Part shown: positions 1 through 64,000 of the stretch, in pieces
How the letters are laid out: each line of letters opens with the position of its first letter
How positions within the stretch are numbered: the first letter of the stretch is position 1
Origin: an uncultured Gammaproteobacteria bacterium
Lineage (GTDB): Bacteria; Patescibacteriota; Patescibacteriia; UBA9934
Assembly (NCBI GenBank): GCA_964414795.1
Contig: CAYPWV010000005.1
Location: 4,336 to 68,335 of the forward strand
Direction of reading: 5' to 3'
DNA length: 64,000 nt
Program-made: the position numbers and the translations under genes
Notes under the pieces: generated by a model
What the model was told of the DNA's origin: nothing
What the model saw: only the letters and a program-made list of their open reading frames with translations
Databases searched by the model: none

Positions 1-2137
1 CTTCAATAATTTCAATCTTTCCCGGAACTTCAGGAAGACCGGACATGCTCCACGAGTAACCCATTTTCGTTGCGTACGCAAAACCAAGATCTTTGAGTTC
101 ATCCAAAATATCTGCAGTGTATTCCTGGCCGTAGTATTCAAGAACATCACGAATAATGTTTGCAATTTCCTTTTTACCAATCACTTTGTTTTGGAAACCA
201 ATTTTTTCTGGGAACTTTTGATTCACGATAATACGACCCGCAGTAGTAACCACACGTTCACCGTTCATGGTAACGCGAATCCATTCTTGGTACGTAATCG
301 CTTGCTGAGAAAGCGCGTAGAGCGCATCCGTTGCACTAGCAAAAGAACGCATCTTCTTTTCGTCAGGTTCGGTAAAGGTCATCGTAAGGTAGAACGATGC
401 CCATGCAATATCTTTACCCGCCGTTGCAACCGGTCCACCAAACGAAGGCTTCAGCAAGTTACGAATAGAAAGCATGATGTTCTCTGCTTCCCAACGTGCT
501 TCTGCCGTAAGCGGAACGTGCACGGCCATCTGGTCTCCGTCGAAGTCTGCGTTATACGCTTCACACACCAAAGGATGAATCTGGAGTGCCTTTCCTTCAA
601 TAAGCTTGGGACGGAATGCCTGAATACCCAAACGGTGCAGCGTTGGTGCGCGGTTGAGCAGCACATAACTATCACGCGTTACTTCTTCTAAGATATCCCA
701 CACTTCAGGGCGATCGCTTTCAATAAAACGATTTGCAGAACGAATATTGTGCACGTATTCACGCGCAATAAGCTTTGAAATAACAAATGGACGGAACAAT
801 TCAAGCGCCATTTTCTTAGGAATACCACATTCCGAAAGCTTGAGGTGCGGACCAACCACAATAACCGAACGTCCGGAATAATCGATACGCTTACCAAGCA
901 AGTTCTGGCGGAAACGACCCTGTTTACCCTTCAAAAAGTCTGCAAGAGACTTAAGCTGACGTTTTTTACCCGTTGCCGCAAGCACCGTTTTTGATTGACG
1001 TGCGGAGTTGTCGATAAGCGAATCAACCGCTTCTTGCAACATGCGCTTTTCGTTACGCGTAATAACTTCAGGAGCGTTCAGCGCAAACAAACGACGCAAA
1101 CGATTGTTACGGTTAATAACACGACGGTACAAATCGTTAAGATCAGACGTTGCAAAACGTCCTCCATCAAGCGGAACCATCGGACGTAAATCAGGAGGGA
1201 TAACGGGAAGTACGCGCAAAATCATCCATCCTGGTGCAACCTCATTTTTTTGCAGCGCACGGAAAAGCTTGAGGCGGCGCATGATGCGATCAGCCTTTGC
1301 TTTAGAAGACGTGCTTTCAAGTTCTTCGGTGAGTTTGATGATGGTGTCAGCAACGTTGATGCGGTCGAGCAATTTAATAATCGCTTCTGCGCCAATGCCC
1401 GCATCAAACATGTGTCCATAGCGCATGGACCAGTCGTGATACGTTACTTCGGAAATAATACGAAGAGGAGCAATTTCCTTAAGATCTTTATCGACTTGGA
1501 TAAAATCTTTTTCAAGCTCATCAAGCTTTTCTGCGGTCATTGCTTCAATGCGTGCAAGTTCCTTTTTCAAATCAGCCTTTTTATCAGCCATGCTTTCTTC
1601 TGCACGCTGCTCATCACGCTTACGCTCGCCTTCAATGGTACGCTTTTTTGCTTTATATTCTTCGCGTACTTGTTCAATGGTCATTTGGCGTGCCTCTTCG
1701 TTCACATCCGTAATAATGAACGCACCAAAGTACACCACCTTTTCAAGCTGCTGCACACCCAAATCAAGCATCAAACCAACTTTTGAAGGCACACCGCGCA
1801 AGAACCAAATGTGCGTTACCGGAGCCGCGAGTTCAATGTGTCCCATGCGCTCACGACGCACCGAGGATTGCGTTACTTCAACGCCACATTTGTCACAAAT
1901 AATACCCTTGTACCGAATTTTTTTATATTTTCCACAATAACATTCCCAATCTTTGGAAGGTCCAAAAATTTCTTCAGCGAACAAACCCTGTTTCTCGGGC
2001 TTTTGGGTACGGTAGTTAATCGTTTCTGGCTTGGTAATTTCACCGTACGACCAAGAACGAATCACATCCGGAGATGCGAGCTTGAGACGAATAGCATCAA
2101 AGTCAGTGGACTTGAGCGTTTCAAATTTCATTGCCAT
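1..2137 (-). CDS. rpoC: DNA-directed RNA polymerase beta' subunit, N-terminal ~710 aa (3' end lies beyond the window start)
   Basis: The six-frame track misses it because the ORF is not closed inside the window. Reverse-complement translation from 2137 gives MAMKFETLKSTDFDAIRLKLASPDVIRSWSYGEITKPETINYRTQKPE...CGVEVTQSRVRRERMGHIEL, the canonical beta' N-terminus with its zinc-finger region. The frame stays open to position 1. It sits 12 nt downstream of the rpoB stop, the classic rpoBC arrangement. Confidence 0.9.
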   Translation of the reverse strand, partial: MAMKFETLKSTDFDAIRLKLASPDVIRSWSYGEITKPETINYRTQKPEKQGLFAEEIFGPSKDWECYCGKYKKIRYKGIICDKCGVEVTQSSVRRERMGHIELAAPVTHIWFLRGVPSKVGLMLDLGVQQLEKVVYFGAFIITDVNEEARQMTIEQVREEYKAKKRTIEGERKRDEQRAEESMADKKADLKKELARIEAMTAEKLDELEKDFIQVDKDLKEIAPLRIISEVTYHDWSMRYGHMFDAGIGAEAIIKLLDRINVADTIIKLTEELESTSSKAKADRIMRRLKLFRALQKNEVAPGWMILRVLPVIPPDLRPMVPLDGGRFATSDLNDLYRRVINRNNRLRRLFALNAPEVITRNEKRMLQEAVDSLIDNSARQSKTVLAATGKKRQLKSLADFLKGKQGRFRQNLLGKRIDYSGRSVIVVGPHLKLSECGIPKKMALELFRPFVISKLIAREYVHNIRSANRFIESDRPEVWDILEEVTRDSYVLLNRAPTLHRLGIQAFRPKLIEGKALQIHPLVCEAYNADFDGDQMAVHVPLTAEARWEAENIMLSIRNLLKPSFGGPVATAGKDIAWASFYLTMTFTEPDEKKMRSFASATDALYALSQQAITYQEWIRVTMNGERVVTTAGRIIVNQKFPEKIGFQNKVIGKKEIANIIRDVLEYYGQEYTADILDELKDLGFAYATKMGYSWSMSGLPEVPGKIEIIE

Positions 2138-2149
2138 AGATGATCGTGG

Positions 2150-5100
2150 TTATGGGCGACGTGGCACATTGCCATCACCAAGTTCTACTTTTTTATTGTG
2201 CTTGAGGAGCTCTACGTCCAAACCAAGACCTTTCAATTCGCGAATAAGCACATTGAACGATTCGGGAATATTCACCTTCACAATAGGCTCTCCTTTGATG
2301 ATAGACTCGTATGCCTTTGCACGACCCGGAACGTCATCGGATTTAATAGTGAGAATTTCTTGCAGCATGTGTGAAGCACCGTATGCCTGCAAAGCCCACA
2401 CTTCCATTTCACCAAAACGCTGTCCACCAAATTGTGCCTTACCTCCGAGTGGCTGCTGCGTAATAAGCGAGTACGGACCAATAGAACGTGAGTGCATTTT
2501 ATCTTCAACCATGTGGTTAAGCTTGAGCATGTACATGATTCCCACGGTCACTGGATTTTCAAATGCTTCACCCGATTTACCGTCATACAGCTCAACCTGT
2601 CCGGTATCAGGGAATCCTGCTTTTACCAATTCTTCCTTAATGGCGTGATCAGGAGCACCCGCAAATACCGGCGTTGCAACGCGGTAGCCAAGTTTTTGCG
2701 CCGCAAGTCCAAGGTGCACCTCTAAAATCTGACCAAGGTTCATACGAGAAACCACACCAAGCGGTGTAAGGATCACATCAACCGGACGACCATCGTCCAT
2801 GAACGGCATGTCTTCAATAGGAACAACGATAGAAACAACACCCTTGTTTCCGTGACGTCCTGCAACCTTATCTCCCGCTTGCAATTTACGAAGATCGGCA
2901 ATAGTTACTTGAATGGTTTTCATCACGCCCGGAGGAAGGTTATCTCCTTCTTCGCGAGAAAAAATCTTTACATCAACCACCTTTCCTTTGCGACCATGTT
3001 CAAGATACAACGAAGAATCGCGCACTTCGCGGGCTTTTTCGCCGAAAATGGCACGAAGCAATTTTTCTTCGGGAGAAAGTTCGGTTTCGCCCTTTGGGGT
3101 AATTTTACCCACCAAAATGTCTCCACTCTTTACTTCAGCGCCTACACGAATAATACCCTCTGCATCAAGATGCTTAAGCTTTTCTTCAGAAACGTTAGGA
3201 ATGTCGGACGTAACTACTTCAACACCCAGCTTGGTATCACGCACATCAAGCGAAAGATGCTCCAAGTGAATGGTAGTAAAACGATCTTGCTGCACCACGC
3301 GTTCAGAAACGATCACCGCATCTTCATAGTTGTAGCCATGCCAACTCATGAAAGCAACAAGCATGTTTTGACCAAGCGCAAGTTCGCCTTGCGAAACCGA
3401 AGGGCCATCCGCAAGTGCATCACCTGCCTTTACCTGTTGCCCAGGAAAAACCGTTGGGCGCTCGGTAATTGCGGTGGAGTTGTTTGAGCGAAGATATTTG
3501 TTGAGCTTATAAGTTTTTTCACCCAAGGTTTTGTAACCCATGGTCACTTTAATACCATCAGAAGCAACAACCGTACCCGCATCTTCTGCCAACAACACGT
3601 GACCGGAATCTCGTGCCGCACGATACTCAACACCCGTTCCCACAAGAGGAGCTTGCGGACGAATGGTAGGAACTGCCTGACGTTGCATGTTCGTTCCCAT
3701 GAGTGCACGCGTTGCGTCGTCGTGCTCAAGGAAAGGAATAAGTGAAGTACCGATAGAGATGATTTGGTTTGATGCAACGTCCATGTACGTTACCTCGGAA
3801 GCAGCAACCAATTTTGGCTTGCCGTAACGACGCGCTTCAACATAGTCATCAACAATATATCCCCTATCATCTAAACGAATGGTTGCAGGGCACGTAACAT
3901 TCTTTTCTTCGGTAAATGCATCCAAATACACAATCTCATCTGTTGCACGCGCACGCCCTTTTTCTTGCACAACTTTGCGATAAGGAGCCTCGATAAAGCC
4001 AAACGGATTCACGCGTGCGTAGCTTGCAAGGTGACCCACCAAACCAATGTTTGGACCTTCTGGAGTAGCAATAGGACAAATGCGTCCGTAGTGCGTAGTG
4101 TGCACATCGCGTACTTCAAAACCTGCACGCTCACGAGAAAGACCACCCGGACCCATAGCCGACAACCGACGCTTGTGCTCAAGCTCAGCAAGAGGATTTG
4201 TTTGATCCATGAACTGCGAGAGCTGGGATGACATGAAAAACTCACGCACCACGCCGATAACCGGACGCGCATTGATCAGTTTTCCCGGCGTAAGACTATC
4301 GATATCCTGCGTGGACATGCGATCCTTTACAATGCGCTCCATACGTGCCAAGCCAATACGCAAACGTGCTTGAAGCAATTCACCCACCGAACGAATACGA
4401 CGGTTACCCAAGTGATCAACATCATCTGGCTCGTGCTGCTCAATGTTCAAACGAATAATTTCACTCACGATGTTCACCAAATCTTGGCGTGCAAGAATAC
4501 GATTTTCTTCAACATGCACACCTTCTTCGGAATTTTGAATGCCAAAACGAATATTAAATTTATAACGGCCTACCGGACCAAGATCGTACCGATCAAAATT
4601 GAAGAACATCGCATGAATAAGCGAACGCGCATTGTCTGCAGTTGCAAGATCACCCGGACGAACACGCTTGTACACTTCGCGCAAACCTTCTTCTTCGCTT
4701 GTAGAAATATCTTTTTGCAAAGTGGATTCGATGTAACTAATAGAAGGATGAATATCAACATCTTTAAACAAGGCAAGAATTTCTTCATTAGTGTTAAATC
4801 CAAATGCACGCAAAAGTGCAGTAATAGCCACCTTACGCTTACGATCAATTTTTACCCAAATAACATTCTTCGCATCGGTTTCAAGCTCAAGCCATGCACC
4901 ACGGTTAGGAATAATTTTTGCTCCGTAGTGACGGCGACCGCGCACCGTTTCTGCAGTAAAAAATGCACCCGCGGAACGCACAAGCTGAGAAACCACCACA
5001 CGCTCAACGCCGTTAACGATAAACGTTCCCCGAGGAGTCATGACCGGAAAATCGCCCAAGTAAATTTCTTGTTCTTTTGTTTCATTGGTACGCAAATTCT

Positions 5101-5461
5101 TTAAGCGCGCCTTTACACGCATGGGAGCCTCAAATGTAACGTTTTTCAAACGGCTCGTAAGCTCATCAAATTTTGGATCATCCAAATAGTACTCACCAAA
5201 GGAAAGCTCAAGATCACGACCAATAAAGTCGCGAATAGGAGAAACTTCGTCAAAAAGCTCACGAACGCCTTGCTCCAAAAACCAGGCATAAGATGCTTTT
5301 TGTGCCGCAATAAGATCGGGGAGATCTGCAGCGGTATTGACGTGCTCAAAAAGCTTACGAGGAGCATGAACAGCAACAGAAGAAGGGGTAGTGTCTACCG
5401 CGTTCTTCTTGGAAGAAAGTGCTTTCGCCATACGCATCAATACCGATTGCCAAAAACGCAA
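2150..5461 (-). CDS. rpoB: DNA-directed RNA polymerase beta subunit (1103 aa)
   Basis: Long ORF carrying hallmark beta-subunit blocks (GEMEVWALQAYGASHMLQEILTIKSDD, NMQRQAVP, the rifampicin-cluster region). True start is probably the internal MRMAKAL. A ~280-nt 5' leader follows. Confidence 0.97.
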   Translation of the reverse strand: MRFWQSVLMRMAKALSSKKNAVDTTPSSVAVHAPRKLFEHVNTAADLPDLIAAQKASYAWFLEQGVRELFDEVSPIRDFIGRDLELSFGEYYLDDPKFDELTSRLKNVTFEAPMRVKARLKNLRTNETKEQEIYLGDFPVMTPRGTFIVNGVERVVVSQLVRSAGAFFTAETVRGRRHYGAKIIPNRGAWLELETDAKNVIWVKIDRKRKVAITALLRAFGFNTNEEILALFKDVDIHPSISYIESTLQKDISTSEEEGLREVYKRVRPGDLATADNARSLIHAMFFNFDRYDLGPVGRYKFNIRFGIQNSEEGVHVEENRILARQDLVNIVSEIIRLNIEQHEPDDVDHLGNRRIRSVGELLQARLRIGLARMERIVKDRMSTQDIDSLTPGKLINARPVIGVVREFFMSSQLSQFMDQTNPLAELEHKRRLSAMGPGGLSRERAGFEVRDVHTTHYGRICPIATPEGPNIGLVGHLASYARVNPFGFIEAPYRKVVQEKGRARATDEIVYLDAFTEEKNVTCPATIRLDDRGYIVDDYVEARRYGKPKLVAASEVTYMDVASNQIISIGTSLIPFLEHDDATRALMGTNMQRQAVPTIRPQAPLVGTGVEYRAARDSGHVLLAEDAGTVVASDGIKVTMGYKTLGEKTYKLNKYLRSNNSTAITERPTVFPGQQVKAGDALADGPSVSQGELALGQNMLVAFMSWHGYNYEDAVIVSERVVQQDRFTTIHLEHLSLDVRDTKLGVEVVTSDIPNVSEEKLKHLDAEGIIRVGAEVKSGDILVGKITPKGETELSPEEKLLRAIFGEKAREVRDSSLYLEHGRKGKVVDVKIFSREEGDNLPPGVMKTIQVTIADLRKLQAGDKVAGRHGNKGVVSIVVPIEDMPFMDDGRPVDVILTPLGVVSRMNLGQILEVHLGLAAQKLGYRVATPVFAGAPDHAIKEELVKAGFPDTGQVELYDGKSGEAFENPVTVGIMYMLKLNHMVEDKMHSRSIGPYSLITQQPLGGKAQFGGQRFGEMEVWALQAYGASHMLQEILTIKSDDVPGRAKAYESIIKGEPIVKVNIPESFNVLIRELKGLGLDVELLKHNKKVELGDGNVPRRP

Positions 5462-5747
5462 AAGGCACCTTGCTGGAGCAAGATGTCTTTAACGAACGAG
5501 CTCGTTTTGGGCTGCGGCCGCAACAAAGGAATAAATTCCGCTTGTAACAGCGCACATTTGGCTATTCGGCATGCCAAACGAGTCAAGAATTTTAGTCACA
5601 AAAGTATAACAGATGGAAAGTGCAGGCGTCAAATACACCCTTCACCCACCAAATATGCAGGACAAGAACACAAACACGAGTTAGAAAAAGCCAAGAGATC
5701 CTGGCAACGTTTGGTCTTACCCCGCAATATCGGTGGACGAAGAGAAC

Positions 5748-5776
5748 GGTACCTCCTGAGAATACTCAGGAGGTAC
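5748..5776 (-). terminator. Perfect 13-bp-stem hairpin (GGTACCTCCTGAG-aata-CTCAGGAGGTACC) just downstream of recA
   Basis: The inverted repeat is visible in the sequence and lies 3' of the recA stop on the minus strand. The downstream U-run is weak. Confidence 0.45.
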
Positions 5777-5788
5777 CAATCTGACAAG

Positions 5789-6865
5789 CTATTCAGTCAC
5801 CGCATCAGGAGCATTTTCGGCCGGATCTTCCGCAGGCTTTTTAACAGGAGGAAGTCCATCTTCTTCTATTTGCTTTGCCTGAACCCGCACGGCATCGGAA
5901 ATCTTGGCAAAAAGCTCTGAATGTTCTTTGAGATATGTTTTTGCAGCCTCGCGTCCCACACCAATTTTTTCTTCACCAAATCCGTAAGAATTACCACGTT
6001 TTTCAATAACTCCCAGCGCAACACCCAAATCGAGCACATCTCCCGTTAAAGAAATGCCTTCGTTATACATGATATCGAACTCGGCCGTACGGAACGGAGG
6101 CGCGACTTTATTTTTTACGACTTTTACTTTAACACGATTTCCAATAATCTTTTCTCCTTGCTTAATTTGCGCACTCCGACGAATTTCTACACGAACAGAC
6201 GCATAAAACTTGAGCGCATTTCCTCCCGGCGTGGTTTCGGGATTTCCAAACATCACGCCGATTTTCATACGGATTTGATTAATAAAGATAACAACCGTTC
6301 CTGATTTGGAAACGATAGGCGTAAGCTTGCGAAGCGCCTGACTCATAAGACGAGCCTGCAACCCCATATGCTGATCTCCCATTTCCCCTTCAATTTCCGC
6401 CTTAGGAACAAGCGCGGCAACAGAATCGATAACAATAACATCGATTGCGTTTGAACGAACGAGGGTTTCGACAATTTCTAATGCTTGTTCCCCACTGTCT
6501 GGCTGGGAAATGATAAGATCTTCAACTTTAATACCAATTCTTCGGGCGTAATCAGGATCAAGCGCATGCTCAGCATCTACAAAAGCTGCCACACCTCCTT
6601 TTTTTTGCACTTCGGCAACGATGTGCTGCGCAAGTGTTGTTTTACCCGAAGATTCTGGACCATAAATTTCTATAACCCGACCACGAGGAACTCCACCAAC
6701 ACCCAATGCTAAATCGATAGAGAGACATCCCGTAGTAATAGAATCAACATTGGTAGATTTTGCCTCACCAAAACGCATGATACTTCCCTCACCAAAACGT
6801 TCCTTAATTTGCTCCATTGCTTGCGCCGCAGCAGCAAGACGCGGATTAACCTGTGTTTTTGCCAT
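5789..6865 (-). CDS. recA: Recombinase RecA
   Basis: [13 protein letters not shown] Walker A, and RecA-typical blocks throughout ([41 protein letters not shown]). Confidence 0.97.
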
Positions 6866-6969
6866 AATGTTGTATAACGAAATGAATAAAGAAAATTTTT
6901 GTACGAGATGATAAAGAGTGCGAACAAAAACCGAACATAAGTGTATCCTACTTTTTCTTTTTCTTCTCC

Positions 6970-7665
6970 TTATTCTCGTAACTTATCCACATCCGCCGGC
7001 TGATATACCACAATTCGCTCATCACTAAACGCAGAAGAGTACCGAGAACGTGCAGAAATAAAAAGGCGATTCGGACCTACTTGCAAAGGCACTTCTAAAG
7101 AAAAAGCCCCCTCAGGCGACAAAGGAACCATTTGATCATTAATACGAATGGAAATATTCGTATCATCCGCCGATCCGGTTACAACAACATAAGGGACACC
7201 TACAATGGATTCTTCAAGAGGAGCAACAACGTGAAGCGTGGGCGGAAGAAAACCTACGTAAATACGAGAACACAGCCAAAAAACACCCAAGAAAAAAACA
7301 AACGCAATAAAACTTCCCGTAAAAATTTGCGGAAGAGAAAGGAAAAGAAATCGGCGAGCACGGGTACGAGGAAGTCGGTGAGGAGCGAGGAGATCGGAAC
7401 GCGCAACCTCAAGCGAAAAAAGTTCGAGAAAATAGGTTTCATCTGCACCAAGATACCGGGCATACGCGCGAATAAAGTTTCGCGTATACAGCGGATCAGG
7501 AAGCTCGTGATACCTTCCCCACTCAAGCGCCTCCAAGTAACTACGTTGAATACGTGTTGCTGCAACAATCATATCCATGGTAACCGCCTGCGTGCGTCGC
7601 AAAAGACGCAAACGCTCGCCGAGCGTTTGCGCCTCACTTTCTAAAGGACGACGTACAAAAACCAT
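6970..7665 (-). CDS. RodZ-like membrane protein: N-terminal XRE-type HTH, single TM segment, C-terminal DUF4115-like beta domain
   Basis: The HTH motif is [35 protein letters not shown] hydrophobic segment ([26 protein letters not shown]) follows, then a C-terminal beta-rich region. This matches RodZ domain architecture. Confidence 0.55.
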
Positions 7666-7689
7666 ACGCCTGTGGTTGTACCTTTCTTT

Positions 7690-10062
7690 TTACTTTTTCA
7701 CGATATCTTCGTCCACATCTTCGTCGATTTCGTCGTCATGATCATTATCGCGAGACGCCATAAATGGCGTCTCTACGTCCTCATCCTGATCACCATCAGG
7801 GGGCGGAAGGTGTTCCGCCCCTGCGTCATCATTATCGTATTCTTCCATACTCGACCCATGCGGCGGCCAGGATGTCACCAGCACCTCACGGGGCTTTGCA
7901 CCATCCGAAGGACCGACAACTCCCATCTCTTCGAGAAGATCAAGGATACGCGCTGCTCGCGAATAGCCAATCTTCATGCGACGCTGTAGATACGACGTTG
8001 AAAGATGCCCTGCATCAATAGCAATTTGAATAGCCTCTTCAAGAAGCGGATCAGCATCATCTCCTCCCAAAGAAACGCCTCCACTATTGTCACCTTTTCC
8101 TCCTTCAATAATTTGATAATTATAATCCGGCGTACTTTCTTTTTTAAGAAAAGAAACGACGTTTTCAATCTCTTCTTCTGAAATAAAAGCGCCTTGAATA
8201 CGCTTGGGTTTACTCAGCTCAGCATTTGAAAGCAACATGTCACCACGACCAAGCAATTTATCCGCACCTGCAACGTCAAGAATCGTTTTCGAATCAACTT
8301 GTGAAGCAACCGCAAACGCCAAACGCGTAGGAATATTTGCCTTAATGGTTCCGGTAATAACATCCACCGACGGACGCTGCGTTGCAAGAATAAGATGGAT
8401 GCCCGCCGCACGCGCCATTTGCGCAATACGCACCACCGTTGCTTCAACATCGCGCTTGTTTTGAATCATTAAATCCGCCAACTCATCGATAATGATAATA
8501 ATGCGCGGCATCTTTTCGGAAGACTTTGCATTATAGGAATCAATATCTTTTGCATTAAACTTCGCCAAATAATCAAGACGTCGTTCCATTTCCCGCACAC
8601 CCCACTTAAGCGCATTCACCGCCTCTTCTGCTTTCACAATAGGCGGCACCAAAAGATGCGGAATACCCGCATACACGCCCAATTCTACGCGCTTCGGATC
8701 AACCATGATGAATTTCAAATCATCCGGACCGTTTTGATACAGAAGCGAAATGATCATGGTATTTAAACACACCGACTTTCCACTTCCCGTTGCACCTGCA
8801 ACGAGCATGTGCGGCGCACGCTCCACTTGCAAAAGGGGAACGCTTCCCGAAATATCACGCCCGAGCGGAACAGAATATTGCGACTTTCTCTTTTCAAAAT
8901 CTGGCGACTCAATAAGCTCACGCAGCGTAACGCGCGCCACCGTTTGGTTAGGCACTTCAACACCCACTAATGCCTTTCCTGGGATAGGCGCTTCAATACG
9001 AATAGGATGCGCAGCAAGCGCAAGAGCAAGATCGTTTTGCAAAGCAATAACCCGCGCAAGCTTCACTCCTTGTGCCGGACGAAATGCGTATTGCGTAACC
9101 GTTGGCCCCACACGCACTTCGCTCATTTCTACATCAATACCAAACTGTCGCAATGTTTTCGCGATAATTTCCTGATTGCGTGTAATATCTCCCGGCTTTG
9201 CTTCGCTCCGACGATTATCAAGAAGATCGAGTGGAATATCTACCGTGCGACGAGGTTCGCTTGAGGTAATAACCTGTTCCCCCTCCTTTTTGGCCGATTG
9301 CATCATTTGAAATACCTTTACAGCCTTTGCGGATTTTTCTTCTTCTGCGGATTCGTTGTCTCCGTCGTCATTATCCTTGTCGCGATCACGAGACGCCATG
9401 AATGGCGTCTCTACGTCTTCATCTTCGTTCTCATCTTGTTCTTTTTGGACGGATGCATTGGTCGATCCCTTTTTTGGCTTACCCTCTTCGTCGTAACGCA
9501 CAACTTTCGCAGTTGCGAGAGACTCTTTTGTGGAACGCAGCACATCAAATAACGGCGCAAGCATCACCCCGAGAGGAATATTCGTAATGCCGATAACGCC
9601 CACAACCATCGCAACAAGCGCTAAAAAGCCCGCAACTAAACCGCCAAATGCTCCCGCAACCCACGAACCAAACACAAGCCCAAACACTCCACCCGCATGA
9701 CGAAGCGCCTCATCAGTAACCGTTCGCACAAAGAGCACGTGCAAAAGACCGGTTACACCAAGCGTAATCGCCGTTGCCGACAACAACGTGCGCAGCGACA
9801 AAAAGCGACGATCGCCTAAAATCATGTCTGTTCCAATACCCAAAAGTAACAACGGAAAAACAATGCGCCCCATCCCTGCACCAGAAGCAAGGGCGTTATC
9901 AATACTATCTCCCGCAGAACCCGCAAGCCCCACCATCGCCAAAAGCATCACCACGCCAAGCGCAATAACAATCACCGCAAGAATACTAGAAAGAATCCCC
10001 CCACCTCCTTCATCAAAGGCATATTCCTCCTCTTCGTACTTTTTTGCTTTTCGCTTTGCCAT
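7690..10062 (-). CDS. ftsK: DNA translocase FtsK/SpoIIIE (790 aa)
   Basis: N-terminal TM helices, an acidic linker, an ATPase core (MLVAGATGSGKSVCLN Walker A, IIIIDELADLM Walker B) and a gamma winged helix (GYSRAARILDLLEEMGVVGP). An unusual ~60-aa acidic C-terminal extension follows the gamma domain. The linker and this tail each carry one copy of the palindromic element. Confidence 0.93.
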   Translation of the reverse strand: MAKRKAKKYEEEEYAFDEGGGGILSSILAVIVIALGVVMLLAMVGLAGSAGDSIDNALASGAGMGRIVFPLLLLGIGTDMILGDRRFLSLRTLLSATAITLGVTGLLHVLFVRTVTDEALRHAGGVFGLVFGSWVAGAFGGLVAGFLALVAMVVGVIGITNIPLGVMLAPLFDVLRSTKESLATAKVVRYDEEGKPKKGSTNASVQKEQDENEDEDVETPFMASRDRDKDNDDGDNESAEEEKSAKAVKVFQMMQSAKKEGEQVITSSEPRRTVDIPLDLLDNRRSEAKPGDITRNQEIIAKTLRQFGIDVEMSEVRVGPTVTQYAFRPAQGVKLARVIALQNDLALALAAHPIRIEAPIPGKALVGVEVPNQTVARVTLRELIESPDFEKRKSQYSVPLGRDISGSVPLLQVERAPHMLVAGATGSGKSVCLNTMIISLLYQNGPDDLKFIMVDPKRVELGVYAGIPHLLVPPIVKAEEAVNALKWGVREMERRLDYLAKFNAKDIDSYNAKSSEKMPRIIIIIDELADLMIQNKRDVEATVVRIAQMARAAGIHLILATQRPSVDVITGTIKANIPTRLAFAVASQVDSKTILDVAGADKLLGRGDMLLSNAELSKPKRIQGAFISEEEIENVVSFLKKESTPDYNYQIIEGGKGDNSGGVSLGGDDADPLLEEAIQIAIDAGHLSTSYLQRRMKIGYSRAARILDLLEEMGVVGPSDGAKPREVLVTSWPPHGSSMEEYDNDDAGAEHLPPPDGDQDEDVETPFMASRDNDHDDEIDEDVDEDIVKK
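7752..7776. repeat. Palindromic element copy A (GAGACGCCAT-aa-ATGGCGTCTC plus TAC), in-frame in the ftsK C-terminal tail encoding DEDVETPFMASRDND
   Basis: Perfect 10+2+10 palindrome read directly. The 25-nt core is shared with the copies at 9390, 28145 and 35041. Confidence 0.8.
9390..9414. repeat. Palindromic element copy B (GAGACGCCAT-ga-ATGGCGTCTC plus TAC), in-frame in the ftsK linker encoding EDVETPFMASRDRDK
   Basis: Same palindrome as copy A. It lies in the acidic linker between the TM region and the motor domain. Confidence 0.8.
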
Positions 10063-10112
10063 ATACGTTCAACATTGTAGCAAAGTATGAAAATCGCTAC
10101 ATATGAACCAAT

Positions 10113-13100
10113 TTAAGCGTAGACCGGTTCAAACTCCTTATAGACACGCACGGTCTCAAAGTAAATGAACTCGATAAGACGCTCAGTTTGTTTTTCTTGA
10201 AGAATGCCTCGTTGAATCAACATCAAACGAACATTCTGACGAATACGAGCTTTAATGGTTTCGTTATTTGTCCAATCGATTGCGAGGTCTCTTCGAATAC
10301 GTTTTGTGAGATCTTTTACGAATTCTTTAATATCAATCCCGGTATCTTTAAGGTCGGGATTCTTTTCTAGCGAATCGTAGAATGCGATTTCTTCAGGGGA
10401 CAGTCCAAGTGCCTGACTTTCTTCATCGAGCTTTTTGATTTCTCCAGCGATCTCAAGAAGACGTTTGATGATTTCCGCCGAGCTAATCACGTTGTTCTCG
10501 TATTTTTCAATGAGATCGGAAAGCAAAGTAAGCATCGTCTCATAGCGCGCCTTGTTCATTCGCATTCGAGTAACAATTTCCTTATCCAGTAATTTGCGAA
10601 CGGTATCAACGGCAAGGTTTTTGTACTCAGATTTGCGAATTTCTTCGGCAAACTTCTCATCGAAAATAGAGATACTCTTCGATTCGTTTGCAACAGCAAA
10701 TAAATCAATGACTTCTTCGGCCTGAACGGCATCATGAAGCAGCGAACGAATTGCACTTTCCGTTTCTTCAGGGAAAACTGCCTTTGGAATAACCGTTTGC
10801 TTCGCGATTCCTTCGCGAACCGCTTGAAAGAATTGCACATCACCAGCAATCTTCATGGCTGGTTCGCTTGGCATGACCAATGCATGTAACTTCGACAATT
10901 TTCCAACGGTACCGATGTACTGCATCTTTTGATCGTCGGAAAGAATTCCGTTCTTTGAAATTACCGCGTTAATACAAGACTGCAACAACCGAGACAATTC
11001 CGTACCCTTCAGTTTTTTCCAATCCGAATATGTGATGCTATCCAGAAACGCGATACTTTGTTTATGTAGCGCATTCATTTCTGAGATAATCTCATCAAGA
11101 GGAATCATCGCCTCTTTTTGAGTTCCGGAATCATATACTGCCAACGCTTTTTTGAGGTTGTCTGCGATACCGATGTAATCAACAATAAGTCCACCCGGTT
11201 TATCCTTAAACACCCGGTTGACACGGGCGATTGCCTGCATGAGTCCGTGGTTTTTAAGCGGCTTATCAAGATACATGGTGTGGAGGCACGGGACATCAAA
11301 ACCCGTTAGCCACATATCGCAAACAATCGCGATCTTGAGCGGATCGTTTATTTTCTTGAATCTTTTTTCCAGCTTCTTTACGTCACGCTCGGTTTGAATA
11401 TCTGACACATATTCATCGCTATCAGATATAACTACCGCGCATTCAGGGGCATTAGGTATCTTTTGAATCTCTTTGTACATTGCAACTGCGATTCTTCGAC
11501 TCATTGTCACGATCATCGCCTTTCCTTCAATAGGGCGATTCGTGAAGTGACGAACAACATCTTTTGCAACTTCCTCTATACGACTCTGCGCTCCAACAAT
11601 CTCTTCAAGTACTGCCCACTCTTTACGAGCTTTTGTTTTCTCATCAACGATAATTTCCCCAAGTAAGCTATCGAATTTTGAATCGATAAACTTATCCGCC
11701 ATGTGCAGTGGCACAAGACGCCCCTCGTAATAAATAGGAACCGTTGCACCGTCCCGTACCGCCTTACCAATGCGATACTCACTTACTATTGGCCCGAACA
11801 CCCTTACCGTGTCCTTATCGTCATTCGAGATAGGAGTTCCTGTAACGCCTAAAAAGCTCGCGTTTGGCAAAGCCTGTCGTACACTCCCAGCAAGACCACT
11901 ATATTGAGTACGGTGGGCTTCATCAGCAAGTACAATCACGTTCTCGCGATCCGTTAATACCGCATTCGCGTCTGGATCTTCCTTAAACTTTTGGATCGTA
12001 GTGAAAATAAGTTCGCTCTGTAAATGTCCGAGTCGATTCCTTAGGTCTGCGATACTCAACGCTCGTTTTGCAAGCGTTCCATATCCTGTCCGTTTAAACG
12101 TCTTAAAAAGCTGATCATCCAAATCTTCGCGATCGGTAAGAAAGACGTAGGCCGGGCCTTTCAATGCATCGATGCGATTGGTTTTGTTAACGTAGAAAAC
12201 CATGGAAAGTGATTTTCCGGATCCTTGCGTGTGCCAGAAAACACCGATCTTGTGATCCTGTTCGCCTCCCACGGCGCGTATCGTGCTTTCAACGGTCTCA
12301 TTGACTCCGTAATACTGATGATACAGACACATTTTCTTCGTGTAGGTAACTGCGTCTCCATCTCCATCTGCCTCGAAGACGATAAAGTTCCGAAGCACGT
12401 CCAAGAAACGATGCTTTTCGAATAAGCCAATTGCGAGTACTTCAAGTTGACTCGCATCTTTTGGCGCATCATCATCCGTCTTTACCCCTTTCCATGCCCC
12501 ATAACGCTCCCAGGAAGAGGAAATCGTTCCATGCTTCGCCGTATGAAGATCAGAAAGTCCGATAACTTGGTTATACAAGAAGAGCTTTGGAATCTCTTTT
12601 TTGTACAATTCGATATCTCGATACGCTTCGCCGATAGAAGCAGTATCACGCACTGCGCTTTTTAGCTCGAATACCGACAACGGCAATCCATTGATAAACA
12701 CCACTACATCAGGACGACGAAGAGAATCCGCTCCCTGTACAGTGAATTGATTTACAACGAGAAATTCATTTGCATCTGCATTCTCATAATCAATAAGTTT
12801 CACTAACTCGGCATTCTCGTTTCCATCAGTTCGCCAAGAATGCTTTTTTCCATCCGTAATCCAGGAAAACATTTCCTTATTACCAAGAACCAGATCCGCA
12901 TGATTATATTCCGCAATATCATCTGCAACTTCCTCGGCCTGCTCTGAAGGCAACTGCGGATTAAGGCGTCGAATAGCCCCAACCAACCGATCCTTCAATA
13001 CAACAGTTCGAAAATCGCCACGCTCAGCTTTTTGCTGACCGGGGTTAATGTCGGGGCCGTATACATATTCATAGCCCTGACCCTTGAGCCAATCTATAAG

Positions 13101-13163
13101 GGATTGCTCGGTTAAGTTTTGTTCGTTGAGAGAGTTCATAGATTGAATTCGGGATATCCACAT
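10113..13163 (-). CDS. hsdR: Type I restriction enzyme R subunit (1016 aa)
   Basis: N-terminal HsdR_N/nuclease region, SF2 helicase motifs (TQGSGKSLSMVF Walker A, VLADEAHRTQ DEAH box, GFDVPCL), and the typical C-terminal helical domain. Confidence 0.93.
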   Translation of the reverse strand: MWISRIQSMNSLNEQNLTEQSLIDWLKGQGYEYVYGPDINPGQQKAERGDFRTVVLKDRLVGAIRRLNPQLPSEQAEEVADDIAEYNHADLVLGNKEMFSWITDGKKHSWRTDGNENAELVKLIDYENADANEFLVVNQFTVQGADSLRRPDVVVFINGLPLSVFELKSAVRDTASIGEAYRDIELYKKEIPKLFLYNQVIGLSDLHTAKHGTISSSWERYGAWKGVKTDDDAPKDASQLEVLAIGLFEKHRFLDVLRNFIVFEADGDGDAVTYTKKMCLYHQYYGVNETVESTIRAVGGEQDHKIGVFWHTQGSGKSLSMVFYVNKTNRIDALKGPAYVFLTDREDLDDQLFKTFKRTGYGTLAKRALSIADLRNRLGHLQSELIFTTIQKFKEDPDANAVLTDRENVIVLADEAHRTQYSGLAGSVRQALPNASFLGVTGTPISNDDKDTVRVFGPIVSEYRIGKAVRDGATVPIYYEGRLVPLHMADKFIDSKFDSLLGEIIVDEKTKARKEWAVLEEIVGAQSRIEEVAKDVVRHFTNRPIEGKAMIVTMSRRIAVAMYKEIQKIPNAPECAVVISDSDEYVSDIQTERDVKKLEKRFKKINDPLKIAIVCDMWLTGFDVPCLHTMYLDKPLKNHGLMQAIARVNRVFKDKPGGLIVDYIGIADNLKKALAVYDSGTQKEAMIPLDEIISEMNALHKQSIAFLDSITYSDWKKLKGTELSRLLQSCINAVISKNGILSDDQKMQYIGTVGKLSKLHALVMPSEPAMKIAGDVQFFQAVREGIAKQTVIPKAVFPEETESAIRSLLHDAVQAEEVIDLFAVANESKSISIFDEKFAEEIRKSEYKNLAVDTVRKLLDKEIVTRMRMNKARYETMLTLLSDLIEKYENNVISSAEIIKRLLEIAGEIKKLDEESQALGLSPEEIAFYDSLEKNPDLKDTGIDIKEFVKDLTKRIRRDLAIDWTNNETIKARIRQNVRLMLIQRGILQEKQTERLIEFIYFETVRVYKEFEPVYA

Positions 13164-13261
13164 CTCCTTGATTTTTAGCCCTACTTAAGGTAGTTTTAAG
13201 GTAAAGGTTCCAACCCTCCGATACGAGCCCCTGGGCTCTTCCGAAAGGATAGGGGGGTTGG

Positions 13262-13987
13262 TCATTTTTTATCTACATATTTGTAAAATTCAGTTGTTCC
13301 TGATTTAAAAATTTCAAAGTGATTTTTAATGTGTGCCTTAATAATTTCGTAAGGCCGAATCTCATTCCTCTCATTTTTAATCGAAACTGCCCAACAGCAA
13401 TAATCAGCAAGTTGACAATTCAAATCAGAATTCGACGAGTGAGAAAAAATCTCAAATGGTACGGGGGGAAATGCTTCTTTCAAAAAATGTTTTAGTGTTT
13501 GCAGAACAATCTTTTTCTTGTCGCCAGTATAGAGAGAGCCCAGAACGACAACAATTTTATCAACTTTTTCGCGCTTTCCCTCAAATAAGTATTTCAACAA
13601 ACACTCACAACATTTCTTATAAAGACCGAATCCTGTTACTCGTTCAATTAATTTTTTTCGTTTATAATAGTTTTTTTTATATAAAGTTGGGTTGGCTTTA
13701 TTTTTTTGAGCTATCACTGAATGCACTTCAAAAGTTCCATTGAGTTGTTCGAACAAACGAAACACTCGATTTCTCACATCTTGTGAATCCTCGGTTGCGT
13801 GAAAAGATTCTTGATCCAAGCCTTGTACAAGTAATCGATAACGCAAGCGCAATAACTCTTCTCGCTTTATCACGGGATCAAAAGTGACAAAACCCGTAAG
13901 AACAAAAAACTTTGTCCCCTTTGGGGAGAAATCAAAATTTCCTGACTCATCCAAAAACACGAAAATTGTCTTTTGTGTGGACTCCAT
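13262..13987 (-). CDS. DUF3800 family protein (241 aa), embedded between hsdS and hsdR
   Basis: Its N-terminus, IFVFLDESGNFDF, is the [FY]xDESG signature I associate with DUF3800. A paralog lies at 16518-17171. The region is AT-rich relative to its neighbours. Confidence 0.7.
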   Translation of the reverse strand: MESTQKTIFVFLDESGNFDFSPKGTKFFVLTGFVTFDPVIKREELLRLRYRLLVQGLDQESFHATEDSQDVRNRVFRLFEQLNGTFEVHSVIAQKNKANPTLYKKNYYKRKKLIERVTGFGLYKKCCECLLKYLFEGKREKVDKIVVVLGSLYTGDKKKIVLQTLKHFLKEAFPPVPFEIFSHSSNSDLNCQLADYCCWAVSIKNERNEIRPYEIIKAHIKNHFEIFKSGTTEFYKYVDKK

Positions 13988-13991
13988 AGAA

Positions 13992-15143
13992 CTAAATCAA
14001 CTTTACTGATAACAAATCTCTTGATTGTTCCAAAAGCTCGACTTCTTTAATTAACCGTTTTATTTCTTCAAACAACGAAGCAACTCTTTTATGAAATAGG
14101 TTAATTATTGCACCGGTGGGTTCTAATACTTTGATATTTGAGAATATATTAGTATTCACATTCAACGTCGTTGATCCACCTGAACCGATAGCTTGTAAGT
14201 CACTCTTTTTACTTACTAAACTGAAGTACAGAAATTCCAGCAGACTCTTACCATTCGGGATGACGGTATTTATCTGTTGATTCGTCTGTGAGTCTTTCGT
14301 TGTAATTGAAACCAATCCAACGGTTGCAATACAACTCACACAAATCGATCCTTCTGGCACAAGTTTATTTTTTTGAGTACTGGCACCTGCTTCTGTGAGG
14401 CTGTCTTCAGTTTTAATGATAAATACCTGCCCATGCATGTCAGGAATTTTTATAAAAAATATATCACCACCAAAATAGCTTGGTTCAGACTTTGAAGGAG
14501 TTTTTCCACAAACTACATTTCCAAAATCACTGACTTTTCCAACTCGCCACCCCTCCGGAATCTCCCCCATCTCACTCTCAACCAATCCGACCTTCTCATG
14601 ACCAGGAAAGTTAAACTTCACAAACCACTCGTCAAAAATGGCTTGTGCAATTGCTTCAAGATTTTTGATAATGGAGTTGTTGTTTTGTATTTTTTCATCG
14701 TAAGAGCTCAAAATTGCCGCAATCTTTTTTTGATACTGGACATTGGGAATTTTTACTTGCATCCCGTGTATGTGATTACGGTTTAGGGTAGGAACTCCCG
14801 TCCCAGAATTGAATTTTTCAAAATCAAATGACGACAAAAAATAATAACAAAACTTTGGATCATTACCGTGAAAATCACTGACGTACAAGGTCGTGTTATG
14901 CGGCCAATAATCCTCCTCCACGTAAAAGATGCCCCCCAACGATCCACTTCGCCCTGTAAATACACCGGGTCCTCTAACCTTGAACTCATTGTGAAATTCT
15001 CTTCGACCATTCGAGAAGACAACCGGGTATTCACCTTTTTTAATCTCCGTCAGAGGCAGATCATAACCTCGATGAAAGGTGATCACTTCGCCAAGAGTTG
15101 TTTCTTTTCTCTCCTTTTTTATTTGTTCCAAAAATTTGTCCAT
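13992..15143 (-). CDS. hsdS: Type I restriction-modification specificity subunit
   Basis: Two target-recognition domains separated by and ending in conserved coiled-coil spacer regions (LEAIAQAIFDEWFVKF...; C-terminal LFEEIKRLIKEVELLEQSRDLL). It starts 5 nt after the stop of the upstream coiled-coil gene. Confidence 0.9.
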   Translation of the reverse strand: MDKFLEQIKKERKETTLGEVITFHRGYDLPLTEIKKGEYPVVFSNGRREFHNEFKVRGPGVFTGRSGSLGGIFYVEEDYWPHNTTLYVSDFHGNDPKFCYYFLSSFDFEKFNSGTGVPTLNRNHIHGMQVKIPNVQYQKKIAAILSSYDEKIQNNNSIIKNLEAIAQAIFDEWFVKFNFPGHEKVGLVESEMGEIPEGWRVGKVSDFGNVVCGKTPSKSEPSYFGGDIFFIKIPDMHGQVFIIKTEDSLTEAGASTQKNKLVPEGSICVSCIATVGLVSITTKDSQTNQQINTVIPNGKSLLEFLYFSLVSKKSDLQAIGSGGSTTLNVNTNIFSNIKVLEPTGAIINLFHKRVASLFEEIKRLIKEVELLEQSRDLLSVKLI

Positions 15144-15145
15144 AT

Positions 15146-16318
15146 TTATTCTTCTTCTGGCACCGGCAATTCCAACGCCTCAATCTTTTGCAACTGAACA
15201 ACTCCGCTAATATCCCCATAAATACCTATCGTATTTTTAATAACTTTTTGAATCTGTTTTTCTCGCTCCGTCCAAATCTTTTCATAAGCAAGACGCTCCT
15301 TTTGTAAAGAAATATTCATACCTTGAAACGCTTCGACAATCGCCTCAATGCGCTGACGGAATTCAACTCCTGAAAGATAGGAATACATAACTTCCATCTT
15401 TTCATTCTTGCCAACCGAACTGAACTTTTCACGAGCTACCGAAAGAAGTTCTTGCCGAAGAAGTGTGGCAACAGAAACGGCCAATTTTATATCGCAAACC
15501 CATACGCCATCTCGATCAGAGATTGCGTCTGCGCCCGTTGGAAGAACGGACGAGACGATAACCGCGAGATCCGCTTTTACCGTTCGTTGATCGTCCTTAA
15601 GTTTTTGAATCCAGCCTTCAGTCCAAACTTTTGTCTTTTTAGACTCCCAAATAATCTTTCCGCACTCAATACCATTCTTATTTTTAACAATCTGAATTAC
15701 ATCAGCTCCGTTAACTCCTTTGGGGACAAGGATGATATCGTCGTAAATAAATTCACTCTTGAGCGTTTCCTCAAGAATCATTTCTTGAACTTCGCCCTGC
15801 GTCTGCTGCGACCCTTGTTCTAACTTTCTAGCCAACTCATCTTTCGCTTTTGTGGCATCGGAGAGCTGCTTGTTTAACTGATCAATCTTAGCTTGCTGAG
15901 CCTCTGTGGCTCGCTTCGATGCGTCTTCTTCGATCTTCTTTCGCTCTTCATCCATCTGACGCTGTTTCTCTAGCTCAAAGCGGTCTTTCTCTTCTTTTAA
16001 CTGCACAGCCTGACGACGAAGTTCAAGCTCTTTTTCTCCTGACTCCTTAAGCTTTTGCTCCTTGTCCTTAAGTTGCTCCTCTAAAAACTTGCGCTCTGCT
16101 TCACCTTCTTTTGCTACGTCGGCTTTTACTTTTTTCGTAAGGTCAGCAGATAGTGCATCCAACTTCTTTGTATTCTCCCTTTCGAGGGATGCCTTAAGAA
16201 CAGCTTCTTTTTCTTCAAAGTCTTTCTTTAGTTTACTCTCAATCTGGTGCGTCAAAACATCATCGATAGAAATCGACTCATGACAGTTTGGACAGATAAT
16301 TTCGTTTGTTTTTGACAT
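15146..16318 (-). CDS. Zinc-ribbon / long coiled-coil / C-terminal PD-(D/E)xK-like protein (DUF2130-like, 390 aa)
   Basis: N-terminal CPNCHESISIDD zinc ribbon. About 170 aa of E/K-rich heptad coiled coil. C-terminal domain with a candidate nuclease motif (GADVIQIV...GKIIWESKKTK reads as D...ExK). It sits between a DUF3800 gene and hsdS. Confidence 0.6.
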   Translation of the reverse strand: MSKTNEIICPNCHESISIDDVLTHQIESKLKKDFEEKEAVLKASLERENTKKLDALSADLTKKVKADVAKEGEAERKFLEEQLKDKEQKLKESGEKELELRRQAVQLKEEKDRFELEKQRQMDEERKKIEEDASKRATEAQQAKIDQLNKQLSDATKAKDELARKLEQGSQQTQGEVQEMILEETLKSEFIYDDIILVPKGVNGADVIQIVKNKNGIECGKIIWESKKTKVWTEGWIQKLKDDQRTVKADLAVIVSSVLPTGADAISDRDGVWVCDIKLAVSVATLLRQELLSVAREKFSSVGKNEKMEVMYSYLSGVEFRQRIEAIVEAFQGMNISLQKERLAYEKIWTEREKQIQKVIKNTIGIYGDISGVVQLQKIEALELPVPEEE

Positions 16319-16517
16319 ATGGGGATAGATTGACTTTTTGTTCAGATTCTGGTATATTCTTTAGTAGAGGCATGCAATAATATCTTATCTGATGCTTCGG
16401 CGTTCCCTCGGAGTTTCTGGGGTTTCTCTCGGCAACGAGAGATGTAGCTGAAGATATTCATCACATAAGACGCTGCTTCTACCAAAGAAAGTCTGTATCA
16501 CAGGCTTTTTTTGTTTG

Positions 16518-17171
16518 TCATGTGAAAAACTCCTTCCCTTGGTCAAGAAAATTATTCTTGAGAATTTTGTAGCATTCTTCACCAAGTGGGGATTTTTCCA
16601 GATAACGATTCAAGGCTCCGGAGATCCAGTCTACAATCTGCATGTTTGCATTCGATGTAGAATCAACCATTTCCACTTGTACCACGGTTCCTGGAGGACA
16701 AAGCGTAAGAATTCGTGCTCGAATTGATTGTTCAAATTCTTTTTTCGTAACGCCATTTAAAGAGCGCTGGTCGCAAAATACATGAATCTCTTTTTCGTCA
16801 TTAGGAAAATATTGTTCGATAATTTGGGTAATAATATTGGTATAAAGTTTACCGCTCTCAATTTTTCCTTTTTTCCGAAAATTACTCGGGATATTATTTC
16901 GCAGTAAATAACCAAACCGAATACGCACGTCTAATTTTGCAATATATTTCAATGTCTTTATACGAAGATCGTCGGTGATGCCAGATTGCGACCATTTGAT
17001 CTCAGCTTGCGATCGCATCTTTCTCGGAAACCGATCACGCCACGCTCGGAAAGCTTTTGCAGTTCGACGCTGATCACCAACCGTAAAAGATCCAATCACG
17101 AAATACTCCTCATGGTTATGCTTTGTAAAATTGCCACTCTCATCCAAAAAGAGAAACATATTAGAATCCAA
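16518..17171 (-). CDS. DUF3800 family protein, second paralog (217 aa), embedded immediately downstream of hsdM
   Basis: N-terminus MFLFLDESGNFTKH carries the same DESG signature. It overlaps the hsdM stop by 11 nt. Confidence 0.7.
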   Translation of the reverse strand: MDSNMFLFLDESGNFTKHNHEEYFVIGSFTVGDQRRTAKAFRAWRDRFPRKMRSQAEIKWSQSGITDDLRIKTLKYIAKLDVRIRFGYLLRNNIPSNFRKKGKIESGKLYTNIITQIIEQYFPNDEKEIHVFCDQRSLNGVTKKEFEQSIRARILTLCPPGTVVQVEMVDSTSNANMQIVDWISGALNRYLEKSPLGEECYKILKNNFLDQGKEFFT

Positions 17172-18957
17172 GCTCTTTCAAGTTGCCCTCAATAACATTC
17201 TCTAGTTCGTGTCCGCGTTTAAAGGAAATATGCAGTTCATCGGAAAGCTTTTTCATCTTTTCCTCGAACGAGATGCCGTCATCTTCCACCTCGGAGAGTC
17301 CGACATATCGTCCTGGAGTGAGGACGTAACCGTTCTTTTGAATCTCATCTAACGTTGCCGATCGGCAATAACCAAGGATGTCCTCGTATGCACCGGCTCC
17401 ATCCTCTCCGCGCCACGCACGAACCGTCCCTGCAATCTTTTGTATATGCTCTGCGTTGAATACAACTTGCTTACGTGAAATCTGCTCGAACAATTCTCGG
17501 GCATCAATAAAAAGCGTTTCTCCTTTGCGAGAGCGGAAGCGGTCACCACCTTTATTTTTTGATAAGAACCAAAGCGATACAGGAAGCCCAACGTTGTAGA
17601 AAAGTTTAGAGGGACAGGAAATAATCACGTCAACAAAATCCGTTTCGATAAGTTTTTGTCGAAGCTCACCTTCTTTTCCAGATACTGCCAACGCACCGTT
17701 TGGCATGACAAATCCAGCGTTTCCGTTGGGCGCGAGATGATGCACAAAATGCTGTATCCACATGAAGTTGGCATTTCCCGAAGGGGGAAGGCCAAGAATG
17801 ATCCGGGGATCGTTGTCCGAAAGTTTCGAGGGTTCCCATTCACCATTGAAGGGAGGATTCGTGATAACGAAATCCGCCTGCAAATGCGGGAACATGTCGT
17901 TATAGTAAGTGTTGCCGAGTTCGATCTTTCCGGAAAGGCCTCGGATCGCAAGGTTCATCTTGGCAAGGCGAAGCGTTGTCTGGTTGCTTTCCTGACCATT
18001 AAATGAAAGTTTTGGCGCATCCTTCCCATGTTCGCGAAGATATTCAGCTATGGATACGAACATGCCACCGCTTCCACAGGCAGGATCAAAAACGCGAGCA
18101 TTCTCTCGCGGCTCAAGAACTTCTACTAAAAGTTTTACGATCGAACGCGGAGTGAAAAATTCTCCGCCACGTTTGCCCTCCGCTGAGGCAAACTGCCCAA
18201 GGAAGTACTCGTAAATGCGCCCAAGGATATCTTTTTCTCGATCAAAATCATGATTGAATGAAATGCGGGAAAAGATGTTAACCAATTCACCCAATACCGA
18301 ATGATCAAGATTTGTTTTTGTATATACGCGTGGAAGTACATTTTCAAGTTGATCAGGATTATCCTTCTCGATAAGCATCATTGCATCATCTAAAACCTTT
18401 CCCAAATCCGCGCTCATTGTCTTCGTTTGGAGATACTCCCAACGCGACCGTTCTGGAACGTAGAAAACACCTTCCGCGGTATAAAAATCTTTAGTCTCAA
18501 GAATTTGCTTACGAGCCTCCTCGTTCGAAACATAGAAATCCTCGTTCTTTGGATCGCGAGTCATTTCCGCGAGTACCTCACGACGTTTGTAGAAAGAATC
18601 CGAAATGTATTTTAAAAAGAGAAGCCCGAGAACGATGTTCTTATATTCGGAGACATCGATATTTCCACGGAGCTTATCAGCGGCTGCCCACAGTTCTTTT
18701 TCGAAGCCAAGATCATGGTGCTGACTCTTTTTTCCGACCACGCTTGCCGTCGCCTTCTTCTGCTCTTCCGTGATTCGTCCTTGAAGCTCCTCGGAAAGAG
18801 AGGCCTTGGGGATAACAAAGGTCGGTTTCGACGAATCGCCGATATTTTCAGCAATAATGTCACCTTTCTTAATTTTCTGGTGAACAGCCACACGAGAAAT
18901 CCCCAGCATCTTGGCTAGCTGGGTTGGAGTAATGAATTGGGATTTATCGATGGACAT
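17161..18957 (-). CDS. hsdM: Type I restriction-modification DNA methyltransferase (N6-adenine) with an extra N-terminal HTH domain
   Basis: HsdM_N region (ELWAAADKLRGNIDVSEYKNIVLGLLFLKYISD), the SAM motif (FDPACGSGGMF) and the catalytic VITNPPFN motif. The first ~80 aa are an additional HTH (ITPTQLAKMLGISRVAVHQKIKKGDI). Confidence 0.93.
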   Translation of the reverse strand: MSIDKSQFITPTQLAKMLGISRVAVHQKIKKGDIIAENIGDSSKPTFVIPKASLSEELQGRITEEQKKATASVVGKKSQHHDLGFEKELWAAADKLRGNIDVSEYKNIVLGLLFLKYISDSFYKRREVLAEMTRDPKNEDFYVSNEEARKQILETKDFYTAEGVFYVPERSRWEYLQTKTMSADLGKVLDDAMMLIEKDNPDQLENVLPRVYTKTNLDHSVLGELVNIFSRISFNHDFDREKDILGRIYEYFLGQFASAEGKRGGEFFTPRSIVKLLVEVLEPRENARVFDPACGSGGMFVSIAEYLREHGKDAPKLSFNGQESNQTTLRLAKMNLAIRGLSGKIELGNTYYNDMFPHLQADFVITNPPFNGEWEPSKLSDNDPRIILGLPPSGNANFMWIQHFVHHLAPNGNAGFVMPNGALAVSGKEGELRQKLIETDFVDVIISCPSKLFYNVGLPVSLWFLSKNKGGDRFRSRKGETLFIDARELFEQISRKQVVFNAEHIQKIAGTVRAWRGEDGAGAYEDILGYCRSATLDEIQKNGYVLTPGRYVGLSEVEDDGISFEEKMKKLSDELHISFKRGHELENVIEGNLKELGF

Positions 18958-18971
18958 AGGTGTACTTTTGA

Positions 18972-18985
18972 TTTACACGTGTAAA
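18972..18985. promoter_or_regulatory. Perfect 14-bp palindrome TTTACACGTGTAAA overlapping the predicted hsdM -10/+1; a second half-site TTTACACA lies 27 bp away
   Basis: Seen in sequence. On the minus strand, TTGACA sits 17 nt upstream of TACTTT, and the palindrome lies immediately downstream. This is the position expected for an operator bound by the HsdM N-terminal HTH (inference). Confidence 0.4.
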
Positions 18986-19053
18986 GTACTATACGGAGTT
19001 CATTTTGTCAACTTTACACATGATAAGGTGCCTTTATTCCCAACGGAACAAAA

Positions 19054-19087
19054 AACTCACTCCATTTCTGAAGTGAGTTTTTTGGAA
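19054..19087. terminator. Bidirectional rho-independent terminator (A-run, AACTCACT...AGTGAGTT hairpin, T-run) between hsdM and efp
   Basis: Hairpin flanked by an A-run and a T-run, just downstream of the efp stop on the minus strand. Confidence 0.55.
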
Positions 19088-19092
19088 AAAAC

Positions 19093-19659
19093 TTACCTAC
19101 TCACGCGCTCCACATAATCCCCCGTTTCAGTATTCACCATCACCACATCACCCTGCTTAATAAAAATAGGCACGCGAACGATAAGACCGTTATCCATTTT
19201 TGCATCCTTGAGCACGTTACCAGAAGCAGTGTCGCCCTTTACCGCAGGCTCCGTTTCTACAATCGTGTACTCAATTTTGAGCGGAAGCTCCATGGAGATT
19301 GCCTTGTCATCGTGCATGATGACCGTGACATCAAGCCCTTCCTTCAAATACTGCGCATCCTCGCCTACGGTATCTCGACCAATGGCAACCTGTTCATACG
19401 ACTGTCCATCCATAAACGTAAGCGTATTTTCATCACCAAAAATGTACTGCATCTTTTTGAATCCCACCGTTTCAAAGGTGACATTTTCTGCAGACTTAAA
19501 GTTATTTTCTACAACCTTTCCAGAAGAAAGGGACTTCATTTTGGTACGCACAAATGAGCTTCCCTTTCCTGGAGAAACGCGCTGAAAGCCCACAATAACC
19601 CAAAGGTCATTTTCATAGTTAAGCACCGTACCTTTGCGAATATCGTTGGGGGAAGACAT
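19093..19659 (-). CDS. efp: Elongation factor P
   Basis: Full-length EF-P (188 aa). The KPGKG-type loop (VSPGKGSSFVRTK) carries the modifiable lysine. Confidence 0.95.
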   Translation of the reverse strand: MSSPNDIRKGTVLNYENDLWVIVGFQRVSPGKGSSFVRTKMKSLSSGKVVENNFKSAENVTFETVGFKKMQYIFGDENTLTFMDGQSYEQVAIGRDTVGEDAQYLKEGLDVTVIMHDDKAISMELPLKIEYTIVETEPAVKGDTASGNVLKDAKMDNGLIVRVPIFIKQGDVVMVNTETGDYVERVSR

Positions 19660-19664
19660 ATAGG

Positions 19665-19790
19665 TGAAGTTGGGAAGTAATGAAGAGATGAAGTTATGAA
19701 GTAGTGAAGGAGGCTAGTAAGGCTAGGCGGGCTAGGTAAGAAGTTCGTTTATACCTAGCCTTCTAGCCCAACTAGCCTACCTACACAAAC
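19665..19790. repeat. Structured repeat region between epmA and efp: five or more (A/G)TGAAGT units about 8 nt apart, then a long imperfect hairpin built from 3x GGCTAG / 3x CTAGCC
   Basis: Read directly: gtgaagttgggaagtaatgaagagatgaagttatgaagtagtgaagg, then ggctagtaaggctaggcgggctagg...cctagccttctagcccaactagcc. Confidence 0.4.
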
Positions 19791-20746
19791 CTCTCTGAGG
19801 GAGGAAAAACATGAATCGAATCGATATCCTTCACTCCCAGGGCCAACATGACGAGCCGGTCAACGCCAAGGGCATTTCCGTATGTTGGTGACGACACAGA
19901 GGATAGACGACGAAGGAGCTCTTCGTCAACCGGAAAGACCTCCTTCCCAAGACTCCGACGTTCCTCGGCTTCTTCCAAAAATCGCCGTCGCTGCTCATCT
20001 GCATCCACCAACTCGGTAAACGCATTGCACATTTCTAGCTCGCCCACATACGCTTCAAACCGTTCGGCATAACGTCCGTCGACACTTACTTTGGATAAAG
20101 ATGCGCACGGTACAGGGAATTCGCACAAAATATATCGCTCACCATGCGCAATCTTGGGCAAAACCGTCGCAAAAAACACCGAATCAATCACCTCATGGAG
20201 CGGATCAGTCATCGCACCAGAAATCTTCGCACCTTCTGCGATCTTGCGAACCCTCTCCCCCGTTGCATCCGCCGGAACAAAGCCATGCACTTTTTCAAAC
20301 GCATCCACATAACTCACCCGATCCCACTTCCCTTCCCAACCGAGCACACTATTGATCAAATCCTCCGTTTCTTCCATGCACATCGTATAATCCGCACCCT
20401 GGCGATACCATTCGAGCATCGTAAACTCAATACTCCATCGCTTGCCAAGCAATTCCTTATTCCGAAATACCGGCGTTACCGTATACAACGCCTCAAATCC
20501 CATTCCCAGCATCTTTTTCATGGAATACTCCGGACTCGTAATCAACCCCGCCCGCACTTCCCTCCCCCCGTCATTCAACGTCTTGAGCGTCACGGCCAGC
20601 GGATCTAAATTCGGCTCCATCCCCGGCGATGCCACCAACAGCGGCGTATGCGTCTCCACAAACCCTCGCGTACGAAAAAAAGTATGAATACGCTCAAGAA
20701 CACGATTCCATGTTTCAAGCCGAAGTTTTGCGTCGTCATAATGCAT
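19781..20746 (-). CDS. epmA: EF-P--(R)-beta-lysine ligase (PoxA/GenX; class II lysyl-tRNA-synthetase-like catalytic domain)
   Basis: Lacks an anticodon-binding domain. Class II aaRS core motifs are present (FRNKELLGKRWSIEFTMLEWY, CNAFTEL, GNALGVDRLVM). It lies immediately upstream of efp, the known substrate context. Confidence 0.8.
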   Translation of the reverse strand: MHYDDAKLRLETWNRVLERIHTFFRTRGFVETHTPLLVASPGMEPNLDPLAVTLKTLNDGGREVRAGLITSPEYSMKKMLGMGFEALYTVTPVFRNKELLGKRWSIEFTMLEWYRQGADYTMCMEETEDLINSVLGWEGKWDRVSYVDAFEKVHGFVPADATGERVRKIAEGAKISGAMTDPLHEVIDSVFFATVLPKIAHGERYILCEFPVPCASLSKVSVDGRYAERFEAYVGELEMCNAFTELVDADEQRRRFLEEAEERRSLGKEVFPVDEELLRRLSSVSSPTYGNALGVDRLVMLALGVKDIDSIHVFPPSERFV

Positions 20747-20862
20747 AAAATTCCAGAAAAGAATACCAGCTCAAAAGTAAAAAGGCTATTTCGCTTAACA
20801 AAATAGAATCTATTCTTTACTCAAATTGGAATTTTTATCTTGAGATAAGTAAACTATTCCTC

Positions 20863-21645
20863 ATGCCCTACATTCGCCAATATACCGAGCTTACTCCACA
20901 AGAGCTACGACAACTTGGATATAAACGCCGCTACAAGGAAGAAAATCCAAGCTGGGATGATTCCATGATAAAACTCACCGATCTTGTCCGCGAGCGTTGC
21001 ACAAAGGAATCAATAGTTCTTGATTTCGGTTGTGGTCGAGGAAATTTTGTCATCGACGAGCTTGCGGAATCATTTTCTCAAAAAATAGGGTTTGACGTTT
21101 CAGCAGAATCCATTCAAGGAAACATTACGTGCGACAAAGTTATTTTAGGAAATAGCACCTCGCTTCCCTTTCCGGATGCAAGTATGGACGTAGTGGTGTC
21201 ATTATGGGTCTTTGAACACATTGAAAAGCCCGAGGAAGTGATGAAAGAAATTTTTCGCGTGCTCAAACCTAACGGCTTTTTCGCGTTTGTGACACCCAAT
21301 AAAAAAAGTGCGCTTATTACTCTCCGTCGCATGATGTCTGATGGAATAGCACATCGTCTTTTAAAGTTCCTCTACGGAAGAGAAGAAAAGGATGCATTTA
21401 GTGTTTATTATCGAGCAAATACCATAAAAGATATCACCTCACTTGCAAAAAAGACCTCTTTTTCTCAAGAAATTGTTCTTGAAAATGCCGACCCTTCGTA
21501 CACGTCATTTAACGAAATAACATACACAGCTTCAAAAATCTTTATTCGATTATTTGGTCCGTTCGCAAAACCGCATATCATTAGCGTCCTTCGCAAGGAT
21601 CAAGGCTACCTTTCGAAAGAAAAAATGTCTTCAATTGCGCAATGA
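20863..21645 (+). CDS. Class I SAM-dependent methyltransferase
   Basis: Motif I VLDFGCGRGNF and post-I acidic residue (IGFDVS). Its 3' end overlaps the convergent XRE gene by ~40 nt. Confidence 0.8.
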   Translation: MPYIRQYTELTPQELRQLGYKRRYKEENPSWDDSMIKLTDLVRERCTKESIVLDFGCGRGNFVIDELAESFSQKIGFDVSAESIQGNITCDKVILGNSTSLPFPDASMDVVVSLWVFEHIEKPEEVMKEIFRVLKPNGFFAFVTPNKKSALITLRRMMSDGIAHRLLKFLYGREEKDAFSVYYRANTIKDITSLAKKTSFSQEIVLENADPSYTSFNEITYTASKIFIRLFGPFAKPHIISVLRKDQGYLSKEKMSSIAQ

Positions 21646-21821
21646 AAAAACTTTGCGATGCGATAAGCGAGAAAGAGTGTCGGGGAATGCTTACCACTTT
21701 CAAAAGAAATGATCGTTCGCCGAGTAATGCCCAATTTCTCTGCCAATTCGTCTTGTGTGAGATTTTTTAAGAGACGATAGGCCTTAAGCTGAGAGTACAT
21801 TTTCTTTTCTTGAAAATTCAT
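21606..21821 (-). CDS. XRE-family helix-turn-helix transcriptional regulator (71 aa)
   Basis: LTQDELAEKLGITRRTIISFESGKHSPTL is a canonical Cro/C1-type HTH. Confidence 0.85.
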   Translation of the reverse strand: MNFQEKKMYSQLKAYRLLKNLTQDELAEKLGITRRTIISFESGKHSPTLFLAYRIAKFFHCAIEDIFSFER

Positions 21822-21826
21822 AGTTC

Positions 21827-21852
21827 AAAATGTGAAAAACTTTTCACATTTT
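21827..21852. promoter_or_regulatory. Perfect 12-2-12 palindrome AAAATGTGAAAA-ac-TTTTCACATTTT immediately upstream of the XRE regulator start (likely autoregulatory operator)
   Basis: Seen in sequence 6 nt from the start codon. Confidence 0.55.
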
Positions 21853-21952
21853 ACCACCTCAATCAAACCAAAAAAAATACATACCAACCACGCCTCTTCT
21901 CAAATCCCTTTCTCTTTTCTTAACGGACATCATCTTCACTTTTTTTCATAAC

Positions 21953-21980
21953 AAAAAGACGCCCTTACGAGCGTCTTTTT
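21953..21980. terminator. Rho-independent terminator AAAAAGACGC-ccttacga-GCGTCTTTTT downstream of rpsR (bidirectional A/T runs)
   Basis: GC-rich 9-bp stem flanked by A and T runs, 3 nt from the rpsR stop. Confidence 0.6.
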
Positions 21981-21982
21981 CT

Positions 21983-22201
21983 TTAGCGTACAACGAAAGG
22001 CAAGAGGCCGATGATGCGGGAACGCTTAATTTCTTGCGCAAGTTCGCGCTGGTGACCCGCACATACGCCATTGCGTTTGCGTGCAACGATTTTTCCAAAG
22101 GAGGAAATAAATCGACGCAACACATCAGTATTTTTGTAGTCGATGACTACTTCTTTGTGAACACAGAAGAAGCAGTGACGACCTTCGGTGCGTTGAAGCA
22201 T
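21983..22201 (-). CDS. rpsR: 30S ribosomal protein S18
   Basis: CFFCVHKEVVIDYKNTDVLRRFISSFGKIVARKRNGVCAGHQRELAQEIKRSRIIGLLPF matches S18 along its length. Confidence 0.95.
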   Translation of the reverse strand: MLQRTEGRHCFFCVHKEVVIDYKNTDVLRRFISSFGKIVARKRNGVCAGHQRELAQEIKRSRIIGLLPFVVR

Positions 22202-22219
22202 AGAAGAAGGAAAAAGGGA

Positions 22220-22669
22220 TTAAAAAGGAATGTCTTCAAGTTTGATTTCGTCGTCGGGGTTGCTGACGGGAGCATCCGCAAGCGCCGTTGCGCCAACAGA
22301 CTGCGGAACAGGCGCACCTCCGGCCATCGGGCTTCCTCCACGATCAAGCATGATCATGTTTTCTGCCACCACTTCGGTTCGATACTTTTTCTGGCCATCT
22401 TGTCCATCCCATTCACGTGTTTGAATGCGTCCATCGATGTACACTTTCTTTCCCTTTACGAGATATTGGCCACAAATTTCTGCAAGCTTTGCCCAGGTAA
22501 CGATGTTGTGATATTCAACCTGATCTTTGCGCTGACCCGAGGCATCGGTATACGAACGATTGGTCGCGATGCTAAAGGTACACACACTTTGACCACCTGT
22601 TGTTTTCTTCAATTCTGGGTCACGGGTAAGGTTGCCAATAAGCATGACCCTATTAAGTGTTCCGGCCAT
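22220..22669 (-). CDS. ssb: Single-stranded DNA-binding protein
   Basis: OB-fold N-terminus (LNRVMLIGNLTRDPELKKTTGGQSVCTFSIATNR), a Gly/Pro-rich linker and the acidic tail DDEIKLEDIPF. Confidence 0.95.
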   Translation of the reverse strand: MAGTLNRVMLIGNLTRDPELKKTTGGQSVCTFSIATNRSYTDASGQRKDQVEYHNIVTWAKLAEICGQYLVKGKKVYIDGRIQTREWDGQDGQKKYRTEVVAENMIMLDRGGSPMAGGAPVPQSVGATALADAPVSNPDDEIKLEDIPF

Positions 22670-22684
22670 AAGAGAAGATGATGA

Positions 22685-23158
22685 TTAAACACCTTTCATG
22701 ATATCGGACTCGAGAATTGCATCAAGCTTTCCTGCGATTTCCTCAGCAGCAGGAGACTTTTCTGCAATCTTTTCAGAAGTTTTTGGCGCACGTTCATCTC
22801 GCTCGTTTGCACGGCGACCTTCTGCAGTGAGAGGAGGTGTGTAAGAAACCATGGAAAACGGTGCAGTTGGGATGCCAGCAGGACGTGCAATGAGCATGTG
22901 ACGTACTACTTCATCGGCAAGACGAAGATTTTGGTCGAGCTTTTGCATGTTTTCTGCAGAAACGTTGATGTAAAGCATTGCGTATACACCGTGGCGCTGA
23001 CGCTTAATAGGATATGCAAGCTTGATTTTACCCAAGTTTTGCTTCTTTTCTACGGTACCACCAGCATTCTCAACGAGTTTTGCAATGGCATCAATGGTTC
23101 CATCTACTTCCGTATCGCTAATGTGCGAAGGAAGAATGGTCATGAGTTCGTACAGCAT
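22685..23158 (-). CDS. rpsF: 30S ribosomal protein S6
   Basis: MLYELMTILPSHISDTEVDGTIDAIAKLVENAGGTV...YAMLYINVS is S6-like. I chose the internal Met as start; the track ORF extends to 23323. This completes an S6-SSB-S18 operon. Confidence 0.88.
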   Translation of the reverse strand: MLYELMTILPSHISDTEVDGTIDAIAKLVENAGGTVEKKQNLGKIKLAYPIKRQRHGVYAMLYINVSAENMQKLDQNLRLADEVVRHMLIARPAGIPTAPFSMVSYTPPLTAEGRRANERDERAPKTSEKIAEKSPAAEEIAGKLDAILESDIMKGV

Positions 23159-23306
23159 AGGCTGATATATTCGGCATTTTGCCGAACTTGGCTCCCCTAA
23201 TGTAGTAGGGAAACGACCCAATAGAATTGGATCACGGACAAGAATAAGTGTGCGAAGGGTAGCGAAATTGTCGATTTGCGTCAAGCAGTGTAGAGTAGGA
23301 GTCATT

Positions 23307-24509
23307 ATGCAAAGCTTTGCCATTCTCGGAACCCATCAAGCCATTTCTGTTGCGGAAGTTTTTGAGCTCAGCCATCAAGAACCCGCTTTTGCGAATGACA
23401 TTTTTGCACTCTACGCAGCGCCCTGGAAAGATGCATCAGAGCTGATGCGCACCTCAGGAAGCGTGCAAAAAATCGGTCGCATCGTAAAAACTGCACCAAA
23501 ACAAGCAACGGAATTTGATCTGCGAACCATCTTGCTCGAAGTTCTTGAAAGTCTTCCCGAGGGGAAAATTCATTTTGGACTGAGCGTCTACGGTGAAGAA
23601 AAAGACGCCGATCGTATCGGAAAGTTTTTGCCAAGTCTCGGCATCAACCTCAAGCGCGACCTTGCACAAAAAGGCCGCTCCGCACGCGTCGTCTCCACAA
23701 AAGGAAACGCACTTCCTGCGGCAAGTATCATGGCAAATAAACTTATCAGCAAAGGTGCAGAAATTATTTTACTTCCTACAGAAAATGAGCTTCTCATCGG
23801 CATAACCGAAGCCGTGCAAAACATCGACATGTGGGTACTCCACGATCGCGGCAGACCCCGCACCAACGCAAAACAAGGCATGCTTCCGCCAAAACTTGCC
23901 CGCATCATGCTCAACCTTGCCGGCGTTTCCGTTCCCGGAAAAACCGTACTCGATCCCTTCTGCGGAAGTGGAACCGTGCTTATGGAAGCCGGCGCGATGT
24001 ACGCACATCACCTTATGGGAAGCGATCTGAACGCCATGGCAACCAGCGATACGGAAGCCAATTTGCTTTGGGCAGAAGAAGCACTGCATTTTCATGCAAA
24101 AACAACCCTCATCACCTCATCCGCAAAAGATGTTGCAGATAAATTCTCTCCTTCAAGCGTCGACCTCCTTATCACCGAGCCCTATCTCGGTCGCCCTCGT
24201 CGCGGCGGCGAAAACAGAGAAGAAATCATCGAGACCATCGACTATCTCACACGCCTCTACGAAGAAAGTTTTGATGCACTAAAAAAAGTACTCAAACCCG
24301 GCGCACGCATCGTCATCGCCTCCCCCGTGCATCTTTTTGAAGATAAAATGTTTGCCGTTCCTACGGAGGCTATTCTAAAAAGTCTAGGCTATATTCCCCT
24401 TCCATTCACTTCAAACTCCCAACTCCAAACTTCAAACTCTCACCTCTTCTACCATCACGAAGGCCAATACGTGGGACGCGAACTCCTCAGATTCACCTTT
24501 AACGCATAA
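23307..24509 (+). CDS. Putative RNA methyltransferase (THUMP-like N-region plus class I MTase; Trm11/Trm14/RlmL-like)
   Basis: VLDPFCGSGTVLMEAG (motif I) and LLITEPYLG (motif IV of amino-methylating MTases). The last ~30 codons are a fragment of the AGTTTGAAG-family repeat. Confidence 0.65.
   Translation: MQSFAILGTHQAISVAEVFELSHQEPAFANDIFALYAAPWKDASELMRTSGSVQKIGRIVKTAPKQATEFDLRTILLEVLESLPEGKIHFGLSVYGEEKDADRIGKFLPSLGINLKRDLAQKGRSARVVSTKGNALPAASIMANKLISKGAEIILLPTENELLIGITEAVQNIDMWVLHDRGRPRTNAKQGMLPPKLARIMLNLAGVSVPGKTVLDPFCGSGTVLMEAGAMYAHHLMGSDLNAMATSDTEANLLWAEEALHFHAKTTLITSSAKDVADKFSPSSVDLLITEPYLGRPRRGGENREEIIETIDYLTRLYEESFDALKKVLKPGARIVIASPVHLFEDKMFAVPTEAILKSLGYIPLPFTSNSQLQTSNSHLFYHHEGQYVGRELLRFTFNA
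24407..24438. repeat. Solo 3'-end fragment of the MITE-like repeat (CACTTCAAACTCCCAACTCCAAACTTCAAACT), in-frame inside the methyltransferase C-terminus
   Basis: Near-identical to the 3' ends of the elements at 47769-47940 and 56434-56690. Here it encodes ...FTSNSQLQTSNS. Confidence 0.45.
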
Positions 24510-24555
24510 TCTTCTCGTCAAACTAAAAAATGGACTTCCTCAGTCCATTTTTTTC

Positions 24556-25632
24556 TTATGCGCCAATGCGGAAGTGACAAACGTCTCCATCTTTCATCAC
24601 ATACTCTTTGCCTTCGATACGCAGCTTTCCCGCATCACGTGCACCTGCTTCGCCTTTGTAGGAAACGTAATCGTCGTAGGCGATGACTTCTGCGCGAATG
24701 AAGTTTTTCGTAAAATCGGTATGGATGACGCCTGCAGCTTCGGGAGCTTTTGCACCGCGGTGCACGGTCCATGCACGCGTTTCTTGCTCGCCGGTCGTAA
24801 GGAAGGTGATGAGCTCAAGCAGCTCGTAACACTTTTTAATCACACGATCGAGACCGGACTCTTGCATGCCAAGCGCTTCAAGCATTTCTTTCGCTTCATC
24901 ATCAGGCAATCCCGCCAAATCAGCTTCAATCTTCACAGAAACCGGAACCGCTAAACGTCCTTCGCCAAGCGGAGAAACCCACACAGGATTCTTTGCATCT
25001 TCTTCACTGGTATTTACCACGTATAAAATAGGTTTATTGGTAAGCAGTTGCACACCCTTCATCGCCTCTCGCTCTTCGTCCGTCAACTCAACACTCCGCG
25101 CAAGCGTTCCCGTAGCAAGCGCTGCATGCCATTTTTCAAGCGCAGACAATTGCGCAGAAAGATCCGCGCTCTTTCCCGACTTCAGCTTCCCTTTCACCGT
25201 ATCCAACATCTTTTCTACGACCACCAAATCAGATAACGCAAGCTCAAGTTCAATCACTTCAACATCACGCATCGGATCAACCGATCCATCAACATGAATA
25301 ATATCTTTGCTTTCAAACGAACGAACCACGTGCGCAATCATGTCGACTTCGCGAATGTTAGCAAGAAACTTGTTTCCAAGTCCCGCACCTTCGTGCGCTC
25401 CTTTTACCAAGCCAGCAATATCTACAAATTCAATTGCGGTAGGAATAAGCTTTTTTGAATGCGACATCCCGGAAAGAACCGCAAGACGTGGATCGGGAAC
25501 TTCAACAACGCCCACATTCGGCTCAATGGTACAAAACGGAAAATTTGCGCAATCAACCTGTTTTTTGGTAATCGCGGTAAAAAGCGTAGATTTTCCTACA
25601 TTGGGAAGCCCAACAATGCCAACGTTTAACAT
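24556..25632 (-). CDS. ychF: Ribosome-binding ATPase YchF (Obg-family GTPase)
   Basis: MLNVGIVGLPNVGKSTLF (G1), NFPFCTIEPNVGVV, and a C-terminal TGS domain. I chose the internal Met as start. Confidence 0.93.
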   Translation of the reverse strand: MLNVGIVGLPNVGKSTLFTAITKKQVDCANFPFCTIEPNVGVVEVPDPRLAVLSGMSHSKKLIPTAIEFVDIAGLVKGAHEGAGLGNKFLANIREVDMIAHVVRSFESKDIIHVDGSVDPMRDVEVIELELALSDLVVVEKMLDTVKGKLKSGKSADLSAQLSALEKWHAALATGTLARSVELTDEEREAMKGVQLLTNKPILYVVNTSEEDAKNPVWVSPLGEGRLAVPVSVKIEADLAGLPDDEAKEMLEALGMQESGLDRVIKKCYELLELITFLTTGEQETRAWTVHRGAKAPEAAGVIHTDFTKNFIRAEVIAYDDYVSYKGEAGARDAGKLRIEGKEYVMKDGDVCHFRIGA

Positions 25633-25689
25633 AGATGGAAGGGAGTGTACCGGATGGAAGAGAAGGTGACAATAAAATAACACAAAAGT

Positions 25690-28002
25690 CTAGAGCGATG
25701 AGGGAATTTCAGAAATAGTTTCAGGAGTTTCTTCCGGCAATGGATCAGGCAACGCCGCATCATCTTGCACTTCCCCACTTTGCAAGCGATTGAGACGCTG
25801 CTGTACAGCCTCATTATCGGGATTAGCTTTTGCGACTTCGGCGACTTCGGCGATTGCCCCTTCAATATCACCCGCCTGTTCAAGCAACACCGAAAGATAC
25901 CAATGTGCATTAGCGTAATTGGGCGAGAGACGAATGATGCGTTCAAGTTCAGCTTGCGCAAGATCATTTTTTTCTTGTCGTAAATAAAGGAGTGAAAGTT
26001 GCATACCTACACCTACGTCACTTTGCTGCAACGCACGCACCGTTTCCATCGCTTGCACCGCATCAACAAGACTTCCTTCGCGTTCATAGACTGCAGAAAG
26101 AAAATAATACGCAGCAGGATAATCTCCTTTTAACGCAATAGCTTTCGTAAACGCATTCTCCGCATACATAAAAGCCGCATCTCTTTTTGTCGTTGCATCA
26201 GCCTTTAGTGCTGCATCTTCCGTACTTGTATTTTGCGCAAAAAGATCTCCCTGCGCAGTGTACGCTCGTCCAAGCCCAACGAAATAGAGCGGATTATTCG
26301 GCGCGAGTTCCGTTGCGGTAAGAAATGAGGTGACGGAAAAATCAGCCGCATGATCAATTGCCGGCGCTACCTCGCGATACACATTCCCACGCACTTCCCA
26401 GTTTTGCACCACACGTGGACCAATTTCGGTTGCACGCACTGCGGCATGTACTGCGGAACCAAGCACAAGTTGAATTTGCTCCGTGGGAGCATGCGCCTCA
26501 ACAAGCGCATTGATACGCTGCAACAGTAATAAGCTCAACTCCCGATAATACACATCATTCCATCGATTAAACGATGCCGCTTGATCTACTTTTGCAATAA
26601 CATCCTCGGGCGCCGCACCTTTTCTTTCTTGCGCAATCGCCTGCGCATAGGTAATTTCTGCCGCATAACGCGTTCCCGTAACAAAAAACGCAAGAAGAGA
26701 AACAATACCTAAAGCAACAACACTCAACACCGCAACAAGCGAAGAACGAGACGAGGAAACGAACGACCACACCACAGTTCGAGACGATCCTATCGACAAA
26801 AGAAGACCAAACAACACAAACATGATAAACACGAGCGGTGTATTCCATGCATACGTCCATGCAGAGACGGAAAGAAAAACGAATGCAAGGTAGATACCGA
26901 GCATATTTCCTCGCTGCGATGCATGCATGCAAGCGTATGATCGAAAACCTGCGACAATTCCCGAGATCTGGAGCAAAACAAACGTAAACGCCGTAAGCAA
27001 TCCTCCCGTTGTCGCAAGTGTGAGGATATGCGAAAATCCGCGATCAAATACCACATTCCAAAATGCGGTTGCGTTGACGGTGGGAAGTGCGTACAGTGCG
27101 TATGAGATGCCGTACGTACCAGGACCTGAACCTACAAAAAATCCAAAACCGTTATGCCAAACGCTCGTAACAATATCTGTACTTAACGAAAAAGAAGGAA
27201 CGATCTCAACAGGAAAGAACCCTTGAAAAATAGGCGGCAAAATCCATCCCACAAAAGACAAAATCACAAGAAGAACGCCGGGGAGAACATGACTCATCGA
27301 GATCTGTTTTTTCTGAGGGACAAGCGTACACAACAGCAAGGCAACACCCGCTACACACGACGGCAGCCACAAAACCCACGCATCCAATAAAAATGAGACG
27401 ATGAGGAAAGAGGCAAGAAGAACATATCCCGCAATCTTTTCAGCTCGTCCAGCCGAACCCATTGCTATTCCTCCCAAAGAGCAGAGCGTCGCAATGCCAA
27501 AAAACAATGCCAGTGCGTGCGGAGCTCCAAATGAAAGCACGGGAGAAAAAGAGAAAATGCCCGTAAAAATAAGCAGTAAAGCTCCCGTCATAAGTAGTCC
27601 TTCAACGGCCCAAACAACACGAACATACTTCAGTAAAAAAGCAGATTGCGCCGACGCCTGTGCAAGTAAAAAACTCATAAGTACACACGATCCTACAAAC
27701 AACACACTTGCATAATCACCTCCTCCAATCCCCAACCAACTCGCCGCAGGATACACAGAAAAACATGCAGAAACCACCGTTACCAAAAAAAAGATACCAA
27801 GAAAAACCAACGGCCACGACCAAAGCAAGCGAAGCTCTTTTGTTCGCGCAACATGAACAAGAAACAGTGTTCCTGCGATAAGAGACGCAACAATCGCCAC
27901 AGTCACCTTATGCACTTCATACGCATCAACAAACCAAGGAAGAACGAGGATGGGAACGATGGCGATCGAAAAAAGGAGAGGAAAAAGAAAGGACTTTCCC
28001 AT
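25690..28002 (-). CDS. Polytopic membrane protein: O-antigen-ligase/Wzy_C-like N-terminal domain (about 12 TM) plus C-terminal TPR repeats (770 aa)
   Basis: Many hydrophobic helices and a large periplasmic loop typical of the Wzy_C/O-antigen ligase/PglL family. The C-terminal ~300 aa are TPR-like (AYYFLSAVYEREGSLVDAVQA, ANAHWYLSVLLEQAGDIEGAIAE). Confidence 0.7.
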   Translation of the reverse strand: MGKSFLFPLLFSIAIVPILVLPWFVDAYEVHKVTVAIVASLIAGTLFLVHVARTKELRLLWSWPLVFLGIFFLVTVVSACFSVYPAASWLGIGGGDYASVLFVGSCVLMSFLLAQASAQSAFLLKYVRVVWAVEGLLMTGALLLIFTGIFSFSPVLSFGAPHALALFFGIATLCSLGGIAMGSAGRAEKIAGYVLLASFLIVSFLLDAWVLWLPSCVAGVALLLCTLVPQKKQISMSHVLPGVLLVILSFVGWILPPIFQGFFPVEIVPSFSLSTDIVTSVWHNGFGFFVGSGPGTYGISYALYALPTVNATAFWNVVFDRGFSHILTLATTGGLLTAFTFVLLQISGIVAGFRSYACMHASQRGNMLGIYLAFVFLSVSAWTYAWNTPLVFIMFVLFGLLLSIGSSRTVVWSFVSSSRSSLVAVLSVVALGIVSLLAFFVTGTRYAAEITYAQAIAQERKGAAPEDVIAKVDQAASFNRWNDVYYRELSLLLLQRINALVEAHAPTEQIQLVLGSAVHAAVRATEIGPRVVQNWEVRGNVYREVAPAIDHAADFSVTSFLTATELAPNNPLYFVGLGRAYTAQGDLFAQNTSTEDAALKADATTKRDAAFMYAENAFTKAIALKGDYPAAYYFLSAVYEREGSLVDAVQAMETVRALQQSDVGVGMQLSLLYLRQEKNDLAQAELERIIRLSPNYANAHWYLSVLLEQAGDIEGAIAEVAEVAKANPDNEAVQQRLNRLQSGEVQDDAALPDPLPEETPETISEIPSSL

Positions 28003-28009
28003 AGGAAAA

Positions 28010-31000
28010 TTAGATCGGATTTGTATCTACGTTCTCGTCCTGTACAACGTCATTATTAGACGCGTCATCGGTCACGGGGGCGGATATGGAATCCGCACCT
28101 ACGGACGCGTTATCATTTTCATCAATCTCCGCCATGTCCTCGTCAGGAGACGCTATGAATGGCGTCTCTACATCCTCATCTGCATTCGCATCTTCGGACG
28201 CATCGTCGGTCACAGGGGCGGGTATGGAATATGCCCCTACAGATGCATCCTCGTTCACGTCATTTTCTACATCCTCGTTCATATCTAGCACTGGCGTAGC
28301 ATCATCAATCGTGGAAGATTCTACCGGAACCATGTCATGACGATACGCAAGCACAAGCCAATCAACAGAGACACCTTCGCTGCCATTCGCATCACGAATG
28401 ATAAACCCTGCGTTTGAACGATCGGTAACATACAGCTGACCCGTAAGACCATTTGGCGTAACAAGAACGCGATAGGAACTTTCGGGAGAAATGATGTCGT
28501 TATACTCTGGGCTTACATTTTCAAAAGAAACACGAGCCATGCCGTTATGCAATGTTGATGTACCAGAAAGTTGCACCATCGTTTCAGGAGATGTGGTTGG
28601 ATAGGTTGAAACGGACGTGTTTTGCAGCGAATGCACAACCTGTGTGAGCTGACCATCCGTAACAATGTCTCCATTCTCTTTAATTTGCCACGTGCCAATA
28701 CCCGAAAGCGTTCCAACATTTATAATATTGCCTCCATTCATGCTGAGGAGATTGGTAATGTTCAACGTTTCAATATCTTGTGAGTTAATGGCAATCGATG
28801 ACGTATTCGATGCTCCCGAAGTTCCTTGGTATTGCGGACGAACAAACGCTGCAATACTTCCCTCCCCAAAACTCCACGACGCAAGTGCGTAGCCAATAAT
28901 CTGTCCGGGTTCCGTCGCTTTCATAGCAAATCCTGCACGGGAAGACGTGGTGAGTGCATCGCCAGACTCGATCGCACCGTTTTCATCGCTTACCTTCAAA
29001 GAAACCCGACCCGAAACGGCAACGGGATATTCACCCAGAGCACTTCCCGCAATAAATCCCGACTGCGATGCAACAACACCGGCAATACGTGCACTATACG
29101 TTTCACCCGACGAACGCACCACTCCCGAGCCGTCGGCCGCAAACTCCACCACATCTCCCGGAACCAACGCATCAGCAGAGGCAAATGACTCGGAGTAGTT
29201 TGAAGCATTTGATGACCAGCCCGCAGCGTTCGTACGCATATACCCCGCACCCGTACTGTCATAATACACATATGCACCGTACTGGAGCACACCACGATCC
29301 GAAGGATAAAAATTGCCCGCGATCGCTAAATCACCCGTGCTGCCAAACGTCATCACGTCAACATTATCGTTATTCGTAAGACTTAAATGAGAAGCATCAG
29401 TTCCTTCAACAACATTGCGCAGGCTTAAAGAAACATCCTGCGCAAAAGATCCATTCCACGCAGATCCCACAAACGCTAAACCAGCCGAATCAAGAAGTTG
29501 ATGCGTTGCCGTTGCATCCGCACCTCCAAGCGCAATGCCATTCGTAAATGCGGTTGCTTCACCCGTGCTCGTCAGCATCTCTCCCCCGTACCACATTGGC
29601 TGCACCAAAACCTTAATAGTTCCCGCTCCACTAGCGAGCGGTTCAAGCGCACGACCAATAATGTAGGTTCCCCCCGGTGCCTTCGCGCCATATCCCGCAC
29701 GAACGGAGGAAGTAGTAATAGCATCGCCTATAGCAATAGATCCTGCATCTGTAGAAACAAACGTTTCAATCTGCCCCACAAGTCCCACAAGCGCATAATT
29801 TGGATCATTTTCTAAACTTGCCTCAGCGCCGGAATACCCATTTCCAATAAAACCCGGATTTGTAGAAACAACTCCCAACACATTCGTATCTCCCGCAGTA
29901 CAAGACTCTACTGCATACGATTGTTCTTCATCCCAACAAACAATGGTATATCCCGCAATGTGCTCAGATGCGGGAAAATATTCCGCGTAGTCAGCACCTG
30001 CGGCGTTCCATGCGCCGTCGGCAAAAGCATCACCGTCATTTTCAAAACGAAACTCGGTATCACGCACACCACCGCTATTATCTGCATCCGATCGAATAAG
30101 AATAACCTCATCATTGTTCGCATTTTCATTCACATCGATGACAAGTGCTTGTGCGGTAGCTGTGGTTGTCGCATTTGCTACTTGATTTTGCGTAATGTAT
30201 ACCGCCGTAGAATCACCGCCTCCCGAGTTTGAAACATTAAGTGCTTTTCCTGTTGAACCTCCCGATGTACGACCTTGCTGAATATCCACTAAAGTTCCCG
30301 TAAAATCTGTAGCGATCGAATCCGTACGCATGATTTGGAATCCCTTTCCCGAAGTTAACGAATTTGTATTCAGTGAAAATGCCGTGGTTGTTGTTGCAGC
30401 CGAAGTAAAAGTAAATGCATCAGTTCCCGTAGTATCGCCCGCACTAAGACTTCCATTAAACGTTGCAGCTCCCGCAGTCGTTACCGACCATGCAGTTCCC
30501 GAATTAATTGCAACTCCCGTACTTGCATGCGTATTACCGAGCGTAATCGTATCTGCCGACGTACTGTTTGTTGCAATATTAATGGTATTTCCTCTATCAG
30601 AATCAACACCTCCAATATCAATGGTAGTTGTTCCCGAAGTATCATCAAAAAGATTTACGGAAGATGTTGTTGAAGAAAATACTCCCGTCGTTGACGAAAG
30701 TGAACCCGCGGCAACCGTATCTCCCTCCGCATCAACACGAAAACGAGCCGAACCGCCATTTGCAATACCAAAAATAGTATCATTTGCCGCAAGATCGGCT
30801 GTTGCCGGATTAATATACACAGATCCTGCGTCTATTCCAGAACTTGCGGGGTTACCGGTAAAAACCACATTACCTGATGAATTAAGAGCCACAATACCTG
30901 CGGCAGTTGATCCGTTATCTTCTGTAGCAAAGCCATTCAAAAGAAGGGCGTTAATTGCAAAAGGCGCAGAAACAATTTGCTTACGTGGACTCAGTGTTTC

Positions 31001-31408
31001 GCCGCCAATAGTTATTTGAAGATACACACTTGCGTTCTCTCCAAAAACGCTATCACTAATAGCGGCATACGCAGGACTTGCAGCCGTATCACCCAAATTT
31101 TCGCTAAAAAGCCCGTCGGTAAGCGTAACCGTACGAGCCGTTGCTGACGCACAGGTCGCCGAAGAGTTCGACCAAAGACACGTACCGCCCGAAGAAGCGG
31201 TGTAAAATTGAAAGATCATGCTCGCTGATGTATCAGAAACCGGCGCACGATTACTATTCAATAACCGACCCTGGTAAGAGATGATACTTACCGGAAGCGC
31301 TGCGGAAACAGGAGTTGCAAAAAGAAAAAGACTTACACTGTAAATAAACAAAAACAAGGCGGATGATATCCTCCAAAGGCTTTTTTTCTGTATACCGGCT
31401 CTATTCAT
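28010..31408 (-). CDS. Very large secreted Gly/Thr/Ser-rich repetitive surface protein (~1130 aa) with an acidic C-terminal tail
   Basis: Signal peptide (FLFIYSVSLFLFATPVSA). A long beta-rich, low-charge repetitive body resembling an adhesin or fibre. The acidic tail contains palindromic element copy C. Start trimmed to the internal Met; the track ORF runs to 31450. Confidence 0.75.
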   Translation of the reverse strand: MNRAGIQKKSLWRISSALFLFIYSVSLFLFATPVSAALPVSIISYQGRLLNSNRAPVSDTSASMIFQFYTASSGGTCLWSNSSATCASATARTVTLTDGLFSENLGDTAASPAYAAISDSVFGENASVYLQITIGGETLSPRKQIVSAPFAINALLLNGFATEDNGSTAAGIVALNSSGNVVFTGNPASSGIDAGSVYINPATADLAANDTIFGIANGGSARFRVDAEGDTVAAGSLSSTTGVFSSTTSSVNLFDDTSGTTTIDIGGVDSDRGNTINIATNSTSADTITLGNTHASTGVAINSGTAWSVTTAGAATFNGSLSAGDTTGTDAFTFTSAATTTTAFSLNTNSLTSGKGFQIMRTDSIATDFTGTLVDIQQGRTSGGSTGKALNVSNSGGGDSTAVYITQNQVANATTTATAQALVIDVNENANNDEVILIRSDADNSGGVRDTEFRFENDGDAFADGAWNAAGADYAEYFPASEHIAGYTIVCWDEEQSYAVESCTAGDTNVLGVVSTNPGFIGNGYSGAEASLENDPNYALVGLVGQIETFVSTDAGSIAIGDAITTSSVRAGYGAKAPGGTYIIGRALEPLASGAGTIKVLVQPMWYGGEMLTSTGEATAFTNGIALGGADATATHQLLDSAGLAFVGSAWNGSFAQDVSLSLRNVVEGTDASHLSLTNNDNVDVMTFGSTGDLAIAGNFYPSDRGVLQYGAYVYYDSTGAGYMRTNAAGWSSNASNYSESFASADALVPGDVVEFAADGSGVVRSSGETYSARIAGVVASQSGFIAGSALGEYPVAVSGRVSLKVSDENGAIESGDALTTSSRAGFAMKATEPGQIIGYALASWSFGEGSIAAFVRPQYQGTSGASNTSSIAINSQDIETLNITNLLSMNGGNIINVGTLSGIGTWQIKENGDIVTDGQLTQVVHSLQNTSVSTYPTTSPETMVQLSGTSTLHNGMARVSFENVSPEYNDIISPESSYRVLVTPNGLTGQLYVTDRSNAGFIIRDANGSEGVSVDWLVLAYRHDMVPVESSTIDDATPVLDMNEDVENDVNEDASVGAYSIPAPVTDDASEDANADEDVETPFIASPDEDMAEIDENDNASVGADSISAPVTDDASNNDVVQDENVDTNPI
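28145..28169. repeat. Palindromic element copy C (GAGACGCtAT-ga-ATGGCGTCTC, one mismatch), in-frame encoding DEDVETPFIASPDED; flanked by ~45-nt imperfect direct repeats at 28055-28105 and 28195-28245
   Basis: Read directly. Confidence 0.75.
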
Positions 31409-33983
31409 GTGATGTACCGTCCTGACGACGAAGAGGAAGGTTGACACCAAAAAGGCTCACTTCCTTCCTATTTTTAAAGTCAACAGGCTTAATCGTTGCA
31501 TCAAGAAATCCGTCTTTTGCAAACGTTACATAATACTCATTCGGACCAAGAGCAAAAACATAACGACCTTGCGCATCAGAAAGTATTGATTCAACAAGCT
31601 TATTATACTTCGGTTCGAACAATCGAATAACCACATTGCCCACAGGATGACGCGACTTTTCATCATATACAATACCCCACGTATCTGCGCGTTTACGATG
31701 CGCGATTTTCCACGTAAGTGCATAGAGTGAAACTTGCGCGCAAAGCATGACAAACGTAAAAATACTTGCTGATACTACAAAAACTCCCAACGAAATAACT
31801 ACACTCAACGGAGACAGTACAAGTGCAATACGCCGCTTTGTGCGCTGCCAGCGAAGCGCTTTCGCAGGAACAGGCGAACCTTCCGGATCCAAAGGAATCG
31901 TAACCGCAAGAGGTTCTGCATCTCTTGTTACTTCAATTTCCTGTCCTGCATACACATCGGCATATATTCCATCTTCCCGTACATTCTGCAAATACAAACT
32001 CGGAAAAACAAATCCCTGCTTAATAACCTGCAGACGATATCGCCCTTCCTGAGAAATACGCAACAAAAACTCACCTCGATCATTGGTAACAACCGTTTTG
32101 ATAAGACGACTCGTTGCCACGTCATACGCACGGACGATAACAAGATCAAGAGGAACCTTGGTAACGCTGTTATAAACGATGCCGAGCTTTTTATGCTTCT
32201 TACGAGCAAAAAAGAGCAAAGGCTGTGATAACAACGAAGAAAGAAGAAGCAAAAGCTGACTTCCACCCACCGCAATCGTTGCCGCAACCGCCGCAATCAC
32301 TGCGGGTGGCGTGGCGATAACTACCGCTTGCTCCGGCGTCACGTCTTGAAAAGCATCCGCAACGCTCTCAAAAAATGCTGAAACTTGCGAAGTCAACAAG
32401 CGCTCATCAGACGGATTTTCCTCTCCCGTTCCAGAGCTAGATTCATCAGAAAAAACCACATCAGGATCTCGGATAAAAACAATCCGCGGAGCAAGAATGC
32501 TATTCGTAACCGTTATCATTGCTTCTGTGGTTTGATATCCTTCTTTTTCTCCCCGAAGAAGATACGTGCCGTTGGGCACATACCATGCAAATCCTGAACC
32601 CGTACTGTCGCTCATTTCTTGCGCTACCTGACCGTAGAGTTCCGCATTCCAAGCCGATCCATCCGATTGAAGCACGGTAATGGTCGCATTTTCTATTCCT
32701 ACAGATTCTCCCTCCCGCACCTCGTACGCAAAACCCGAAGGAACTACATCAAAAAGCAACGGCGACGTTGCAACAACTCCCGAGCTATCTTCAACAACCA
32801 CACTTCCCAATCCGTTTGCAGAACCTACAGAAATTGTTCCCGTCCAAATATCCGTATCCGTCTCAACAAACGGATATCGATCATCACCTATCTCTACATA
32901 CACCGCCGTAGGATTTCCTTCGTCAAACAAAATCTCTACTTCCGCAAGAGAATCTGCAAGAACAGAAACGGTATTATCGACAATAGGAAGCGAGATTTCC
33001 TCCGCAGAAACGCCTACGTCATAAGAAAGCACATCGCCTCCCGATCCACTCGCTGTATCATCACTGCCACTTGTTTCATCAACTCCATCACTACTAGATG
33101 ACGACGGAACTTCTCCCGACGTGTCTGAACCACTCGTATCCGTGCCCGCCGTATCATCAGAAGACGTTTCTCCATCATCCGTATCAGCTGGATCTGTATC
33201 CGTTCCCGGAATTTCTCCGTCGTCAGGTGGAACGTCCGGATCTTCACCAGGAACATCGTCCGGATCTTCATCAGGAGCATCCGGATCGGGTGTTTCTGGG
33301 TCAGGGTCAGGCTCAGGATCGGGTTCGGGATCGGAATCGCCGGTATCTCCCGTATCGCCTCCCGACGAACCACCTCCGCCGCCACCACCACCTCCTCCGC
33401 CACCCGTTGTCGCATCCGGCACATCAACCGAAACTCCCGACGCTGAACTCGTAACAATAGGAACGATCACCGAGCCTCCACTACCAAACGTTCCACCAAA
33501 TGCAATAAAATAACTTCCTACGCCCGAAGGATTGGTCACTTGATGTGTACTCACTCCCGATGATGATGCATTCAATCCCATCTCAATAACAATTACCGAA
33601 TTTGCTGCAATAGTTCCCCCGTCTCCTGTACACATTTCAAACGTTGCAACAGAACCAGAAAAAGAAATTCCCATCTGCTCACTCCCTGCACACGTAGCTG
33701 CGGTGGTGAGATCAACACCATCATCAGCAACGTCAACATCATCTTCGGCAAATGACGTAAGCGCATATCCGGAAGGAAACGTAATCGTCATCGTTTCTCC
33801 TTCTGCCCACGAAGCAGATCCATTGAGTGTAAGAAAAAACTTATAGTTTGCAGATGCACTGGCAAGATGCGTTGTAGCAGTTGCGTAAAGAGACGAAAGT
33901 TCAACCGCAAACACAAAATGCGTCGGCAACACCAGAAGCGACAAAAGCAAACATGCAAGTATCCGAAAAGAGAAACGTTTCAC
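31401..33983 (-). CDS. Large secreted/membrane protein (860 aa): signal peptide, poly-Gly (12x) and Asp/Pro low-complexity region, TM segments, two carboxypeptidase-regulatory-like (prealbumin-fold) domains
   Basis: MKRFSFRILACLLLSLLVLP signal peptide. GGGGGGGGGGGG and DPEPDPEPDPDP tracts. Two GIVYD...GRY...V.K.GF modules typical of CarboxypepD_reg/Cna-B-like folds. Confidence 0.75.
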   Translation of the reverse strand: MKRFSFRILACLLLSLLVLPTHFVFAVELSSLYATATTHLASASANYKFFLTLNGSASWAEGETMTITFPSGYALTSFAEDDVDVADDGVDLTTAATCAGSEQMGISFSGSVATFEMCTGDGGTIAANSVIVIEMGLNASSSGVSTHQVTNPSGVGSYFIAFGGTFGSGGSVIVPIVTSSASGVSVDVPDATTGGGGGGGGGGGGSSGGDTGDTGDSDPEPDPEPDPDPETPDPDAPDEDPDDVPGEDPDVPPDDGEIPGTDTDPADTDDGETSSDDTAGTDTSGSDTSGEVPSSSSSDGVDETSGSDDTASGSGGDVLSYDVGVSAEEISLPIVDNTVSVLADSLAEVEILFDEGNPTAVYVEIGDDRYPFVETDTDIWTGTISVGSANGLGSVVVEDSSGVVATSPLLFDVVPSGFAYEVREGESVGIENATITVLQSDGSAWNAELYGQVAQEMSDSTGSGFAWYVPNGTYLLRGEKEGYQTTEAMITVTNSILAPRIVFIRDPDVVFSDESSSGTGEENPSDERLLTSQVSAFFESVADAFQDVTPEQAVVIATPPAVIAAVAATIAVGGSQLLLLLSSLLSQPLLFFARKKHKKLGIVYNSVTKVPLDLVIVRAYDVATSRLIKTVVTNDRGEFLLRISQEGRYRLQVIKQGFVFPSLYLQNVREDGIYADVYAGQEIEVTRDAEPLAVTIPLDPEGSPVPAKALRWQRTKRRIALVLSPLSVVISLGVFVVSASIFTFVMLCAQVSLYALTWKIAHRKRADTWGIVYDEKSRHPVGNVVIRLFEPKYNKLVESILSDAQGRYVFALGPNEYYVTFAKDGFLDATIKPVDFKNRKEVSLFGVNLPLRRQDGTSHE

Positions 33984-34846
33984 GATCGTAGTATACCCCG
34001 TTTCTTTATAAAAAAGACGACTACTCCTACCAAAAGAAGAACAATTCCTCCAGCAAGAAAAAGAACACCCTTTCCTGGCATCGTACCCAGAGTAATTGAC
34101 GCATATTGTGCTTCTCCTCCTTGCACCGCAACACTGTCAAGGTCAAACGTCACTCTACCTCCCACATGCCACAAGCCAAAATCCGCAAACGGCAACACGT
34201 CAGAAATAACGCGCGTCGTTCCCACCGGCAATCGCCCTTCATGATCCGCAAAAACAAAACGACCAATCTCTCTACCAAACATATCATGCACAAAAATAAC
34301 GGATATTGGTTTTACCAGCGCATCTCCCGTATTCGTAAGCTGCATGATTCCTCGAAATCCTCCATCAGTCGGAATAACCGTAAACGCATCGATACGAAAA
34401 CTGGGCTGCGCTTCGGGCACAACGTCTGTAGGAAAAAGTAACGTAACAAAACCGCCAGAAACCTCTGTATCAACATCACCCCGTTCATATAATGCTACCG
34501 CGAATACCTGATCTGCAGTTACCTTTTCTGGATGAAGAAACGTAATGATAAATTGCTGCTTTACTCCGGCATCAACAAGTGCAGTACGAGGACTAACATT
34601 CGCTTCAAGACTTTCAGGAATGTCAGAAAGTGCACTAATACTTCCATTGGGCGCAAACGTCACTAGCTTCACCTCTGCTTCATAGATTTTTTGAACATTA
34701 TCAGTATTGATCACAAAAAAATCTTGCAATACTTCTGTTGACTGCGAAAAAGAAATGTCGACAACGGATGGGGAAACCTCAAATGCAAAACAAGGGTGAG
34801 GGAAAAGAATCAACGCAATGAAAAGGAGAATTTTTTTGATGAACAT
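33980..34846 (-). CDS. Secreted protein with C-terminal TM anchor and basic tail (288 aa)
   Basis: N-terminal signal peptide and a C-terminal VLFLAGGIVLLLVGVVVFFIKKRGILRS anchor. The architecture resembles DUF916/DUF3324-type cell-surface proteins; this is low-confidence similarity only. Confidence 0.6.
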   Translation of the reverse strand: MFIKKILLFIALILFPHPCFAFEVSPSVVDISFSQSTEVLQDFFVINTDNVQKIYEAEVKLVTFAPNGSISALSDIPESLEANVSPRTALVDAGVKQQFIITFLHPEKVTADQVFAVALYERGDVDTEVSGGFVTLLFPTDVVPEAQPSFRIDAFTVIPTDGGFRGIMQLTNTGDALVKPISVIFVHDMFGREIGRFVFADHEGRLPVGTTRVISDVLPFADFGLWHVGGRVTFDLDSVAVQGGEAQYASITLGTMPGKGVLFLAGGIVLLLVGVVVFFIKKRGILRS

Positions 34847-35040
34847 ACGTCAAGCTTTAGTAAGATTTTCGTCATGTCGAACTCTCTATCATCATCTCCT
34901 GTCATCCCGACGTTAGGAGGGATCTCCCACACTTGTCACGATCACCCCTCATTCTCTCACATTTGTAAACTGATACTTGAACTTTGGATCTTATTTGCCT
35001 TTTGATGCTTGGACTTTGGACTTTTTCTTCAATCCTTGTC

Positions 35041-35065
35041 ACAGACGCCATAAATGGCGTCTCTA
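35041..35065. repeat. Palindromic element copy D (cAGACGCCAT-aa-ATGGCGTCTC), intergenic between two surface-protein genes
   Basis: Same core as the other copies, outside any confident CDS. Confidence 0.75.
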
Positions 35066-35107
35066 CCGCCTCCAACGTAATCACATCACGACGATACAAA
35101 TTTGCGA

Positions 35108-36100
35108 TTAATAATTTCCCGCAAAAAGAACCGTGAGATTCTGTGAATACGCGCCTCCCTGTTGCGATGAACTGATCGCGAGTTTCAACGTAACATAGTC
35201 ACGTGCAAGAAAACTCACCGCAGAACGCGATGCGACAAGCTGCGGGGAGCTAGAAATCGCTGTGTCCTGTATGGCAAAATCAGAGCCCACCAGCGACGTA
35301 TCTGATGATCGAGCCCCGTATTCAGAAACACCCACCGTAACGGCTCCATCTACAACATCGGGAATTTCATCAAGTCCTGACGTTATGAGATTCGTATCTT
35401 CCATAAGATATGCGGAATAACCCGTTGAAATATCCGCAGTTGCCTCCCAGGCTATAACACCCGTTGCCATTGTTGAAGCCGTGGGATCGTTCATGGGAAG
35501 CGATGTACCGTTCGTAGTCATTTTATATACATAGTCTCCTCCCGATCCATCGATAATCGGGGAGCCGCCAGAAAATGCATCAACAGTAATAACCGATCCT
35601 AAAATAGAGGTAATCTCCCCTATCTCGGACACCTGGGATTCCCCCTCATTTTGTACAACTAAGATACGATTTCCCACAGCAAACCCGGACGCACTTGTAA
35701 CCGTAACCGTTGTACTCGTTGCCGCAGTTGCCGCCACTTGAGACGACGTATCCTGAACAAAAATCTGGAAGGTCGATACCGGATCGTAAATACCTCCACG
35801 AAAACCGCCATCAAGTGCGTAGGAATTAGACGTCATGTCTTCTGCAGAGGAACCCAAATCCACAGAAGAGCGCAAACGATAACTTGTTGAACTCTGCGTG
35901 TCAGAAGAAGCTGCAGAAAACGCATCCCATTGAACAATATAATTCGTAGAAGACATCGCCGCGAAGGCGGAAGGCGCAAAAAAGAGAACACAAAGAACAA
36001 AAGCAACAAAAAGGCTTCTTTTCACGAAAGGAAAAAATCTCTCAGCGCATTCAGAGATCATGAACGTAGTATAGAACCAAAAATATGCACAGGTGCACAT
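35108..36100 (-). CDS. Secreted Ser/Thr-rich protein (330 aa), first gene of the surface-protein operon
   Basis: Signal peptide (LFVAFVLCVLFFAPSAFA) and a Ser/Thr-rich, low-charge body. Confidence 0.65.
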   Translation of the reverse strand: MCTCAYFWFYTTFMISECAERFFPFVKRSLFVAFVLCVLFFAPSAFAAMSSTNYIVQWDAFSAASSDTQSSTSYRLRSSVDLGSSAEDMTSNSYALDGGFRGGIYDPVSTFQIFVQDTSSQVAATAATSTTVTVTSASGFAVGNRILVVQNEGESQVSEIGEITSILGSVITVDAFSGGSPIIDGSGGDYVYKMTTNGTSLPMNDPTASTMATGVIAWEATADISTGYSAYLMEDTNLITSGLDEIPDVVDGAVTVGVSEYGARSSDTSLVGSDFAIQDTAISSSPQLVASRSAVSFLARDYVTLKLAISSSQQGGAYSQNLTVLFAGNY

Positions 36101-36290
36101 CTTGGGGATAAAATTGTCAACGCAGTCTTTGACAAAAACGTTTTCCCCAAAATGCCCACAGGCTTATACACAACTTATCCACATATATGTTCCACATGAA
36201 ACTTTATCTATTTCTTAAATAATCGCTAATATAAAACAAATCTACTTGTTTTCCCCGATCTGTATTTTTGATAATAAAAAGTTATGCACA

Positions 36291-36478
36291 GCTTTTCTTA
36301 ATAAGAACCAATCTCATTTCACGTGAAACAAAGTCATCTTTCATCCTCTTTTTATCCACAGGTATGCTCACAGGAAGATCCTTCGCTTCGCTCAGGATAA
36401 CAAAAGCTCCGTTTTTACTTCATGGAATAAAAAGTTTTACATAAAGTTATTCACAGGATTCTTACATAGATATCCACA
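36291..36478. promoter_or_regulatory. Cluster of four co-oriented DnaA-box-like 9-mers (TTATGCACA, TTATCCACA, TTATTCACA, ATATCCACA) within ~190 bp of an AT-rich 500-bp non-coding region
   Basis: Three exact matches to TTATNCACA and one 1-mismatch box, read directly. The region is upstream of the surface-protein operon and next to tRNA-Arg(CCT). Confidence 0.5.
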
Positions 36479-36592
36479 ACTCATCTAAAAACAGTTCACC
36501 GAACTCTGTTACGAGGGAAATGAACATAAAAAATGATAAAACTCATCTAAAACAAAAAAATATGCTCCGTATGAAACATATTTCTTACTATT

Positions 36593-36668
36593 TGGTGTCC
36601 TCACCTGGGGTCGAACCAGGATTACAGGCTTAGGACGCCCATGTTCTATCCAATTGAACTATGAGGAC
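36593..36668 (-). tRNA. tRNA-Arg (anticodon CCT), CCA encoded
   Basis: Manual cloverleaf: acceptor GTCCTCA/TGAGGAC, D-arm GTTC..GAAC, anticodon loop GUCCUAA, T-arm CCTGG-TTCGACC-CCAGG, discriminator A plus CCA. Confidence 0.85.
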
Positions 36669-36820
36669 GGGTGTTTCACATGAATCTCACGTATCATGTC
36701 TTACATGGAACGACTTATGCACACTGTTCGGTATATGTTCGCTATTCGTGCTATACTTTTTAGGCTCGCAAAAAGAGCGCCGATTGAGTATAAATAACAC
36801 ACCTATCCCGGTCAACCATT

Positions 36821-37960
36821 ATGGATCCAATGCTCCTCCTTCTTAGCCTACTTATTCTTGCGCTCATTGGCGTTATTCTTTTTACTCACATAAAAAAGAA
36901 TTCCGCTCATTCTAGCGAAATTATCACTACGTTCGACGCACTCAAACAAGAGCTCACTGACCTTAAACGTCTTTCCACCGAGCAACGGCAAGAGCTCTAC
37001 CAATTACAAACCGATGCTCGCAAAGAACTTTCGCAACATCTCAACACCATGAACGATCAAATGGGACGAGGTCTTTCAGAATCTCATCGCTCCATGCAAA
37101 CGCAATTTTCCCAAACGTCAAAGCTCATCGAAGACGTTACACTCCGCCTCACCACCTTGGATAGCACAAACAAACAGGTACTCGACTTTTCTTCACAACT
37201 CCAAAAAATGCAAGATATCCTCAAAAATCCAAAACAAAGAGGTATTTTAGGAGAATTTTATCTCGAATCACTTCTCGGAAATACACTGCCTCCCGAATCA
37301 TTTCAAATGCAGTACACCTTTCCTGATGCAACCATTGCCGACGCTGTCGTTTTCGTAAATGAAAAAATCATACCCATCGATTCTAAGTTTACACTCGAAA
37401 ATTATAATCGTTGCGTCGAGGCTACTACCGATGAAGAACGAATTAAATTTGAAAAGCTTTTTATTCAAGATCTTAAAGGGCGCATTCAAGAAACCACAAA
37501 ATACATTCAGCCTGCACAAGGAACAACCGATTTCGCGTTCATGTTCATTCCACACGAAGCACTGTATTACGACCTCCTTACAAACAAAATTGGACTAAAT
37601 ACCGAAGAAAACAGTGAAAATATTTTACAACGCGCAGCAGGGAAGTATCGCGTCATTATTGTATCTCCTACAAATTTCTTAGCATATCTGCAAACGATTC
37701 TTCAGGCACTCAATGCCATGAAAATCGAAAAGAATGCCGGGGAAATTAAAAAACACGTTAAAGAACTGCATCGTCATTTTTCCTCTTTTGCAGATTTTCA
37801 TGAAAAAATGGGAAAAAACCTGGGAACAACAGTCAACCAATTCAACCAATCATCCGAAGAGCTTCGTAAACTCTCAAAAGACATCGTCAAAATAACCACA
37901 GGCGAAGTAGGGGATTTACTTGAAATGAAAAAAGTCCATCGTCCGGAAATGATTGAATAG
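36821..37960 (+). CDS. rmuC: DNA recombination protein RmuC
   Basis: N-terminal TM, a long coiled coil, and the conserved RmuC C-terminal domain (FAFMFIPHEALYYDLL, VIIVSPTNFLAYLQTI). Confidence 0.9.
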   Translation: MDPMLLLLSLLILALIGVILFTHIKKNSAHSSEIITTFDALKQELTDLKRLSTEQRQELYQLQTDARKELSQHLNTMNDQMGRGLSESHRSMQTQFSQTSKLIEDVTLRLTTLDSTNKQVLDFSSQLQKMQDILKNPKQRGILGEFYLESLLGNTLPPESFQMQYTFPDATIADAVVFVNEKIIPIDSKFTLENYNRCVEATTDEERIKFEKLFIQDLKGRIQETTKYIQPAQGTTDFAFMFIPHEALYYDLLTNKIGLNTEENSENILQRAAGKYRVIIVSPTNFLAYLQTILQALNAMKIEKNAGEIKKHVKELHRHFSSFADFHEKMGKNLGTTVNQFNQSSEELRKLSKDIVKITTGEVGDLLEMKKVHRPEMIE

Positions 37961-37997
37961 GTACAAAAAATCCTGGTCTTTACACCAGGATTTTTTA

Positions 37998-38264
37998 TTA
38001 CTTCTTGAGAGTATTGATTTTCTTCATCGCACGACTCTTGATGCGGGAAACCGTGTTGAGCTTCAACACCTTCTTGGTTACCGACTTATCAAGGGCTTGC
38101 GTAAGTTCATTCATGAGCTTTTGCGCTTCATCAAACTTCTTGGCTTCAAGAAGTTTGCGGAAACTGCGACGCATGTAGTCAATGTGTTCACGAATCGCGG
38201 TGTTGCGCTCAGCGCGTACAACACTTTGACGAAGGGCCTTTTTGGCATTCTTCAGGTTTGGCAT
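37998..38264 (-). CDS. rpsT: 30S ribosomal protein S20
   Basis: MPNLKNAKKALRQSVVRAERN... is the canonical S20 N-terminus; highly basic along its 88-aa length. Confidence 0.95.
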   Translation of the reverse strand: MPNLKNAKKALRQSVVRAERNTAIREHIDYMRRSFRKLLEAKKFDEAQKLMNELTQALDKSVTKKVLKLNTVSRIKSRAMKKINTLKK

Positions 38265-38303
38265 AGAAAAGTGGTCTAAGGATAGCCAAATGTGAGAAGT
38301 GCG

Positions 38304-39308
38304 TCAAGAAACTTGCTTTACGCGCGCAAAAAGAAGTTCTTCAAGAAGACGTTCAACCAAAATGTCTGCCGAAATACCAGATTTTGTATTCTTATCCCAC
38401 ATAAGTGCCTTTTCCAAAGTCTCCATAAGTGCGTCATGAGAAAAGCATTTTACTCCCTGCAGCGCTTTTTGCGCCACAAAAGGATGAAGCGCAAGCGTAT
38501 CCGCAATCTCTTTTTGCGAAATGATGCCTTGGCGTACCAGCGAAGAAACTCCCACAAACACGCGCAATTGACGAAGAAGTCCGCCAAAAAGACCAAACGC
38601 ATCCGCTCCAGAATCCATTTCTCTCCGGAATGCATGAGTAAGCTTTTCTGGAGTTGCGGAAGAAATGAGATCGAGAAATGCAAAAAAGTCCGAAGAAATA
38701 TGCAAAGGAACAAGGCGCTCAATCATGTCTTCGGTTATAGATGATCCCGCAGCATATGCAGCAAGTTTCTGTATCTCCGTTGCAAGATCTTGGCTCGCAC
38801 CTCCCACGCGTGCATAAAGCACGTTCGCAACTTCTTCAGATATGTTCGCATTTGCCTTGAGTACACGTGCACGAATCCAAGCTATACATTCCGTACGAGA
38901 AAGAGGAGGAATAGGGAAGTGTTTCACTTCTTCTGCAGAACGTGTTCCTAGCCACGTCGCCAAATGACTCTTTTTCCAAGTCGCTTCCGAAAGCTCGTCA
39001 ACAAAGCAAAGCGACGTACGTTCATCTAAACGTCCAAAAACCTCCGTCCAAAAAGGCGCATCAACTTTCTTTAAAACATCCGCAACATTTTTTACAAAAA
39101 TAAATCGCTTCTCCGCTAAAAAGGGCGCGGCTTGAAGCGAAGGAATAAACGGTTCCTTCGAAATCGTAGCAAAATCAAACACCTCAACGTTTAATCGAGA
39201 CGGATCATACTTCGCGACAAACTTTTCAAGCAAATCCTCAGCAAACTCTCGCACACGAAGTGTATCTTCTCCATATACCGCAAGAAACATATAAACAATA
39301 TTACGCAA
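38304..39308 (-). CDS. holA: DNA polymerase III delta subunit
   Basis: 334-aa protein with a delta-subunit N-terminal region (VYMFLAVYGEDTLRVRE). It overlaps the polA stop by 8 nt. Confidence 0.75.
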   Translation of the reverse strand: MRNIVYMFLAVYGEDTLRVREFAEDLLEKFVAKYDPSRLNVEVFDFATISKEPFIPSLQAAPFLAEKRFIFVKNVADVLKKVDAPFWTEVFGRLDERTSLCFVDELSEATWKKSHLATWLGTRSAEEVKHFPIPPLSRTECIAWIRARVLKANANISEEVANVLYARVGGASQDLATEIQKLAAYAAGSSITEDMIERLVPLHISSDFFAFLDLISSATPEKLTHAFRREMDSGADAFGLFGGLLRQLRVFVGVSSLVRQGIISQKEIADTLALHPFVAQKALQGVKCFSHDALMETLEKALMWDKNTKSGISADILVERLLEELLFARVKQVS

Positions 39309-41913
39309 TGTCTCCCCAACTTTTTCCCATCGCTACATCAACAACGAGAGGAACACGGAACGATGCGACCGCAGACATTTTTTCTACAACCATTTTCTGT
39401 ACCTCCTCAACATCGTCTTCATGAACCTCAAGAACAAGTTCGTCGTGTACTTGGAGCAAAAGCTTAGCGCGTAGGCCTGCTTTTTCAAGCGAGGATGCGA
39501 GCGTAATCATCGCCATTTTAATGATATCCGCTTGCGTTCCTTGGATAGGCATGTTCATTGCCATACGCTCTGCAGCCGCAACAAGCTGCGGAACACCCGA
39601 AGTAATATCAGGCAAATAACGCCGGCGACCAAACAGTGTTTGCACATAACCCTGAGCACGTGCTTGCAGCTTCATCGCATCAATATACGCCTGAATTCCT
39701 GGATGCACCACAAAATACCGCGCAATAAATTCACGCGCTTCTTCAAACTTCATGCCCGTTGCACGCGCAAGCGCATGCGGCCCAACACCGTACAAAATAC
39801 TAAAGTTAATCGCCTTTGCTGCCGCACGCTGATCCTTCGTTACCGCATCTTCGGAAATATTCCACACCTCTGCTGCAGTACGGCGGTGAATGTCTGCACC
39901 ATCTTTAAACGCACGAATAAACGATTCGTCATTTGCCAATTCAGCAGCTAAACGCAATTCAATTTGCGAATAGTCAGCCGACAAAAGCACATAGTCCGGC
40001 TTTGCAACAAATGCGTAGCGAATCTTTTTGCCAAGCTCCGTGCGGATAGGAATGTTCTGCAGGTTTGGCGTATGAGAAGACAGACGTCCCGTCGCCGCAA
40101 TAGTTTGACTGTAACACGTATGAATACGACCATCGGGTGCGATAAGCTCAGGAAGCGTATCAGAGTAGGTTGATTTAAGCTTCGCAATTTCCCGATATTC
40201 TTCAATAAGCGGAACAATCGCATGGGTATCCCACAACTTTTCGAGCTCAGGAGCGGCTGTAGAAAAACCTGATTTTGTTTTTTTAATGCCTTTCGTAGGA
40301 AGCTTAAGCGTTTCAAAAAGAACGCCTGCAAGCTGAGAAGGGGAATTAACGTTAAATTCAACGCCCGCTAATGCATAAATCTTTTTGGTAAGCGCAGTAA
40401 TTTTTTCTCCCAAAGCTTGCGAAAAATCATTCAGCATTTTTTTATCAACACAAATCCCTTCATGTTCCATGGTAAACAACACGGCAATAAGCGGCATCTC
40501 TACATCAAGATACAGCTTTTTCATACCAACAGCTTCAAGCTTTTTTTCAAGCACTTCACCCAGTGCAGGAAGTACACACACAAGCTCTTCTTCGGTTTTT
40601 ACCGTTTGCTCAAGAATGTCATGCACAATACTTGCAAGAGGGAAGTCACGCGCACCGGAATTCAGCATGTACGCAATCACCTCTGCGTCATACAGCGACC
40701 GTGATGCAAGTGCATGCGAGATATCAACGCCCATATTCGCAAACGCATGCATAGTGGCTTTTGCACCATGCGTTACTACATACTTCATGCGCAACAATTC
40801 TTGCACAACAATTTCAAGTACCGCTTTATCAGGATGCTCAACACGCCACATCCGCTTGCTATCAGAAAGCGCAATGCTGGCAATATGGGAACCAAACATG
40901 TCGGGCTGCTTGAGCGTCACAAAAAAACCAATCCAATCTCCCATCACCCCACCCGGCGTAGAAATCACCGTCATACCCGAAGCATGTTCGGAAACGTTCT
41001 TTTTTCCTCGCTTCTTTTCTTTTATTTCAGAAGATGCACCTCCGTATTTTTTCAAAAGCGCAGAAAATTCGAGATCGCTAAATAATGCGCGAAGACGCAC
41101 GTCATCGGGCACGCCCACCAAACACGCAGAACGAGAAAAATCTGCTAAAGGAACATTTTGAACAATTTCTCCCAAAAAACGCATCTTTCGCGCAGTCTCT
41201 TCATGCTGAGCAAACTTTTTTGCATACTTCTCAGGAACTTCACCCGTTTTGAGCGCCGCAAGAATGCCCTCCACATTTCCAAACTTTTTTACCAACTCCA
41301 CCGCACTCTTTTCACCAATACCCGGAACACCCGGAAGATTGTCGGACGAATCTCCCATGAGCGCTTTTACTTCAATGAGTTCCAGGGGAGTAACGCCAAA
41401 GCGCTCCTCAACCGCAGCGGCGTCGTACACCTTCACTTCAGAAAGTCCCTTCACAAAAAAAACGACTTTCGTGGTGTCATTCACAAGCTGCAACGCATCA
41501 CGATCACCCGTAACAATAAGCGTTTCCACATCTCCCGCATCTGCATTCATTTTTGCAACAGTACCAATAACATCATCAGCCTCATAGCCAGGAGCACTGA
41601 GCGAAGGAACGCCGTACGCCGCAAGAATTTCTTGAATAGTGGGAATTTGCGCGTAGAGTTCATCAGCTTTTTTTTCGCGCTGCGCCTTGTATGGTTCGTA
41701 CGCCTCATGACGAAACGTTGCGCCCGGCAAATCCCAGGCAACTGCCATGTACGTTGGTTTGTACACGCTGAGCATTTTTTCAACCACGTTCGTAAATCCG
41801 TATGCAGCATTCACCACACGTCCATCACGCGTAACCAGCGGCGGAATAGCATGCCACGCTCGATGCAAAAGAGCGTTTCCATCCAAAACAAGAAAGGTTT
41901 TTTGCGATTCCAT
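39301..41913 (-). CDS. polA: DNA polymerase I
   Basis: 5'-3' exonuclease N-terminus (LVLDGNALLHRAWHA...GYEADDVIGT), HhH region, and polymerase motifs A/B/C (LLSADYSQIELR, RRAAKAINFSILYG, LLLQVHDELVLEV). Confidence 0.95.
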   Translation of the reverse strand: MESQKTFLVLDGNALLHRAWHAIPPLVTRDGRVVNAAYGFTNVVEKMLSVYKPTYMAVAWDLPGATFRHEAYEPYKAQREKKADELYAQIPTIQEILAAYGVPSLSAPGYEADDVIGTVAKMNADAGDVETLIVTGDRDALQLVNDTTKVVFFVKGLSEVKVYDAAAVEERFGVTPLELIEVKALMGDSSDNLPGVPGIGEKSAVELVKKFGNVEGILAALKTGEVPEKYAKKFAQHEETARKMRFLGEIVQNVPLADFSRSACLVGVPDDVRLRALFSDLEFSALLKKYGGASSEIKEKKRGKKNVSEHASGMTVISTPGGVMGDWIGFFVTLKQPDMFGSHIASIALSDSKRMWRVEHPDKAVLEIVVQELLRMKYVVTHGAKATMHAFANMGVDISHALASRSLYDAEVIAYMLNSGARDFPLASIVHDILEQTVKTEEELVCVLPALGEVLEKKLEAVGMKKLYLDVEMPLIAVLFTMEHEGICVDKKMLNDFSQALGEKITALTKKIYALAGVEFNVNSPSQLAGVLFETLKLPTKGIKKTKSGFSTAAPELEKLWDTHAIVPLIEEYREIAKLKSTYSDTLPELIAPDGRIHTCYSQTIAATGRLSSHTPNLQNIPIRTELGKKIRYAFVAKPDYVLLSADYSQIELRLAAELANDESFIRAFKDGADIHRRTAAEVWNISEDAVTKDQRAAAKAINFSILYGVGPHALARATGMKFEEAREFIARYFVVHPGIQAYIDAMKLQARAQGYVQTLFGRRRYLPDITSGVPQLVAAAERMAMNMPIQGTQADIIKMAMITLASSLEKAGLRAKLLLQVHDELVLEVHEDDVEEVQKMVVEKMSAVASFRVPLVVDVAMGKSWGDIA

Positions 41914-42006
41914 AGAGTAAAATCATCATACCAAAATCTCCCAAAAAGATCCCATAAAAACAATCGCCGCCCCCACGTTGTCAGGAGCGGCACGCGGAAG
42001 AACACG

Positions 42007-42522
42007 CTAGCTAGATAAGTCAGTTCCGTGCCCCTTGAAATCCTTCAAAAGAGCAGTGATTCGACGAACCTGTCTCGTCACTTCAGGAGGGGGAGTATCT
42101 TCAAAGGCAAAGAACCAGAGACTGACGTCGCCATTCTTCGCCTTGCTGTCGTCGCGAAGCTCTTTGCTGTCCCGCCCCACGGCAATAAAGAGACAGCCCT
42201 CATCATCCTGAAGGGCCGAGAAAATGATGAGCTTGTCCTCAGCCGAAAGACATTCCCGCTCCGCATCTTCAAGATCGTCAACCCGAGCACCGATGTTATC
42301 GTCGTCCGAGAGAGATTCTTGATCCACGGCATCGATACCAACGAGCTCGGTAGAGAGCATGCCCCGAATCCAAGCCTCGGGCATATCGTCGATCGACCTC
42401 GGACCAAAGACCAAGAAGCGAGCCTCTTTCTCGCCCCGCATTACCGCAGAAACGAGAAGGTACAAAACACCTGTATCACTCGGAATCAACACTCGAGCAC
42501 GAAGTATGAATTCGTCTTCCAT
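42007..42522 (-). CDS. Hypothetical highly acidic protein (171 aa) within the GC-rich islet
   Basis: Strong SD (GGGAGGA) 8 nt upstream. GC-rich third codon positions. Local GC far above flanks. No family recognised. Confidence 0.55.
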   Translation of the reverse strand: MEDEFILRARVLIPSDTGVLYLLVSAVMRGEKEARFLVFGPRSIDDMPEAWIRGMLSTELVGIDAVDQESLSDDDNIGARVDDLEDAERECLSAEDKLIIFSALQDDEGCLFIAVGRDSKELRDDSKAKNGDVSLWFFAFEDTPPPEVTRQVRRITALLKDFKGHGTDLSS

Positions 42523-42569
42523 GGCTTTTTATCCTCCCGTTTAATTCTCCTCGCGAAACAAAGTCTTGT

Positions 42570-42602
42570 CAAAAAAAACAGAAAACCCGGCGCTTGGCCG
42601 GG
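42570..42602 (-). terminator. Rho-independent terminator (CCCGGCCAAGCGCCGGG followed by a T-rich run on the minus strand) inside the islet
   Basis: GC hairpin plus TTTTCTGTTTTTTTT on the minus strand. It is ~250 nt downstream of the 42846 gene stop, leaving room for a small ORF or 3' UTR. Confidence 0.5.
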
Positions 42603-42845
42603 CACTCGGAAGTGAGGAAGGGAAATCTAATGCCACCTCAAAAAATCGTCGTCAGAGTTCGCGCCACGCGCTTCGAGCAGCATGGCGACGAGCGCCTCTT
42701 GCGAGGGTCGCTCCGCGCAAGCAACCAGCTCAGGAGAGGGATTTTGAGAGACGTACCGCAAACTATCTTCACACAAAACAGGAAACCCGGCCCGCAAGGA
42801 TCGCCTCGCTTGACCGGGTACTTGGAGACGAGAAGACGCCAACCT

Positions 42846-43355
42846 TCAGCTGTTGGTCTCGGCGTCGTCGACCGCCTCAGTATCGGAATCAAAACCCCCG
42901 ATAACAAAGAGTTCGATCACATTGGTGGGAGGAGCCGCCGGAACGCATGCGCTCTCAAACACCACTTCTCCAGCAGCCGAGGAAGATCCTTCATCTACCT
43001 CCAGCTCCAAAGACATGTGAAACTGCTCCTCCCGTCGACGGGCAACGGCATTTGAGTCCTCATCGAGATCGATCTCGGGCGGAATCATGATCATTGGGTC
43101 GATGGCCAGAGACAACCCAGCGACATCGTCAGGCTCAGCCGTATCTCCGCCGAAGCTCATCCACTCAAGGCCTGCGCGGGTGTCGACGTCAACACGAGCC
43201 TCCGCATCGTGCCACTGATCAGCCTCCTCGAGGTCGACCTGGTAGGCCGCCTCCCGCTGGAATTCGGTCCACTTGCCGTGGCGGCACCGAATCTCGACGA
43301 GATCTGCAGGGGAAAGGGGTGACTCGAGCGTATCAGAAATACTGGGTTCAGACAT
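42846..43355 (-). CDS. Hypothetical highly acidic protein (169 aa) within the GC-rich islet
   Basis: SD GGAGGA 7 nt upstream of the internal Met MSEPSIS. Asp/Glu-rich (DLEEADQWHDAEARVDVD, EIDLDEDS). No family recognised. Confidence 0.55.
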   Translation of the reverse strand: MSEPSISDTLESPLSPADLVEIRCRHGKWTEFQREAAYQVDLEEADQWHDAEARVDVDTRAGLEWMSFGGDTAEPDDVAGLSLAIDPMIMIPPEIDLDEDSNAVARRREEQFHMSLELEVDEGSSSAAGEVVFESACVPAAPPTNVIELFVIGGFDSDTEAVDDAETNS

Positions 43356-43512
43356 GAGGAAATCCTCCGGAATCCGTGGTGTTTTTGCCGAAAAGGCCAC
43401 GCTAAAGTACCAGAAAACGACAAAAAAGACAAATAATGGAACGAGATTTTACAAAAAGAGAAAAACTTGAAAAAGGAAGCAAAGGCGTGTTATTCTGTTT
43501 CGGCGTAGCCAT

Positions 43513-43587
43513 GGCGGTTATAGCTCAATGGTAGAGCACCGGGTTGTGGTCCCGGCTACACGGGTTCGATCCCCGTTAATCGCCCCA
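43513..43587 (+). tRNA. tRNA-His (anticodon GTG) with G-1 and encoded CCA
   Basis: Manual cloverleaf: G-1 pairing with discriminator C73, acceptor GCGGTTA/TAATCGC, anticodon loop UUGUGGU, T-arm ACGGG-TTCGATC-CCCGT. Confidence 0.9.
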
Positions 43588-43634
43588 CAAAAAATCCTCC
43601 TTTGTCCTTTATGGATGATGGGAGGATTTTTTGT

Positions 43635-44711
43635 TTAAACCTCTTGAATAACATCAAATCCATTAAAACTTCCTACCAAACCCAAGCCAATAATTTTCCC
43701 CGTGCACAATTCTTTTCTTCGTATTTGTCGCGCAACTTCATACATCGTTGCCCCAGATCCTACCGCATCATCAATCAACAAAATATTCTTATAATGTCCG
43801 GTATCTTCAACAACAATGGATTGCTTTACATTTTCTAATCGATCTTCAAGTTTTGTAAGCGTTTTCTGTGGAACAATAATAGGAGTCTTTATTTTTGTAA
43901 TGACGATGCTCGGCAAAGAAATACTCATCTCTTTTTCAAATTCTTTCATAAACTGCACAGAACGTTGAATGGTGGGGGGAATAAAACATATCGCATCAAT
44001 CTTCAAACGATCGATGAGATCAACGATGCGAGGACGAACTTCTTGCACAACATTCTTAATAAGGTCTCGCCGCTGCCCTTGTTTAGCATAAAGAATCATT
44101 TCACCAAGTTTTGTTTTTCCAAAACGCTCAATACTGTAAAAATCAAGATGGAACAACGCGTCAAGGGCACTATCAGAAAAAGTCTTTCGCATTTTTTCTG
44201 TTGCATCAATGACACCGTGATGAATATACGAGTGATATTTCTTCAACGTCATTCGATATTCCTGTGCAGTTTTTTGAGGATTGAGATTTCTTCTAAGACA
44301 CCACGTTACAAAAGCGGATGCACCTGTTTGCAAGACACCATTGGGTTCTACTTTTAAAAAATGTTCGTTAAGAACATGAAGCATCTCTACGTCAAAATGA
44401 TACTTCTGTAATGCAGAAGACTGCATCTTTACAACGTAAAAAACTTTTGGGGGATAGCCCTGTTTTTGAATACGCTCTTCAGTAAGGAGGCGAGTGAGGT
44501 GCCTAAATATCGCCTGCGGGGTAAGTCGCATGTGTTCAGCGATTGTTTTAGGAGAAACTCGCTCCTGCTCAACAATAAATTGAAAAATACGTTCCCGTGT
44601 ATCATTTTTCATATCTTTATTGTTTATAGTATATACTAAACTATAAACTATTACAATAGCACCTACTCCAAAATAAAAAAGACGCCGGACCACAATGAGC
44701 CGTGAACCCAT
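43635..44711 (-). CDS. Winged-HTH plus phosphoribosyltransferase-type domain protein (PurR-like regulator, or ComF-like without a zinc finger)
   Basis: N-terminal HTH (RERIFQFIVEQERVSPKTIAEHMRLTPQAIFRHLTRL). C-terminal PRTase PRPP motif (NILLIDDAVGSGATMYEVARQI). An alternative start lies at 44612 (MKNDTRE). Confidence 0.55.
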   Translation of the reverse strand: MGSRLIVVRRLFYFGVGAIVIVYSLVYTINNKDMKNDTRERIFQFIVEQERVSPKTIAEHMRLTPQAIFRHLTRLLTEERIQKQGYPPKVFYVVKMQSSALQKYHFDVEMLHVLNEHFLKVEPNGVLQTGASAFVTWCLRRNLNPQKTAQEYRMTLKKYHSYIHHGVIDATEKMRKTFSDSALDALFHLDFYSIERFGKTKLGEMILYAKQGQRRDLIKNVVQEVRPRIVDLIDRLKIDAICFIPPTIQRSVQFMKEFEKEMSISLPSIVITKIKTPIIVPQKTLTKLEDRLENVKQSIVVEDTGHYKNILLIDDAVGSGATMYEVARQIRRKELCTGKIIGLGLVGSFNGFDVIQEV

Positions 44712-44921
44712 AAATTCATTTTGAGGCTAAAACAAAACAAAAAAATCTCTCGAGTCTGTTTGCGATCAATTTCATGATCCTGAGCGGACTTGAGAGATTT
44801 TGTTTTTATTGGAGTTTATCGATTTCCAAATTTCTTTTTTACAATTTCAATTTTACCTATCGCACTATTCGTTCACATTTTTGTCGAATATTAGCGGTGA
44901 AATGAATTTATGGGTTCACGG
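44696..44921. repeat. Pair of perfect 21-bp inverted repeats (CCGTGAACCCATAAATTCAT / ATGAATTTATGGGTTCACGG) ~185 bp apart, enclosing a hairpin-rich non-coding stretch
   Basis: Read directly. The left repeat overlaps the annotated start of the HTH-PRTase ORF. Confidence 0.4.
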
Positions 44922-45162
44922 CTTTAGTCGAGGTCAGGATCGTGTTCATCGCGAGACGCAGATACATCTCGAGAGTAGCCAACGAATCCGTCGACATCTG
45001 CAGTGCAGTTTTCCCATGCTGAAAAGCCATCACTCACCGTCCTTTACTATGTAGAAGTTGAATCCGGATACCGTCACCACAAAAGAAATTTCCTGTTTCG
45101 TCTAAAATTTCCTTTGCGCTAACGACATCCTTATCCTCGTGCATTTTTTTATCTTCGTACGG

Positions 45163-45192
45163 GCGGAACATCTTCCGCCCCTGTTTTTGAAC
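45163..45192 (+). terminator. Rho-independent terminator GGGCGGAA-catc-TTCCGCCC plus CTGTTTTTG
   Basis: GC hairpin followed by a T-run on the plus strand. It ends a ~480-nt plus-strand non-coding or sORF region. Confidence 0.5.
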
Positions 45193-45208
45193 TTCCCAAC
45201 TTTCCCCC

Positions 45209-45285
45209 TGGTGCCTCGGGAAGGAATCGAACCTTCGACCTTGAGCTTAGAAGTCTCCTGCTCTATCCAACTGAGCTACCGAGGC
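45209..45285 (-). tRNA. tRNA-Arg (anticodon TCT) with a weak anticodon stem; CCA encoded
   Basis: Acceptor GCCTCGG/CCGAGGC, D-arm GCTC..GAGC, T-arm GAAGG-TTCGATT-CCTTC and loop CUUCUAA are canonical. The anticodon stem has mismatches at 27-43 and 31-39, so a pseudo-tRNA cannot be excluded. Confidence 0.65.
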
Positions 45286-45332
45286 ATGTGCCGTAGTGTA
45301 AGGCGTTTTGTACAGGAGTACAATATGGCCAT

Positions 45333-45812
45333 ATGAAAGGAGATGCAGTGCCGTTTATTGAAAAAATCACCTCGTGGGTGGGATCTTTTGGATCGCTCAT
45401 CATCCATACGCTTCTTTTTGCCATTATTTTATGCGTTGGCGCGCTTGGCATCCTTTCGTGGGACATCGTCCTGCTCGTCCTCACCACGGGCGTATCCCTT
45501 GAGGCAATTTACTTGGCAATTTTCATTCAAATGAGCGTCAATCAGCAGTCACAAGTCATGAAAGAAGTGGAGCAAAATGTCGACGAGATCAAAGAAGATG
45601 TTGATGAAATCCAGGAAGATGTGGGAGAGATTCAAGAAGATGTCGACGAAATTCAAAAAGATATTGATGCAATCGAAGAAGACGTTGATGAAATTCAGGA
45701 AGACGAAGCCGAGGATGACAAACGCGACAGAGAACACCAAGAAACCCTTGCCGCAATGTCCGTCAACCTGCAAAAACTGTTACAAGATATTGAAAAAATG
45801 AAAAAGAGCTAG
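45333..45812 (+). CDS. DUF1003 family membrane protein with a C-terminal tandem-repeat acidic coiled coil
   Basis: Two TM helices and the conserved LSLEAIYLAIFIQMSVNQQ block that I recognise from DUF1003 proteins. Five tandem 24-nt repeats encode (E/K)DVDEIQ. Confidence 0.75.
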   Translation: MKGDAVPFIEKITSWVGSFGSLIIHTLLFAIILCVGALGILSWDIVLLVLTTGVSLEAIYLAIFIQMSVNQQSQVMKEVEQNVDEIKEDVDEIQEDVGEIQEDVDEIQKDIDAIEEDVDEIQEDEAEDDKRDREHQETLAAMSVNLQKLLQDIEKMKKS

Positions 45813-46771
45813 CTACTCTTTTTCGATTTGTCGGAGTCGTGGAAAGATTGGTAGACACGTTTGAGTTCGCGATCAGTAATATGCGTGTACACCTGCGTTG
45901 TGGTAATCGACTCATGACCAAGCATGGTCTGCACCGCGCGAATGTCAGCGCCATTGCGCAAAAGATCGGTAGCGAAGGTGTGACGAAGCGTGTGCGGCGT
46001 AACGGACTTGGTAATTCCCGCCATCCGCGCATACCGATCAACAAGTCGCTGAATGGAACGCGAGGTAAGCGGCTTTGACGTTTCTCCCACGGTTTTGGTG
46101 CGCTGCGCTTTATCGTGTCGCACAAACATGTACAGCGAAATGCTTTGCCGCTTTTCTAAATATACCTTGATGGCATCACGCGCAGCAGGTGATAAAAAAA
46201 CGAGACGATGTTTTTTTCCTTTTCCAAGCACCGTAAATTCCTCATTCTTTAAATTAACCTGCTCAATCTTCAGTCCTGCAAGCTCAGAGACACGCAAGCC
46301 CGTAGAAAAAAGAAGTTCAAGAATCGCCTTGTCGCGATAGCCAAGAATAGTGGGATCTTTTCCAGGTTCCGCGAGAATACGTGGCAATTCTTCTTTTTCC
46401 AAAAACTCCACATGGCGAGAATCTTGCTTTGCAAGTTCAATTTTTTCTGCGGCAAGCGACTTTACGTCACGCTTTGCTAAATATTTTAAAAACGCGCGCA
46501 GAGCAATGAGATGATAGTTCTGCGTTGCCTTTCCCAGTGTTGCCGCATCTCGTCCCGATACATCGCGGTTCAAGTACAGCCGAAACTTCCGCACCATCTC
46601 GCCATTAATTTCCAGCGGGGCAGGGGACTTTGCCCAGTCGCTAAAACGCATCAAATAAAAACGATAATTCCGCACCGTTTTATCCGATCGCCCTCGTTCA
46701 ATTTCTAAATATTCAAGAAATTCCTTAATCAACGGCTCCAAATGCTTCCCCATATACACCAAGTATAGCAC
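45809..46771 (-). CDS. xerC: Tyrosine site-specific recombinase (XerC/XerD-like)
   Basis: Catalytic region R...HTLRHTFATDLLRNGADIRAVQTMLGHESITTTQVYTHI with the catalytic Tyr. The N-terminal core-binding domain is present. Confidence 0.88.
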   Translation of the reverse strand: MLYLVYMGKHLEPLIKEFLEYLEIERGRSDKTVRNYRFYLMRFSDWAKSPAPLEINGEMVRKFRLYLNRDVSGRDAATLGKATQNYHLIALRAFLKYLAKRDVKSLAAEKIELAKQDSRHVEFLEKEELPRILAEPGKDPTILGYRDKAILELLFSTGLRVSELAGLKIEQVNLKNEEFTVLGKGKKHRLVFLSPAARDAIKVYLEKRQSISLYMFVRHDKAQRTKTVGETSKPLTSRSIQRLVDRYARMAGITKSVTPHTLRHTFATDLLRNGADIRAVQTMLGHESITTTQVYTHITDRELKRVYQSFHDSDKSKKSS

Positions 46772-46848
46772 GAGTCGTAAAATGAAAGTCTTGGCTTTGA
46801 GTTACTTCGTCATGCCGGACACCGATCCGGCATCCATCGTTTCTCTAT

Positions 46849-47007
46849 TTATAAAGAATTCTCTCGATACAGAACAAGGGCTTCTTCAAGCATCGAGATC
46901 GCCTCCTTCTTCGTTTTTCCAAAACTCGATACATCAACATCCAAACATTGGGAGACGTATCGATTTTTCTCCTTCCAAACAACCGTTGCGTACGACATCT
47001 TTTTCAT
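46849..47007 (-). CDS. Small HicB-like / UPF0150-family protein (49-52 aa), not in the ORF track
   Basis: Translation M(KKM)SYATVVWKEKNRYVSQCLDVDVSSFGKTKKEAISMLEEALVLYRENSL matches the HicB N-domain pattern (...GYVAE.P.LPGC.S.G.T.EEA..N..EAI.LYLE). No hicA-like partner was found adjacent. Confidence 0.4.
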   Translation of the reverse strand: MKKMSYATVVWKEKNRYVSQCLDVDVSSFGKTKKEAISMLEEALVLYRENSL

Positions 47008-47148
47008 ACGTTCTTGAGCATAAAGAAGAATGTCTTGCTCGTCAAAAATGAAAAAAGTTGATCATGCAAGATTTGCATTTTATGAAAAAAACGACTATAT
47101 TTCTTCGTCGCTGCATGGCATTCCGCCACCGATGAAAGGGAAATTCCT

Positions 47149-47277
47149 ATGTACAATGAAGCAGTGGCGTCGTATGGTCTCCTTACTGTCTTTTGTATTT
47201 TATCAATAGGAATTTTAATCGTTATATTCTCCATTGGACTTTTCCTTCAAGTTTATTTAGAAAGTGGTGAGGAATAG
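47149..47277 (+). CDS. Candidate 42-aa hydrophobic small membrane peptide with its own promoter and terminator (not in the ORF track)
   Basis: Putative promoter: TTGATC, 17 nt spacer, TATGAA. SD-like GAAAGGG. ORF MYNEAVASYGLLTVFCILSIGILIVIFSIGLFLQVYLESGEE. An intrinsic terminator follows immediately. Confidence 0.35.
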   Translation: MYNEAVASYGLLTVFCILSIGILIVIFSIGLFLQVYLESGEE

Positions 47278-47282
47278 CCTCC

Positions 47283-47322
47283 GTGCTCGGCTCCTCACAC
47301 GGAGCCGGGCGATTTGTTTTTT
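47283..47322 (+). terminator. Rho-independent terminator CGGCTCC-tcacac-GGAGCCG plus T-run
   Basis: Seen in sequence directly after the small ORF and before the rpsO promoter (TTGACA at ~47356). Confidence 0.55.
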
Positions 47323-47435
47323 AGAGGCTATGTTTGGCGACTTTTTGACACTTTTCTTCAAATTCGGTACTCTTCTTTGCGTAAAACGTAATGTCCTCCG
47401 TCTTGGTTTCAGGGATTTGAGCTCCTGTTTCTCAG

Positions 47436-47723
47436 ATGGTGCGATTTGTAAAATATATGCTCAGCAAAGACAAAAAACTCAAGATTATCAAGAAGTTCCG
47501 CACCCATGAGTCCGATACCGGATCTCCTCAAGTGCAAATTGCTATCCTTTCTGAGGAAGTAAAAGAGCTTACCGGTCACCTTAAAACCCATCGCAAAGAT
47601 TTTAGCTCCCGCCGCGGTCTTCTCAAAAAAGTTGCAGAACGTCGTCGTTTGCTCAAGTATTTGGAGCGCGAAGATGCAAAAGCATACGCTGAGCTTGTAG
47701 AAGCTCTGGGACTCAAAAAGTAA
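47436..47723 (+). CDS. rpsO: 30S ribosomal protein S15
   Basis: KKLKIIKKFRTHESDTGSPQVQIAILSEEVKELTGHLKTHRKDFSSRRGLLKKVAERRRLLKYL is canonical S15. Confidence 0.95.
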   Translation: MVRFVKYMLSKDKKLKIIKKFRTHESDTGSPQVQIAILSEEVKELTGHLKTHRKDFSSRRGLLKKVAERRRLLKYLEREDAKAYAELVEALGLKK

Positions 47724-47768
47724 CCAGATGAAAACCCTGCTCGATTTTCTCGGGCAGGGATTTTCTTA

Positions 47769-47940
47769 GGAAGTTTGAAGCTGGATGGGGAAGACCCTGA
47801 CGATAGGAAGGGTCCAGCGAACCTACTTGTCAGGAGGTTTCCTTAATCGTGCGATAGGTCCTTCGCAGGAGCTCAGGATCCTGCTCAACGAAATACAACA
47901 TCCACTCACTTCAAACTAACAACTCCCAACTTCAAACTTT
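47769..47940 (+). repeat. MITE-like repeat copy 1 (~172 bp) with terminal inverted repeats GAAGTTTGAAGCTGG ... CCAACTTCAAACTT, a subterminal duplicated CTTCAAACT and internal hairpins; sits between rpsO and the NYN gene
   Basis: Shares AGTTTGAAG, CCTGACGATAGGAAGG, TCCTTCGC.GAGCTCAGGA and CACTTCAAACTAACAACT...CTTCAAACT blocks with the copy at 56434-56690. Confidence 0.55.
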
Positions 47941-47990
47941 CTCACTAAGGTACACTAGTTCACAGATACTTTTTTATATTTTCTCCACAT

Positions 47991-48752
47991 ATGGTCATGC
48001 AATTTTCTCATCAGCATCGTCGCGTTGGCGTGTTCATCGACGTACAAAATATGTACTACAGTGCGCGCAACATTTATGGCAGCAAAGTTAACTTTGGCAA
48101 CATCGTAAAAGCAGGCATCAACAATCAACAGCTTGTTCGTGCAATTGCGTACACTATTTCTACAAAAACCGGTGACGAGCTTCCTTTTTTTGAAGCGCTT
48201 CACAAAATGGGCATTGAAGTAAACATGAAAGAACTCCTCGAATACGAGGGCGGACAAAAGAAAGGGGATTGGGACGTAGGAATTACGGTCGACATTATTC
48301 GCATGCTCGACATGCTCGACGTGGTAGTTATGGTTTCGGGCGATGGCGACTACGTACCGCTCGGCGAATACGTAAAAAATCGCGGTCGCATCTTTCACGT
48401 CATCTCTTTCCGCGAATCAACATCAAGCAAACTCGTAGAATGCGCCGACGAGTACACCAATCTTTCCGATGACCTTGGCACATTCCTCATCCGCGATCCA
48501 AACTATCGCCCACAAACGCATCGCATTGCATCCGTCACCGACACCTTCAGCGACGTCATCGCCGAGCAAGGTGAAAATCGCATGTTTCCTTCCCCCGTTC
48601 CTGTAAATCGCGTTCGTGTGCCAAGCGCTCCTCCCGTACATCCCGCACCAAGCATTCGTCCTCCTCACCTTGCACGCCCATCAGAAGTTCCAAAAAAGAA
48701 ACGCAACAGCAGACCTAAGAAAAATATTTCTCACCCTCCAAAACAATCGTAA
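47991..48752 (+). CDS. NYN/LabA-like domain protein with a Pro-rich basic C-terminal tail
   Basis: VGVFIDVQNMYYSARNIYGSKVNFGNIV and DVVVMVSGDGDYVPL are the two conserved acidic blocks of NYN/LabA nucleases. The C-terminus is PSAPPVHPAPSIRPPHLARPSEVPKKKRNSRPKKN. Confidence 0.75.
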   Translation: MVMQFSHQHRRVGVFIDVQNMYYSARNIYGSKVNFGNIVKAGINNQQLVRAIAYTISTKTGDELPFFEALHKMGIEVNMKELLEYEGGQKKGDWDVGITVDIIRMLDMLDVVVMVSGDGDYVPLGEYVKNRGRIFHVISFRESTSSKLVECADEYTNLSDDLGTFLIRDPNYRPQTHRIASVTDTFSDVIAEQGENRMFPSPVPVNRVRVPSAPPVHPAPSIRPPHLARPSEVPKKKRNSRPKKNISHPPKQS

Positions 48753-48755
48753 CGT

Positions 48756-50990
48756 ATGCCATCAAAATCTTATACAATCACCTGGGGCGGAAAGCTTCTT
48801 ACCATCGAGGTAGGAAAATTTGCACGTGCCGCAAACGGCAGCTGTACGGTTCGTTACGGTGACACTATGGTTCTTGCAACAGCAGTGATGTCCAAAGACG
48901 TCCGCCCAGGAATGAATTTCTTTCCGCTGATGGTGGAGTACGAGGAAAAGCTCTATGCCGCAGGTCGTATTAAGGGTTCGCGTTTTATTAAACGTGAAGG
49001 TCGCCCAACCGACGAAGCCGTGCTTACCGCACGTTTTATTGATCGTGCCATTCGTCCGCTGTTTGATGCCCGCATGGAAAATGATGTGCAAGTGATGGTG
49101 ACCGCACTCGCGTTTGATAAAAAAAATGATACCGATATTCCTGGACTTATCGCTGCATCATGCGCGCTCCATATTTCAGAAATTCCTTGGAACGGCCCTC
49201 TTGCCGCAGCACGCGTGAACAAATCTGCCGATGGATCTTTTATCCTTAACGGTACATACGAGGAACGTCTTGCGGCACGTTTCGATGTAGATGTTGCCGG
49301 AACTCCCGAGAAAATAATAATGATCGAAGCAGGGTGTGACGAAGCAACCGAGCAAGAAGTAACAGACGCGCTTTTTTTCGGACAAAAAAATCTCGCACCC
49401 GTCATTGAACTCATCGAAAAAATTCGCGCAGATCTCGGAAAACCCAAGGCAGACATTTTTGGCATGAAAACCGATGAAGATCGTGCGCGTTTTGCAAAAA
49501 AAGCAGATGTTGAAAAAATTGCAAAGCCGTTCATTGTGGGAGAAGTTGAAAAATATTTCTTCGGTTCGCCACATGCAACAAAAGCAGAACGTTACATCGC
49601 AAAAGATCTCATCAAGAAAAATACGATCGCATTTCTCACCGAACAAGGTCTCGACGAAGAAAGCGTAAAAATGGGTGCATCTATGGTCACCGCAACGCTC
49701 GAAGGAGAAATCACTAAACACATCATTGAAAATAAGCGTCGTGTGGATGGTCGTGGTATTGATGATATTCGCACACTTCTTGCAGAAGTTGCAGTGCTTC
49801 CCTGTGTGCATGGATCCGGCCTTTTTGAACGCGGCGAAACGCAGGTACTTTCGGTATGTACGCTCGGTGCTCCAGGTGATAAGCAAACACTCGACGGTAT
49901 GGAGCTTGTAGGAGAAAAAAGGTTCATGCATCACTACAACTTTCCTCCTTTCTCTGTAGGCGAAGCAAAGCCCGTACGCTCAACTGGTCGCAGAGAAATT
50001 GGTCACGGCGCACTTGCAGAAAAAGCCTTGCAGTACATGATTCCCGATCAAGAACTTTTTCCGTACGCTATTCGCGTGGTTTCAGAAACACTCGGTTCAA
50101 ATGGATCAAGCTCAATGGCATCAACCTGCGGCGCAACCCTCGCACTTATGGATGCGGGAGTTCCTATTAAAGCACCCGTTGCGGGAATTGCGATGGGCCT
50201 CGCGAGTGACGGTAAACGTTATCAAGTCATCACCGATCTACAAGACTTGGAAGATGGCGAAGGCGGGATGGATTTCAAAATCACCGGAACGGCAAACGGA
50301 ATCACCGCAATCCAGCTCGATACAAAAACCGATGGCATTCCACAAGACGTGATTCGCGAAACTATCACGCGTGCAAAAGTTGCACGCCTCAAGGTACTCG
50401 ACGTGATGCAAGGCGCGCTTCCCGCTCCTCGCGCCGAACTTTCGCCTTCTGCGCCACGCATTCTCAAGCTGCGCATCAATCCCGATAAAATTCGTGAAGT
50501 AATCGGCTCGGGAGGAAAAACCATTAATGAAATCATCGCAAAAACCGGCGTTACCGCAATTGACATTGAACAGGATGGCTTGATTATGATTACCGCACTT
50601 GATGGCGTTGCCGGACAAGCCGCATACGATTGGGTTTATAATCTTACGCGTGAGGTAACGCCCGGAGAAACGTTTATCGGCAAGGTGGTGCGCCTAATGG
50701 ATTTTGGTGCATTCGTTGAAGTACTCCCTGGAAAAGATGGGCTGGTACACGTCTCCGAGCTAGCTCCTTGGCGCGTAGAAAAAGTAACCGATATTGTGAA
50801 CCAAGATATGATGGTGCATGTAAAGGTATTGGAGATTGATGAAAAAGGCCGCCTCAACCTTTCCATGAAACAAGCAGAAGGCAATGTGTACACCGAGGAA
50901 ATGAAAGCAAAAGCACAAAAGTCTTCCGCGCCTTCTTCAGCACCAAAAAAACCCAGCGTCATCAAAGCTCCGTCCGTCCACAAATCTTAA
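48756..50990 (+). CDS. pnp: Polyribonucleotide nucleotidyltransferase (PNPase)
   Basis: Two RNase PH domains, then KH and S1 domains (GKVVRLMDFGAFVEVLPGKDGLVHVSEL). Confidence 0.97.
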   Translation: MPSKSYTITWGGKLLTIEVGKFARAANGSCTVRYGDTMVLATAVMSKDVRPGMNFFPLMVEYEEKLYAAGRIKGSRFIKREGRPTDEAVLTARFIDRAIRPLFDARMENDVQVMVTALAFDKKNDTDIPGLIAASCALHISEIPWNGPLAAARVNKSADGSFILNGTYEERLAARFDVDVAGTPEKIIMIEAGCDEATEQEVTDALFFGQKNLAPVIELIEKIRADLGKPKADIFGMKTDEDRARFAKKADVEKIAKPFIVGEVEKYFFGSPHATKAERYIAKDLIKKNTIAFLTEQGLDEESVKMGASMVTATLEGEITKHIIENKRRVDGRGIDDIRTLLAEVAVLPCVHGSGLFERGETQVLSVCTLGAPGDKQTLDGMELVGEKRFMHHYNFPPFSVGEAKPVRSTGRREIGHGALAEKALQYMIPDQELFPYAIRVVSETLGSNGSSSMASTCGATLALMDAGVPIKAPVAGIAMGLASDGKRYQVITDLQDLEDGEGGMDFKITGTANGITAIQLDTKTDGIPQDVIRETITRAKVARLKVLDVMQGALPAPRAELSPSAPRILKLRINPDKIREVIGSGGKTINEIIAKTGVTAIDIEQDGLIMITALDGVAGQAAYDWVYNLTREVTPGETFIGKVVRLMDFGAFVEVLPGKDGLVHVSELAPWRVEKVTDIVNQDMMVHVKVLEIDEKGRLNLSMKQAEGNVYTEEMKAKAQKSSAPSSAPKKPSVIKAPSVHKS

Positions 50991-50999
50991 TACTGTGCT

Positions 51000-52151
51000 G
51001 TGATGCTCAATGCAAATATTCCTCTCAATACCCAAACACCAACCCGCCAATATCCCTGGTGGGTCGGTGTGTTTTTAGGGATTTTTTTGGTGAGTTTCTT
51101 TCTTGGATTTTCGTGCGCAAAGCGCGTGCTTGAAGGCATCCGTGTTCCGCGGCTCACTACCTCATCAGGCGTCGCACTTCGCATCACCCCAGAACACGCG
51201 CTCTGGATCAAACAGCACACTGAAGGCCTTTCACTCAACGGTGAATGTCCTCTCGATCTCCCCACGCTCATCGCTTTCAAGCGTCCTTCATGGATACTCA
51301 TTGGAGACTCCGGCGAAGAACAGCTTTCTTTTATCGGTGCATTTCCCAAGGAATTAGAAAACTATCAAACCGCCTTTGGCTGCACTTTTACACAAAACGC
51401 ATCCGGATTCACCCTCACACCTGTAGGGGCGGGTTTAAAACCCGCCATTACGACACCCCACACCCCACCCCCTACACCCATTTCCTTCACGTTCCCCCTC
51501 GCCATTCCCGACGGATGGGCATGGATTAATGACGATCGCATTCCGCTAACTCTGCAAGAACACGGGCTCAGCATCGCACTGCACAGCACTACGCCAAACA
51601 AAAAAATACCGTGGCCACAAGAAAACCTGACAAACGCCCTGCCACTTGTTCCACTTTCAGAAAACGTTCTCTCTGCACAATGGCAAGGCCTTTCTCATGT
51701 GCTTTCTTCACAAAACGGTGTCGCGTTCTTTTCTTGGACGCATGAAAACGTTGATGCATTTGGCATCGTTCTTCACGAACAAATAACCGATGAAGACTTT
51801 CTCAATCTCATCTCCGACATCGGCAACATTCCTCAAACATCCCAAAAAACCTATCGCGATGACGGTGACGCTTACCTTGCAATCGTCAAAGAAGCAATCT
51901 CCGTCACTTCGCTAGGTACAAAAGAAAAAGAAGCACGTCTTACGGATGGCACCGCAGTAGGATTCCTACTCATACAAAATGGATACTCTCTCATCAGCAC
52001 CGTACCAACAACATGGAAAGATACTACACCGCCTTGGGAAGCAAATCTGCGCTCTACACAACAGCAACAGGCACACAGTCCATCAACACTTGCAGATTTT
52101 GGCAAACACATGTTCACCACAAAAAAGACGGTAACCATTTTTGATAAATAA
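51000..52151 (+). CDS. Hypothetical membrane-anchored protein (383 aa)
   Basis: Single N-terminal TM (WWVGVFLGIFLVSFFLGF). No family recognised. Long ORF in operon position after pnp. Confidence 0.5.
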   Translation: MMLNANIPLNTQTPTRQYPWWVGVFLGIFLVSFFLGFSCAKRVLEGIRVPRLTTSSGVALRITPEHALWIKQHTEGLSLNGECPLDLPTLIAFKRPSWILIGDSGEEQLSFIGAFPKELENYQTAFGCTFTQNASGFTLTPVGAGLKPAITTPHTPPPTPISFTFPLAIPDGWAWINDDRIPLTLQEHGLSIALHSTTPNKKIPWPQENLTNALPLVPLSENVLSAQWQGLSHVLSSQNGVAFFSWTHENVDAFGIVLHEQITDEDFLNLISDIGNIPQTSQKTYRDDGDAYLAIVKEAISVTSLGTKEKEARLTDGTAVGFLLIQNGYSLISTVPTTWKDTTPPWEANLRSTQQQQAHSPSTLADFGKHMFTTKKTVTIFDK

Positions 52152-52542
52152 TCTGTGATACACTTTCTTTCGTAAACGTTCTTTCTATAATTCCGTTTGG
52201 TGTGGTATAGCGTGCGTTGGACGAGTATTCGTCAAACGCGCTATGCACGCACAGCTCAGTAATGCGGACATGCGGCATGATACGAGTGGCACCAGAGAAA
52301 TGCTCAATCCCTTCATCTCAGCTCTGCGATACCGCTTCGATGGCCTGCAAAGGAAAAAGACGTGTTGAGAAAAATGTGCGAATATTTCGTCCTTTTTTCC
52401 CAACATCTCTCCTCCCTTGTCGCACATCAAAAAAGAAAGATCATTCCAAAAAAGATACGCGCCGCATAGGCAATCTTTTGCAAAGGACATGCTCTTTTCT
52501 TTTTTTCTCATATTGCGTACTCTACTAAGAAATATCTTTCCT

Positions 52543-52920
52543 ATGACCAAAAAAGCTCTTTCTGCTGCATTCCTTGAAGAAATGCACACGCTCCTTGTTG
52601 CCGAACTCGCACGCCTAGAAAAAGAATTAGGGAACTTTTCCCATCGCAATCCCGCGCAAGCAGAGGAAGAGATGAGCGATGCAGGAGCAGATGAAGGAGA
52701 AAGTGCAGAGCGTATCGCACAATTAGGTGACGATCTTTCGCTCGAAGAAGAATTAAATCGCGCGGTAAAAGATGTTGAAGGTGCACTCAAAGCCCTTGAA
52801 AAGGGCGAATACGGCATGTGTAAATACTGTAAACAACCTATCGATGAAGCGCGCCTGCGCATTCGCCCAACCTCAACATCCTGTGTTGCCTGCAAACGAA
52901 CCCTTACCCAAGAGATGTAA
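52543..52920 (+). CDS. DksA/TraR-family C4 zinc-finger protein
   Basis: Coiled-coil N-region and C-terminal CKYCKQPIDEARLRIRPTSTSCVACK. I chose the internal Met as start; the track ORF begins at 52417. Confidence 0.75.
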   Translation: MTKKALSAAFLEEMHTLLVAELARLEKELGNFSHRNPAQAEEEMSDAGADEGESAERIAQLGDDLSLEEELNRAVKDVEGALKALEKGEYGMCKYCKQPIDEARLRIRPTSTSCVACKRTLTQEM

Positions 52921-52940
52921 TCTCTCTCGCAAAAAAATAC

Positions 52941-52970
52941 GCATCCTCTCAGGATGCGTGCTTTTTTTTA
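52941..52970 (+). terminator. Rho-independent terminator GCATCCT-ctc-AGGATGC plus T9
   Basis: Seen in sequence 20 nt after the dksA-like stop. Confidence 0.6.
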
Positions 52971-52984
52971 CGATACTTGATGGA

Positions 52985-53362
52985 ATGGTGAAATTTCTTG
53001 CGCTCAACGATAGTCTTCCCGAAATTCATACAAAATTCTTGAGTATCACTTATTTCGCAAACCCCGGCATCGCCTTCAGTATTCCTCTCCCACAAACGCT
53101 CACACTTATTATCACCGGAATACTCATCATCATATTCGGCGTATTTTTTATCAAAACAATAGATAATACTCTCAAAATTGCACTTGCAAGTGCGCTTCTT
53201 GGTGCAGGAAGCAATTTTATTGATCGGCTCATAACCGGCTACACCACCGATTATATTATTTTCTTCTCACGTTCAGCGATGAATATCGCAGATTTCCTAA
53301 TCATTGCAGGAATCGGATACTGCGTATGGTATTATCAAAAGACAGACGTGACAAAAAGATAA
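52985..53362 (+). CDS. lspA: Lipoprotein signal peptidase (signal peptidase II)
   Basis: NPGIAFSIPLP, NFIDRL and DYIIFF...NIADFLIIAGIGY blocks. The start is uncertain: ATG at 52985 or the in-frame GTG at ~52958. Confidence 0.7.
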   Translation: MVKFLALNDSLPEIHTKFLSITYFANPGIAFSIPLPQTLTLIITGILIIIFGVFFIKTIDNTLKIALASALLGAGSNFIDRLITGYTTDYIIFFSRSAMNIADFLIIAGIGYCVWYYQKTDVTKR

Positions 53363-53366
53363 TACA

Positions 53367-54917
53367 TTGCCCAAACTCCACTCCCTATACATTATGGGAT
53401 TTTTTTCTTTACAAGGCGGTTCGGTACAAGGGATGATTGCAAATAAAGTAGATATTGAAGTGGATATTTCATTTGGACTTCCGAAATTTTCCATCGTCGG
53501 ACTTCCAGATACTGCAGTACAAGAATCAAAAGAACGCATTCGTTCTGCGTTGCAAAATAGCGGCTACCCGTTCCCAAGAACCGTCATCACCGTCAACCTC
53601 GCGCCCGCACACGAACGCAAGCAAGGATCGCATCACGACGCTACCATCGCACTTGCGCTTCTTGCCGCAGAGGAGCTCGTCGTTACCACGCACTTCGCAC
53701 ACATCTTTATCGCGGCAGAACTTGGGCTTTCGGGAGAACTTCGTCCCGTACGGGGCATTATTCCTCTTGCACTTCATGCAAAACAACAAGGAATAATACA
53801 CATCATGGTCGCATCATCTGATGCAGAGATCCTCAGACACATTCCAGGAATCTTTGTCCACGGCTGCAAAAATCTTCGCGAGCTCATCGACGTACTTTCG
53901 CAAAAAGCACTACCGGAAAAAGATGCTAAGGATGTAGGGGCGGATTTCATATCCGCCCACAAAGTTCCCATCGCCCACCCCTTCGCACACATCCGCGGAC
54001 ATCATCTCGCAAAACGCGCACTCATCATCGCAATAGCGGGCAATCATCCACTTATGCTTATCGGACCTCCCGGAAGCGGAAAAACACTTCTTGCAAAAAG
54101 CGCACAACAACTTCTCTCACCACTCTCGTTTGATGAAGCACTCGAACTAGCGTGCATCAAGTCCGTACAAAGAGAATATACCCACGATCTCTTTTCCTAC
54201 GAACGCCCCTTTCGCTCGCCGCATCACCACACTAGTGCCGCCGCACTGGTTGGCGGCGGCTCAATGATCGTTCCCGGAGAAATATCGCTCGCACATCACG
54301 GCATCTTGTTCCTCGACGAACTCCCCGAGTTCCCGCAAAAATCCCTCGAAGCATTGCGACAGCCTCTCGAATCGGGAGAAGTGCACATCGCTCGTGCATC
54401 CGGACACGTCACCTTCCCCTCAAGTACACAACTTATCTGTGCAATGAACCCGTGTCCATGTGGATTTTTTGGCGATGCGCAGCGCGCCTGCATCTGCGCA
54501 CCCCAAAAAGTAAAACGCTATCAAGAACGCGTTTCTGGCCCGCTTCTTGATCGTATGGATATTTTTGTCGATCTCCCACGCATTCCCTCGGAAGAACTTC
54601 TCCAAGAACAGAACTCGGCACCCCAACAAGACGTTCCTTCCTCGGAAGAACTCACTATCATACGAACAACACAAAAACAGCGACTCACCTCCTGCGCAGG
54701 AAGCCTCACGAAATATGAAGAACTTGCACAACCAACCATTGAAGCAAAACAACTCTTTAGCAAAGCGGTTGATCGCTTTCAACTTTCCGGACGAGGTTAT
54801 ACGCGCCTCCTTCGCGTAAGCAGAACCATTGCAGACTTGGCGCACGCAGAGCGCGTTGAACCCGAACACGTCAGCGAAGCGCTCAGCTATCGCTCACGAC
54901 TGCTCGTACGCAATTAG
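53367..54917 (+). CDS. comM: Mg-chelatase-like AAA+ ATPase YifB/ComM
   Basis: Lon-like N-domain, then AAA+ (LMLIGPPGSGKTLLA, ILFLDELPEF) and the C-terminal ChlI/ComM region. Confidence 0.9.
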   Translation: MPKLHSLYIMGFFSLQGGSVQGMIANKVDIEVDISFGLPKFSIVGLPDTAVQESKERIRSALQNSGYPFPRTVITVNLAPAHERKQGSHHDATIALALLAAEELVVTTHFAHIFIAAELGLSGELRPVRGIIPLALHAKQQGIIHIMVASSDAEILRHIPGIFVHGCKNLRELIDVLSQKALPEKDAKDVGADFISAHKVPIAHPFAHIRGHHLAKRALIIAIAGNHPLMLIGPPGSGKTLLAKSAQQLLSPLSFDEALELACIKSVQREYTHDLFSYERPFRSPHHHTSAAALVGGGSMIVPGEISLAHHGILFLDELPEFPQKSLEALRQPLESGEVHIARASGHVTFPSSTQLICAMNPCPCGFFGDAQRACICAPQKVKRYQERVSGPLLDRMDIFVDLPRIPSEELLQEQNSAPQQDVPSSEELTIIRTTQKQRLTSCAGSLTKYEELAQPTIEAKQLFSKAVDRFQLSGRGYTRLLRVSRTIADLAHAERVEPEHVSEALSYRSRLLVRN

Positions 54918-56383
54918 TAACGAATATAGTTCGCGGGATTAAGAAACTTTTTCGTTGCCTTATCAATAACCTCAAAGTGCAAGTGCGTTCCTGAAGAATT
55001 TCCCGTAGAGCCACATCGACCAAGTGGATCGCCTACCCCCACCGTCTGACCAGATTGAACGTAAAGGGTATAGAAGTGTCCGTACCGCGTTATAAGACCA
55101 TTTCCGTGATCAATCTCTACGGTGTTTCCATAGCCTCGCCTCGCCCCAGCAAAAACAACCATGCCCTCAGCTGCAGCATAGTTGTCGTTCGTTGATGTTC
55201 CGTTGGCATGTCCGGAACAATCAATATCATATCCCGTATGGAACCAACTTAACCCACGAACAATAGTAGGAAGATCGGTGGGCCATACCATAGAAAAACC
55301 TTCTCCCGGAACCTTATCTCCCTGGCTTCCCACAGGTGCAGAAGTAAAAATGTCCTTCACTGCAACACCCGTGGTAAGTGTAGGACGAGAAACAGGAGTC
55401 GCAGCAATTACTCCTCCCGGAACGATAACCTGTTGACCAATCTGCAATGATACATCGTCCGGGAATTGATTGAACGATATGATCGTCGCCGAATCAACAT
55501 TGTATTTTTTTGCGATCGCCGAAAGCGTGTCGCCACTTTTTATCGTATGCGTAAGTCCAGAAACAGGAAGAATGGCGAGCTCTTGTCCGGGCTTTAATAC
55601 CGAACGAACCGTAAGATTATTTGCCCAAAGAAGGGTATTAAGATTGATACCAAACTTTTCCGAAATGCCCGAAAGCGTGTCACCGCTTTCTACCGCATAC
55701 GTAATAGTTTGCGTACGCGGAGCAACGGTGCCCGAACCAGAAGGAGATCCAGACGACGAAGCAGTTAATGCAAATACGCCATCAGCACGAAGTACTCCGG
55801 GAGAATTTTCAAGCGCCAATACGTCCGTGATTGTTTGGGTTAACGATCCGTCTAAAATACCAGGATCATCATTCTCCGCAGAAACAATATACGCACGTGC
55901 ATCTTTTGGATCGCTGTATTCGTTGATAAAATCCGTTCGCTCATTTGTCGCAAGCGCATACAAAATACTCTGCTGCCCAATAGCATCACCCTCCGCACGC
56001 ACCGCATTTACATGGATATTAGTGATGCCTCCAATGGCCGCAATAAGCATCACAATTGCATAAAACGAAAAACGATTACTTACCACAAACATGAGTCTAT
56101 TTTTTACGGGGCGATATACCGCACCCATATTCCGCTTCGCCAAAAAAAACACGCGGTATCCTGGAACAAAAACTTTTAAACAAATGTTTCCTAATCGCCG
56201 AAAAAGGGGAGCGATGGCCGAAAAAAATTGTAAAAAACGTGCTTTAATAAAAAGCAGCGCACGCACCACACTCAGCCCAAAACGTACCACGAACGACGGA
56301 CGTGAAGGCATATGAGAAACAGTATATGCCTTTTTGCGCATCCTCACAAGAAAAAAGGAGGAAAAACCGCAAACATTAGCCAA
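54914..56383 (-). CDS. LysM-domain M23 family metallopeptidase
   Basis: Two LysM repeats (YAVESGDTLSGISEKFGINLNTLLWANNL; HTIKSGDTLSAIAKKYNV) and the M23 HxxxD...HxH core (HTGYDID...GTHLHFEV). Confidence 0.9.
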   Translation of the reverse strand: MANVCGFSSFFLVRMRKKAYTVSHMPSRPSFVVRFGLSVVRALLFIKARFLQFFSAIAPLFRRLGNICLKVFVPGYRVFFLAKRNMGAVYRPVKNRLMFVVSNRFSFYAIVMLIAAIGGITNIHVNAVRAEGDAIGQQSILYALATNERTDFINEYSDPKDARAYIVSAENDDPGILDGSLTQTITDVLALENSPGVLRADGVFALTASSSGSPSGSGTVAPRTQTITYAVESGDTLSGISEKFGINLNTLLWANNLTVRSVLKPGQELAILPVSGLTHTIKSGDTLSAIAKKYNVDSATIISFNQFPDDVSLQIGQQVIVPGGVIAATPVSRPTLTTGVAVKDIFTSAPVGSQGDKVPGEGFSMVWPTDLPTIVRGLSWFHTGYDIDCSGHANGTSTNDNYAAAEGMVVFAGARRGYGNTVEIDHGNGLITRYGHFYTLYVQSGQTVGVGDPLGRCGSTGNSSGTHLHFEVIDKATKKFLNPANYIRY

Positions 56384-56433
56384 AGACTTTGACTCATTTT
56401 CCTTGGTCTCGTATACTTGTCCGCGTCTTAATT

Positions 56434-56690
56434 AAGAAGTTTGAAGTTGATAGTTATGAGTTTGAAGTGAGTGGAGGTTGTATTTTATTGAGTAGATCCT
56501 GACGATAGGAAGGACCTGTCGCACGAATAAAAGGAGACAATCTGACAAATAGGTTTTCTCGAGATCCTTCGCCGAGCTCAGGACCTTGTGAGCTCAGATC
56601 ATTTCTCTCATCTGTCGTCTGCTGTCTATTATCTCTTAAACTAAAAGGAACTACCTTTCACTTCAAACTAACAACTAAAAGCTTCAAACT
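56434..56690 (+). repeat. MITE-like repeat copy 2 (~257 bp) with duplicated 5' AGTTTGAAGT and 3' CTTCAAACT termini, immediately upstream of tig and ending in a C8 tract
   Basis: Homologous blocks to copy 1, in the same orientation. It occupies the divergent promoter region between the M23 peptidase and tig. Confidence 0.55.
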
Positions 56691-56703
56691 CCCCCCCCAT
56701 CTT

Positions 56704-57993
56704 ATGAGCTACACGATCGAAAAAACCGCAAAGCAGTCTGTTAAAATTCACATCACTATTCCGACAGATCAAGTCACTGCGGGCATGCAGCATGCCGCAG
56801 AACACATGGGGGAAAATCTTTCTATTCCTGGATTCCGCCCGGGGCACGCACCTTATGCGGCAGTAAAGGCAAAACTTGGCGAAATGGCGCTTCTCGAACA
56901 TGCCGCCGAAGAGCTTATTCGCGCCGCACTTTCCGAAGCGCTTATCGCAGAAGACGTAAACATCGTGGGCTCACCATATTTCACGGTGGAAAAAATGGCG
57001 CCCGATAATGATCTCGTATTTACCGCAGAAATCGCGCTCATGCCCGAAGTAACTAAACTTGCCGACTACACAAAACTGACCGTTGCCCCCCAAACCGTCA
57101 CCGCTTCAGATGAAATGCTTGCGCAAGCACACGCCGATCTGCAGCGCATGCGCCAAGTTGAGGTACGCGCCGCATCGGGCACCGCGCTTACACAAGGTCA
57201 CAAAGCAGTTGTTGATCTCTCCATGAAAAAAGACGGTGTCACCATCGAAGGCGGAGATGCAAAAAATCACGGCGTATACACCAACGAACCGCACTACGTC
57301 CCCGGCTTTGTCGAAGCGCTCCTTGGCGCAAAAGAAGGCGAAGAGCGCACATTCTCTCTCAAGTTCCCCGAAGATCACTACCAAAAGCATCTTGCCGGAA
57401 GCGATGTGGATTTTTCGGTAAAACTCAATGAAATTTTCACTATAGAAAAACCAGAAATTGATGATGCCTTTGCAAAAACGCTCGGACTCGCAAGCGCTGC
57501 ACAGCTTGAAGAAAAGTTGAGAGAAAATCTTGCACAAGAAAAACAAACCGAAGAAGATCGCCGACAAGAAAAAACCGTTCTTGAACTGCTTGCAGAAAAA
57601 TCTTCTTTTGAAGAAATTAACGAGCTTTTGGTAAATCAAGAAATTGAAAAAATGATCCAAGAGTTGCGCATGTGGGTAACAGATAACGGTATGGAATTTG
57701 ATGAATACATCAAATCCATTGGAAAATCACTCACCGACATGAAGCTTGATTTTACCCCGCAAGCAATCACCCGCATCAAAGTTGCACTCGTCATCAATGC
57801 CGTGACAAAAAAAGAAAAGATTGCCGTTGATGCTGCAGAAGTAGATGCAGAACTCGACCGCATTGCAGAGATGGTCTCCAAAGATCCCGAAGCAAAAGAG
57901 CGCATTTACGCGCCCCAATATCGCGACCGCGTAGAACAGCAAATGGTAAATCGCAACGTCATCGATTTCTTGAAAAAGACAATGGTACGATAA
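56704..57993 (+). CDS. tig: Trigger factor
   Basis: Ribosome-binding N-domain with the GFRPGHAP signature, then FKBP-like and C-terminal domains. Confidence 0.95.
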   Translation: MSYTIEKTAKQSVKIHITIPTDQVTAGMQHAAEHMGENLSIPGFRPGHAPYAAVKAKLGEMALLEHAAEELIRAALSEALIAEDVNIVGSPYFTVEKMAPDNDLVFTAEIALMPEVTKLADYTKLTVAPQTVTASDEMLAQAHADLQRMRQVEVRAASGTALTQGHKAVVDLSMKKDGVTIEGGDAKNHGVYTNEPHYVPGFVEALLGAKEGEERTFSLKFPEDHYQKHLAGSDVDFSVKLNEIFTIEKPEIDDAFAKTLGLASAAQLEEKLRENLAQEKQTEEDRRQEKTVLELLAEKSSFEEINELLVNQEIEKMIQELRMWVTDNGMEFDEYIKSIGKSLTDMKLDFTPQAITRIKVALVINAVTKKEKIAVDAAEVDAELDRIAEMVSKDPEAKERIYAPQYRDRVEQQMVNRNVIDFLKKTMVR

Positions 57994-58000
57994 GCTGTAT

Positions 58001-58534
58001 ATGATATACAGCCTCGATTCTTGGAAAAAACTGCACTTCACGGTTTTTAGCGACGGAAATCGCGTCGTCAGTCAGCATTTTTCATTCGTTACGTCTCCTG
58101 GGGCGTTTGTTGTAGGAATTATTTTCTTGTGCATCTCAGTACTTGATCTTATTAGTTTTTTCGCTCAAAACGGACCAGAACCCCTTCTTATCATCGCACT
58201 CATCTTTATAGTCGCGGGTGCCGTGCTCACGATAAAAAGCAAAATCGCAAACAATGTCCGCAGAGAGCACGGTGGCATTCACCCCGACGACACACTTATT
58301 ATTCTCGACGCATCACATCAAACGGCAACAAAACAAAAAGGAAATAGCGAAGAACACGTCACTTCGTTCGCCGACATGCAACTTGTCTTGGGTTATTACG
58401 ACAGCAGAAAAACCACAAAACATCAGATTGATCTCATCTACCCCCAAGGAAAAGTGTGTCTAGTAAGTACAAACAATCGAGCACTCGCCGAAAAGCTCTT
58501 GCAAGAGATAAAAACAATACTCAACATCACCTAA
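58001..58534 (+). CDS. Hypothetical membrane protein (177 aa)
   Basis: Two hydrophobic helices; no family recognised. A hairpin follows at ~58545-58580. Confidence 0.45.
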   Translation: MIYSLDSWKKLHFTVFSDGNRVVSQHFSFVTSPGAFVVGIIFLCISVLDLISFFAQNGPEPLLIIALIFIVAGAVLTIKSKIANNVRREHGGIHPDDTLIILDASHQTATKQKGNSEEHVTSFADMQLVLGYYDSRKTTKHQIDLIYPQGKVCLVSTNNRALAEKLLQEIKTILNIT

Positions 58535-58560
58535 AACAAGAGAATCAACAAAAACACCTC

Positions 58561-58902
58561 TCATTTTCTCGAGAGGTATCTTTCTATCACGCACATTTCA
58601 TTCCCACAAAAAGCAAAAGCGCACCCAGAGCGGCCGGTCTCCAGGTGGAGGCTTTGCCGCGCATGATGCGCTACGGTGAATCTTGTTGGGATACCAAGGA
58701 TACAGGCCTTCATCTTCTCCATATCGTAACCAAACACGTGGAGAAGCACGAGCGCACGGTGCTGCGACGCAAATCCCATGATTATCCTAATTTCGCCGCC
58801 GTCCTTAATAGCGACGAATTTGAGAACAGTCGACTCGTCTTCATGAACCCGCTGAATACCGACGTCTTTTGAAAACCCTGCGATCCGTACGGTGATTTTC
58901 AT
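58561..58902 (-). CDS. Hypothetical protein (113 aa) in a short GC-rich patch; coding strand uncertain
   Basis: Open frames occur on both strands (58456-58872 plus also open). Local GC ~58% versus ~40% flanks. No family recognised. Confidence 0.3.
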   Translation of the reverse strand: MKITVRIAGFSKDVGIQRVHEDESTVLKFVAIKDGGEIRIIMGFASQHRALVLLHVFGYDMEKMKACILGIPTRFTVAHHARQSLHLETGRSGCAFAFCGNEMCVIERYLSRK

Positions 58903-58995
58903 TGGCTAATCCTCCGGCAAGAAATATACAGAAAAAACATGTGCGTACAATTTTTCATAAAAATACTGTCGGGGAATTTCAGAAAAGTCTGAGAA

Positions 58996-59517
58996 GTGGT
59001 AAACTTTATTACAAGTATGGACAATCTTCTCCCTTCGGAAATTATTGAAGATAGAATTTACGTTTTTAGAGGAAAGAAGGTGATGCTCGACCGTGATCTT
59101 GCAAGATTATATGGGGTCGAAACAATGCGATTAAATGAGGCTGTTCGTCGAAATGCCGCCCGTTTTCCTGAAGAGTTTTCGTTTCAACTCACCAAAGAAG
59201 AATTTGCAAACTTGATATCGCAAATTGCGATATCAAGTTGGGGAGGAAGACGACACTCGCCACATGTATTTACAGAGTATGGAATCGCAATGCTCTCTGG
59301 TCTTCTTAAGAGTAAAAAGGCAATCACAATTAATATACAAATTATCAAAACCTTTATTCATCTCAGAGATCTTGCCCTAGAAAACACGAATATTCAAAGA
59401 AAAATTGAGATGCTAGAAAAACATTACGATGAACAGTTTAAAATTGTCTTTGATGCATTGCGTCGAATGATGACCGAGGAGGAGGAAAAACCAAAAATAG
59501 AATTTACAAAAAATTAA
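58996..59517 (+). CDS. ORF6N-domain protein (phage antirepressor / KilA-N-like DNA-binding)
   Basis: IYVFRGKKVMLDRDLARLYGVETMRLNEAVRRNAARFPEEF is the ORF6N signature as I recall it. A C-terminal coiled coil follows. Confidence 0.7.
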   Translation: MVNFITSMDNLLPSEIIEDRIYVFRGKKVMLDRDLARLYGVETMRLNEAVRRNAARFPEEFSFQLTKEEFANLISQIAISSWGGRRHSPHVFTEYGIAMLSGLLKSKKAITINIQIIKTFIHLRDLALENTNIQRKIEMLEKHYDEQFKIVFDALRRMMTEEEEKPKIEFTKN

Positions 59518-59526
59518 CTCTATTTT

Positions 59527-60375
59527 ATGCGATTTGGAGCACATGTTTCTGCGGCAGGCGGACTTTGGAAGGCAGGAAAAGCGGGAAAGGAATTGGGATG
59601 CGAGGTCATTCAAATTTTTTCGCGATCGCCACAAACGTTCGCCGCAAAGCCCATAACCGATGAAGATGCGGAAAAGTTTCGTGCATCCATGAAAGAAAAC
59701 AACATTCAAGACGTGTATATTCACGCACCCTACATTATCAATCTTGCGTCCGGAAAAAATACCACACGCTTTGGCTCGGTAAAAATTCTTCGTGATGAAC
59801 TTGAACGAGGAACGCAACTTGGCGCAAAAGCCATTATGTTTCATCCAGGGTCTGCAAAAGAAGTAGGGCGCGAAGCGGGAATTGAAATGGTCACCAAAGG
59901 GCTTGATCGCATTATGGACGGATACGAGGGATCGTGTCAGTTGCTCATTGAAATTTCTGCGGGCGCAGGCGAAGTGATGGGCGATGAGTTTGAAGAAATT
60001 GCTGCATTCATCGACGGCGCTGAACGCGGAAAAGAAATTGGCGTGTGTTTTGATACACAGCATGCATTTGCATCAGGCTACGATCTGCGCACAAAAGAAG
60101 CTGTTGACGCAACATTCGAGGCTTTCGACGCAACAATTGGGCTCAAAAAGCTCGTTGCAAGCCATTGCAACGATTCAAGGGTAGAATTCGATGCACACAA
60201 AGATCGTCATCAGCATTTGGGACATGGATTTATCGGCGTCGACGCGTTCAAATACATTGTCGAACATCCAAAACTCCAGCACATTGATCTCATTCTCGAA
60301 ACGCCCTTTGACGGCGAAGAAGAGGTCGGGAGCCGAGAAGAGGATGTCGCCTTGCTCAAAAAGTATCGCGGATAA
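59527..60375 (+). CDS. nfo: Endonuclease IV (AP endonuclease family 2)
   Basis: MRFGAHVS start, with metal-binding blocks (IHAPYIINLAS, MFHPGS, HLGHGFIG, LILETP). Confidence 0.95.
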   Translation: MRFGAHVSAAGGLWKAGKAGKELGCEVIQIFSRSPQTFAAKPITDEDAEKFRASMKENNIQDVYIHAPYIINLASGKNTTRFGSVKILRDELERGTQLGAKAIMFHPGSAKEVGREAGIEMVTKGLDRIMDGYEGSCQLLIEISAGAGEVMGDEFEEIAAFIDGAERGKEIGVCFDTQHAFASGYDLRTKEAVDATFEAFDATIGLKKLVASHCNDSRVEFDAHKDRHQHLGHGFIGVDAFKYIVEHPKLQHIDLILETPFDGEEEVGSREEDVALLKKYRG

Positions 60376-60393
60376 TGGAGAAGAAATCCGTCT

Positions 60394-60615
60394 ATGAAAT
60401 TTTCCATCTCAGTAAAAACAAACGCAAAGCAAACAAGTATCACTCGCGTTTCGGATACGGAACTTTTCGCAGAAATCCATGCTCCGGCACAAGACGGAAA
60501 AGCAAATACAGCCCTCATAAAAGCACTGTCAATCTTCCTCAACGTTCCTCAAAAAAGAATATCAATAAAACATGGGGTAACAAACAAAAAGAAAATAATA
60601 GAAATTCTCTTCTAA
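60394..60615 (+). CDS. DUF167/YggU-family small protein
   Basis: 73 aa. SVKTNAKQTSITRV...AEIHAPAQDGKANTALIKALS matches the UPF0235 pattern (PE.G.AN..L...L). Weak SD. Confidence 0.65.
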   Translation: MKFSISVKTNAKQTSITRVSDTELFAEIHAPAQDGKANTALIKALSIFLNVPQKRISIKHGVTNKKKIIEILF

Positions 60616-60643
60616 AAAATGTGGATGAAAAGAAAATAAGAAT

Positions 60644-60976
60644 GTGATAAGCTCATCTCATGCCGATATATTTTTTTTAGATTCACGGCGCTGTATAAAA
60701 TATATGCCTCTCACAAAAAATGATATTAAGCTCCTTAAGGAAGGCTTAAAAGATACTTTCGTAACGAAAGAAGATCTTATTCAGGCACTTTCAGATCAAA
60801 CACGCATCACCGTCGATATCATGCGCCAAGAAACGCATGCGATTATAAAAAGAGAACTACACCTAGCAAAGAAAGAAATCATCGATGAAATAAGTGATTT
60901 TATCGGCAACTCCCTCATTCCTCAGCTCGATAATCACGAAACACGGCTTACAAAGCTCGAATCGGTGCGCGTCTAG
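60644..60976 (+). CDS. Hypothetical small coiled-coil protein
   Basis: ORF only; the likely start is the internal MPLTKND. Confidence 0.35.
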
Positions 60977-61221
60977 GGTTCATCAACTCCCCCCGCCGAC
61001 CACGGATGACAACGCAAAACGCGCAAAATCGCCTTTGTATATCCCCGAACAACACCGTACTTTTTAATCGCGCGAATACCGTACTCAGAACAACTCGGAT
61101 AAAAACGACAATATCCATGCGGATAAAACACCTTCATAGGCCCATGGTCGTATGAAAGCGTTTTTTGATACAACAAAAGAGGAAGCGTAGCAATGAATCG
61201 AATCATGTCCCTGAGCGACAT
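60973..61221 (-). CDS. yidD: Membrane protein insertion efficiency factor YidD
   Basis: [41 protein letters not shown] is canonical YidD. Confidence 0.9.
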
Positions 61222-61224
61222 ATA

Positions 61225-61566
61225 TTACGAAGAAAGCAACTTTGCTTTTGCGAAAGTTTTCAACAAACGATCCCGCATTTCTTGAAAAGAAAGCGTGAGA
61301 ACAGGCTTCGAAACAAGGAGTGCAATATCACATGCAGGAAGTTGCGGAATCACTTCTTTGCAAATTTCGCGATATTGTCTCCGTACTTTATTACGATCTA
61401 CCGCGCGCTTACTCACCTTTGTACTTACCACAATAACGAATCGCGGATTTCCTACCGTATTTGCTACAAACTTTACACCACACACCGCATCAAAAACGCC
61501 GCGCTTTGAACGCACGGCACGCATTACCTCTTTTTCAGATCGCAAACGATATTTTTGAGAAAACAT
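61225..61566 (-). CDS. rnpA: Ribonuclease P protein component
   Basis: RLRSEKEVMRAVRSKRG...RVGFVVSTKVSKRAVDRNKVRRQYRE is the RnpA basic signature. Confidence 0.92.
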   Translation of the reverse strand: MFSQKYRLRSEKEVMRAVRSKRGVFDAVCGVKFVANTVGNPRFVIVVSTKVSKRAVDRNKVRRQYREICKEVIPQLPACDIALLVSKPVLTLSFQEMRDRLLKTFAKAKLLSS

Positions 61567-61643
61567 ATACGCATGATAACAAAATCCCGGCGTTGGTAGG
61601 GGCGGAAAATTTTCCGCCCGACAACACGCCGGGAATTTTGTTT

Positions 61644-61796
61644 TTATCTAGGTCGCGCAGTAACCGTCAGGCGTTTTCGGCCCTTTACACGGCGGCGTTT
61701 AAGCACGTTGCGGCCGTCTTTGGTTTTCATGCGCGTCCGAAACCCATGAACCTTCGCGCGTCGGCGCTTCTTGGGTTGGTAGGTACGCTTTGGCAT
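61644..61796 (-). CDS. rpmH: 50S ribosomal protein L34 (50 aa; not in the ORF track)
   Basis: Manual translation [50 protein letters not shown]. Confidence 0.9.
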
Positions 61797-61981
61797 ATAA
61801 AAGTAAGCAGAGCATACGCCTCGATACCGCGGGTGTCAACTTCTTCGCTGAAATTCGCCAACCTTCTAAAAAAGTTATCCACACCTTATCCCTGCACAAC
61901 GTTTATTTCGCCAGTCTCTGCAGAATTGTACCCTGTGGATAAAATGGGTATTATCCTCGCAGTCGTTCATACACCCGTGGG
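61797..61981. promoter_or_regulatory. Divergent rpmH/dnaA promoter region with two convergent consensus DnaA boxes (TTATCCACA at ~61866; TGTGGATAA at ~61932)
   Basis: Boxes read directly; this is the classic dnaA autoregulatory arrangement. Confidence 0.6.
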
Positions 61982-63382
61982 GTGATTAATCTCGTGCCTA
62001 TGAATACACACGAACTTTGGCAGGCAGTACTCGCAGATCTTGAGCTTAAGCTCAGCAGAGCAGCGTTCACCTCATGGCTGGTAAATACGTTTATCGCCGA
62101 ATATCGTATGGGCGATATTGTTATTGGAACACCAAACACCGTGCATTCTTCATGGCTTGAAAAGCGTCATCATAAAGACATCATCACTTCCCTAGAAAAC
62201 GTAACCAATCAACCGGTACGCAAACTGACGTATCGTGTAGAAACAAAAAACACCGGACCTCAGCCTGTCGTACTCGAACAACAACGCAACACCGCAGCAG
62301 ATCTTGGATTTACTACTACTGCAGGCATGGAGATTCCTCCTCCCACAGGAAACATCGCCATCAATCCACAACAAACCTTCGCAACATTTGTGGTAGGAAA
62401 ACAAAACGAACTTGCACACGCCGCATCTCAAGCCGTTGCCGCACATCCCGGAGGAACGTATAATCCACTCTTTATCTACGGAGGCGTCGGATTGGGAAAA
62501 ACACACTTGCTCCATGCAATCGCAAATGAGATCAGAAGAAAATGGCAAAACGCACGTATTATGTACGTAACGTGTGAGCACTTTACCAATGACTTCATTC
62601 ACTCAATTCGCTCCGGAAAAGGAAAAGACTTTAAAGATCGCTATCGCAACGTAGATCTTCTCTTAATCGACGACATTCAGTTCATCACCGGAAAAGAAGG
62701 AACACAGGAAGAATTTTTTCACACCTTCAACGCACTTCATCAAGACAATAGACAAATTGTCATTTCCTCAGATCGTCCGCCAAAATCTATTGCAGGCTTA
62801 GAAAAACGCCTCCAATCTCGTCTAGAATGGGGGATGCTTGTCGACGTTGGCACGCCCGACCTTGAAACACGCATCGCGATTCTGGAAAGAAAGTGCGTTG
62901 AGAAACAAACGCGTCTTTCTTCAGAAATCCTTCACTATATCGCCGCAAACATTGTTTCAAATGTGCGCGAGCTTGAAGGAGCGCTCAATAAAATCATGGC
63001 GGTACACGAATTCCGCAACATGGAGCCTACGCTCGAAACGGTAAAACCTATTGTCGCAAGCTTTGAATCGGAAAATATTAAGAAAACCGTTACGCCAAAA
63101 CAAGTCATTTCTATCGTCGCCGAGTACTTCGACATTAGCACCGATGAAGTCTTGGGAAAGAGTCGCGAAAAGCGTCTAGCTTTTCCACGCCAAATCATCA
63201 TGTATCTCCTTCGGGAAGAAATGGCCTCCTCCTATCCCACCATCGGAACCGAACTTGGGGGAAGGGATCACACCACCGCCATGCACGCCCATGGAAAAAT
63301 TAAGGATTTAGTAGAAAATGGCGAAGAAAAGCTGGTAAAAGACCTGGAACTCATTCGTCAGCGCCTGTACATCGGCGCCTAG
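61982..63382 (+). CDS. dnaA: Chromosomal replication initiator DnaA
   Basis: AAA+ (NPLFIYGGVGLGKTHLLHA), box VII/sensor regions and the C-terminal DNA-binding domain (QIIMYLLREEMASSYPTIGTELGGRDHTTAMHAHGKI). Probable start is the internal MNTHELWQ at 62000. Confidence 0.97.
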   Translation: MINLVPMNTHELWQAVLADLELKLSRAAFTSWLVNTFIAEYRMGDIVIGTPNTVHSSWLEKRHHKDIITSLENVTNQPVRKLTYRVETKNTGPQPVVLEQQRNTAADLGFTTTAGMEIPPPTGNIAINPQQTFATFVVGKQNELAHAASQAVAAHPGGTYNPLFIYGGVGLGKTHLLHAIANEIRRKWQNARIMYVTCEHFTNDFIHSIRSGKGKDFKDRYRNVDLLLIDDIQFITGKEGTQEEFFHTFNALHQDNRQIVISSDRPPKSIAGLEKRLQSRLEWGMLVDVGTPDLETRIAILERKCVEKQTRLSSEILHYIAANIVSNVRELEGALNKIMAVHEFRNMEPTLETVKPIVASFESENIKKTVTPKQVISIVAEYFDISTDEVLGKSREKRLAFPRQIIMYLLREEMASSYPTIGTELGGRDHTTAMHAHGKIKDLVENGEEKLVKDLELIRQRLYIGA

Positions 63383-63716
63383 TTATCCACAAGTTTTCCA
63401 CCTGTGGGTATAAGTGTTTGGTCTTTGTTCGTGTGCATACTATGCGGATAACCCTTGGGATAACTTGGGTGTAACCCTGTTGAAAAAATGCGGATAGAAG
63501 GGAGATAATTTTGTCAGTGTCAAAGAAGAATTCTTCGTCCACACGCTACACGCCCAATCCTCACCACACTGTCCACAGAAAACAAAACAAAACACTCCCA
63601 AAAACATTCATCCTTCCCCACTTATCCCAATCATCCACAGGCTTACTATTACTACCTGTCTTCTTTACTAAAAAATAAGTAACCTGTACTCATCCTTTCA
63701 TCCTTGTCCTTCTTCT
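63383..63716. promoter_or_regulatory. dnaA-dnaN intergenic region with multiple DnaA-box-like 9-mers (TTATCCACA, TGCGGATAA, TTGGGATAA, CTGTCCACA, TTATCCCAA, TCATCCACA) and AT-rich stretches: candidate oriC
   Basis: Boxes read directly; the position is canonical for bacterial origins. Confidence 0.6.
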
Positions 63717-64000
63717 TGTGAAATTCTCCTGTACGAAAGATAACCTCCACCAAGGCCTCTCAGTTACCAGTCATATTAGCGGAAAAAGTGCCAATCTTCC
63801 CATTCTCAATAATATTCTCCTACAAGCGGATATTGGAGGTGTTCGATTAACCTCAACAAATCTCGACCTCACCATTTCCTGCATGATTCGTGCAAAGGTT
63901 GATCAACCAGGAAACTACACGCTTCCCGCAAAACTTCTTGCAGATTACGTAAGCCTTCTTCCTGATGAGCGCATTGATCTGGATCTTTTAGATACGTCAG
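63717..64000 (+). CDS. dnaN: DNA polymerase III beta subunit (sliding clamp), 5' part; GTG start
   Basis: Translation VKFSCTKDNLHQGLSQVTSHISGKSANLPILNNILLQADIGGVRLTSTNLDL... is canonical DnaN. The in-frame upstream stop at 63675 forces GTG at 63717. The gene continues beyond the window. Confidence 0.85.

Follow-up and report, generated by a model that had tools for sequence, protein, structure and literature searches.

A DUF2130-family protein with a predicted PD-(D/E)xK nuclease domain, encoded within a type I restriction-modification operon

A type I restriction-modification (R-M) locus on the minus strand of the window (the whole stretch of 64,000 nucleotides that we analysed) carries, between hsdM and hsdS, a gene for a DUF2130-family protein that joins a putative N-terminal zinc knuckle and a long helical stalk to a domain with the PD-(D/E)xK nuclease fold. 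The linkage to hsdM recurs among relatives of the gene, and the residues of the candidate active site are invariant across the family. Our general reading, for which we judge the chances to be evenly balanced, is that the protein is an accessory or defence nuclease embedded in the R-M system. The proposed link between DUF2130 and type I R-M systems is apparently unreported.

The DUF2130 gene and its family

The gene is real, and its family and fold were both called correctly in the original prediction. The predicted open reading frame was recovered exactly; it runs from an ATG start, backed by alignment of the N-terminus with homologs, to a TAA stop codon at 15146-15148, and two independent metagenome contigs carry an identical protein with gene order unchanged.

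15146..16318, minus strand: gene for a DUF2130-family protein of 390 aa (ORF call and PF09903 match)

The PF09903 match (E=8.4e-60; 202.6 bits against a gathering cut-off of 26.7) spans residues 142-384 of the protein and positions 2-252 of the 255 in the profile, and DUF2130 is the only Pfam domain in the 390 residues. The family motifs QGSQQxQGE, G-x-x-G-A-D, W-E-x-K, K239 and F320, which are invariant or at least 90% conserved among 150 representatives, are all found in the protein, and it is a typical member of DUF2130 (PF09903, COG4487) that shares every family-invariant residue. The PF09903 model, covering residues 142-384, leaves out two parts described below, the conserved CPxC knuckle and the distal stalk.

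The family comprises 4291 representatives (clusters at 50% identity) at E<=1e-3 and 1433 at E<=1e-30, and the named close homologs of the protein come from Patescibacteria (CPR) genomes. It is well conserved, with 45% identity across phyla, a degree of conservation that is less typical of fast-evolving defence genes and to that extent speaks against a defence role. A search of NCBIfam, PHROGs and PADLOC gave no match for the protein. Specifically, none of the 5027 models of PADLOC-DB v2.0.0 matched at E<=0.01, which likewise counts against defence; the neighbouring genes do match, and the library includes the PDC (embedded-candidate) models. Sequence searches of the PDB with the protein and with the family profile returned coiled-coil and zinc-finger noise alone and no solved relative, and we found no functional study of any family member in the literature under DUF2130, COG4487 or PF09903.

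The predicted nuclease domain

The protein divides into six parts, all encoded on the minus strand.

16268..16303, minus strand: residues 6-17 (EIICPNCHESIS), beta-hairpin with a single conserved CPxC putative zinc knuckle (AlphaFold strands and alignment)
15833..16267, minus strand: residues 18-162, one long alpha-helical stalk, 51% charged (AlphaFold helix, composition, periodicity)
15800..15832, minus strand: residues 163-173, linker with a near-invariant QGSQQ leading into the nuclease domain (conservation)
15491..15799, minus strand: residues 174-276, PD-(D/E)xK nuclease core with candidate active site E179, D206, E225, K227
15233..15490, minus strand: residues 277-362, three helices with a conserved Y312-x-Y314 ... 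F320 motif (AlphaFold and conservation)
15149..15232, minus strand: residues 363-390, conserved tail (low-confidence model, pLDDT 43-48)

The C-terminal part of the protein had been predicted to form a PD-(D/E)xK nuclease domain with a D...ExK signature, and fold and residue conservation both bore this out. The AlphaFold model has a mean pLDDT of 73 for the whole protein, and that of residues 160-390 a mean of 77, with 80-91 in the core. The modelled elements follow one another as alpha174-189, beta194-197, beta207-212, beta218-227, alpha234-247, beta251-256, beta266-269 and beta272-276, and the alpha-beta-beta-beta-alpha-beta core fold of the superfamily is present among them. The C-terminal model was put through three fold searches, and these agree on PD-(D/E)xK. 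Foldseek matched BstEII, Bax1, Hjc, the SPARDA nuclease, DdmD and MspJI in the PDB (probability 0.9-1.0, with modest E-values of ~3e-3) and giant-virus Mrr-like proteins among viral models (E down to 6.5e-8 over 214-243 columns); the structural neighbours are mostly DNA endonucleases. Likeness to Mrr-like and Hjc-like endonucleases (Can2/Card1, McrC, NgoMIV, Hjc and Bax1) is at superfamily level, with 8-20% identity, and all of these lack the N-terminal half of CPxC and stalk. The fold assignment is already in the literature and thus not new: Steczkiewicz et al. 2012 listed DUF2130/PF09903/COG4487, sourced from Pfam, as PD-(D/E)XK family 109, with function given as 'Unknown' (PMC3424549).

An alignment of 150 DUF2130 representatives, 36-66% identical to the query, contains ten strictly invariant positions (G175, E179, D193, G201, G204, D206, E225, K227, K239 and F320). 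The predicted signature takes the form G204-A205-D206-V207 and E225-S226-K227, with D206, E225 and K227 unchanged in 150 of 150 sequences. Read off the secondary-structure map, E179 lies in alpha1, D206 starts beta2 and E225-x-K227 lies in beta3, the positions canonical for catalysis; the corresponding codons are at 15782-15784 (E179), 15701-15703 (D206), 15644-15646 (E225) and 15638-15640 (K227). Judged from the alignment, the putative active site E...D...ExK is complete and invariant, and the strict invariance of its four residues across sequences this divergent argues for retained catalysis. The protein is most likely a metal-dependent nucleic-acid endonuclease, and DNA would be its likelier substrate. 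Both the invariance of E179, D206, E225 and K227 and the preponderance of DNA endonucleases among the structural neighbours weigh against a non-catalytic structural or regulatory protein (a scaffold, or a regulator of restriction that binds nucleic acid or the R-M complex) and against a nuclease that cleaves RNA, an alternative that we regard as very improbable.

Behind the core, the three C-terminal helices (277-300, 304-315 and 318-362 in the AlphaFold model) still lie within the PF09903 model. The tail that follows them has the family consensus TxGMYGDLQGIxxLPxIxxLEL, with G368 conserved in 147, G372 in 132 and L382 in 130 of the 150 representatives, and is a candidate peptide for partner binding or oligomerisation.

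The N-terminal knuckle and the helical stalk

For the N-terminal half, the original prediction had proposed a zinc ribbon (CPNC...H) and a heptad-repeat coiled coil over residues ~30-200, and each held in part. The CPNC is present: C9-P10-N11-C12 occupies the turn of a hairpin (C9 at 16292-16294, C12 at 16283-16285) between strands 6-8 and 15-17, which AlphaFold places with low to moderate confidence (pLDDT 54-69), and C9, P10 and C12 occur in 143 of the 143 sequences with an aligned N-terminus. The four-ligand ribbon did not hold, as only the CPxC is conserved. H13 (15/150 representatives) and H24 (34/150) are variable, a second [CH]x1-4[CH] pair turns up within 40 residues in just 5 of 141 sequences, and all zinc-finger Pfam models stay below threshold on the protein. 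The N-terminus reads as one putative zinc knuckle, half a ribbon, which could form a tetrahedral zinc site only together with another chain or with a partner protein. Such a knuckle has a known analogue in the CxxC zinc hook shared by Rad50, SbcC and RloC (PMC2610378); we infer a likeness of the DUF2130 CPxC to this hook, by which analogy the protein may bind zinc and dimerise.

The proposed coiled coil is indeed a long, charged alpha-helix, which the AlphaFold model shows uninterrupted from residue 18 to residue 162 (pLDDT 80-90); its extent differs from that predicted, and residues 174-200 fall in the nuclease domain, outside the stalk. Asp and Glu make up 26% of the stalk, Lys and Arg 25% and large hydrophobic residues 21%. 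The heptad repeat did not stand: hydrophobic periodicity at 3.5 residues is not significant in the sequence (p=0.74), nor is it in the family-averaged hydrophobicity profile (p=0.24-0.74). A hydrophobic stripe with a period of about 3.6-3.67 is significant (p about 0.002-0.005), and the stalk is therefore amphipathic with a conserved stripe, which fits a non-canonical (hendecad-like) bundle or packing on a partner. Because of this stripe, we did not adopt the reading of the stalk as a single alpha-helix (ER/K) spacer without a packing surface; given the 51% charge, such a spacer is a possibility for the distal stalk.

Between 61 and 459 residues (median 194) precede G175 in the family alignment. 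Family members differ in the length of the distal stalk (about 30-75), and the proximal part (about 97-166, ~70 residues) is conserved, as is the linker behind it, where Q168, G169 and S170 are each conserved in at least 90% of the 150 representatives at a pLDDT below 50. Domain fusions in the longest DUF2130 members were considered as a clue to function and set aside as uninformative, since these members have merely longer stalks, plus one ankyrin fusion.

The type I R-M locus of the window

Embedding of the gene in a type I R-M locus was confirmed, with DUF2130 between hsdM and hsdS in a minus-strand order of hsdM, DUF3800a, DUF2130, hsdS, DUF3800b and hsdR.

17161..18957, minus strand: hsdM, type I methyltransferase subunit, 598 aa (N6_Mtase E=1e-101, HsdM_N E=4.5e-25; PADLOC MTase_I)
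13992..15143, minus strand: hsdS, specificity subunit, 383 aa (Methylase_S, two matched stretches; PADLOC Specificity_I E=7e-118)
10113..13163, minus strand: hsdR, restriction subunit, 1016 aa (HSDR_N, SWI2_SNF2/ResIII, T1R_D3-like and T1RH-like_C; PADLOC REase_I E=3.6e-249)

The locus is intact, with a complete set of domains encoded by each of the three Hsd genes. It is flanked by the housekeeping genes for EF-P, FtsK and RecA, and its GC content is lower than that of its surroundings. The ATG of hsdS lies 2 nt past the DUF2130 stop codon (TAAatATG).

Genomic context of relatives

Context was sampled around the 80 best DUF2130 matches in genomes (44-83% identity). Upstream sequence of at least 2.5 kb is available at 66 of these loci, and 19 of the 66 have an hsdM-like gene in the same orientation no more than 2.7 kb upstream; only one locus has such a gene downstream of DUF2130. 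As a rough estimate, a random gene in a genome of ~1000 genes with one type I system would be expected near R-M genes in well under 1% of cases. The R-M-linked loci form synteny groups, so that these samples are not independent. The HsdM proteins of the linked loci, together with that of the window, represent 8 lineages with less than 50% identity between them, and the gap between hsdM and DUF2130 is at most 5 nt in 9 loci from 4 lineages. Median pairwise identity across the linked loci is 27% for HsdM and 55% for DUF2130, and R-M-linked and unlinked DUF2130 genes are interleaved when ranked by similarity to the query. The 8 HsdM lineages and this interleaving indicate that the association was formed or kept many times and is no single inherited accident. 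By the logic of guilt by embedding, a gene found directly after hsdM in at least 8 lineages is a defence candidate that current defence-finder models are missing.

Many of the hsdM-DUF2130 operons continue downstream with hsdS and hsdR, and other genes are often inserted in them as cargo (OLD-like AAA_15-TOPRIM, AAA_21, AAA_13, NYN, Bro-N, Fic and RhuM). Over the whole set of loci, the commonest neighbour at position +1 is an AAA_15/AAA_21 ATPase (11/74 loci) and at position -1 an N6_Mtase/HsdM_N protein (7/71), and defence-type genes dominate among the remaining neighbours. DUF2130 is in this respect like other guilt-by-embedding candidates, extra genes nested in type I R-M operons (bioRxiv 10.1101/2024.01.29.577857; PMC11411939). 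It fits the class of Payne et al., yet has no match among their embedded-candidate PADLOC models. TgvAB is nested in a type I R-M system of V. cholerae (PMC11411939) and is a GmrSD-like type IV system, unrelated to DUF2130 in sequence.

About 70% of the related loci have no R-M linkage, and some adjoin housekeeping or repair-type genes (ExoX-like exonucleases and AddB-like nucleases), which counts against an accessory role in defence. The protein might instead be a housekeeping or mobile-element nuclease of recombination and repair, RmuC- or Hjc-like, that is structure-specific and acts on broken DNA or on intermediates of recombination; that it occurs in the R-M operon would then reflect hitch-hiking, or the repair or limitation of self-damage by the R-M system, rather than defence. 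RmuC (PF02646) and ShdA of the Shield system share with DUF2130 an N-terminal helical region followed by a C-terminal PD-(D/E)xK nuclease and then helices, and RmuC has a similar motif order (a G-x-x-GE helix, a D-hydrophobic-V strand and a (D/E)-x-K strand). In vitro, DNA is degraded by the RmuC domain of ShdA, which also confers defence against phages (PMC10270631). RmuC and ShdA differ from DUF2130 in having an N-terminal membrane anchor and no CPxC.

Profile comparison gave no significant similarity between DUF2130 and RmuC: the protein has no Pfam RmuC match even at E<=10, and hhalign returned a probability of 0.2 against E. coli RmuC and 0.14 against a profile that is shallow, with 5 sequences. 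A homolog search started from E. coli RmuC gave sequences of 84-100% identity only, too close for a deeper profile. On these values we do not claim kinship beyond the superfamily level. The genome, moreover, already holds a separate canonical RmuC (36821-37960). The hsdM linkage in 8 lineages and the gaps of at most 5 nt in 9 loci are hard to explain by chance, and the dominance of defence-type genes among the remaining neighbours also runs against a repair nuclease. We hold this alternative to be possible but doubtful; if it proved right, this would suggest that restriction and DNA repair are connected.

Mobile elements contribute few relatives from phages, as 7 of 50,697 phage records carry DUF2130, all of them prophage-like and from Helicobacter, and we rejected a phage origin on this ground. 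Plasmid records with DUF2130 number 45 and are mostly from Bradyrhizobium. Two plasmids that we inspected, from Mesorhizobium and Sulfurimonas, have a WGR-domain gene directly upstream of DUF2130; ArdC, ParB-domain and relaxase genes are near it on the former and a Fic gene on the latter. Such distant plasmid homologs in conjugation or leading-region contexts could equally mean DNA processing or anti-defence.

A possible tie of the predicted nuclease to the R-M complex

From its place in the operon, we take the DUF2130 gene to be co-transcribed and translationally coupled with hsdM and hsdS. In the accessory or defence role that we favour, the nuclease would probably serve as a back-up or second line of defence, with its production, and perhaps also its activity, depending on the R-M complex. 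The chains may oligomerise through the stalk, with the CPxC knuckles of two chains completing one Zn(Cys)4 site in the manner of the Rad50 and RloC zinc hooks. A shared zinc site of this kind would draw two nuclease domains together; many nucleases of the PD-(D/E)xK superfamily cut as dimers. The protein might serve in one of three ways: as a second-line defence nuclease that acts independently but is encoded in the shared operon, as TgvAB is (PMC11411939), as a PrrC-like guard that is freed when the R-M enzyme is inhibited, or as a nuclease of repair or recombination by which damage from the R-M system is limited or mended.

The PrrC-like guard is a specific sub-case of the preferred reading, in which the nuclease would be held inactive on the type I R-M complex (M2S or R2M2S) until a phage anti-restriction protein or DNA mimic disables R-M; the freed nuclease would then degrade DNA and kill the infected cell or the phage (abortive infection). 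Like DUF2130, the nucleases PrrC and RloC are encoded within type I R-M loci or in linkage with them. The type I R-M enzyme linked to PrrC keeps this nuclease silent, and a phage anti-restriction factor switches it on; in RloC a nuclease is joined to a coiled coil whose CxxC zinc hook controls nuclease activity (PMC2610378). Besides these precedents, the position of DUF2130 inside the operon beside hsdM and hsdS, with translational coupling, is consistent with a guard, and the conserved, disordered C-terminal tail could serve as its docking peptide.

The folds and chemistry are, however, unrelated. PrrC and RloC have an ABC-ATPase domain and an Arg-Glu-His tRNase (anticodon-nuclease) domain, whereas the DUF2130 protein has no ATPase family match in Pfam, neither an ATPase nor a sensor domain, and a C-terminal domain that is PD-(D/E)xK rather than Arg-Glu-His. 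In RloC an antiparallel coiled coil bears the hook at its apex, while the DUF2130 CPxC sits at the extreme N-terminus of one long helix, and prrC is placed between hsdS and hsdR, unlike DUF2130 between hsdM and hsdS. Because most family members are without an adjacent R-M system, silencing by a linked R-M enzyme cannot be the general mechanism, and we consider the guard unlikely.

Extended to the family, the guard would make DUF2130 proteins a widespread and hitherto unrecognised class of single-gene defence effectors guarding type I R-M enzymes, a proposal to which we assign a low probability. A nuclease dimer or higher oligomer would be clamped at the far end of the stalk by an intermolecular CPxC zinc site, docked on the HsdM/HsdS core, perhaps through the C-terminal tail, and unleashed by phage anti-restriction proteins. 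If true, this would give PrrC a counterpart that cuts DNA and is especially frequent in the very small genomes of the candidate phyla radiation. A defence role in the general sense would, if true, add a defence component with a prominent place in CPR/Patescibacteria, a group in which little is known of immune repertoires. The DUF2130 family, with at least 1433 clusters at 50% identity, in any case gains a testable hypothesis, in the form of a candidate active site (E179/D206/E225/K227) and a candidate regulatory knuckle (C9/C12).

The DUF3800 genes and an antisense RNA

Two DUF3800 genes and an RNA accompany the locus.

16518..17171, minus strand: DUF3800 gene a, 217 aa (PF12686 E=3.4e-15; PADLOC PDC-M04A, a candidate-series model, E=3e-10)
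13262..13987, minus strand: DUF3800 gene b, 241 aa, in the hsdS-hsdR slot (PF12686 E=1.2e-14; PADLOC DUF3800_VII)
16366..16480, plus strand: DUF3800-V RNA (Rfam RF02964), antisense to the operon (55.4 bits against a gathering threshold of 37.4, E=2.6e-10)

Co-variation of DUF2130 with the adjacent DUF3800 genes, which the original prediction had put forward as a check, was rejected: tblastn found a DUF3800 gene beside DUF2130 at 0 of 80 other DUF2130 loci, and the family is absent from the commonest neighbour families. The segment that carries DUF3800a and the RNA is a discrete insertion, separate from the DUF2130 unit. At the two closest loci, L001 and L002 (HsdM 87% and DUF2130 80-83% identical), hsdM abuts DUF2130 and DUF3800a is absent, and DNA alignment against both gives the window about 850 extra bp (17157 to 16307), in which DUF3800a is carried. 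The hsdS-hsdR slot likewise holds variable cargo, DUF3800b in the window and an AAA_21/AAA_15 ATPase in L001.

RNAs of the DUF3800-V type, which have no known function, are found on both sides of DUF3800 genes and on both strands (PMC5737381). The RF02964 match in the window covers the full length of the model, and on the plus strand it is bracketed by a promoter-like site at 16330-16358 and a terminator-like hairpin of 14 pairs at 16483-16513.

C-terminal half of DUF2130 and a second nuclease-family gene

The top viral structural matches of the DUF2130 C-terminal half, among BFVD models, are Mrr-like proteins of giant viruses (e.g. A0A1C9C4X3 and E3T5I3), with sources including Heterosigma akashiwo virus, CroV, Megaviridae, Orpheovirus, and Pithovirus. 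Because these alignments extend beyond the ~120-residue core to almost all of the 231-residue query, the predicted structures suggest a nuclease-plus-helical-bundle module common to DUF2130 and the viral proteins. The tail of DUF2130 (residues 363-390; window 15149-15232, minus strand) is modelled with very low confidence and carries the family-wide consensus TxGMYGDLQGIxxLPxIxxLEL, in which G368 is kept in 147 of 150 aligned representatives; possibly it serves as a short linear motif, either for binding a partner or for self-association.

At a separate site (36821-37960, plus strand) the window also encodes a canonical RmuC homolog of 379 aa, with ~25% identity to E. coli RmuC and the motifs RGxxGE, D-A-V, and D-S-K. 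DUF2130 and RmuC are thus both present in this organism.

DUF3800 genes, an antisense RNA, and HsdM

Two different DUF3800 genes, whose PADLOC matches are PDC-M04A and DUF3800_VII, are embedded in the one type I R-M operon:

16518-17171, minus strand, DUF3800 gene between hsdM and DUF2130
13262-13987, minus strand, DUF3800 gene between hsdS and hsdR

Neither is present at the two most closely related loci (L001 and L002), and both are therefore recent cargo insertions. An Rfam RNA is detectable only for the first of the two: a strong match to DUF3800-V RNA (55.4 bits vs a gathering score of 37.4) lies in the gap between this gene and DUF2130, on the strand antisense to the operon, with candidate signals on either side:

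16330-16358, plus strand, promoter-like site 5' of the RNA (TTGACT-17-TATATT with extended TG)
16366-16480, plus strand, DUF3800-V RNA
16483-16513, plus strand, terminator-like hairpin of 14 pairs, 3' of the RNA

Judged from sequence, the stretch 16330-16513 (plus strand) looks like a small transcription unit of its own, with putative promoter and terminator. Its transcription would converge with that of the operon and could influence read-through that passes from hsdM and DUF3800 into DUF2130 and hsdS. DUF3800 RNAs have been described without an assigned function (PMC5737381).

HsdM itself bears an N-terminal extension of ~80 residues, in which residues 9-54 (18796-18933, minus strand) show weak similarity to helix-turn-helix models; the HTH_17 match, at E=8e-4, stays below threshold. 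The methyltransferase could thus carry a fused module for DNA binding or self-regulation.

Genomic neighbours of DUF2130 homologs

The gene most often found immediately downstream of DUF2130 (11 of 74 loci) encodes an AAA_15/AAA_21 (OLD/AbiEii-like) ATPase, which in some cases also has an OLD-like TOPRIM domain:

L023, L028, L031, L038, L049, L052, ATPase as the +1 gene
L001:7754-9199 and L045:11599-13497, further ATPase genes

This adjacency could represent a recurrent nuclease-plus-ATPase pairing or merely co-residence in defence islands.

More distant homologs (~34% identity) occur on Sulfurimonas plasmid pSULFM1 and Mesorhizobium plasmid pMspAR07b, in both preceded by a small WGR-domain protein. 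A Fic gene lies nearby in pSULFM1. The pMspAR07b neighbourhood, with ArdC, DUF736, ParA/ParB-domain, and relaxase genes, resembles a conjugative leading region. Bradyrhizobium is the source of 31 of the 45 plasmid records with DUF2130.

Follow-up and report, generated by a model that had tools for sequence, protein, structure and literature searches.

The window, the whole 64-kb stretch of DNA that was analysed, contains four loci of one repeat family, which probably represents small, non-coding, palindromic mobile elements of a Patescibacteria lineage that are MITE-like and behave much as Correia and ERIC elements do. The family ends are made of heptamers already known upstream of genes in other phyla, and by their sequence the arms belong to a class of heptamer repeats that is known to precede start codons but is unexplained. 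A tiny-genome Patescibacteria host carries in this way hairpin DNA elements exactly between genes and before start codons. The evidence comes from the four window loci and about seven loci outside the window, with at least five outside copies on contigs of the Hainich groundwater relative H41 and two on L126. All three loci named by an earlier, sequence-only reading of this DNA are real, but a fourth, on the minus strand upstream of efp, had been missed.

Architecture of the family and its copies

Members are 120-277 bp long, dispersed and devoid of a conserved ORF, hence non-coding, and one 33-45-nt arm built from AACTNNN heptamers forms both ends, in inverted orientation. Four to five heptamers form the arm, in the arrangement ...TCACTTCAAACT-nnn-AACT-nnn-AACTTCAAACT-(T)TCTCAC, and each arm carries two CTTCAAACT boxes at a spacing of 21 nt, the duplicated subterminal sequence that had been described before. 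The window contains 12 occurrences of CTTCAAACT where 1.06 are expected, a count reached by 0 of 100 shuffles, and nine of the 12 fall in the three loci first reported, where the box spacing is always 21 nt. The repeat finder returned a three-copy direct family of 52 nt at 24399, 47899 and 56651, inverted arms of 60 nt (72%) inside copy 2, and an inverted match of 69 nt (83%) between the 3' arm of copy 1 and the 5' arm of copy 2; together with the CTTCAAACT excess, these inverted arms bear out the proposed family with terminal inverted repeats. One arm profile fits all 13 matched arms (nhmmer E 5e-11 to 9e-3), and both ends match this single 45-nt profile, inverted to each other; the outward strand is G-free at either end. 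Between unrelated loci and between genomes, the arms are 88-97% identical over 33-49 nt, including the non-repetitive inner parts ...AACACCTTTCAC and GTGAGTGGA(T/G)GTTGTATTT. They are conserved as sequence and not as base pairs, since the variable triplets of one copy's two arms mismatch, and they pair in shifted registers.

Between the arms lie cores of three types, namely a stem-loop whose loop reads GACGATAGGA, a hairpin rich in CTAGG and one of the type GACGACAGA/TCTGTCGTC, which are modular, swapped among copies and found again across loci and genomes, while the apical core can be inverted. Genuine 'GTAG + hairpin' repeats also occur in the window as a separate family and nest inside members of the family described here.

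Copy 1 (47765..47949, plus strand) lies directly after the rpsO intrinsic terminator (47735..47759, plus strand), which is outside the element and conserved in L127 and L129, and ahead of the NYN-pnp genes. On the plus strand it comprises a short 5' arm (47771-47794), a small hairpin (47793..47814) with the stem GACCCT/AGGGTC and the loop GACGATAGGA, an apical core (47812..47858) and a long G-free 3' arm (47881-47949). Copy 2 (56427..56703, plus strand) is a full element, recognized by both arms (nhmmer E about 3e-10), by an inverted-repeat match and by its fold. Its upstream side adjoins the tig promoter TTGACT-17-TATACT (56389..56417, plus strand; 10/12 consensus positions), which is conserved in L127, L129, L130 and L146. 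Also on the plus strand follow a C-free 5' arm (56437-56497), a small hairpin (56494..56517; stem AGATCCT/AGGACCT) with the conserved 10-nt loop GACGATAGGA, the 'box 1' of the earlier reading, an invertible apical core (56514-56565) bordered by 'box 2' TCCTTCGCCGAGCTCAGGA (56565..56583), which matches box 1 imperfectly in inverted orientation, and a G-free 3' arm (56631-56690), after which come C8 (56691-56698), ATCTT and the tig ATG at 56704. The C8 tract is therefore 5 nt from the ATG and not 6 nt as had been stated. The limits given earlier, 47769-47940 and 56434-56690, located both copies correctly, but the arms reach further, to about 47765-47949 and 56427-56703. With the conserved tig promoter on one side of copy 2 and the ATG on the other, the copy would be part of the tig 5' UTR, and the earlier option of a 5'-UTR element that has spread fits as well.

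Copies 1 and 2 both contain the internal blocks CCTGACGATAGGAAGG and TCCTTCGC-GAGCTCAGGA, and the hairpin potential ascribed to these copies was upheld by folding, as both fold better than shuffles (copy 1, -57.4 kcal/mol, z -3.45; copy 2, -83.9 kcal/mol, z -4.99). The same orientation claimed for the two copies holds for the two boxes only, whereas the 47-52-nt apical core is inverted between them (score 18 as reverse complement and -13 forward, against at most 0 in 500 shuffles). Copy 1 also aligns better to copy 2 when it is reverse-complemented (44/49 nt).

Copy 4 (19660..19780, minus strand) fills the gap from the stop of an EpmA-like gene to the efp ATG (19659), with a CTAGG-rich core hairpin and then a G-free heptamer leader that ends in CTTCACCTAT directly ahead of the ATG. 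Its core is homologous to the L124-1 core (score 24, shuffle maximum 14), and it shares a 19-nt identity with an L121 arm.

The remaining locus is an arm-like G-free heptamer segment (24401..24438, plus strand; nhmmer E 5e-10) in a Trm11-like (THUMP) methyltransferase gene (23307-24509), the DNA of which was compared with L131 and L133. Situated within a 70-nt G-free run, the segment encodes TSNSQLQTSNS, about 11 codons, in frame and about 24 codons ahead of the stop. It had been read as an in-frame fusion to the C-terminus; the frame is right, but 389-aa homologues lack the segment and the conserved C-terminus L-x-YHHEGQ-x-VGRELLRF comes after it, which makes it an internal insertion. Homologues carry CCCTTCAAAG where the segment sits, and to judge from this alignment the segment could come from local slippage at a native CCCTTCAAAG seed instead of an insertion.

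Filled sites, empty sites and element ends

The gene order is retained in relatives with about 75-83% protein identity, which have no element at tig, efp or rpsO-NYN. The region between the M23 peptidase gene and tig measures 147-166 nt in L127, L129 and L130 vs about 320 nt here, the efp spacer 6 nt in L133 vs 121 nt here, and the rpsO-NYN spacer 147 nt in the element-free L129 vs 267 nt here. Downstream of the conserved promoter, the element-free tig leaders of relatives are 38-60 nt long, and at this site the element replaces the native leader and is not a simple interruption. The nhmmer arm profile found no arm in about 80 kb of these relatives. In the Hainich relative H41, the tig protein of which is 83% identical, family copies occur at ybeY|dgkA, ftsZ|nrdR, murD|xre and two further sites. 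Judged from these filled and empty junctions, copies are shown to be gained and lost on the time scale separating genomes of about 80% protein identity. The family thereby displays the features of prokaryotic MITEs, namely small non-coding size, terminal inverted repeats, dispersed copies and filled/empty site polymorphism, in agreement with the non-autonomous transposable element that had been among the options offered.

At 15 of 18 ends, a TA dinucleotide is found no more than 10 nt beyond the last conserved box, compared with a background of 0.38 (post hoc p about 1e-4), and it is often the TA of a TATG start or of a TAG stop. A target-site duplication beyond the TA was not demonstrable, and the exact junctions cannot be fixed because the closest empty sites are too diverged. 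Within the window, no transposase was seen, neither a Y1 transposase nor a RAYT gene, and no autonomous partner that shares the ends is known; these points, like the replaced tig leader, weigh against the mobile reading. The G-free arm ends 3 nt from the ATG at efp, 13 nt at tig and 0-9 nt at nrdR, dgkA and the L121 genes. Of 26 genes, 21 have T at -1 of the ATG, and Shine-Dalgarno motifs hardly occur. With the element in place, the start region (-13..+16) is predicted to be 0.59-0.76 unpaired, similar to empty sites, and no outward promoter was predicted in the element.

These features suggest how a mobile element could persist in such a host. Copies would survive where they are harmless, as in stop-start gaps of a few bases, in the leader between promoter and ATG, or in an in-frame variable protein loop. 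The TA-bounded ends would fit insertion into TA with TA duplication, by which the start or stop codon might be rebuilt. Because the outward strand is G-free, it contains no start codon and no TGA or TAG; such ends would resemble the native G-poor leaders of the host, which have no Shine-Dalgarno motif, and the downstream start codon is predicted to remain accessible. Through co-transcribed copies, the mRNA leader would acquire a hairpin of 60-85 kcal/mol, which, by analogy with RNase III cleavage at Correia elements, probably changes mRNA processing or stability.

Alternative explanations

Apart from mobility, the family might be a selected cis-acting leader cassette, a reading that we consider possible but unlikely, in which the arm of four to five AACUNNN units is an mRNA site for initiation without Shine-Dalgarno, bound by S1, a cold-shock protein or another single-strand-binding protein, with the hairpin tuning its availability and the whole retained as a regulator of housekeeping genes (tig, efp, pnp, nrdR, dgkA, ftsY). 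It would agree with a host without Shine-Dalgarno motifs and with a G-free arm that, in most copies, stops 0-13 nt short of the start codon, although in a compact genome tolerated insertions must abut a start or stop codon, so that adjacency alone proves little. Arrays elsewhere point the same way: in 120 loci of other phyla, (ACTTCAA)n arrays direct their G-free strand towards an ATG-ORF at most 45 nt away in 33/131 cases vs 9/131 in the control, and TAACTGA (= ACTGATA) and TTCAAAA repeats before start codons have been suggested to take part in translation (PMC4679880; bioRxiv 10.1101/2022.06.06.494920). Since heptamer arrays exist without the element in many phyla, arm conservation could reflect a cellular function and not transposase binding. 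However, close relatives have the same genes expressed without the element, the G-free arm of L028 faces no start codon but the 3' end of a convergent gene, and no binding factor is known. The two views could also be combined in a mobile 'leader cassette', the AACUNNN array of which would be a signal that the ribosome or a conserved single-strand-binding protein recognizes instead of Shine-Dalgarno and would be the same signal as the heptamer repeats in Bacteroidota, PVC bacteria, cyanobacteria, Beggiatoaceae and Acidobacteriota; this joint proposal is speculative and rather improbable. If it were true, insertions at the TA of TATG would place this signal exactly ahead of genes, and transposition would rewire translational control in a genome with very few regulators.

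Growth without transposition, by local slippage of heptamer arrays, template-switch inversion and exchange through recombination or gene conversion, appears quite doubtful for the family as a whole. Heptamers are the commonest long simple repeats in bacteria (PMC4679880), CCCTTCAAAG offers a possible seed for the coding segment, and the shifted pairing registers of the arms and the mosaic cores would be expected of such exchange, but slippage hardly accounts for the high arm identity across unrelated loci and genomes, non-repetitive inner parts included, or for complex cores common to unrelated loci, and it cannot put the same 120-260-bp sequence into a 6-nt spacer. A stand-alone structured small RNA gene in several copies, the third option of the sequence-only reading, is very improbable. 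The folds are stable and significantly better than shuffles, and the covariation suggested as a check was found in the small hairpin, where 92.9% of cells are paired over four instances and three pairs changed on both sides (slid controls 21-54%), though not in the arms. Nevertheless, Rfam returned nothing at the gathering score and, up to an E of 10, only chance-level matches, the hairpin module is oriented differently to the downstream gene in L127 than in the window, and the element is missing from orthologous sites, which together make a stand-alone ncRNA unlikely; moreover, the two strands fold with equal stability and show no G-U asymmetry, and no promoter or terminator dedicated to the element was found, copy 2 using a position between the tig promoter and its ATG. 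Local segmental duplication or chance low-complexity similarity, which the 8.5 kb between copies 1 and 2 and the G-free, low-complexity arms might have suggested, has a negligible probability and is refuted by the repeat families, the motif count far above shuffles and the matching arms and cores in other genomes; the flanks share nothing, and two further copies lie 23-28 kb away.

Relation to known repeat systems

Among known systems, the mobile family proposed here resembles the Correia elements (CREE/NEMIS) of Neisseria in being non-coding and 100-260 bp long, with long terminal inverted repeats and TA at both ends, and in lying mostly just upstream of genes, where copies are co-transcribed into hairpins (here from the predicted position of the tig promoter). 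Correia elements carry promoters, invert, are cut by RNase III at their inverted repeats and vary in insertion site among strains (PMC10969869). What differs here is that heptamers with two boxes at a 21-nt spacing make up the arms, that the core modules can be exchanged, that no outward promoter is predicted and that the host belongs to the Patescibacteria; cleavage by RNase III, IHF binding and a true TA duplication would be putative for the present family. ERIC/IRU, RUP and BOX elements are likewise about 100-130 bp long, imperfectly palindromic and located in transcribed intergenic DNA, BOX being modular, and affect mRNA stability, but they have no sequence similarity to this family and no heptamer periodicity. 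REP/BIME elements, mobilised by RAYT, are also mosaic intergenic hairpin assemblies of alternating orientation; identity with them was rejected, as AT-rich heptamer arms contrast with GC-rich palindromes of 20-40 nt, and the ends have no GTAG foot.

Rickettsia RPE, which insert in frame within genes (PMC10969869), and Coxiella QMITE provide the parallel for a repeat-derived segment in frame in a housekeeping protein that is not destroyed, although only one arm of about 33 nt, not a whole element, is in the coding sequence here. The closest likeness of the arms themselves is to the TAACTGA/TTCAAAA heptamer repeats of Beggiatoaceae, cyanobacteria and Bacteroidetes, for which translation is the proposed role and the function is unexplained (PMC4679880; bioRxiv 10.1101/2022.06.06.494920). 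These follow the AACTNNN scheme, TAACTGA when repeated reading ACTGATA, and stand as two to six forward units a few nucleotides from the start codon of genes without Shine-Dalgarno, just as four to five forward ACTNNNA units, non-identical, stand near the ATG with no Shine-Dalgarno motif here. Whereas those repeats are simple direct arrays of identical units, the middle triplet varies in the present family, and inverted pairs of arms enclose a core of 50-150 nt and would behave with it as one transposable unit.

Anatomy of the repeat family

The window contains 12 occurrences of CTTCAAACT where 1.06 are expected; none of the shuffles reached this count, and nine of the 12 fall in the three loci of the sequence-only reading, each time as two boxes with 21-nt spacing. 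The repeat finder agreed with that description, giving a direct family of 52 nt with three copies (at 24399, 47899 and 56651), an inverted repeat of 60 nt, 72% complementary, inside the copy in the tig 5′ UTR (copy 2, 56427..56703, plus strand), and a 69-nt match at 83% between the 5′ arm of copy 2 and the 3′ arm of the copy in the spacer between rpsO and the NYN gene (copy 1, 47765..47949, plus strand). All three loci are real, and a scan for G-free runs added one more family member, copy 4, which takes up the whole spacer separating efp from an EpmA-like gene (19660-19780, minus strand). Its leader ends in ...CCCAACTTCACCTAT directly before the efp ATG, and its core is homologous to that of the ybeY/dgkA element in another genome. 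The density in the window is thereby about one copy per 16 kb, in the leaders of the core genes tig, efp and NYN-pnp. Internal blocks had been described as able to form hairpins, and both copy 1 and copy 2 fold better than dinucleotide shuffles (z −3.45 and −4.99, respectively). Rfam gave no relevant match, either for the whole window at the gathering score or for both copies at E up to 10, and no promoter was predicted inside the element or at its ends.

When written as the G-free strand, all arms share the consensus (A)ACAnC(T/A)TTCACTTCAAACT-nnn-AACT-nnn-AACTTCAAACT, usually followed by (T)TCTCAC, and are built of four to five ACTNNNA heptamers. With an nhmmer profile made from ten arms, 13 arms were matched in the Patescibacteria sequences searched (E 5e-11 to 9e-3). 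Within one copy, both arms are inverted copies of one sequence. The variable triplets of copy 2 are AAC and AAA in one arm and CAT and ATC in the other; since these are not complementary, it is the sequence of the arms that is conserved rather than their base pairing, and selection for pairing of the arms was rejected. A comparison of plus- and minus-strand folds and of G-U pair counts gave no asymmetry pointing to a functional strand. The C-free arms (e.g., 56438-56467) contain the unit AGTTTGA, which we take to be part of the 16S rRNA 5′ end (27F primer AGAGTTTGATC). The G-free arm would in that case be complementary to the 16S end. The variable triplets speak against a role in pairing; no rRNA gene was found in the window.

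The cores are modular and of three types. Box 1, one of the core blocks of copies 1 and 2, is a separate small hairpin with a variable 6-7-bp stem and a loop G(A/G)CGATAGGA; in the four instances compared, 92.9% of cells were paired, with three pairs changed on both sides, against 21-54% paired in slid controls. The further types, a CTAGG-rich hairpin and an GACGACAGA/TCTGTCGTC hairpin, are each common to unrelated loci and genomes. Copies 1 and 2 had been described as having the same orientation, which holds for the two boxes, but the apical core of 47-52 nt is flipped between them. In copy 2, box 2 and the 3′ arm are separated by a pyrimidine-rich near mirror repeat (56596-56633) of two halves, TCTCTCATCTGTCGTC and TGCTGTCTATTATCTCT, that could in principle form a triplex; at two loci outside the window (L121 and L124-2), the first half is inverted and the two halves make a hairpin.

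The remaining locus lies in the gene of a Trm11-like methyltransferase of 400 aa, for which an identical protein is on record. It had been read as a 3′-end fragment fused to the C-terminus, but the conserved L-x-YHHEGQ-x-VGRELLRF continues after the insert. Homologues of 389 aa are without about 11 residues between LPF and this motif, and at the same point variable inserts encoded by heptamers are present in the window's protein and in the two homologues nearest to it. The segment is an in-frame internal insertion in a variable loop. The empty site in the coding sequence reads CCCTTCAAAG, so that local slippage from this seed and arm capture are equally plausible.

Filled and empty sites in relatives

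Homologues of the tig product were found in Patescibacteria only, the closest named being from Uhrbacteria at 56% identity, and because all are 429 aa long, the tig start was placed at 56704. Gene order is kept in four relatives at roughly 73-83% identity. From the M23 peptidase gene to the tig ATG the distance is about 320 nt here, including the 277-nt copy 2, and 147-166 nt in three relatives (L127, L129 and L130), with a post-promoter leader of 38-60 nt. The EpmA-efp spacer is 121 nt here and 6 nt in the fourth (L133), and the rpsO-NYN spacer is 267 nt here and 147 nt in L129. The tig promoter, TTGAC(T/G)-17-TATA(C/G)T, and a G-poor leader are common to all relatives; in the window, copy 2 is placed between this promoter and the ATG. 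A search with the arm profile found no arms in ~80 kb of these relatives. In L127, the rpsO-NYN spacer holds a different, diverged insert, in which the small box 1 hairpin is turned the other way and G-free repeats run from there up to the ATG.

This presence/absence pattern is the behaviour of mobile DNA. A local segmental duplication, the refutation that the sequence-only reading had offered, is thereby ruled out, and we regard this explanation as effectively excluded; the same filled and empty sites argue against a conserved regulatory RNA. A stand-alone sRNA is also effectively excluded. A leader or regulatory module kept by selection is a serious rival, to which we would give a minor share of the probability. 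The copies in core-gene leaders show, in our reading as mobile DNA, ongoing and tolerated insertion, into spacers down to 6 nt.

Further copies exist beyond the window, as the strict arm pattern was matched on six metagenome contigs, five from Hainich groundwater (well H41) and a sixth from a different sample. The H41 organism, whose tig protein is 83% identical to that of the window, carries family members at ybeY/dgkA, at ftsZ/nrdR, after murD and beside two further genes. Genes common to the window and the H41 contigs, sought for the reverse comparison of filled and empty sites, were not found. In the tig leader of the H41 relative itself (L146, 2215-2333), an insert of ~100 nt contains a GTCATCC...GGATGAC hairpin holding CTCGAAGATCCTTCGGTCGAC, similar to box 2 of copy 2, and then a heptamer-like leader, AACTTCATACATCTC...TATG; a different family member, or an older one, may be what occupies the tig site there. 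An exact-protein look-up of the window's tig, PNPase and P0001 returned no identical protein on record.

On viral contigs, the arm pattern had no match and the 16-mer box had 11, including five that belong to a single phage group and sit in another structural setting, which we estimate to be consistent with chance for a 16-mer. Those five related IMG/VR contigs (L135, L139, L141, L143 and L144) hold the exact 16-mer CCTGACGATAGGAAGG in GCCTG-CCTGACGATAGG-AAGGC, near an A run; the hairpin context differs, and it was judged a chance identity.

Start codons, element ends and neighbouring features

Across all predicted genes of the window, Shine-Dalgarno motifs are nearly missing from the upstream sequence, and the leaders are G-poor. 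Of 26 genes that start with ATG, 21 have a T at −1 (TATG, frequently as CAC(C)TATG), a start context that looks like a Kozak sequence. The element's ends are bounded by TA, with 15 of the 18 having one no more than 10 nt from the last box (background 0.38); at six ends it is the TA of TATG, and at several others that of a TAG stop, whose G is the element's first G. A check for target-site duplications, as the sequence-only reading had proposed, found nothing longer than TA at the ends examined; a TA is too short, and the empty sites have diverged too far, to prove a duplication. Insertion into TA with TA duplication would rebuild the start or stop codon, and a TA target at TATG, if real, explains insertion at start codons without loss of the start codon. 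The G-free outward strand cannot hold ATG, GTG, TTG, TGA or TAG, and the predicted accessibility of −13..+16 with the element is 0.59-0.76, like that of empty sites. No transposase was found near the copies.

The window also contains a second, unrelated family of REP-like units, each GTAG plus a GC-rich hairpin, GTAGGGGCGGA..TCCGCCCC and GTAGAGACGCC..GGCGTCTC. They lie at 7802-7819, 45162-45179, 51428-51446, 53939-53957 and 61601-61618, and with GTAG on the minus strand at 7754-7771, 9392-9409, about 28148-28170 and 35044-35061. Several are in frame in long ORFs, three of them in an FtsK-like ORF (7690-10062), and on H41 contigs such hairpins are nested within members of the element family (L028, L124-1). 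A DUF3800-V RNA motif (Rfam RF02964; 16366-16480, plus strand; 55.4 bits, gathering score 37.4) adjoins a DUF3800-domain gene (ORF 16518-17171, minus strand), the association behind the family's name, here in a Patescibacterium. ORF 45333-45812 contains six tandem 21-nt (7-codon) repeats (45553-45720) encoding an acidic EDVDEIQ-type coiled-coil segment.

Relation to known repeats

The loose genome scan pattern CTTCAAACT-N12-CTTCAAACT occurred at at least 120 loci in Bacteroidota, Planctomycetota, Verrucomicrobiota, Acidobacteriota, cyanobacteria and others, mostly as the (ACTTCAA)n type among the matches listed; with related AACTNNN arrays, this type is widespread. In 33 of 131 clusters among these matches, the G-free strand faced an ATG-ORF no more than 45 nt away, versus nine of 131 in the mirror control, and a crude filter flagged an inverted C-free partner array upstream in 22 of 131, about 15-20 of which looked by eye like real heptamer hairpins (e.g., L041, L072, L035, L106 and L120). 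At one locus (L104), heptamer arms flank an apparent tRNA gene. Directly ahead of start codons, TAACTGA repeats have been reported for Beggiatoaceae, cyanobacteria and Bacteroidetes (PMC4679880) and TTCAAAA repeats for Nostoc (bioRxiv 10.1101/2022.06.06.494920), and a role in translation has been proposed, unproven, for both (PMC4679880; bioRxiv 10.1101/2022.06.06.494920). The arms of the element belong to this known class of start-codon heptamers; what is new is their use as the inverted ends of a moving unit, and their presence in Patescibacteria.

Patescibacteria genomes are very small and compact, and a literature search turned up no description of small repeats in them. The family joins two things that are usually treated separately, MITE-like palindromes and the start-codon heptamer repeats of phyla in which Shine-Dalgarno sequences are seldom used. 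Natural paired alleles, with the element present or absent at one gene, could test a role of such repeats in translation or mRNA decay. Under a strict definition, the family's membership among MITEs is incomplete. The family is real and best described as MITE-like, Correia-like palindromic elements with heptamer-array ends; Correia and IS630/mariner-type elements insert at TA with duplication of the TA, and the element ends here appear to fit the same scheme.

Follow-up and report, generated by a model that had tools for sequence, protein, structure and literature searches.

The spacer at positions 36062-36820 of the 64-kb stretch of DNA analysed here (the window) is probably an origin-proximal centromere, made up of parS sites, that is fused to a non-initiating array of DnaA boxes. 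In the best reading, the host chromosome belongs to the Patescibacteria (Uhrbacteria-like) and the spacer is an origin-proximal composite cis-element. By analogy with better studied bacteria, the role of the fused array would be the buffering of DnaA, crosstalk between replication and segregation, or both. Clusters of DnaA boxes outside the origin, clusters of parS sites and the action of DnaA at a centromere are already known singly; what is new is a dense, phased array of full-consensus boxes that is interleaved with canonical parS and conserved in a clade of Patescibacteria.

The spacer (760 bp) was flanked by the open reading frame of a signal-peptide protein (35108-36100, minus strand, likely start codon at 36061), the final gene in a series of large surface-type proteins, and by rmuC (36821-37960, plus strand). 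The nearest named homologues of the DnaA and RmuC proteins of the window were assigned to the "Patescibacteria group" and to "Candidatus Uhrbacteria". The spacer also harbored a tRNA gene, and when the spacer was searched with Rfam at a permissive threshold this tRNA was the only structured RNA returned. A scan of a genome collection with RmuC yielded four close loci, L001 (89% identity), L002 (82%), L003 (72%) and L004 (67%), and in all four the order of the secreted-protein operon, the spacer with tRNA-Arg, rmuC, holA and polA was retained.

An initial reading made from the letters of the window alone (the sequence-only reading) had described four co-oriented DnaA boxes in an AT-rich, non-coding region about 25 kb from dnaA. 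All four were present on the plus strand (36282, 36352, 36447 and 36470), three of them perfect and the one at 36470 with one mismatch, while the start given for the cluster, 36291, lay 9 nt too far to the right and left out the first box (36282-36290). The AT-rich setting was borne out by a GC content of 33% in the non-coding segment 36062-36592 as compared with 45% window-wide, and dnaA, at 61982-63382, was indeed 25.5 kb away. The cluster is real, but its extent had been understated, as perfect boxes were also found at 36164, 36175 and 36715. Similarly, the view that the locus is non-random and probably functional held up, but the interleaved parS sites and the embedded tRNA gene had been overlooked. 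The DnaA boxes and associated features of the spacer were as follows.

36083-36091, plus strand: DnaA box ATATGCACA with a single mismatch, some 22 bp ahead of the likely start codon (36061) of the gene for the secreted protein.
36103-36111, minus strand: DnaA box TTATCCCCA, one mismatch, orientation opposed to the main array.
36114-36135, no strand assigned: inverted repeat TTGTCAACGC..TCTTTGACAA, conserved, between the divergently oriented box groups.
36141-36183, plus strand: phased array of four co-oriented boxes starting at 36141, 36152, 36164 and 36175.
36204-36281, no strand assigned: AT-rich spacer tract with the conserved block GCTAATATAAAACAAAT at 36225-36241 and no DnaA-trios.
36282-36290, plus strand: DnaA box TTATGCACA, perfect, position kept in L001 and L002.
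36352-36360, plus strand: DnaA box TTATCCACA, perfect, position conserved.
36447-36455, plus strand: DnaA box TTATTCACA, perfect, in a variable section of the spacer.
36470-36478, plus strand: DnaA box ATATCCACA, one mismatch.
36593-36668, minus strand: tRNA-Arg(CCT), inside the spacer, position shared by L001-L004.
36715-36723, plus strand: DnaA box TTATGCACA, perfect, position conserved, adjoining the rmuC operator/promoter region.

The spacer thus contained six perfect TTATNCACA boxes, all on the plus strand (36164, 36175, 36282, 36352, 36447 and 36715), and at least three boxes with one mismatch (36083 and 36470 on the plus strand, 36103 on the minus strand). Ten perfect boxes were counted in the whole window. 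The sequence-only reading had put the chance expectation at about two matches per window, in agreement with the computed value of 1.99 ± 1.46; none of 100 shuffled sequences reached ten. The Poisson probability of six perfect boxes within 560 bp was about 4e-14. Within the phased array, the boxes at 36141 and 36152 were degenerate, with two and three mismatches, respectively, and those at 36164 and 36175 were perfect. The spacing of 11, 12 and 11 bp was reproduced with identical phasing in L002 and L003. The tract that followed (36184-36281, including the first parS site) had a GC content of only 24.5%. In L001, L002 and L003, the box at 36103 had as its ortholog two minus-strand boxes with a spacing of 11 bp. 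The inverted repeat (TTGTCAACGC-N-TCTTTGACA(A), 36114-36135), which separates the leftward and rightward box groups, was also found in L001-L003 and could represent two -35 elements placed back to back or a site for a further dimeric protein.

A second motif, (A)TGTTTCACGTGAAACA(T), was interleaved with the DnaA boxes and corresponded to canonical parS, for which the published chromosomal consensus is TGTTNCACGTGAAACA (PMC7022226). The copies in the window are listed below, none with a strand assigned.

36188-36203: first parS site, TGTTCCACATGAAACT, two mismatches to TGTTNCACGTGAAACA.
36315-36330: second parS site, CATTTCACGTGAAACA, the inner 12 bp a perfect palindrome, with two mismatches at the outer edge.
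36672-36687: third parS site, TGTTTCACATGAATCT, three mismatches, adjoining the 5' end of the tRNA gene, with orthologs in L001 and L002.
36697-36712: decayed parS site, TGTCTTACATGGAACG, five mismatches by direct count, 2 bp from the box at 36715.

The 12-mer core, TTYCACRTGRAA, occurred at 36190, 36317 and 36674, and the remainder of the window contained a single match to it, with one mismatch. When sites with up to three mismatches were counted, there were three in the window, five each in L001 and L002, four in L003 and fifteen in L004, and copies with no more than one mismatch occurred in the relatives. The decayed site was orthologous to a perfect parS copy in L002 and to one with a single mismatch in L001. 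The window copies were the weakest of the five genomes, which could reflect relaxed constraint in this lineage. No parS site was found in the rest of the 64-kb window, in the flanks of the relatives' loci, or within 10 kb on either side of dnaA in the relatives, and the same scan recovered parS beside the parAB genes in non-CPR dnaA loci, which served as a positive control. The possibility that the palindrome is a general tRNA or promoter element was rejected, since neither the other two tRNA genes nor the rest of the window contained it. In L004, the fifteen sites lay within approximately 1 kb (8883-9873) at irregular intervals of 34-124 bp, some of them in longer repeated units, and thirteen were perfect copies of ATGTTTCACGTGAAACAT. 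Such a density of parS is commoner in plasmid centromeres than in chromosomes.

The two motifs were interleaved in all five genomes, with gaps between box and parS down to 1-4 bp. The last box of the phased array (36175) was separated from the first parS site by 4 bp, a gap that was kept in the window, L001 and L002, and the gaps on the rmuC side were 1-10 bp. The interleaving indicates that the locus is a composite of centromere and DnaA sites and not an orphan box cluster. Where a box lies 1-4 bp from parS, DnaA and ParB bound to the two sites would have to touch or compete. The abutting sites argue for a direct interplay, predicted from the spacing of the motifs, between DnaA and ParB rather than for mere co-residence.

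A DnaA sink of the datA or DnaA-box-cluster type, one of the roles proposed in the sequence-only reading, is plausible. A narrower version, that the locus is purely such a sink, with parS merely sharing the spacer and having no functional coupling to it, is consistent with the presence of more perfect boxes here (six) than in the whole dnaA/oriC region (three), with the conserved, origin-proximal location, and with the B. subtilis precedent, in which initiation is restrained by DnaA-box clusters that lie outside oriC (PMC3245932). We consider this version unlikely, however, because the interleaving persisted in five of five genomes despite widely varying numbers of both motifs, because the 4-bp gap was common to three genomes and gaps of 1-2 bp occurred on the rmuC side, and because the parS sites of the non-CPR control loci had no DnaA boxes within 500 bp.

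The relatives also provided a measure of selection. The DnaA-box cluster was present between the secreted-protein gene and rmuC in all four, so the loss of the cluster in related genomes that the sequence-only reading had offered as grounds for refutation was not observed. Nearly all of the perfect boxes in the L001-L004 loci (21 of 23) fell within this spacer, leaving the remainder of the 21-kb loci almost devoid of them. In a three-way alignment, five of the six perfect boxes of the window aligned with boxes in L001 and L002; the free fifth base varied in four of the five, and the eight fixed bases differed at only 2 of 40 positions. The identity of the flanking secreted protein fell to as low as 46% in L004. 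The constancy of the fixed bases next to a diverged protein is a clear signature, at the level of the sequence, of selection on the DnaA-box consensus. Neither the box cluster nor parS was found beside rmuC in more distant Patescibacteria (RmuC no more than 60% identical), so the arrangement, which was seen in one clade, may be restricted to it. Several public metagenome-assembled genomes that carry this Patescibacteria-type locus (L002, L003, L004 and L024) bore the names Candidatus Kapaibacterium, uncultured Gammaproteobacteria or Burkholderiales. The one containing L003 also holds L164, with a DnaA 86% identical to that of the window, and the labels are thus probably the result of mis-binning or misclassification.

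It could be argued that the main function of DnaA at this locus is to control transcription from the divergent promoters of the secreted-protein operon, tRNA-Arg and rmuC. The boxes at 36083 and 36103 were 20-50 bp upstream of the operon start codon, the box at 36715 adjoined a conserved operator and extended -10 element of rmuC, a promoter-like site for the tRNA was present at 36815-36787 (minus strand), and some of the B. subtilis clusters regulate neighboring genes (PMC3245932). On the other hand, promoter control does not need as many as nine or more boxes across 650 bp, four of them in a phased array, the boxes in mid-spacer are distant from all start codons, and the parS sites are left unexplained. 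A primary role in transcription is therefore distinctly improbable, while control of the adjacent genes by DnaA, also suggested in the sequence-only reading, is plausible as a side role. The boxes at both edges may modulate the flanking promoters as a possible side effect. A scan of the spacer for sigma-70 promoters gave three, compared with 2.8 expected from shuffling. The operator region of rmuC consisted of the following element.

36726-36741, plus strand: direct repeat GTTCGGTATATGTTCG (GTTC-N7-GTTC), followed by an extended -10-like sequence, TGCTATACT, at 36749-36757.

The repeat and TGCTATACT are probably the operator and promoter of rmuC and lie outside the DnaA/parS system proper. At the opposite edge of the spacer (36059-36075), a TATACT hexamer was located 6 nt upstream of the conserved ATG of the secreted-protein gene (…TATACTACGTTCATG, minus strand), which hints that its mRNA is leaderless or has a very short leader.

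The replication origin was assigned to the dnaA-dnaN region. The dnaA gene is recorded with a GTG start at 61982, and the gene order rnpA-rpmH / dnaA-dnaN is classical. Boxes were found on both sides of dnaA.

61875-61942, rpmH-dnaA spacer: two perfect, opposed DnaA boxes at 61875 (plus strand) and 61934 (minus strand).
63383-63717, plus strand: oriC, in the dnaA-dnaN spacer, with tandem boxes, DnaA-trios, an AT-rich tract and the skew minimum.

The first of these is the dnaA promoter or the upstream half of the origin region; the second confirmed the box region that had been noted beside dnaA in the sequence-only reading. The published unwinding module comprises tandem boxes followed within 16 bp by at least three DnaA-trios and an AT-rich tract (Pelliciari et al., PMC8287927). 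In the window, the tandem boxes TTATCCCAA (63622) and TCATCCACA (63631) were followed by a 3-bp spacer, GGC, four consensus DnaA-trios TTACTATTACTA (63643-63654), and then an AT-rich tract. Tandem boxes with four consensus trios were confined to the dnaA-dnaN spacer, and the module recurred in the more distant locus L167 and partly in L164. In none of the five genomes was a run of at least three consensus DnaA-trios found beside any good box of the cluster.

The GC skew of the plus strand was negative throughout the 64 kb, regardless of the strand of the genes. Values of -0.135 and -0.103 were obtained to the left and right of the cluster, respectively, and L002 and L004 gave the same pattern; in all three sequences, both the GC skew and the AT skew kept their sign across the cluster. 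The cumulative GC-skew minimum of the window was at 63962, and the curve rose thereafter in a 1.1-kb extension (L081). In L162, which has a DnaA 90% identical to that of the window and the same synteny, the dnaA-dnaN spacer marked a change in skew from about -0.10 to +0.10. The same flip was seen in L164 (DnaA 86% identical) and L166 (77%), and in these three loci the cumulative minimum was a few hundred bases from the dnaN start. The sign change was weaker in L167 (DnaA 64%), where the minimum was about 4 kb beyond the start of dnaN. A metagenome scan with DnaA returned only distant relatives (no more than 55% identity), which served as a generic check of the skew flip at dnaA. In L164 (11381-13240), dnaA and dnaN were about 1.8 kb apart with three small open reading frames between them, and the dnaN side retained the box cluster together with the trio-like element and the switch in skew, indicating that the origin core stays with dnaN and not with dnaA.

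Taken together, the skew minimum and the box-trio module place oriC at 63383-63717, which puts the cluster on the left replichore at a distance of about 27 kb. An origin search in these genomes based solely on the number of DnaA boxes would go astray, because the non-origin cluster outnumbers oriC in consensus boxes. A second, cryptic or ancestral origin at the cluster, as entertained in the sequence-only reading, would fit the divergent box groups, the conserved phasing of the four-box array and the AT-rich tract behind it, which together resemble a DnaA-oligomerisation layout, but is highly improbable and was rejected on account of the constant skew at the cluster, the minimum at dnaA-dnaN in the extended window and four relatives, and the missing DnaA-trios, the expected position of which is occupied by a parS site.

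In the favored reading, of a centromere fused to a non-initiating array, ParB dimers would nucleate on the parS palindromes and build a partition complex, and DnaA would fill at least six high-affinity boxes and form a short cooperative oligomer on the array with its 11-12-bp phasing. Binding of DnaA is expected because the box consensus is under selection and the same consensus occurs at the chromosome's own oriC, and binding of ParB because of the exact match to the 16-bp consensus conserved across bacteria. Since the cluster has neither a DnaA-trio/DUE module nor a strand-bias switch, DnaA bound there would presumably not unwind the DNA, and the array would thus be a non-initiating DnaA platform. 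It may act as a DnaA sink whose duplication follows shortly upon initiation, a role that has been proposed for the B. subtilis clusters and E. coli datA, and could also be where DnaA meets the ParB/ParA machinery, by analogy with the Caulobacter centromere.

A stronger form of this interpretation holds that the interleaving is itself the mechanism and that the spacer is a dedicated module for coupling replication to segregation. We put it forward tentatively, as a possibility that is unlikely as it stands. An origin-like DnaA-oligomerisation region would be a possible ancestor of such a module, parS having replaced the DnaA-trios. DnaA on the boxes 1-4 bp from parS might gate the loading of ParB or block its sliding and, conversely, ParB/ParA might strip or hold DnaA. 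If so, a single element of about 700 bp would give a bacterium with a reduced genome cell-cycle control over both initiation and segregation.

The composite resembles several known systems in part. In Caulobacter crescentus, DnaA boxes also lie inside an origin-proximal, ParB-binding centromere, apart from the origin. According to the account given in PMC6399470, DnaA binds to boxes in the parS region and enables the movement of the centromere (Mera, Kalogeraki & Shapiro 2014), and the same domain IV is used for the boxes in parS and for origin DNA. The locus described here differs in having 6-9 perfect full-consensus boxes, phased arrays and boxes that directly abut parS, and in being situated about 27 kb from oriC in a reduced-genome Patescibacterium.

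The origin-proximal clusters of B. subtilis also interact genetically with spo0J/soj (Okumura et al. 2012, PMC3245932). They resemble the present locus in being intergenic groups of consensus boxes near the origin, outside oriC. To our knowledge, the B. subtilis clusters are not physically interleaved with parS, whereas here both motifs are found within one 700-bp spacer. The datA and DARS loci of E. coli are similar in that they are chromosomal DnaA-box clusters, away from the origin, which adjust how much initiation-competent DnaA is available. The datA locus needs IHF and promotes the hydrolysis of DnaA-ATP, and DARS has a tight core of three boxes in opposed orientation that promotes the release of ADP. 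In the spacer, the opposed boxes, namely that at 36103 (minus strand) and the array beginning at 36141 (plus strand), had an inverted repeat of approximately 30 bp between them, and the tightly spaced boxes were all co-oriented. As far as we know, E. coli has no ParABS system.

Cis regions that tie replication to partition are also found on secondary replicons, namely cisII/cisMP of Deinococcus radiodurans and rctA/parS2 of Vibrio cholerae chromosome II, in which the binding sites for ParB and for the initiator, DnaA or RctB, overlap or adjoin (PMC7671480; PMC6399470). Those regions act as the origin or lie beside it and have non-canonical repeats, in contrast to the present locus, which is a non-origin site on the primary chromosome with canonical parS and canonical boxes.

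The genes for ParB and ParA were sought by tblastn, with B. subtilis Spo0J and Soj as queries, which gave strong matches in non-CPR loci as validation, by running a ParB HMM against all open reading frames, and by Pfam analysis of about 40 open reading frames of the window. Neither gene turned up in the 64-kb window or in the Patescibacteria loci retrieved, which covered a small part of each genome, and no parAB genes were found near dnaA in four relatives.

The Patescibacteria (CPR) account for a large share of bacterial diversity and their cell-cycle control is essentially unstudied; a literature search for parS, ParB, DnaA boxes or oriC in Patescibacteria found nothing relevant. Three conserved cis-elements are now available: a probable grip for segregation, a probable parking place for the initiator and the actual start of replication. 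If DnaA and ParB meet at adjacent sites, the spacer would be a compact natural instance of crosstalk between replication and segregation, comparable to those in Caulobacter, Bacillus and Vibrio. The locus is small enough for reconstitution in vitro with two recombinant proteins.

Several features of the window outside the DnaA/parS system were also recorded. The repeat upstream of rmuC, TGTTCGG-N4-TGTTCG (36726-36741, plus strand), had a copy upstream of recA (6921-6936, minus strand) and a third copy within the dnaA-dnaN spacer (63416-63431, plus strand). Each of the three adjoined a DnaA box (36715, 6983 and 63405/63432, respectively). GTTC-N7-GTTC repeats were found in the relatives at 194 and 3257 in L001, 9899 in L002, 9418 in L003, 9918 in L004, 11479 in L162 and 12943 in L164. 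In form, the repeat matches the LexA/SOS box of the alphaproteobacterial type, and this points to a DNA-damage regulon that includes recA, rmuC and dnaN; no LexA gene was identified.

A low-GC island (38-43%) at 10113-18957, between ftsK and efp, carried a type I restriction-modification system, consisting of hsdR (10113-13163), hsdS (13992-15143) and hsdM (17161-18957), with two DUF3800 genes and one DUF2130 gene interspersed. Further along, in the segment 45209-46771, a tyrosine recombinase of the XerC/D type (45809-46771, minus strand) was encoded beside tRNA-Arg(TCT). It was conserved (79-86%) in the same place in L002 and L004, and is therefore probably a housekeeping dimer-resolution recombinase rather than the integrase of an island.

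Follow-up and report, generated by a model that had tools for sequence, protein, structure and literature searches.

A strain-variable, GC-rich insert in the tRNA-His/polA slot of a Patescibacteria genome: a probable horizontal-transfer hotspot with a new family of small acidic proteins

The window, that is, the whole stretch of 64,000 nucleotides analysed here, belongs to a genome of the Patescibacteria (CPR). Its GC-rich islet lies between two conserved flanks: on the right, polA (870 aa; 39301..41913, minus strand), and on the left, tRNA-His (GTG) (43514..43587, plus strand; ARAGORN, Rfam tRNA 67 bits). The flanking genes as a whole are a ComF-like gene, tRNA-His, polA and holA, and no mobile-element genes occur near the islet. 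The tRNA-His is 94–97% identical to the polA-adjacent tRNA-His of the relatives L004, L005 and L010, and the −10-like TATGAT of polA (at about 41929–41934) is common to L005 and L087. Next to the tRNA, a retained ancestral spacer (43446..43513, minus strand) keeps the blocks AGAATAaCAcG and TTTTTCAAG, conserved in the alignment with L004 and L087. The junctions are the same in two Logan assemblies, and one assembly has a break near 43212; the limits of the insert (~41960 and ~43445) are approximate, not to the nucleotide.

GC content is 55.2% across 42007–43400 and 45.4% in the whole window, and this segment ranks first among all segments of 1.4 kb (others: mean 45.2%, sd 2.8, maximum 51.9). 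By part, GC is 52.5% in ORF A, 58.2% in ORF B and 54.8% in the spacer between them. A preliminary description had reported an islet of 58% GC, adjoining tRNA-His and with abrupt shifts at both ends. The GC-rich segment and its position beside the tRNA (43514–43587, plus strand) stand, but 58% fits ORF B alone. Likewise, the shift is sharp on the tRNA-His side (GC falls from 0.60 to 0.35 within ~500 bp), but on the polA side the slope is gradual, and the 5′ end of polA itself has a GC of 0.48–0.50. Structured RNA was considered as a source of the GC peak and rejected: an Rfam E-value scan of 41500–44000 returned tRNA-His only, and the segment between the terminators is only slightly more stable than its shuffles (z −2.5).

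The islet appears to be made up of units that each express one gene independently, all from the polA strand: every unit has its own sigma-70-type promoter and GGAGG ribosome-binding site and, after the ORF, a GC-rich intrinsic terminator. ORF B and, beyond it, ORF A would be the two units that are complete, with a decayed remnant of ~170 nt between them, bracketed by two copies of one terminator/promoter module. All of these features are on the minus strand. ORF B (42846..43355; 169 aa, pI 4.05, net charge −32, D+E 24.3%, GC3 0.63) could be driven by a promoter-like site, TTTTCA-16-TAAAAT, found by promoter scan at 43473–43446 within the retained spacer, and has a GGAGGA ribosome-binding site at 43363..43368. 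Beyond it lie terminator hairpin T1 with a T-run (42775..42819, −23.8 kcal/mol), which repeats the T2 module but has additional bases in its loop; the GC-rich remnant (42608..42774), interpreted as a decayed cassette, in which one stretch resembles a degenerate promoter and neither an ORF nor an RNA family is convincing; and terminator hairpin T2 with its T-run (42567..42607, −16.4 kcal/mol). The hairpin motif GCCGGGTTTYCTGTTTT occurs twice in the 64 kb, against 0.05 occurrences expected. ORF A (42007..42522; 171 aa, pI 4.34, net charge −17, D+E 21.6%, GC3 0.56) follows a TTGACA-17-GAGAAT promoter (42544..42572; promoter scan and six-gene alignment) and a GGGAGGA ribosome-binding site (42532..42538). 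In the gap between ORF A and polA, a third hairpin with a T-run (T3; 41955..41992, −18 kcal/mol) has equivalents 3′ of the ORF A homologues in L086 and L087.

Ribosome-binding sites and sizes agree with the preliminary description, which had noted strong Shine–Dalgarno (SD) sequences and two acidic proteins of 171 and 169 aa: GGGAGGA lies 8 nt from the ATG of ORF A and GGAGGA 6–7 nt from that of ORF B, and the pI values are 4.34 and 4.05. A survey of SD sites found essentially no GGAGG among ~37 native genes. The same description placed one GC-hairpin terminator and room for a ~70-aa ORF between the two genes. There is indeed terminator structure, but it comprises two hairpins (42775–42819 and 42567–42607); a 71-aa ORF is indeed present, but it is unlikely to be a gene: its TTG start falls within hairpin T1, it matches no family, and its only hit is a plasmid sequence at E 0.9. 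The hairpin motif GGTAGCCAACGGCTACC has eight viral-contig matches, in which similarity ends at 18–19 nt; they are treated as chance.

An exhaustive HMMER search of ~15 billion proteins recovered five distant homologues of ORF A (E 8e-11 to 6.6e-6, covering approximately residues 10–155), all of them singletons in that collection. ORF A is a member of a new, undescribed family of six acidic proteins; the earlier phrase "no recognisable family" has to be corrected in this respect, since ORF A is not an orphan. A word-indexed search of 5.8 billion clusters with the single sequence gave only the self-match, and with the family profile it gave two already-known members and nothing further. The family alignment has no match in Pfam, PHROGs, NCBIfam or PDB, nor do its sub-alignments in IMG/VR or JGI metagenomes. 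A suspected resemblance to DUF1292/UPF0473 was dropped when the Pfam scan gave no match, and an internal duplication of two beta-beta-beta-alpha halves is suggestive only (hhalign E 0.031, probability 1.6%).

The alignment contains 16 invariant columns and conserved motifs, identity by codon position follows the order second > first > third, and dN/dS is ~0.17–0.28 in the closest pairs. The TTTTGACA-N17 promoter is invariant across the family; the −35 element and the T-run are unchanged in all six genes. These patterns of conservation indicate that ORF A is a real gene under purifying selection, belonging to a tiny, fast-diverging family: its members are 24–58% identical, whereas the adjacent polA genes are 75–97% identical. 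Both homologues with a visible downstream neighbour (L086 and L087) lie directly upstream of polA. Three of the six members are on contigs of less than 1 kb without a flanking core gene, and the statement that the family occurs only in the tRNA-His/polA slot therefore rests on three loci.

ORF B is probably a gene, to judge by its SD site, its promoter and terminator, and its GC by codon position. If translation began at the GTG at 43400, the protein would be 184 aa long. ORF B shows only a self-match in the word-indexed search of 5.8 billion clusters, has no relative in IMG/VR, and is not a recognisable paralogue of ORF A (BLASTP E 3.9). The length of an ORF is by itself weak evidence of coding here: when the islet is shuffled with its dinucleotides kept, 21% of the shuffles contain at least one ORF of at least 169 aa and 1.9% contain two, and the antisense strand has open frames of 195 and 153 aa as well. 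One reading is that ORF B, and possibly the islet in its entirety, is foreign DNA in decay and without function, its open frames being a side effect of high GC. The shuffles, the long antisense frames, the decayed remnant between the two ORFs, the lack of an ORF B homologue among ~5.8 billion clusters and a single-sequence AlphaFold2 model that is almost all coil (pLDDT 34.5) are in keeping with such decay. We consider it improbable nonetheless, given the purifying selection and conserved promoter of ORF A, and given that ORF B is the sole frame open over its whole span and has a GGAGGA ideally spaced from its first ATG, a promoter-like site upstream and a terminator of its own.

Three properties mark the islet DNA as non-native: its choice among synonymous codons, the GC of its spacer and its use of SD sites. 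GC3 is 0.56 in ORF A and 0.63 in ORF B, against 0.40 and 0.41 expected under native codons (z=4.3 and 5.8), in line with the GC-rich third positions described earlier, and the spacer has a GC of 0.548, against 0.414 ± 0.053 in native intergenic DNA. Part of the GC excess is due to amino-acid composition, which alone raises the expected GC to 47.5–50.9%, compared with the window mean of 45.4%. This contribution, together with the occurrence of ORF A-family genes at the same site upstream of polA in three related genomes, would suit native, vertically inherited genes, whose GC would reflect an Asp/Glu/Gly/Ala-rich composition or high expression and which the relatives would have lost. Such a history is unlikely: it leaves unexplained the third-position excess, the equally GC-rich non-coding spacer (54.8%), SD use unlike that of native genes, the low identity within the family beside well-conserved polA, and adjoining fragments in relatives with GC3 of 0.90–0.93. 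The preliminary description had named homologues of native composition in related genomes as evidence against a foreign source. Homologues do exist in related genomes, yet all of them are GC-rich (GC3 0.59–0.71, versus 0.42–0.45 in the adjacent polA), and the comparison therefore does not refute foreignness.

The slot itself varies among close relatives, the nearest of which have polA genes 78–82% identical. Here tRNA-His and polA are 1600 bp apart, against 146, 295, 130 and 232 bp in L004, L005, L006 and L010, respectively. Similarity to the islet-free relatives ends at the tRNA and restarts at the start of polA, with the outer spacer blocks kept; the alignments mark the islet as an insertion, absent from the nearest relatives. 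L086 carries a cassette and L004 none, although the first 183 residues of their PolA proteins are 97% identical. This contrast would represent a recent gain or loss, and such presence and absence at so short a distance also argues against vertical inheritance. Islet-type cargo differs in the same slot in L009, L043, L086 and L087: L009 has an unrelated GC-rich promoter-plus-terminator unit with a 276-aa ORF (GC3 0.72), L043 yet another GC-rich unit of this build, and slot cassettes of relatives are flanked by the fragments with GC3 of 0.90–0.93. The arrays of relatives also include, upstream, a gene of very high GC whose product ends in ...GEAAAQG. The horizontal acquisition proposed earlier has good support from the empty spacer of the nearest relatives, the GC3 excess, the GC-rich spacer, the foreign-type SD sites and the flanking fragments of high GC3.

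Core-gene-flanked hotspots of horizontal transfer are recognised by the same flanks carrying different or no cargo and by the atypical composition of that cargo; both are found here. Our verdict is that the tRNA-His/polA slot is a horizontal-transfer hotspot with a new family of small acidic proteins. As a whole, the best explanation, to which we give a probability of roughly 60%, is that this intergenic slot holds a ~1.5-kb strain-variable insert (~41960–43445). A source richer in GC and using SD sites would have supplied the units by horizontal transfer, and homologous recombination, acting either at the conserved flanks or at the terminator repeats, would exchange or remove them, presumably without a dedicated recombinase. 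A tRNA-targeted integrative island is not what is seen: the islet lies 5′ of tRNA-His with no adjacent integrase, and the sole repeat of the tRNA-His 3′ end (18/23 nt at 42628–42650) is on the wrong side for such an island. Genomic islands are documented in Patescibacteria (PMC12455944).

The hairpins raise another reading, an integron-like cassette-capture locus in which they would serve as recombination sites for foreign units and fragments, e.g. from high-GC host bacteria. Tandem single-gene units are bounded by the related hairpins T1 and T2, content varies from strain to strain, an ORF A homologue lies between two hairpin variants in opposite order in L084 and L088, and in L085 a truncated GH3 glycosidase fragment (Pfam E 4e-5, GC3 0.91) is cut exactly at the start of the hairpin 3′ arm; this evidence from relatives comes from low-coverage contigs of 0.8–1.5 kb. 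Against it, there is no integron integrase: the nearest tyrosine recombinase (45809–46771) scores 253 bits as XerC, 243 as XerD and 132 as integron integrase, all under the curated cut-offs, and its orthologue is kept in the islet-free L005. The hairpins are followed by T-runs and act like ordinary intrinsic terminators, the sequence at the T1/T2 junctions reads without a GTTRRRY core, and the units have promoters of their own, with TTGACA-N17 before each ORF A-family gene. The integron-like reading is, in our estimate, quite improbable. More speculative still is a capture-and-express locus with the hairpins as junctions, perhaps served by the neighbouring Xer-type recombinase or by competence-type uptake of single strands, taking up high-GC DNA of hosts or neighbours, expressing it from the invariant strong promoter and supplying fast-evolving acidic decoys against host or phage nucleic-acid-binding proteins. 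This is very unlikely; if true, an episymbiont would possess an integron-like system that works without IntI.

For the proteins of the strain-variable insert, function can be proposed only tentatively. Neither ORF has a match in Pfam, NCBIfam, PHROG, PADLOC (no defence-system match) or PDB, and neither sequence has a recognisable signal peptide or transmembrane segment. The single-sequence AlphaFold2 model of ORF A has a pLDDT of 39.1. Asp or Glu is present in at least five of the six sequences at only 13 alignment columns of the ORF A family, and two segments of variable length and poor conservation, of 24–34 and 12–22 residues, account for about half of the negative charge. The proteins might be cytoplasmic, with long, acidic loops of variable length around a beta-rich core, and might act stoichiometrically, binding or decoying basic partner proteins that probably bind nucleic acids; we regard this as possible, with odds well short of even.

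A narrower proposal, raised in the preliminary description, is that they mimic DNA in the manner of ArdA and Ocr and inhibit type I restriction-modification (R-M) enzymes. DNA mimics in general present carboxylates on a rigid, folded surface at the spacing of DNA phosphates. The small size (169–171 aa), the strong acidity (pI 4.05–4.34), the foreign DNA and a type I R-M system in the same window (hsdR 10113–13163, hsdM 17161–18957) speak for it. The absence of an ArdA motif, already remarked on, is borne out by profile: ArdA (PF07275) has no match at E≤1 to ORF A, ORF B or the six family members, and the same threshold gives no Ocr, other Pfam, PHROG, PADLOC or NCBIfam match for ORF B and the six. 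No PDB sequence or family-profile match appears at E≤10. The setting does not fit either: anti-restriction genes are expected on a plasmid, phage or ICE, where they occupy the leading or early region, and these proteins have no relatives in phage, plasmid or viral collections (including IMG/VR). The genes are chromosomal, with a near-consensus promoter and no mobile-element genes nearby, and chromosomal expression would disarm the cell's own R-M rather than aid incoming DNA; the placing of about half of the charge in variable loops, with few conserved acidic columns, may also weigh against mimicry. Anti-restriction gains no positive support and is unlikely for these genes.

As regards significance, a streamlined CPR genome of the ~1-Mb class would keep, beside an essential gene, a small slot in which close relatives exchange foreign, GC-rich genes that bring their own expression signals. 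The acidic-protein family is new and extremely rare (six singletons among ~15 billion proteins); despite being under constraint, it evolves much more quickly than the genes next to it, as is typical of genes engaged in conflict or interaction. The islet also raises the question of how SD-led foreign genes are translated where native genes have no SD sites. By our own rating of the islet, none of these points is a major surprise.

Several known systems offer comparisons. Like ArdA (PF07275) and Ocr (T7 gp0.3), the proteins are small, strongly acidic and encoded on acquired DNA; unlike them, they show no sequence or profile similarity, are not on a plasmid, transposon or phage, and carry much of their acidity in variable loops. 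Ugi, DMP19 and the anti-CRISPR proteins AcrF2 and AcrIIA4 are small acidic inhibitors that mimic DNA or protein. The islet proteins differ from these in having no detectable homology and no link to phage or a defence locus, and resemble them in size, charge and rapid divergence with purifying selection. Integron arrays likewise contain tandem single-gene units, hairpin-forming repeats between them and strain-variable content including gene fragments, but the islet is without IntI or an attC core, its hairpins are T-run terminators and its cassettes have promoters. The genomic islet, or horizontal-transfer hotspot, bordered by core genes and tRNAs is a general concept. Compared with known examples, the islet is very small (1.5 kb), consists of single-gene units, has neither an integrase nor any other gene of a mobile element, is located 5′ of the tRNA and not at its 3′ end, and provides each unit with its own promoter, SD site and terminator; what it shares with them is the conserved flanks, tRNA-His and polA, and the varied, atypical and mostly ORFan cargo found between those flanks in close relatives.

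The spacer between tRNA-His (43514-43587, plus strand) and polA (41913-39301, minus strand) carries a GC-rich insert for which horizontal acquisition, proposed in the preliminary description, is supported by its absence from the same slot in relatives, GC3 excess, spacer GC and Shine-Dalgarno usage. The nearest polA relatives are Patescibacteria MAGs, with identities in the best tblastn segment of 80% to locus L004 and 78% to locus L005, and 82% to L004 in the full-length alignment. Relatives share a neighbourhood of a ComF-like gene, tRNA-His, polA, holA and S20; the distance from tRNA-His to the polA start is 1600 bp here versus 146 bp in L004, 295 bp in L005, 130 bp in L006 and 232 bp in L010. 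BLASTN similarity to relatives stops just beyond the tRNA (window ~43509) and restarts at the polA start codon. Ancestral spacer blocks AGAATAGCATG and TTTTTCAAG are retained beside tRNA-His, as is an ancestral TATGAT -10-like box immediately 5' of polA; because these edge blocks persist, the inserted DNA is placed at roughly 41960-43445. In islet-free L005, a ~70-nt GC-rich segment lies within a hairpin loop (L005:7740-7815); the L004 form of that hairpin is short and AT-rich. The islet and its junctions are identical in two Logan assemblies (runs SRR16481186 and SRR16481187). The SRR16481187 contig begins at window 43212, inside ORF B, where the SRR16481186 contig reads through, a possible sign that the population is heterogeneous within the islet.

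All islet features lie on the minus strand. From the tRNA-His side they are: a promoter-like site (TTTTCA-16-TAAAAT, 43473-43446), ORF B (169 aa, GGAGGA upstream, 43355-42846), hairpin terminator T1 (42819-42775), a GC-rich stretch of ~170 nt, hairpin terminator T2 (42607-42567), TTGACA-17-GAGAAT (42572-42544), ORF A (171 aa, GGGAGGA upstream, 42522-42007) and hairpin terminator T3 (41992-41955). The two acidic ORFs with GGAGGA-type sites described earlier are both present. The single terminator reported between them proves to be two, T1 and T2, which with their trailing sequences make up a direct repeat of 33 nt whose copies are 200 nt apart; their core motif is absent from the rest of the window. 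The ~70-aa inter-ORF frame exists (71 aa) and was rejected as a gene: its TTG start lies within T1, and it has no matches.

Composition sets the islet apart. At 55.2% GC, 42007-43400 is the maximum among all 1.4-kb windows of the 64 kb (others: mean 45.2%, sd 2.8, maximum 51.9%). The ~58% first estimated applies to ORF B alone (58.2%), with ORF A at 52.5% and the inter-ORF spacer at 54.8%. The shift, thought abrupt at both ends, is steep toward tRNA-His (0.60 to 0.35 over ~500 bp) and shallow toward polA. GC and codon usage deviate from native values when synonymous frequencies from 36 other window genes serve as baseline: ORF A is expected at 47.5% GC and GC3 0.40 and observed at 52.7% and 0.56 (z 4.3); ORF B is expected at 50.9% and 0.41 and observed at 58.5% and 0.63 (z 5.8). 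Amino-acid content therefore accounts for only part of the excess, and the non-coding islet spacer reaches 54.8% GC versus 41.4 +/- 5.3% in native intergenic DNA. Shine-Dalgarno usage is a second foreign signature, independent of composition. A GGAGG-type site lies 6-8 nt from the start in both islet ORFs and, at proper spacing, in 0 of ~37 native genes (longest-ORF starts), including polA, whose start is anchored by homology. The polA upstream region (41914-41938) exemplifies a native gene without such a site.

ORF A is a real gene and the founder of a new, very rare protein family. A word-indexed search of 5.8 billion clusters recovered nothing but ORF A itself; five homologues (164-203 aa, E 8e-11 to 6.6e-6, alignments spanning residues 10-155) emerged from an exhaustive HMMER scan of 1.84 billion representatives, so the earlier statement that ORF A has no recognisable family does not hold. 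All six members are singletons in a 15-billion-protein collection, without a match in Pfam, NCBIfam, PHROGs or PDB. Their alignment has 16 invariant columns and conserved motifs (D-x-x-G-[VI]-P-[YH]-L, S-x-x-Q-[DE], V-G, L-W-[VI]-[FY], P-P-E-[VI]). Identity by codon position follows pos2 > pos1 > pos3 in all pairs, and dN/dS is ~0.17 (L085/L086) and ~0.28 (L084/L088), which places the sense frame under purifying selection and makes the 195-aa antisense ORF a by-product. In all six genes the -35 element TTTTGACA is invariant, the promoter spacer measures 17 nt, the -10 box terminates in AT and the Shine-Dalgarno sequence is rich in purines. In a poor AlphaFold2 model (pLDDT 39) the protein seems to consist of two beta-beta-beta-alpha halves, and their profile-profile comparison (E 0.031) is suggestive only.

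Two of the homologues also sit directly before polA. In L087 the order is tRNA-His, homologue directly after, then polA; in L086 polA follows the homologue, and its N-terminal 183 residues share 97% identity with the L004 protein. L004 lacks the cassette, and this sequence comparison points to recent gain or loss. The contigs of L084, L085 and L088 are <1 kb and hold no core gene. Family members share 24-58% identity versus 75-97% for adjacent polA proteins. Homologues of native composition in related low-GC genomes would speak against foreign origin; those in related genomes are GC-rich (GC3 0.59-0.71 versus 0.42-0.45 for polA).

Upstream of the homologue, L084, L086 and L088 carry the C-terminal ends of a second, very GC-rich family of acidic ORFs (GC3 0.90-0.93). 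They end in ...GEAA(A)QG (L084:2-187, L086:3-167, L088:1-30), each followed by a conserved GGTAGCC-AAC-GGCTACC hairpin. In L085, an 866-bp contig at ~2.6x coverage and possibly a chimera, the upstream fragment (L085:1-140) matches the middle of a GH3 glycosidase domain (E 4e-5, GC3 0.91) and ends at the start of the hairpin 3' arm; downstream (L085:712-866), another terminator and TTGACA-17-GAGAAT open a further ORF (MSEGYRITL...). In L084 and L088 the homologue sits between two strong hairpins (-34 to -40 kcal/mol) that are variants of one another, and their order is reversed between the two contigs. L087 has an intact 75-nt tRNA-His (L087:5-79) upstream of the homologue and, ~110 bp onward (~187-249), a second, window-type tRNA-His truncated without its 3' end; the pair suggests that the tRNA was once a site of recombination or duplication.

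More distant relatives hold unrelated GC-rich units in the slot, each with its own TTGAC(A/T) promoter-like site. In L009, whose polA is 58% identical, a different GC-rich ORF of 276 aa (GC3 0.72, L009:6530-7500) is served by a TTGACA promoter and a terminator of its own and matches no family; in L043 the spacer measures 600 bp and contains a GC-rich core and a terminator (L043:7560-7960). A horizontal-transfer hotspot common to a clade is supported. An integron-type cassette locus is not: an integron integrase is absent, the recombinase close by is of the Xer type and conserved in islet-free L005, and the islet hairpins resemble ordinary intrinsic terminators.

ORF B (pI 4.05, net charge -32) is unrelated to ORF A. 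Relatives were found neither among 5.8 billion clusters (word-indexed search), nor in any retrieved locus, nor in phage records, plasmids or IMG/VR, and its structure model is almost all coil (pLDDT 34.5). ORFs of at least 169 aa appear in 21% of islet shuffles, so its gene status rests on four sequence features: a GGAGGA site, a first-ATG start, its own promoter-like site with terminator, and the sole frame open across the span. On these, ORF B is probably a gene.

Elsewhere in the window, a type I R-M locus (10113-18957, minus strand; hsdR 10113-13163, hsdM 17161-18957) encloses several unannotated, low-GC (36-42%) ORFs (13262-17171), a stretch that may itself be an acquired island. A DUF1003/DUF948-like membrane protein gene (45333-45812, plus strand) contains a 21-nt tandem repeat (5.3 copies, 45592-45703) encoding an acidic heptad (EDVDEIQ-like) and is conserved beside tRNA-Arg(TCT) in L005. 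Within the minus-strand gene for a 770-aa TPR protein (25690-28002), the interval 26601-28000 has an unusually high AT skew (0.41), and no tandem repeat was detected in it.

ORF A has a pI of 4.34 with a net charge of -17, and acidity extends to all six family members (pI 4.05-4.34, D+E 20-24%), with K+R at 5-6% in the five homologues versus 12% in ORF A. Two poorly conserved segments of variable length, a linker between the halves (24-34 residues) and a loop (12-22 residues), hold about half of the negative charge; only 13 columns are conserved as acidic. ArdA/Ocr-like anti-restriction by DNA mimicry, for which a type I R-M system 24 kb away offers a possible target, is not favoured by context: neither protein matches ArdA, Ocr or a defence library, no mobile-element context surrounds the islet, both ORFs are chromosomal behind a near-consensus promoter, and a constitutive inhibitor of the cell's own R-M system would make little biological sense. 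The islet instead probably comprises autonomous foreign expression units, swapped by homologous recombination via conserved flanks or repeated terminator modules and yielding cytoplasmic acidic proteins. With low confidence, we infer that these products might bind or decoy basic partners. For Patescibacteria in general, both horizontal transfer and genomic islands have been documented (PMC12455944), and the feature is of an already known kind: a core-flanked, horizontally transferred islet with ORFan cargo.
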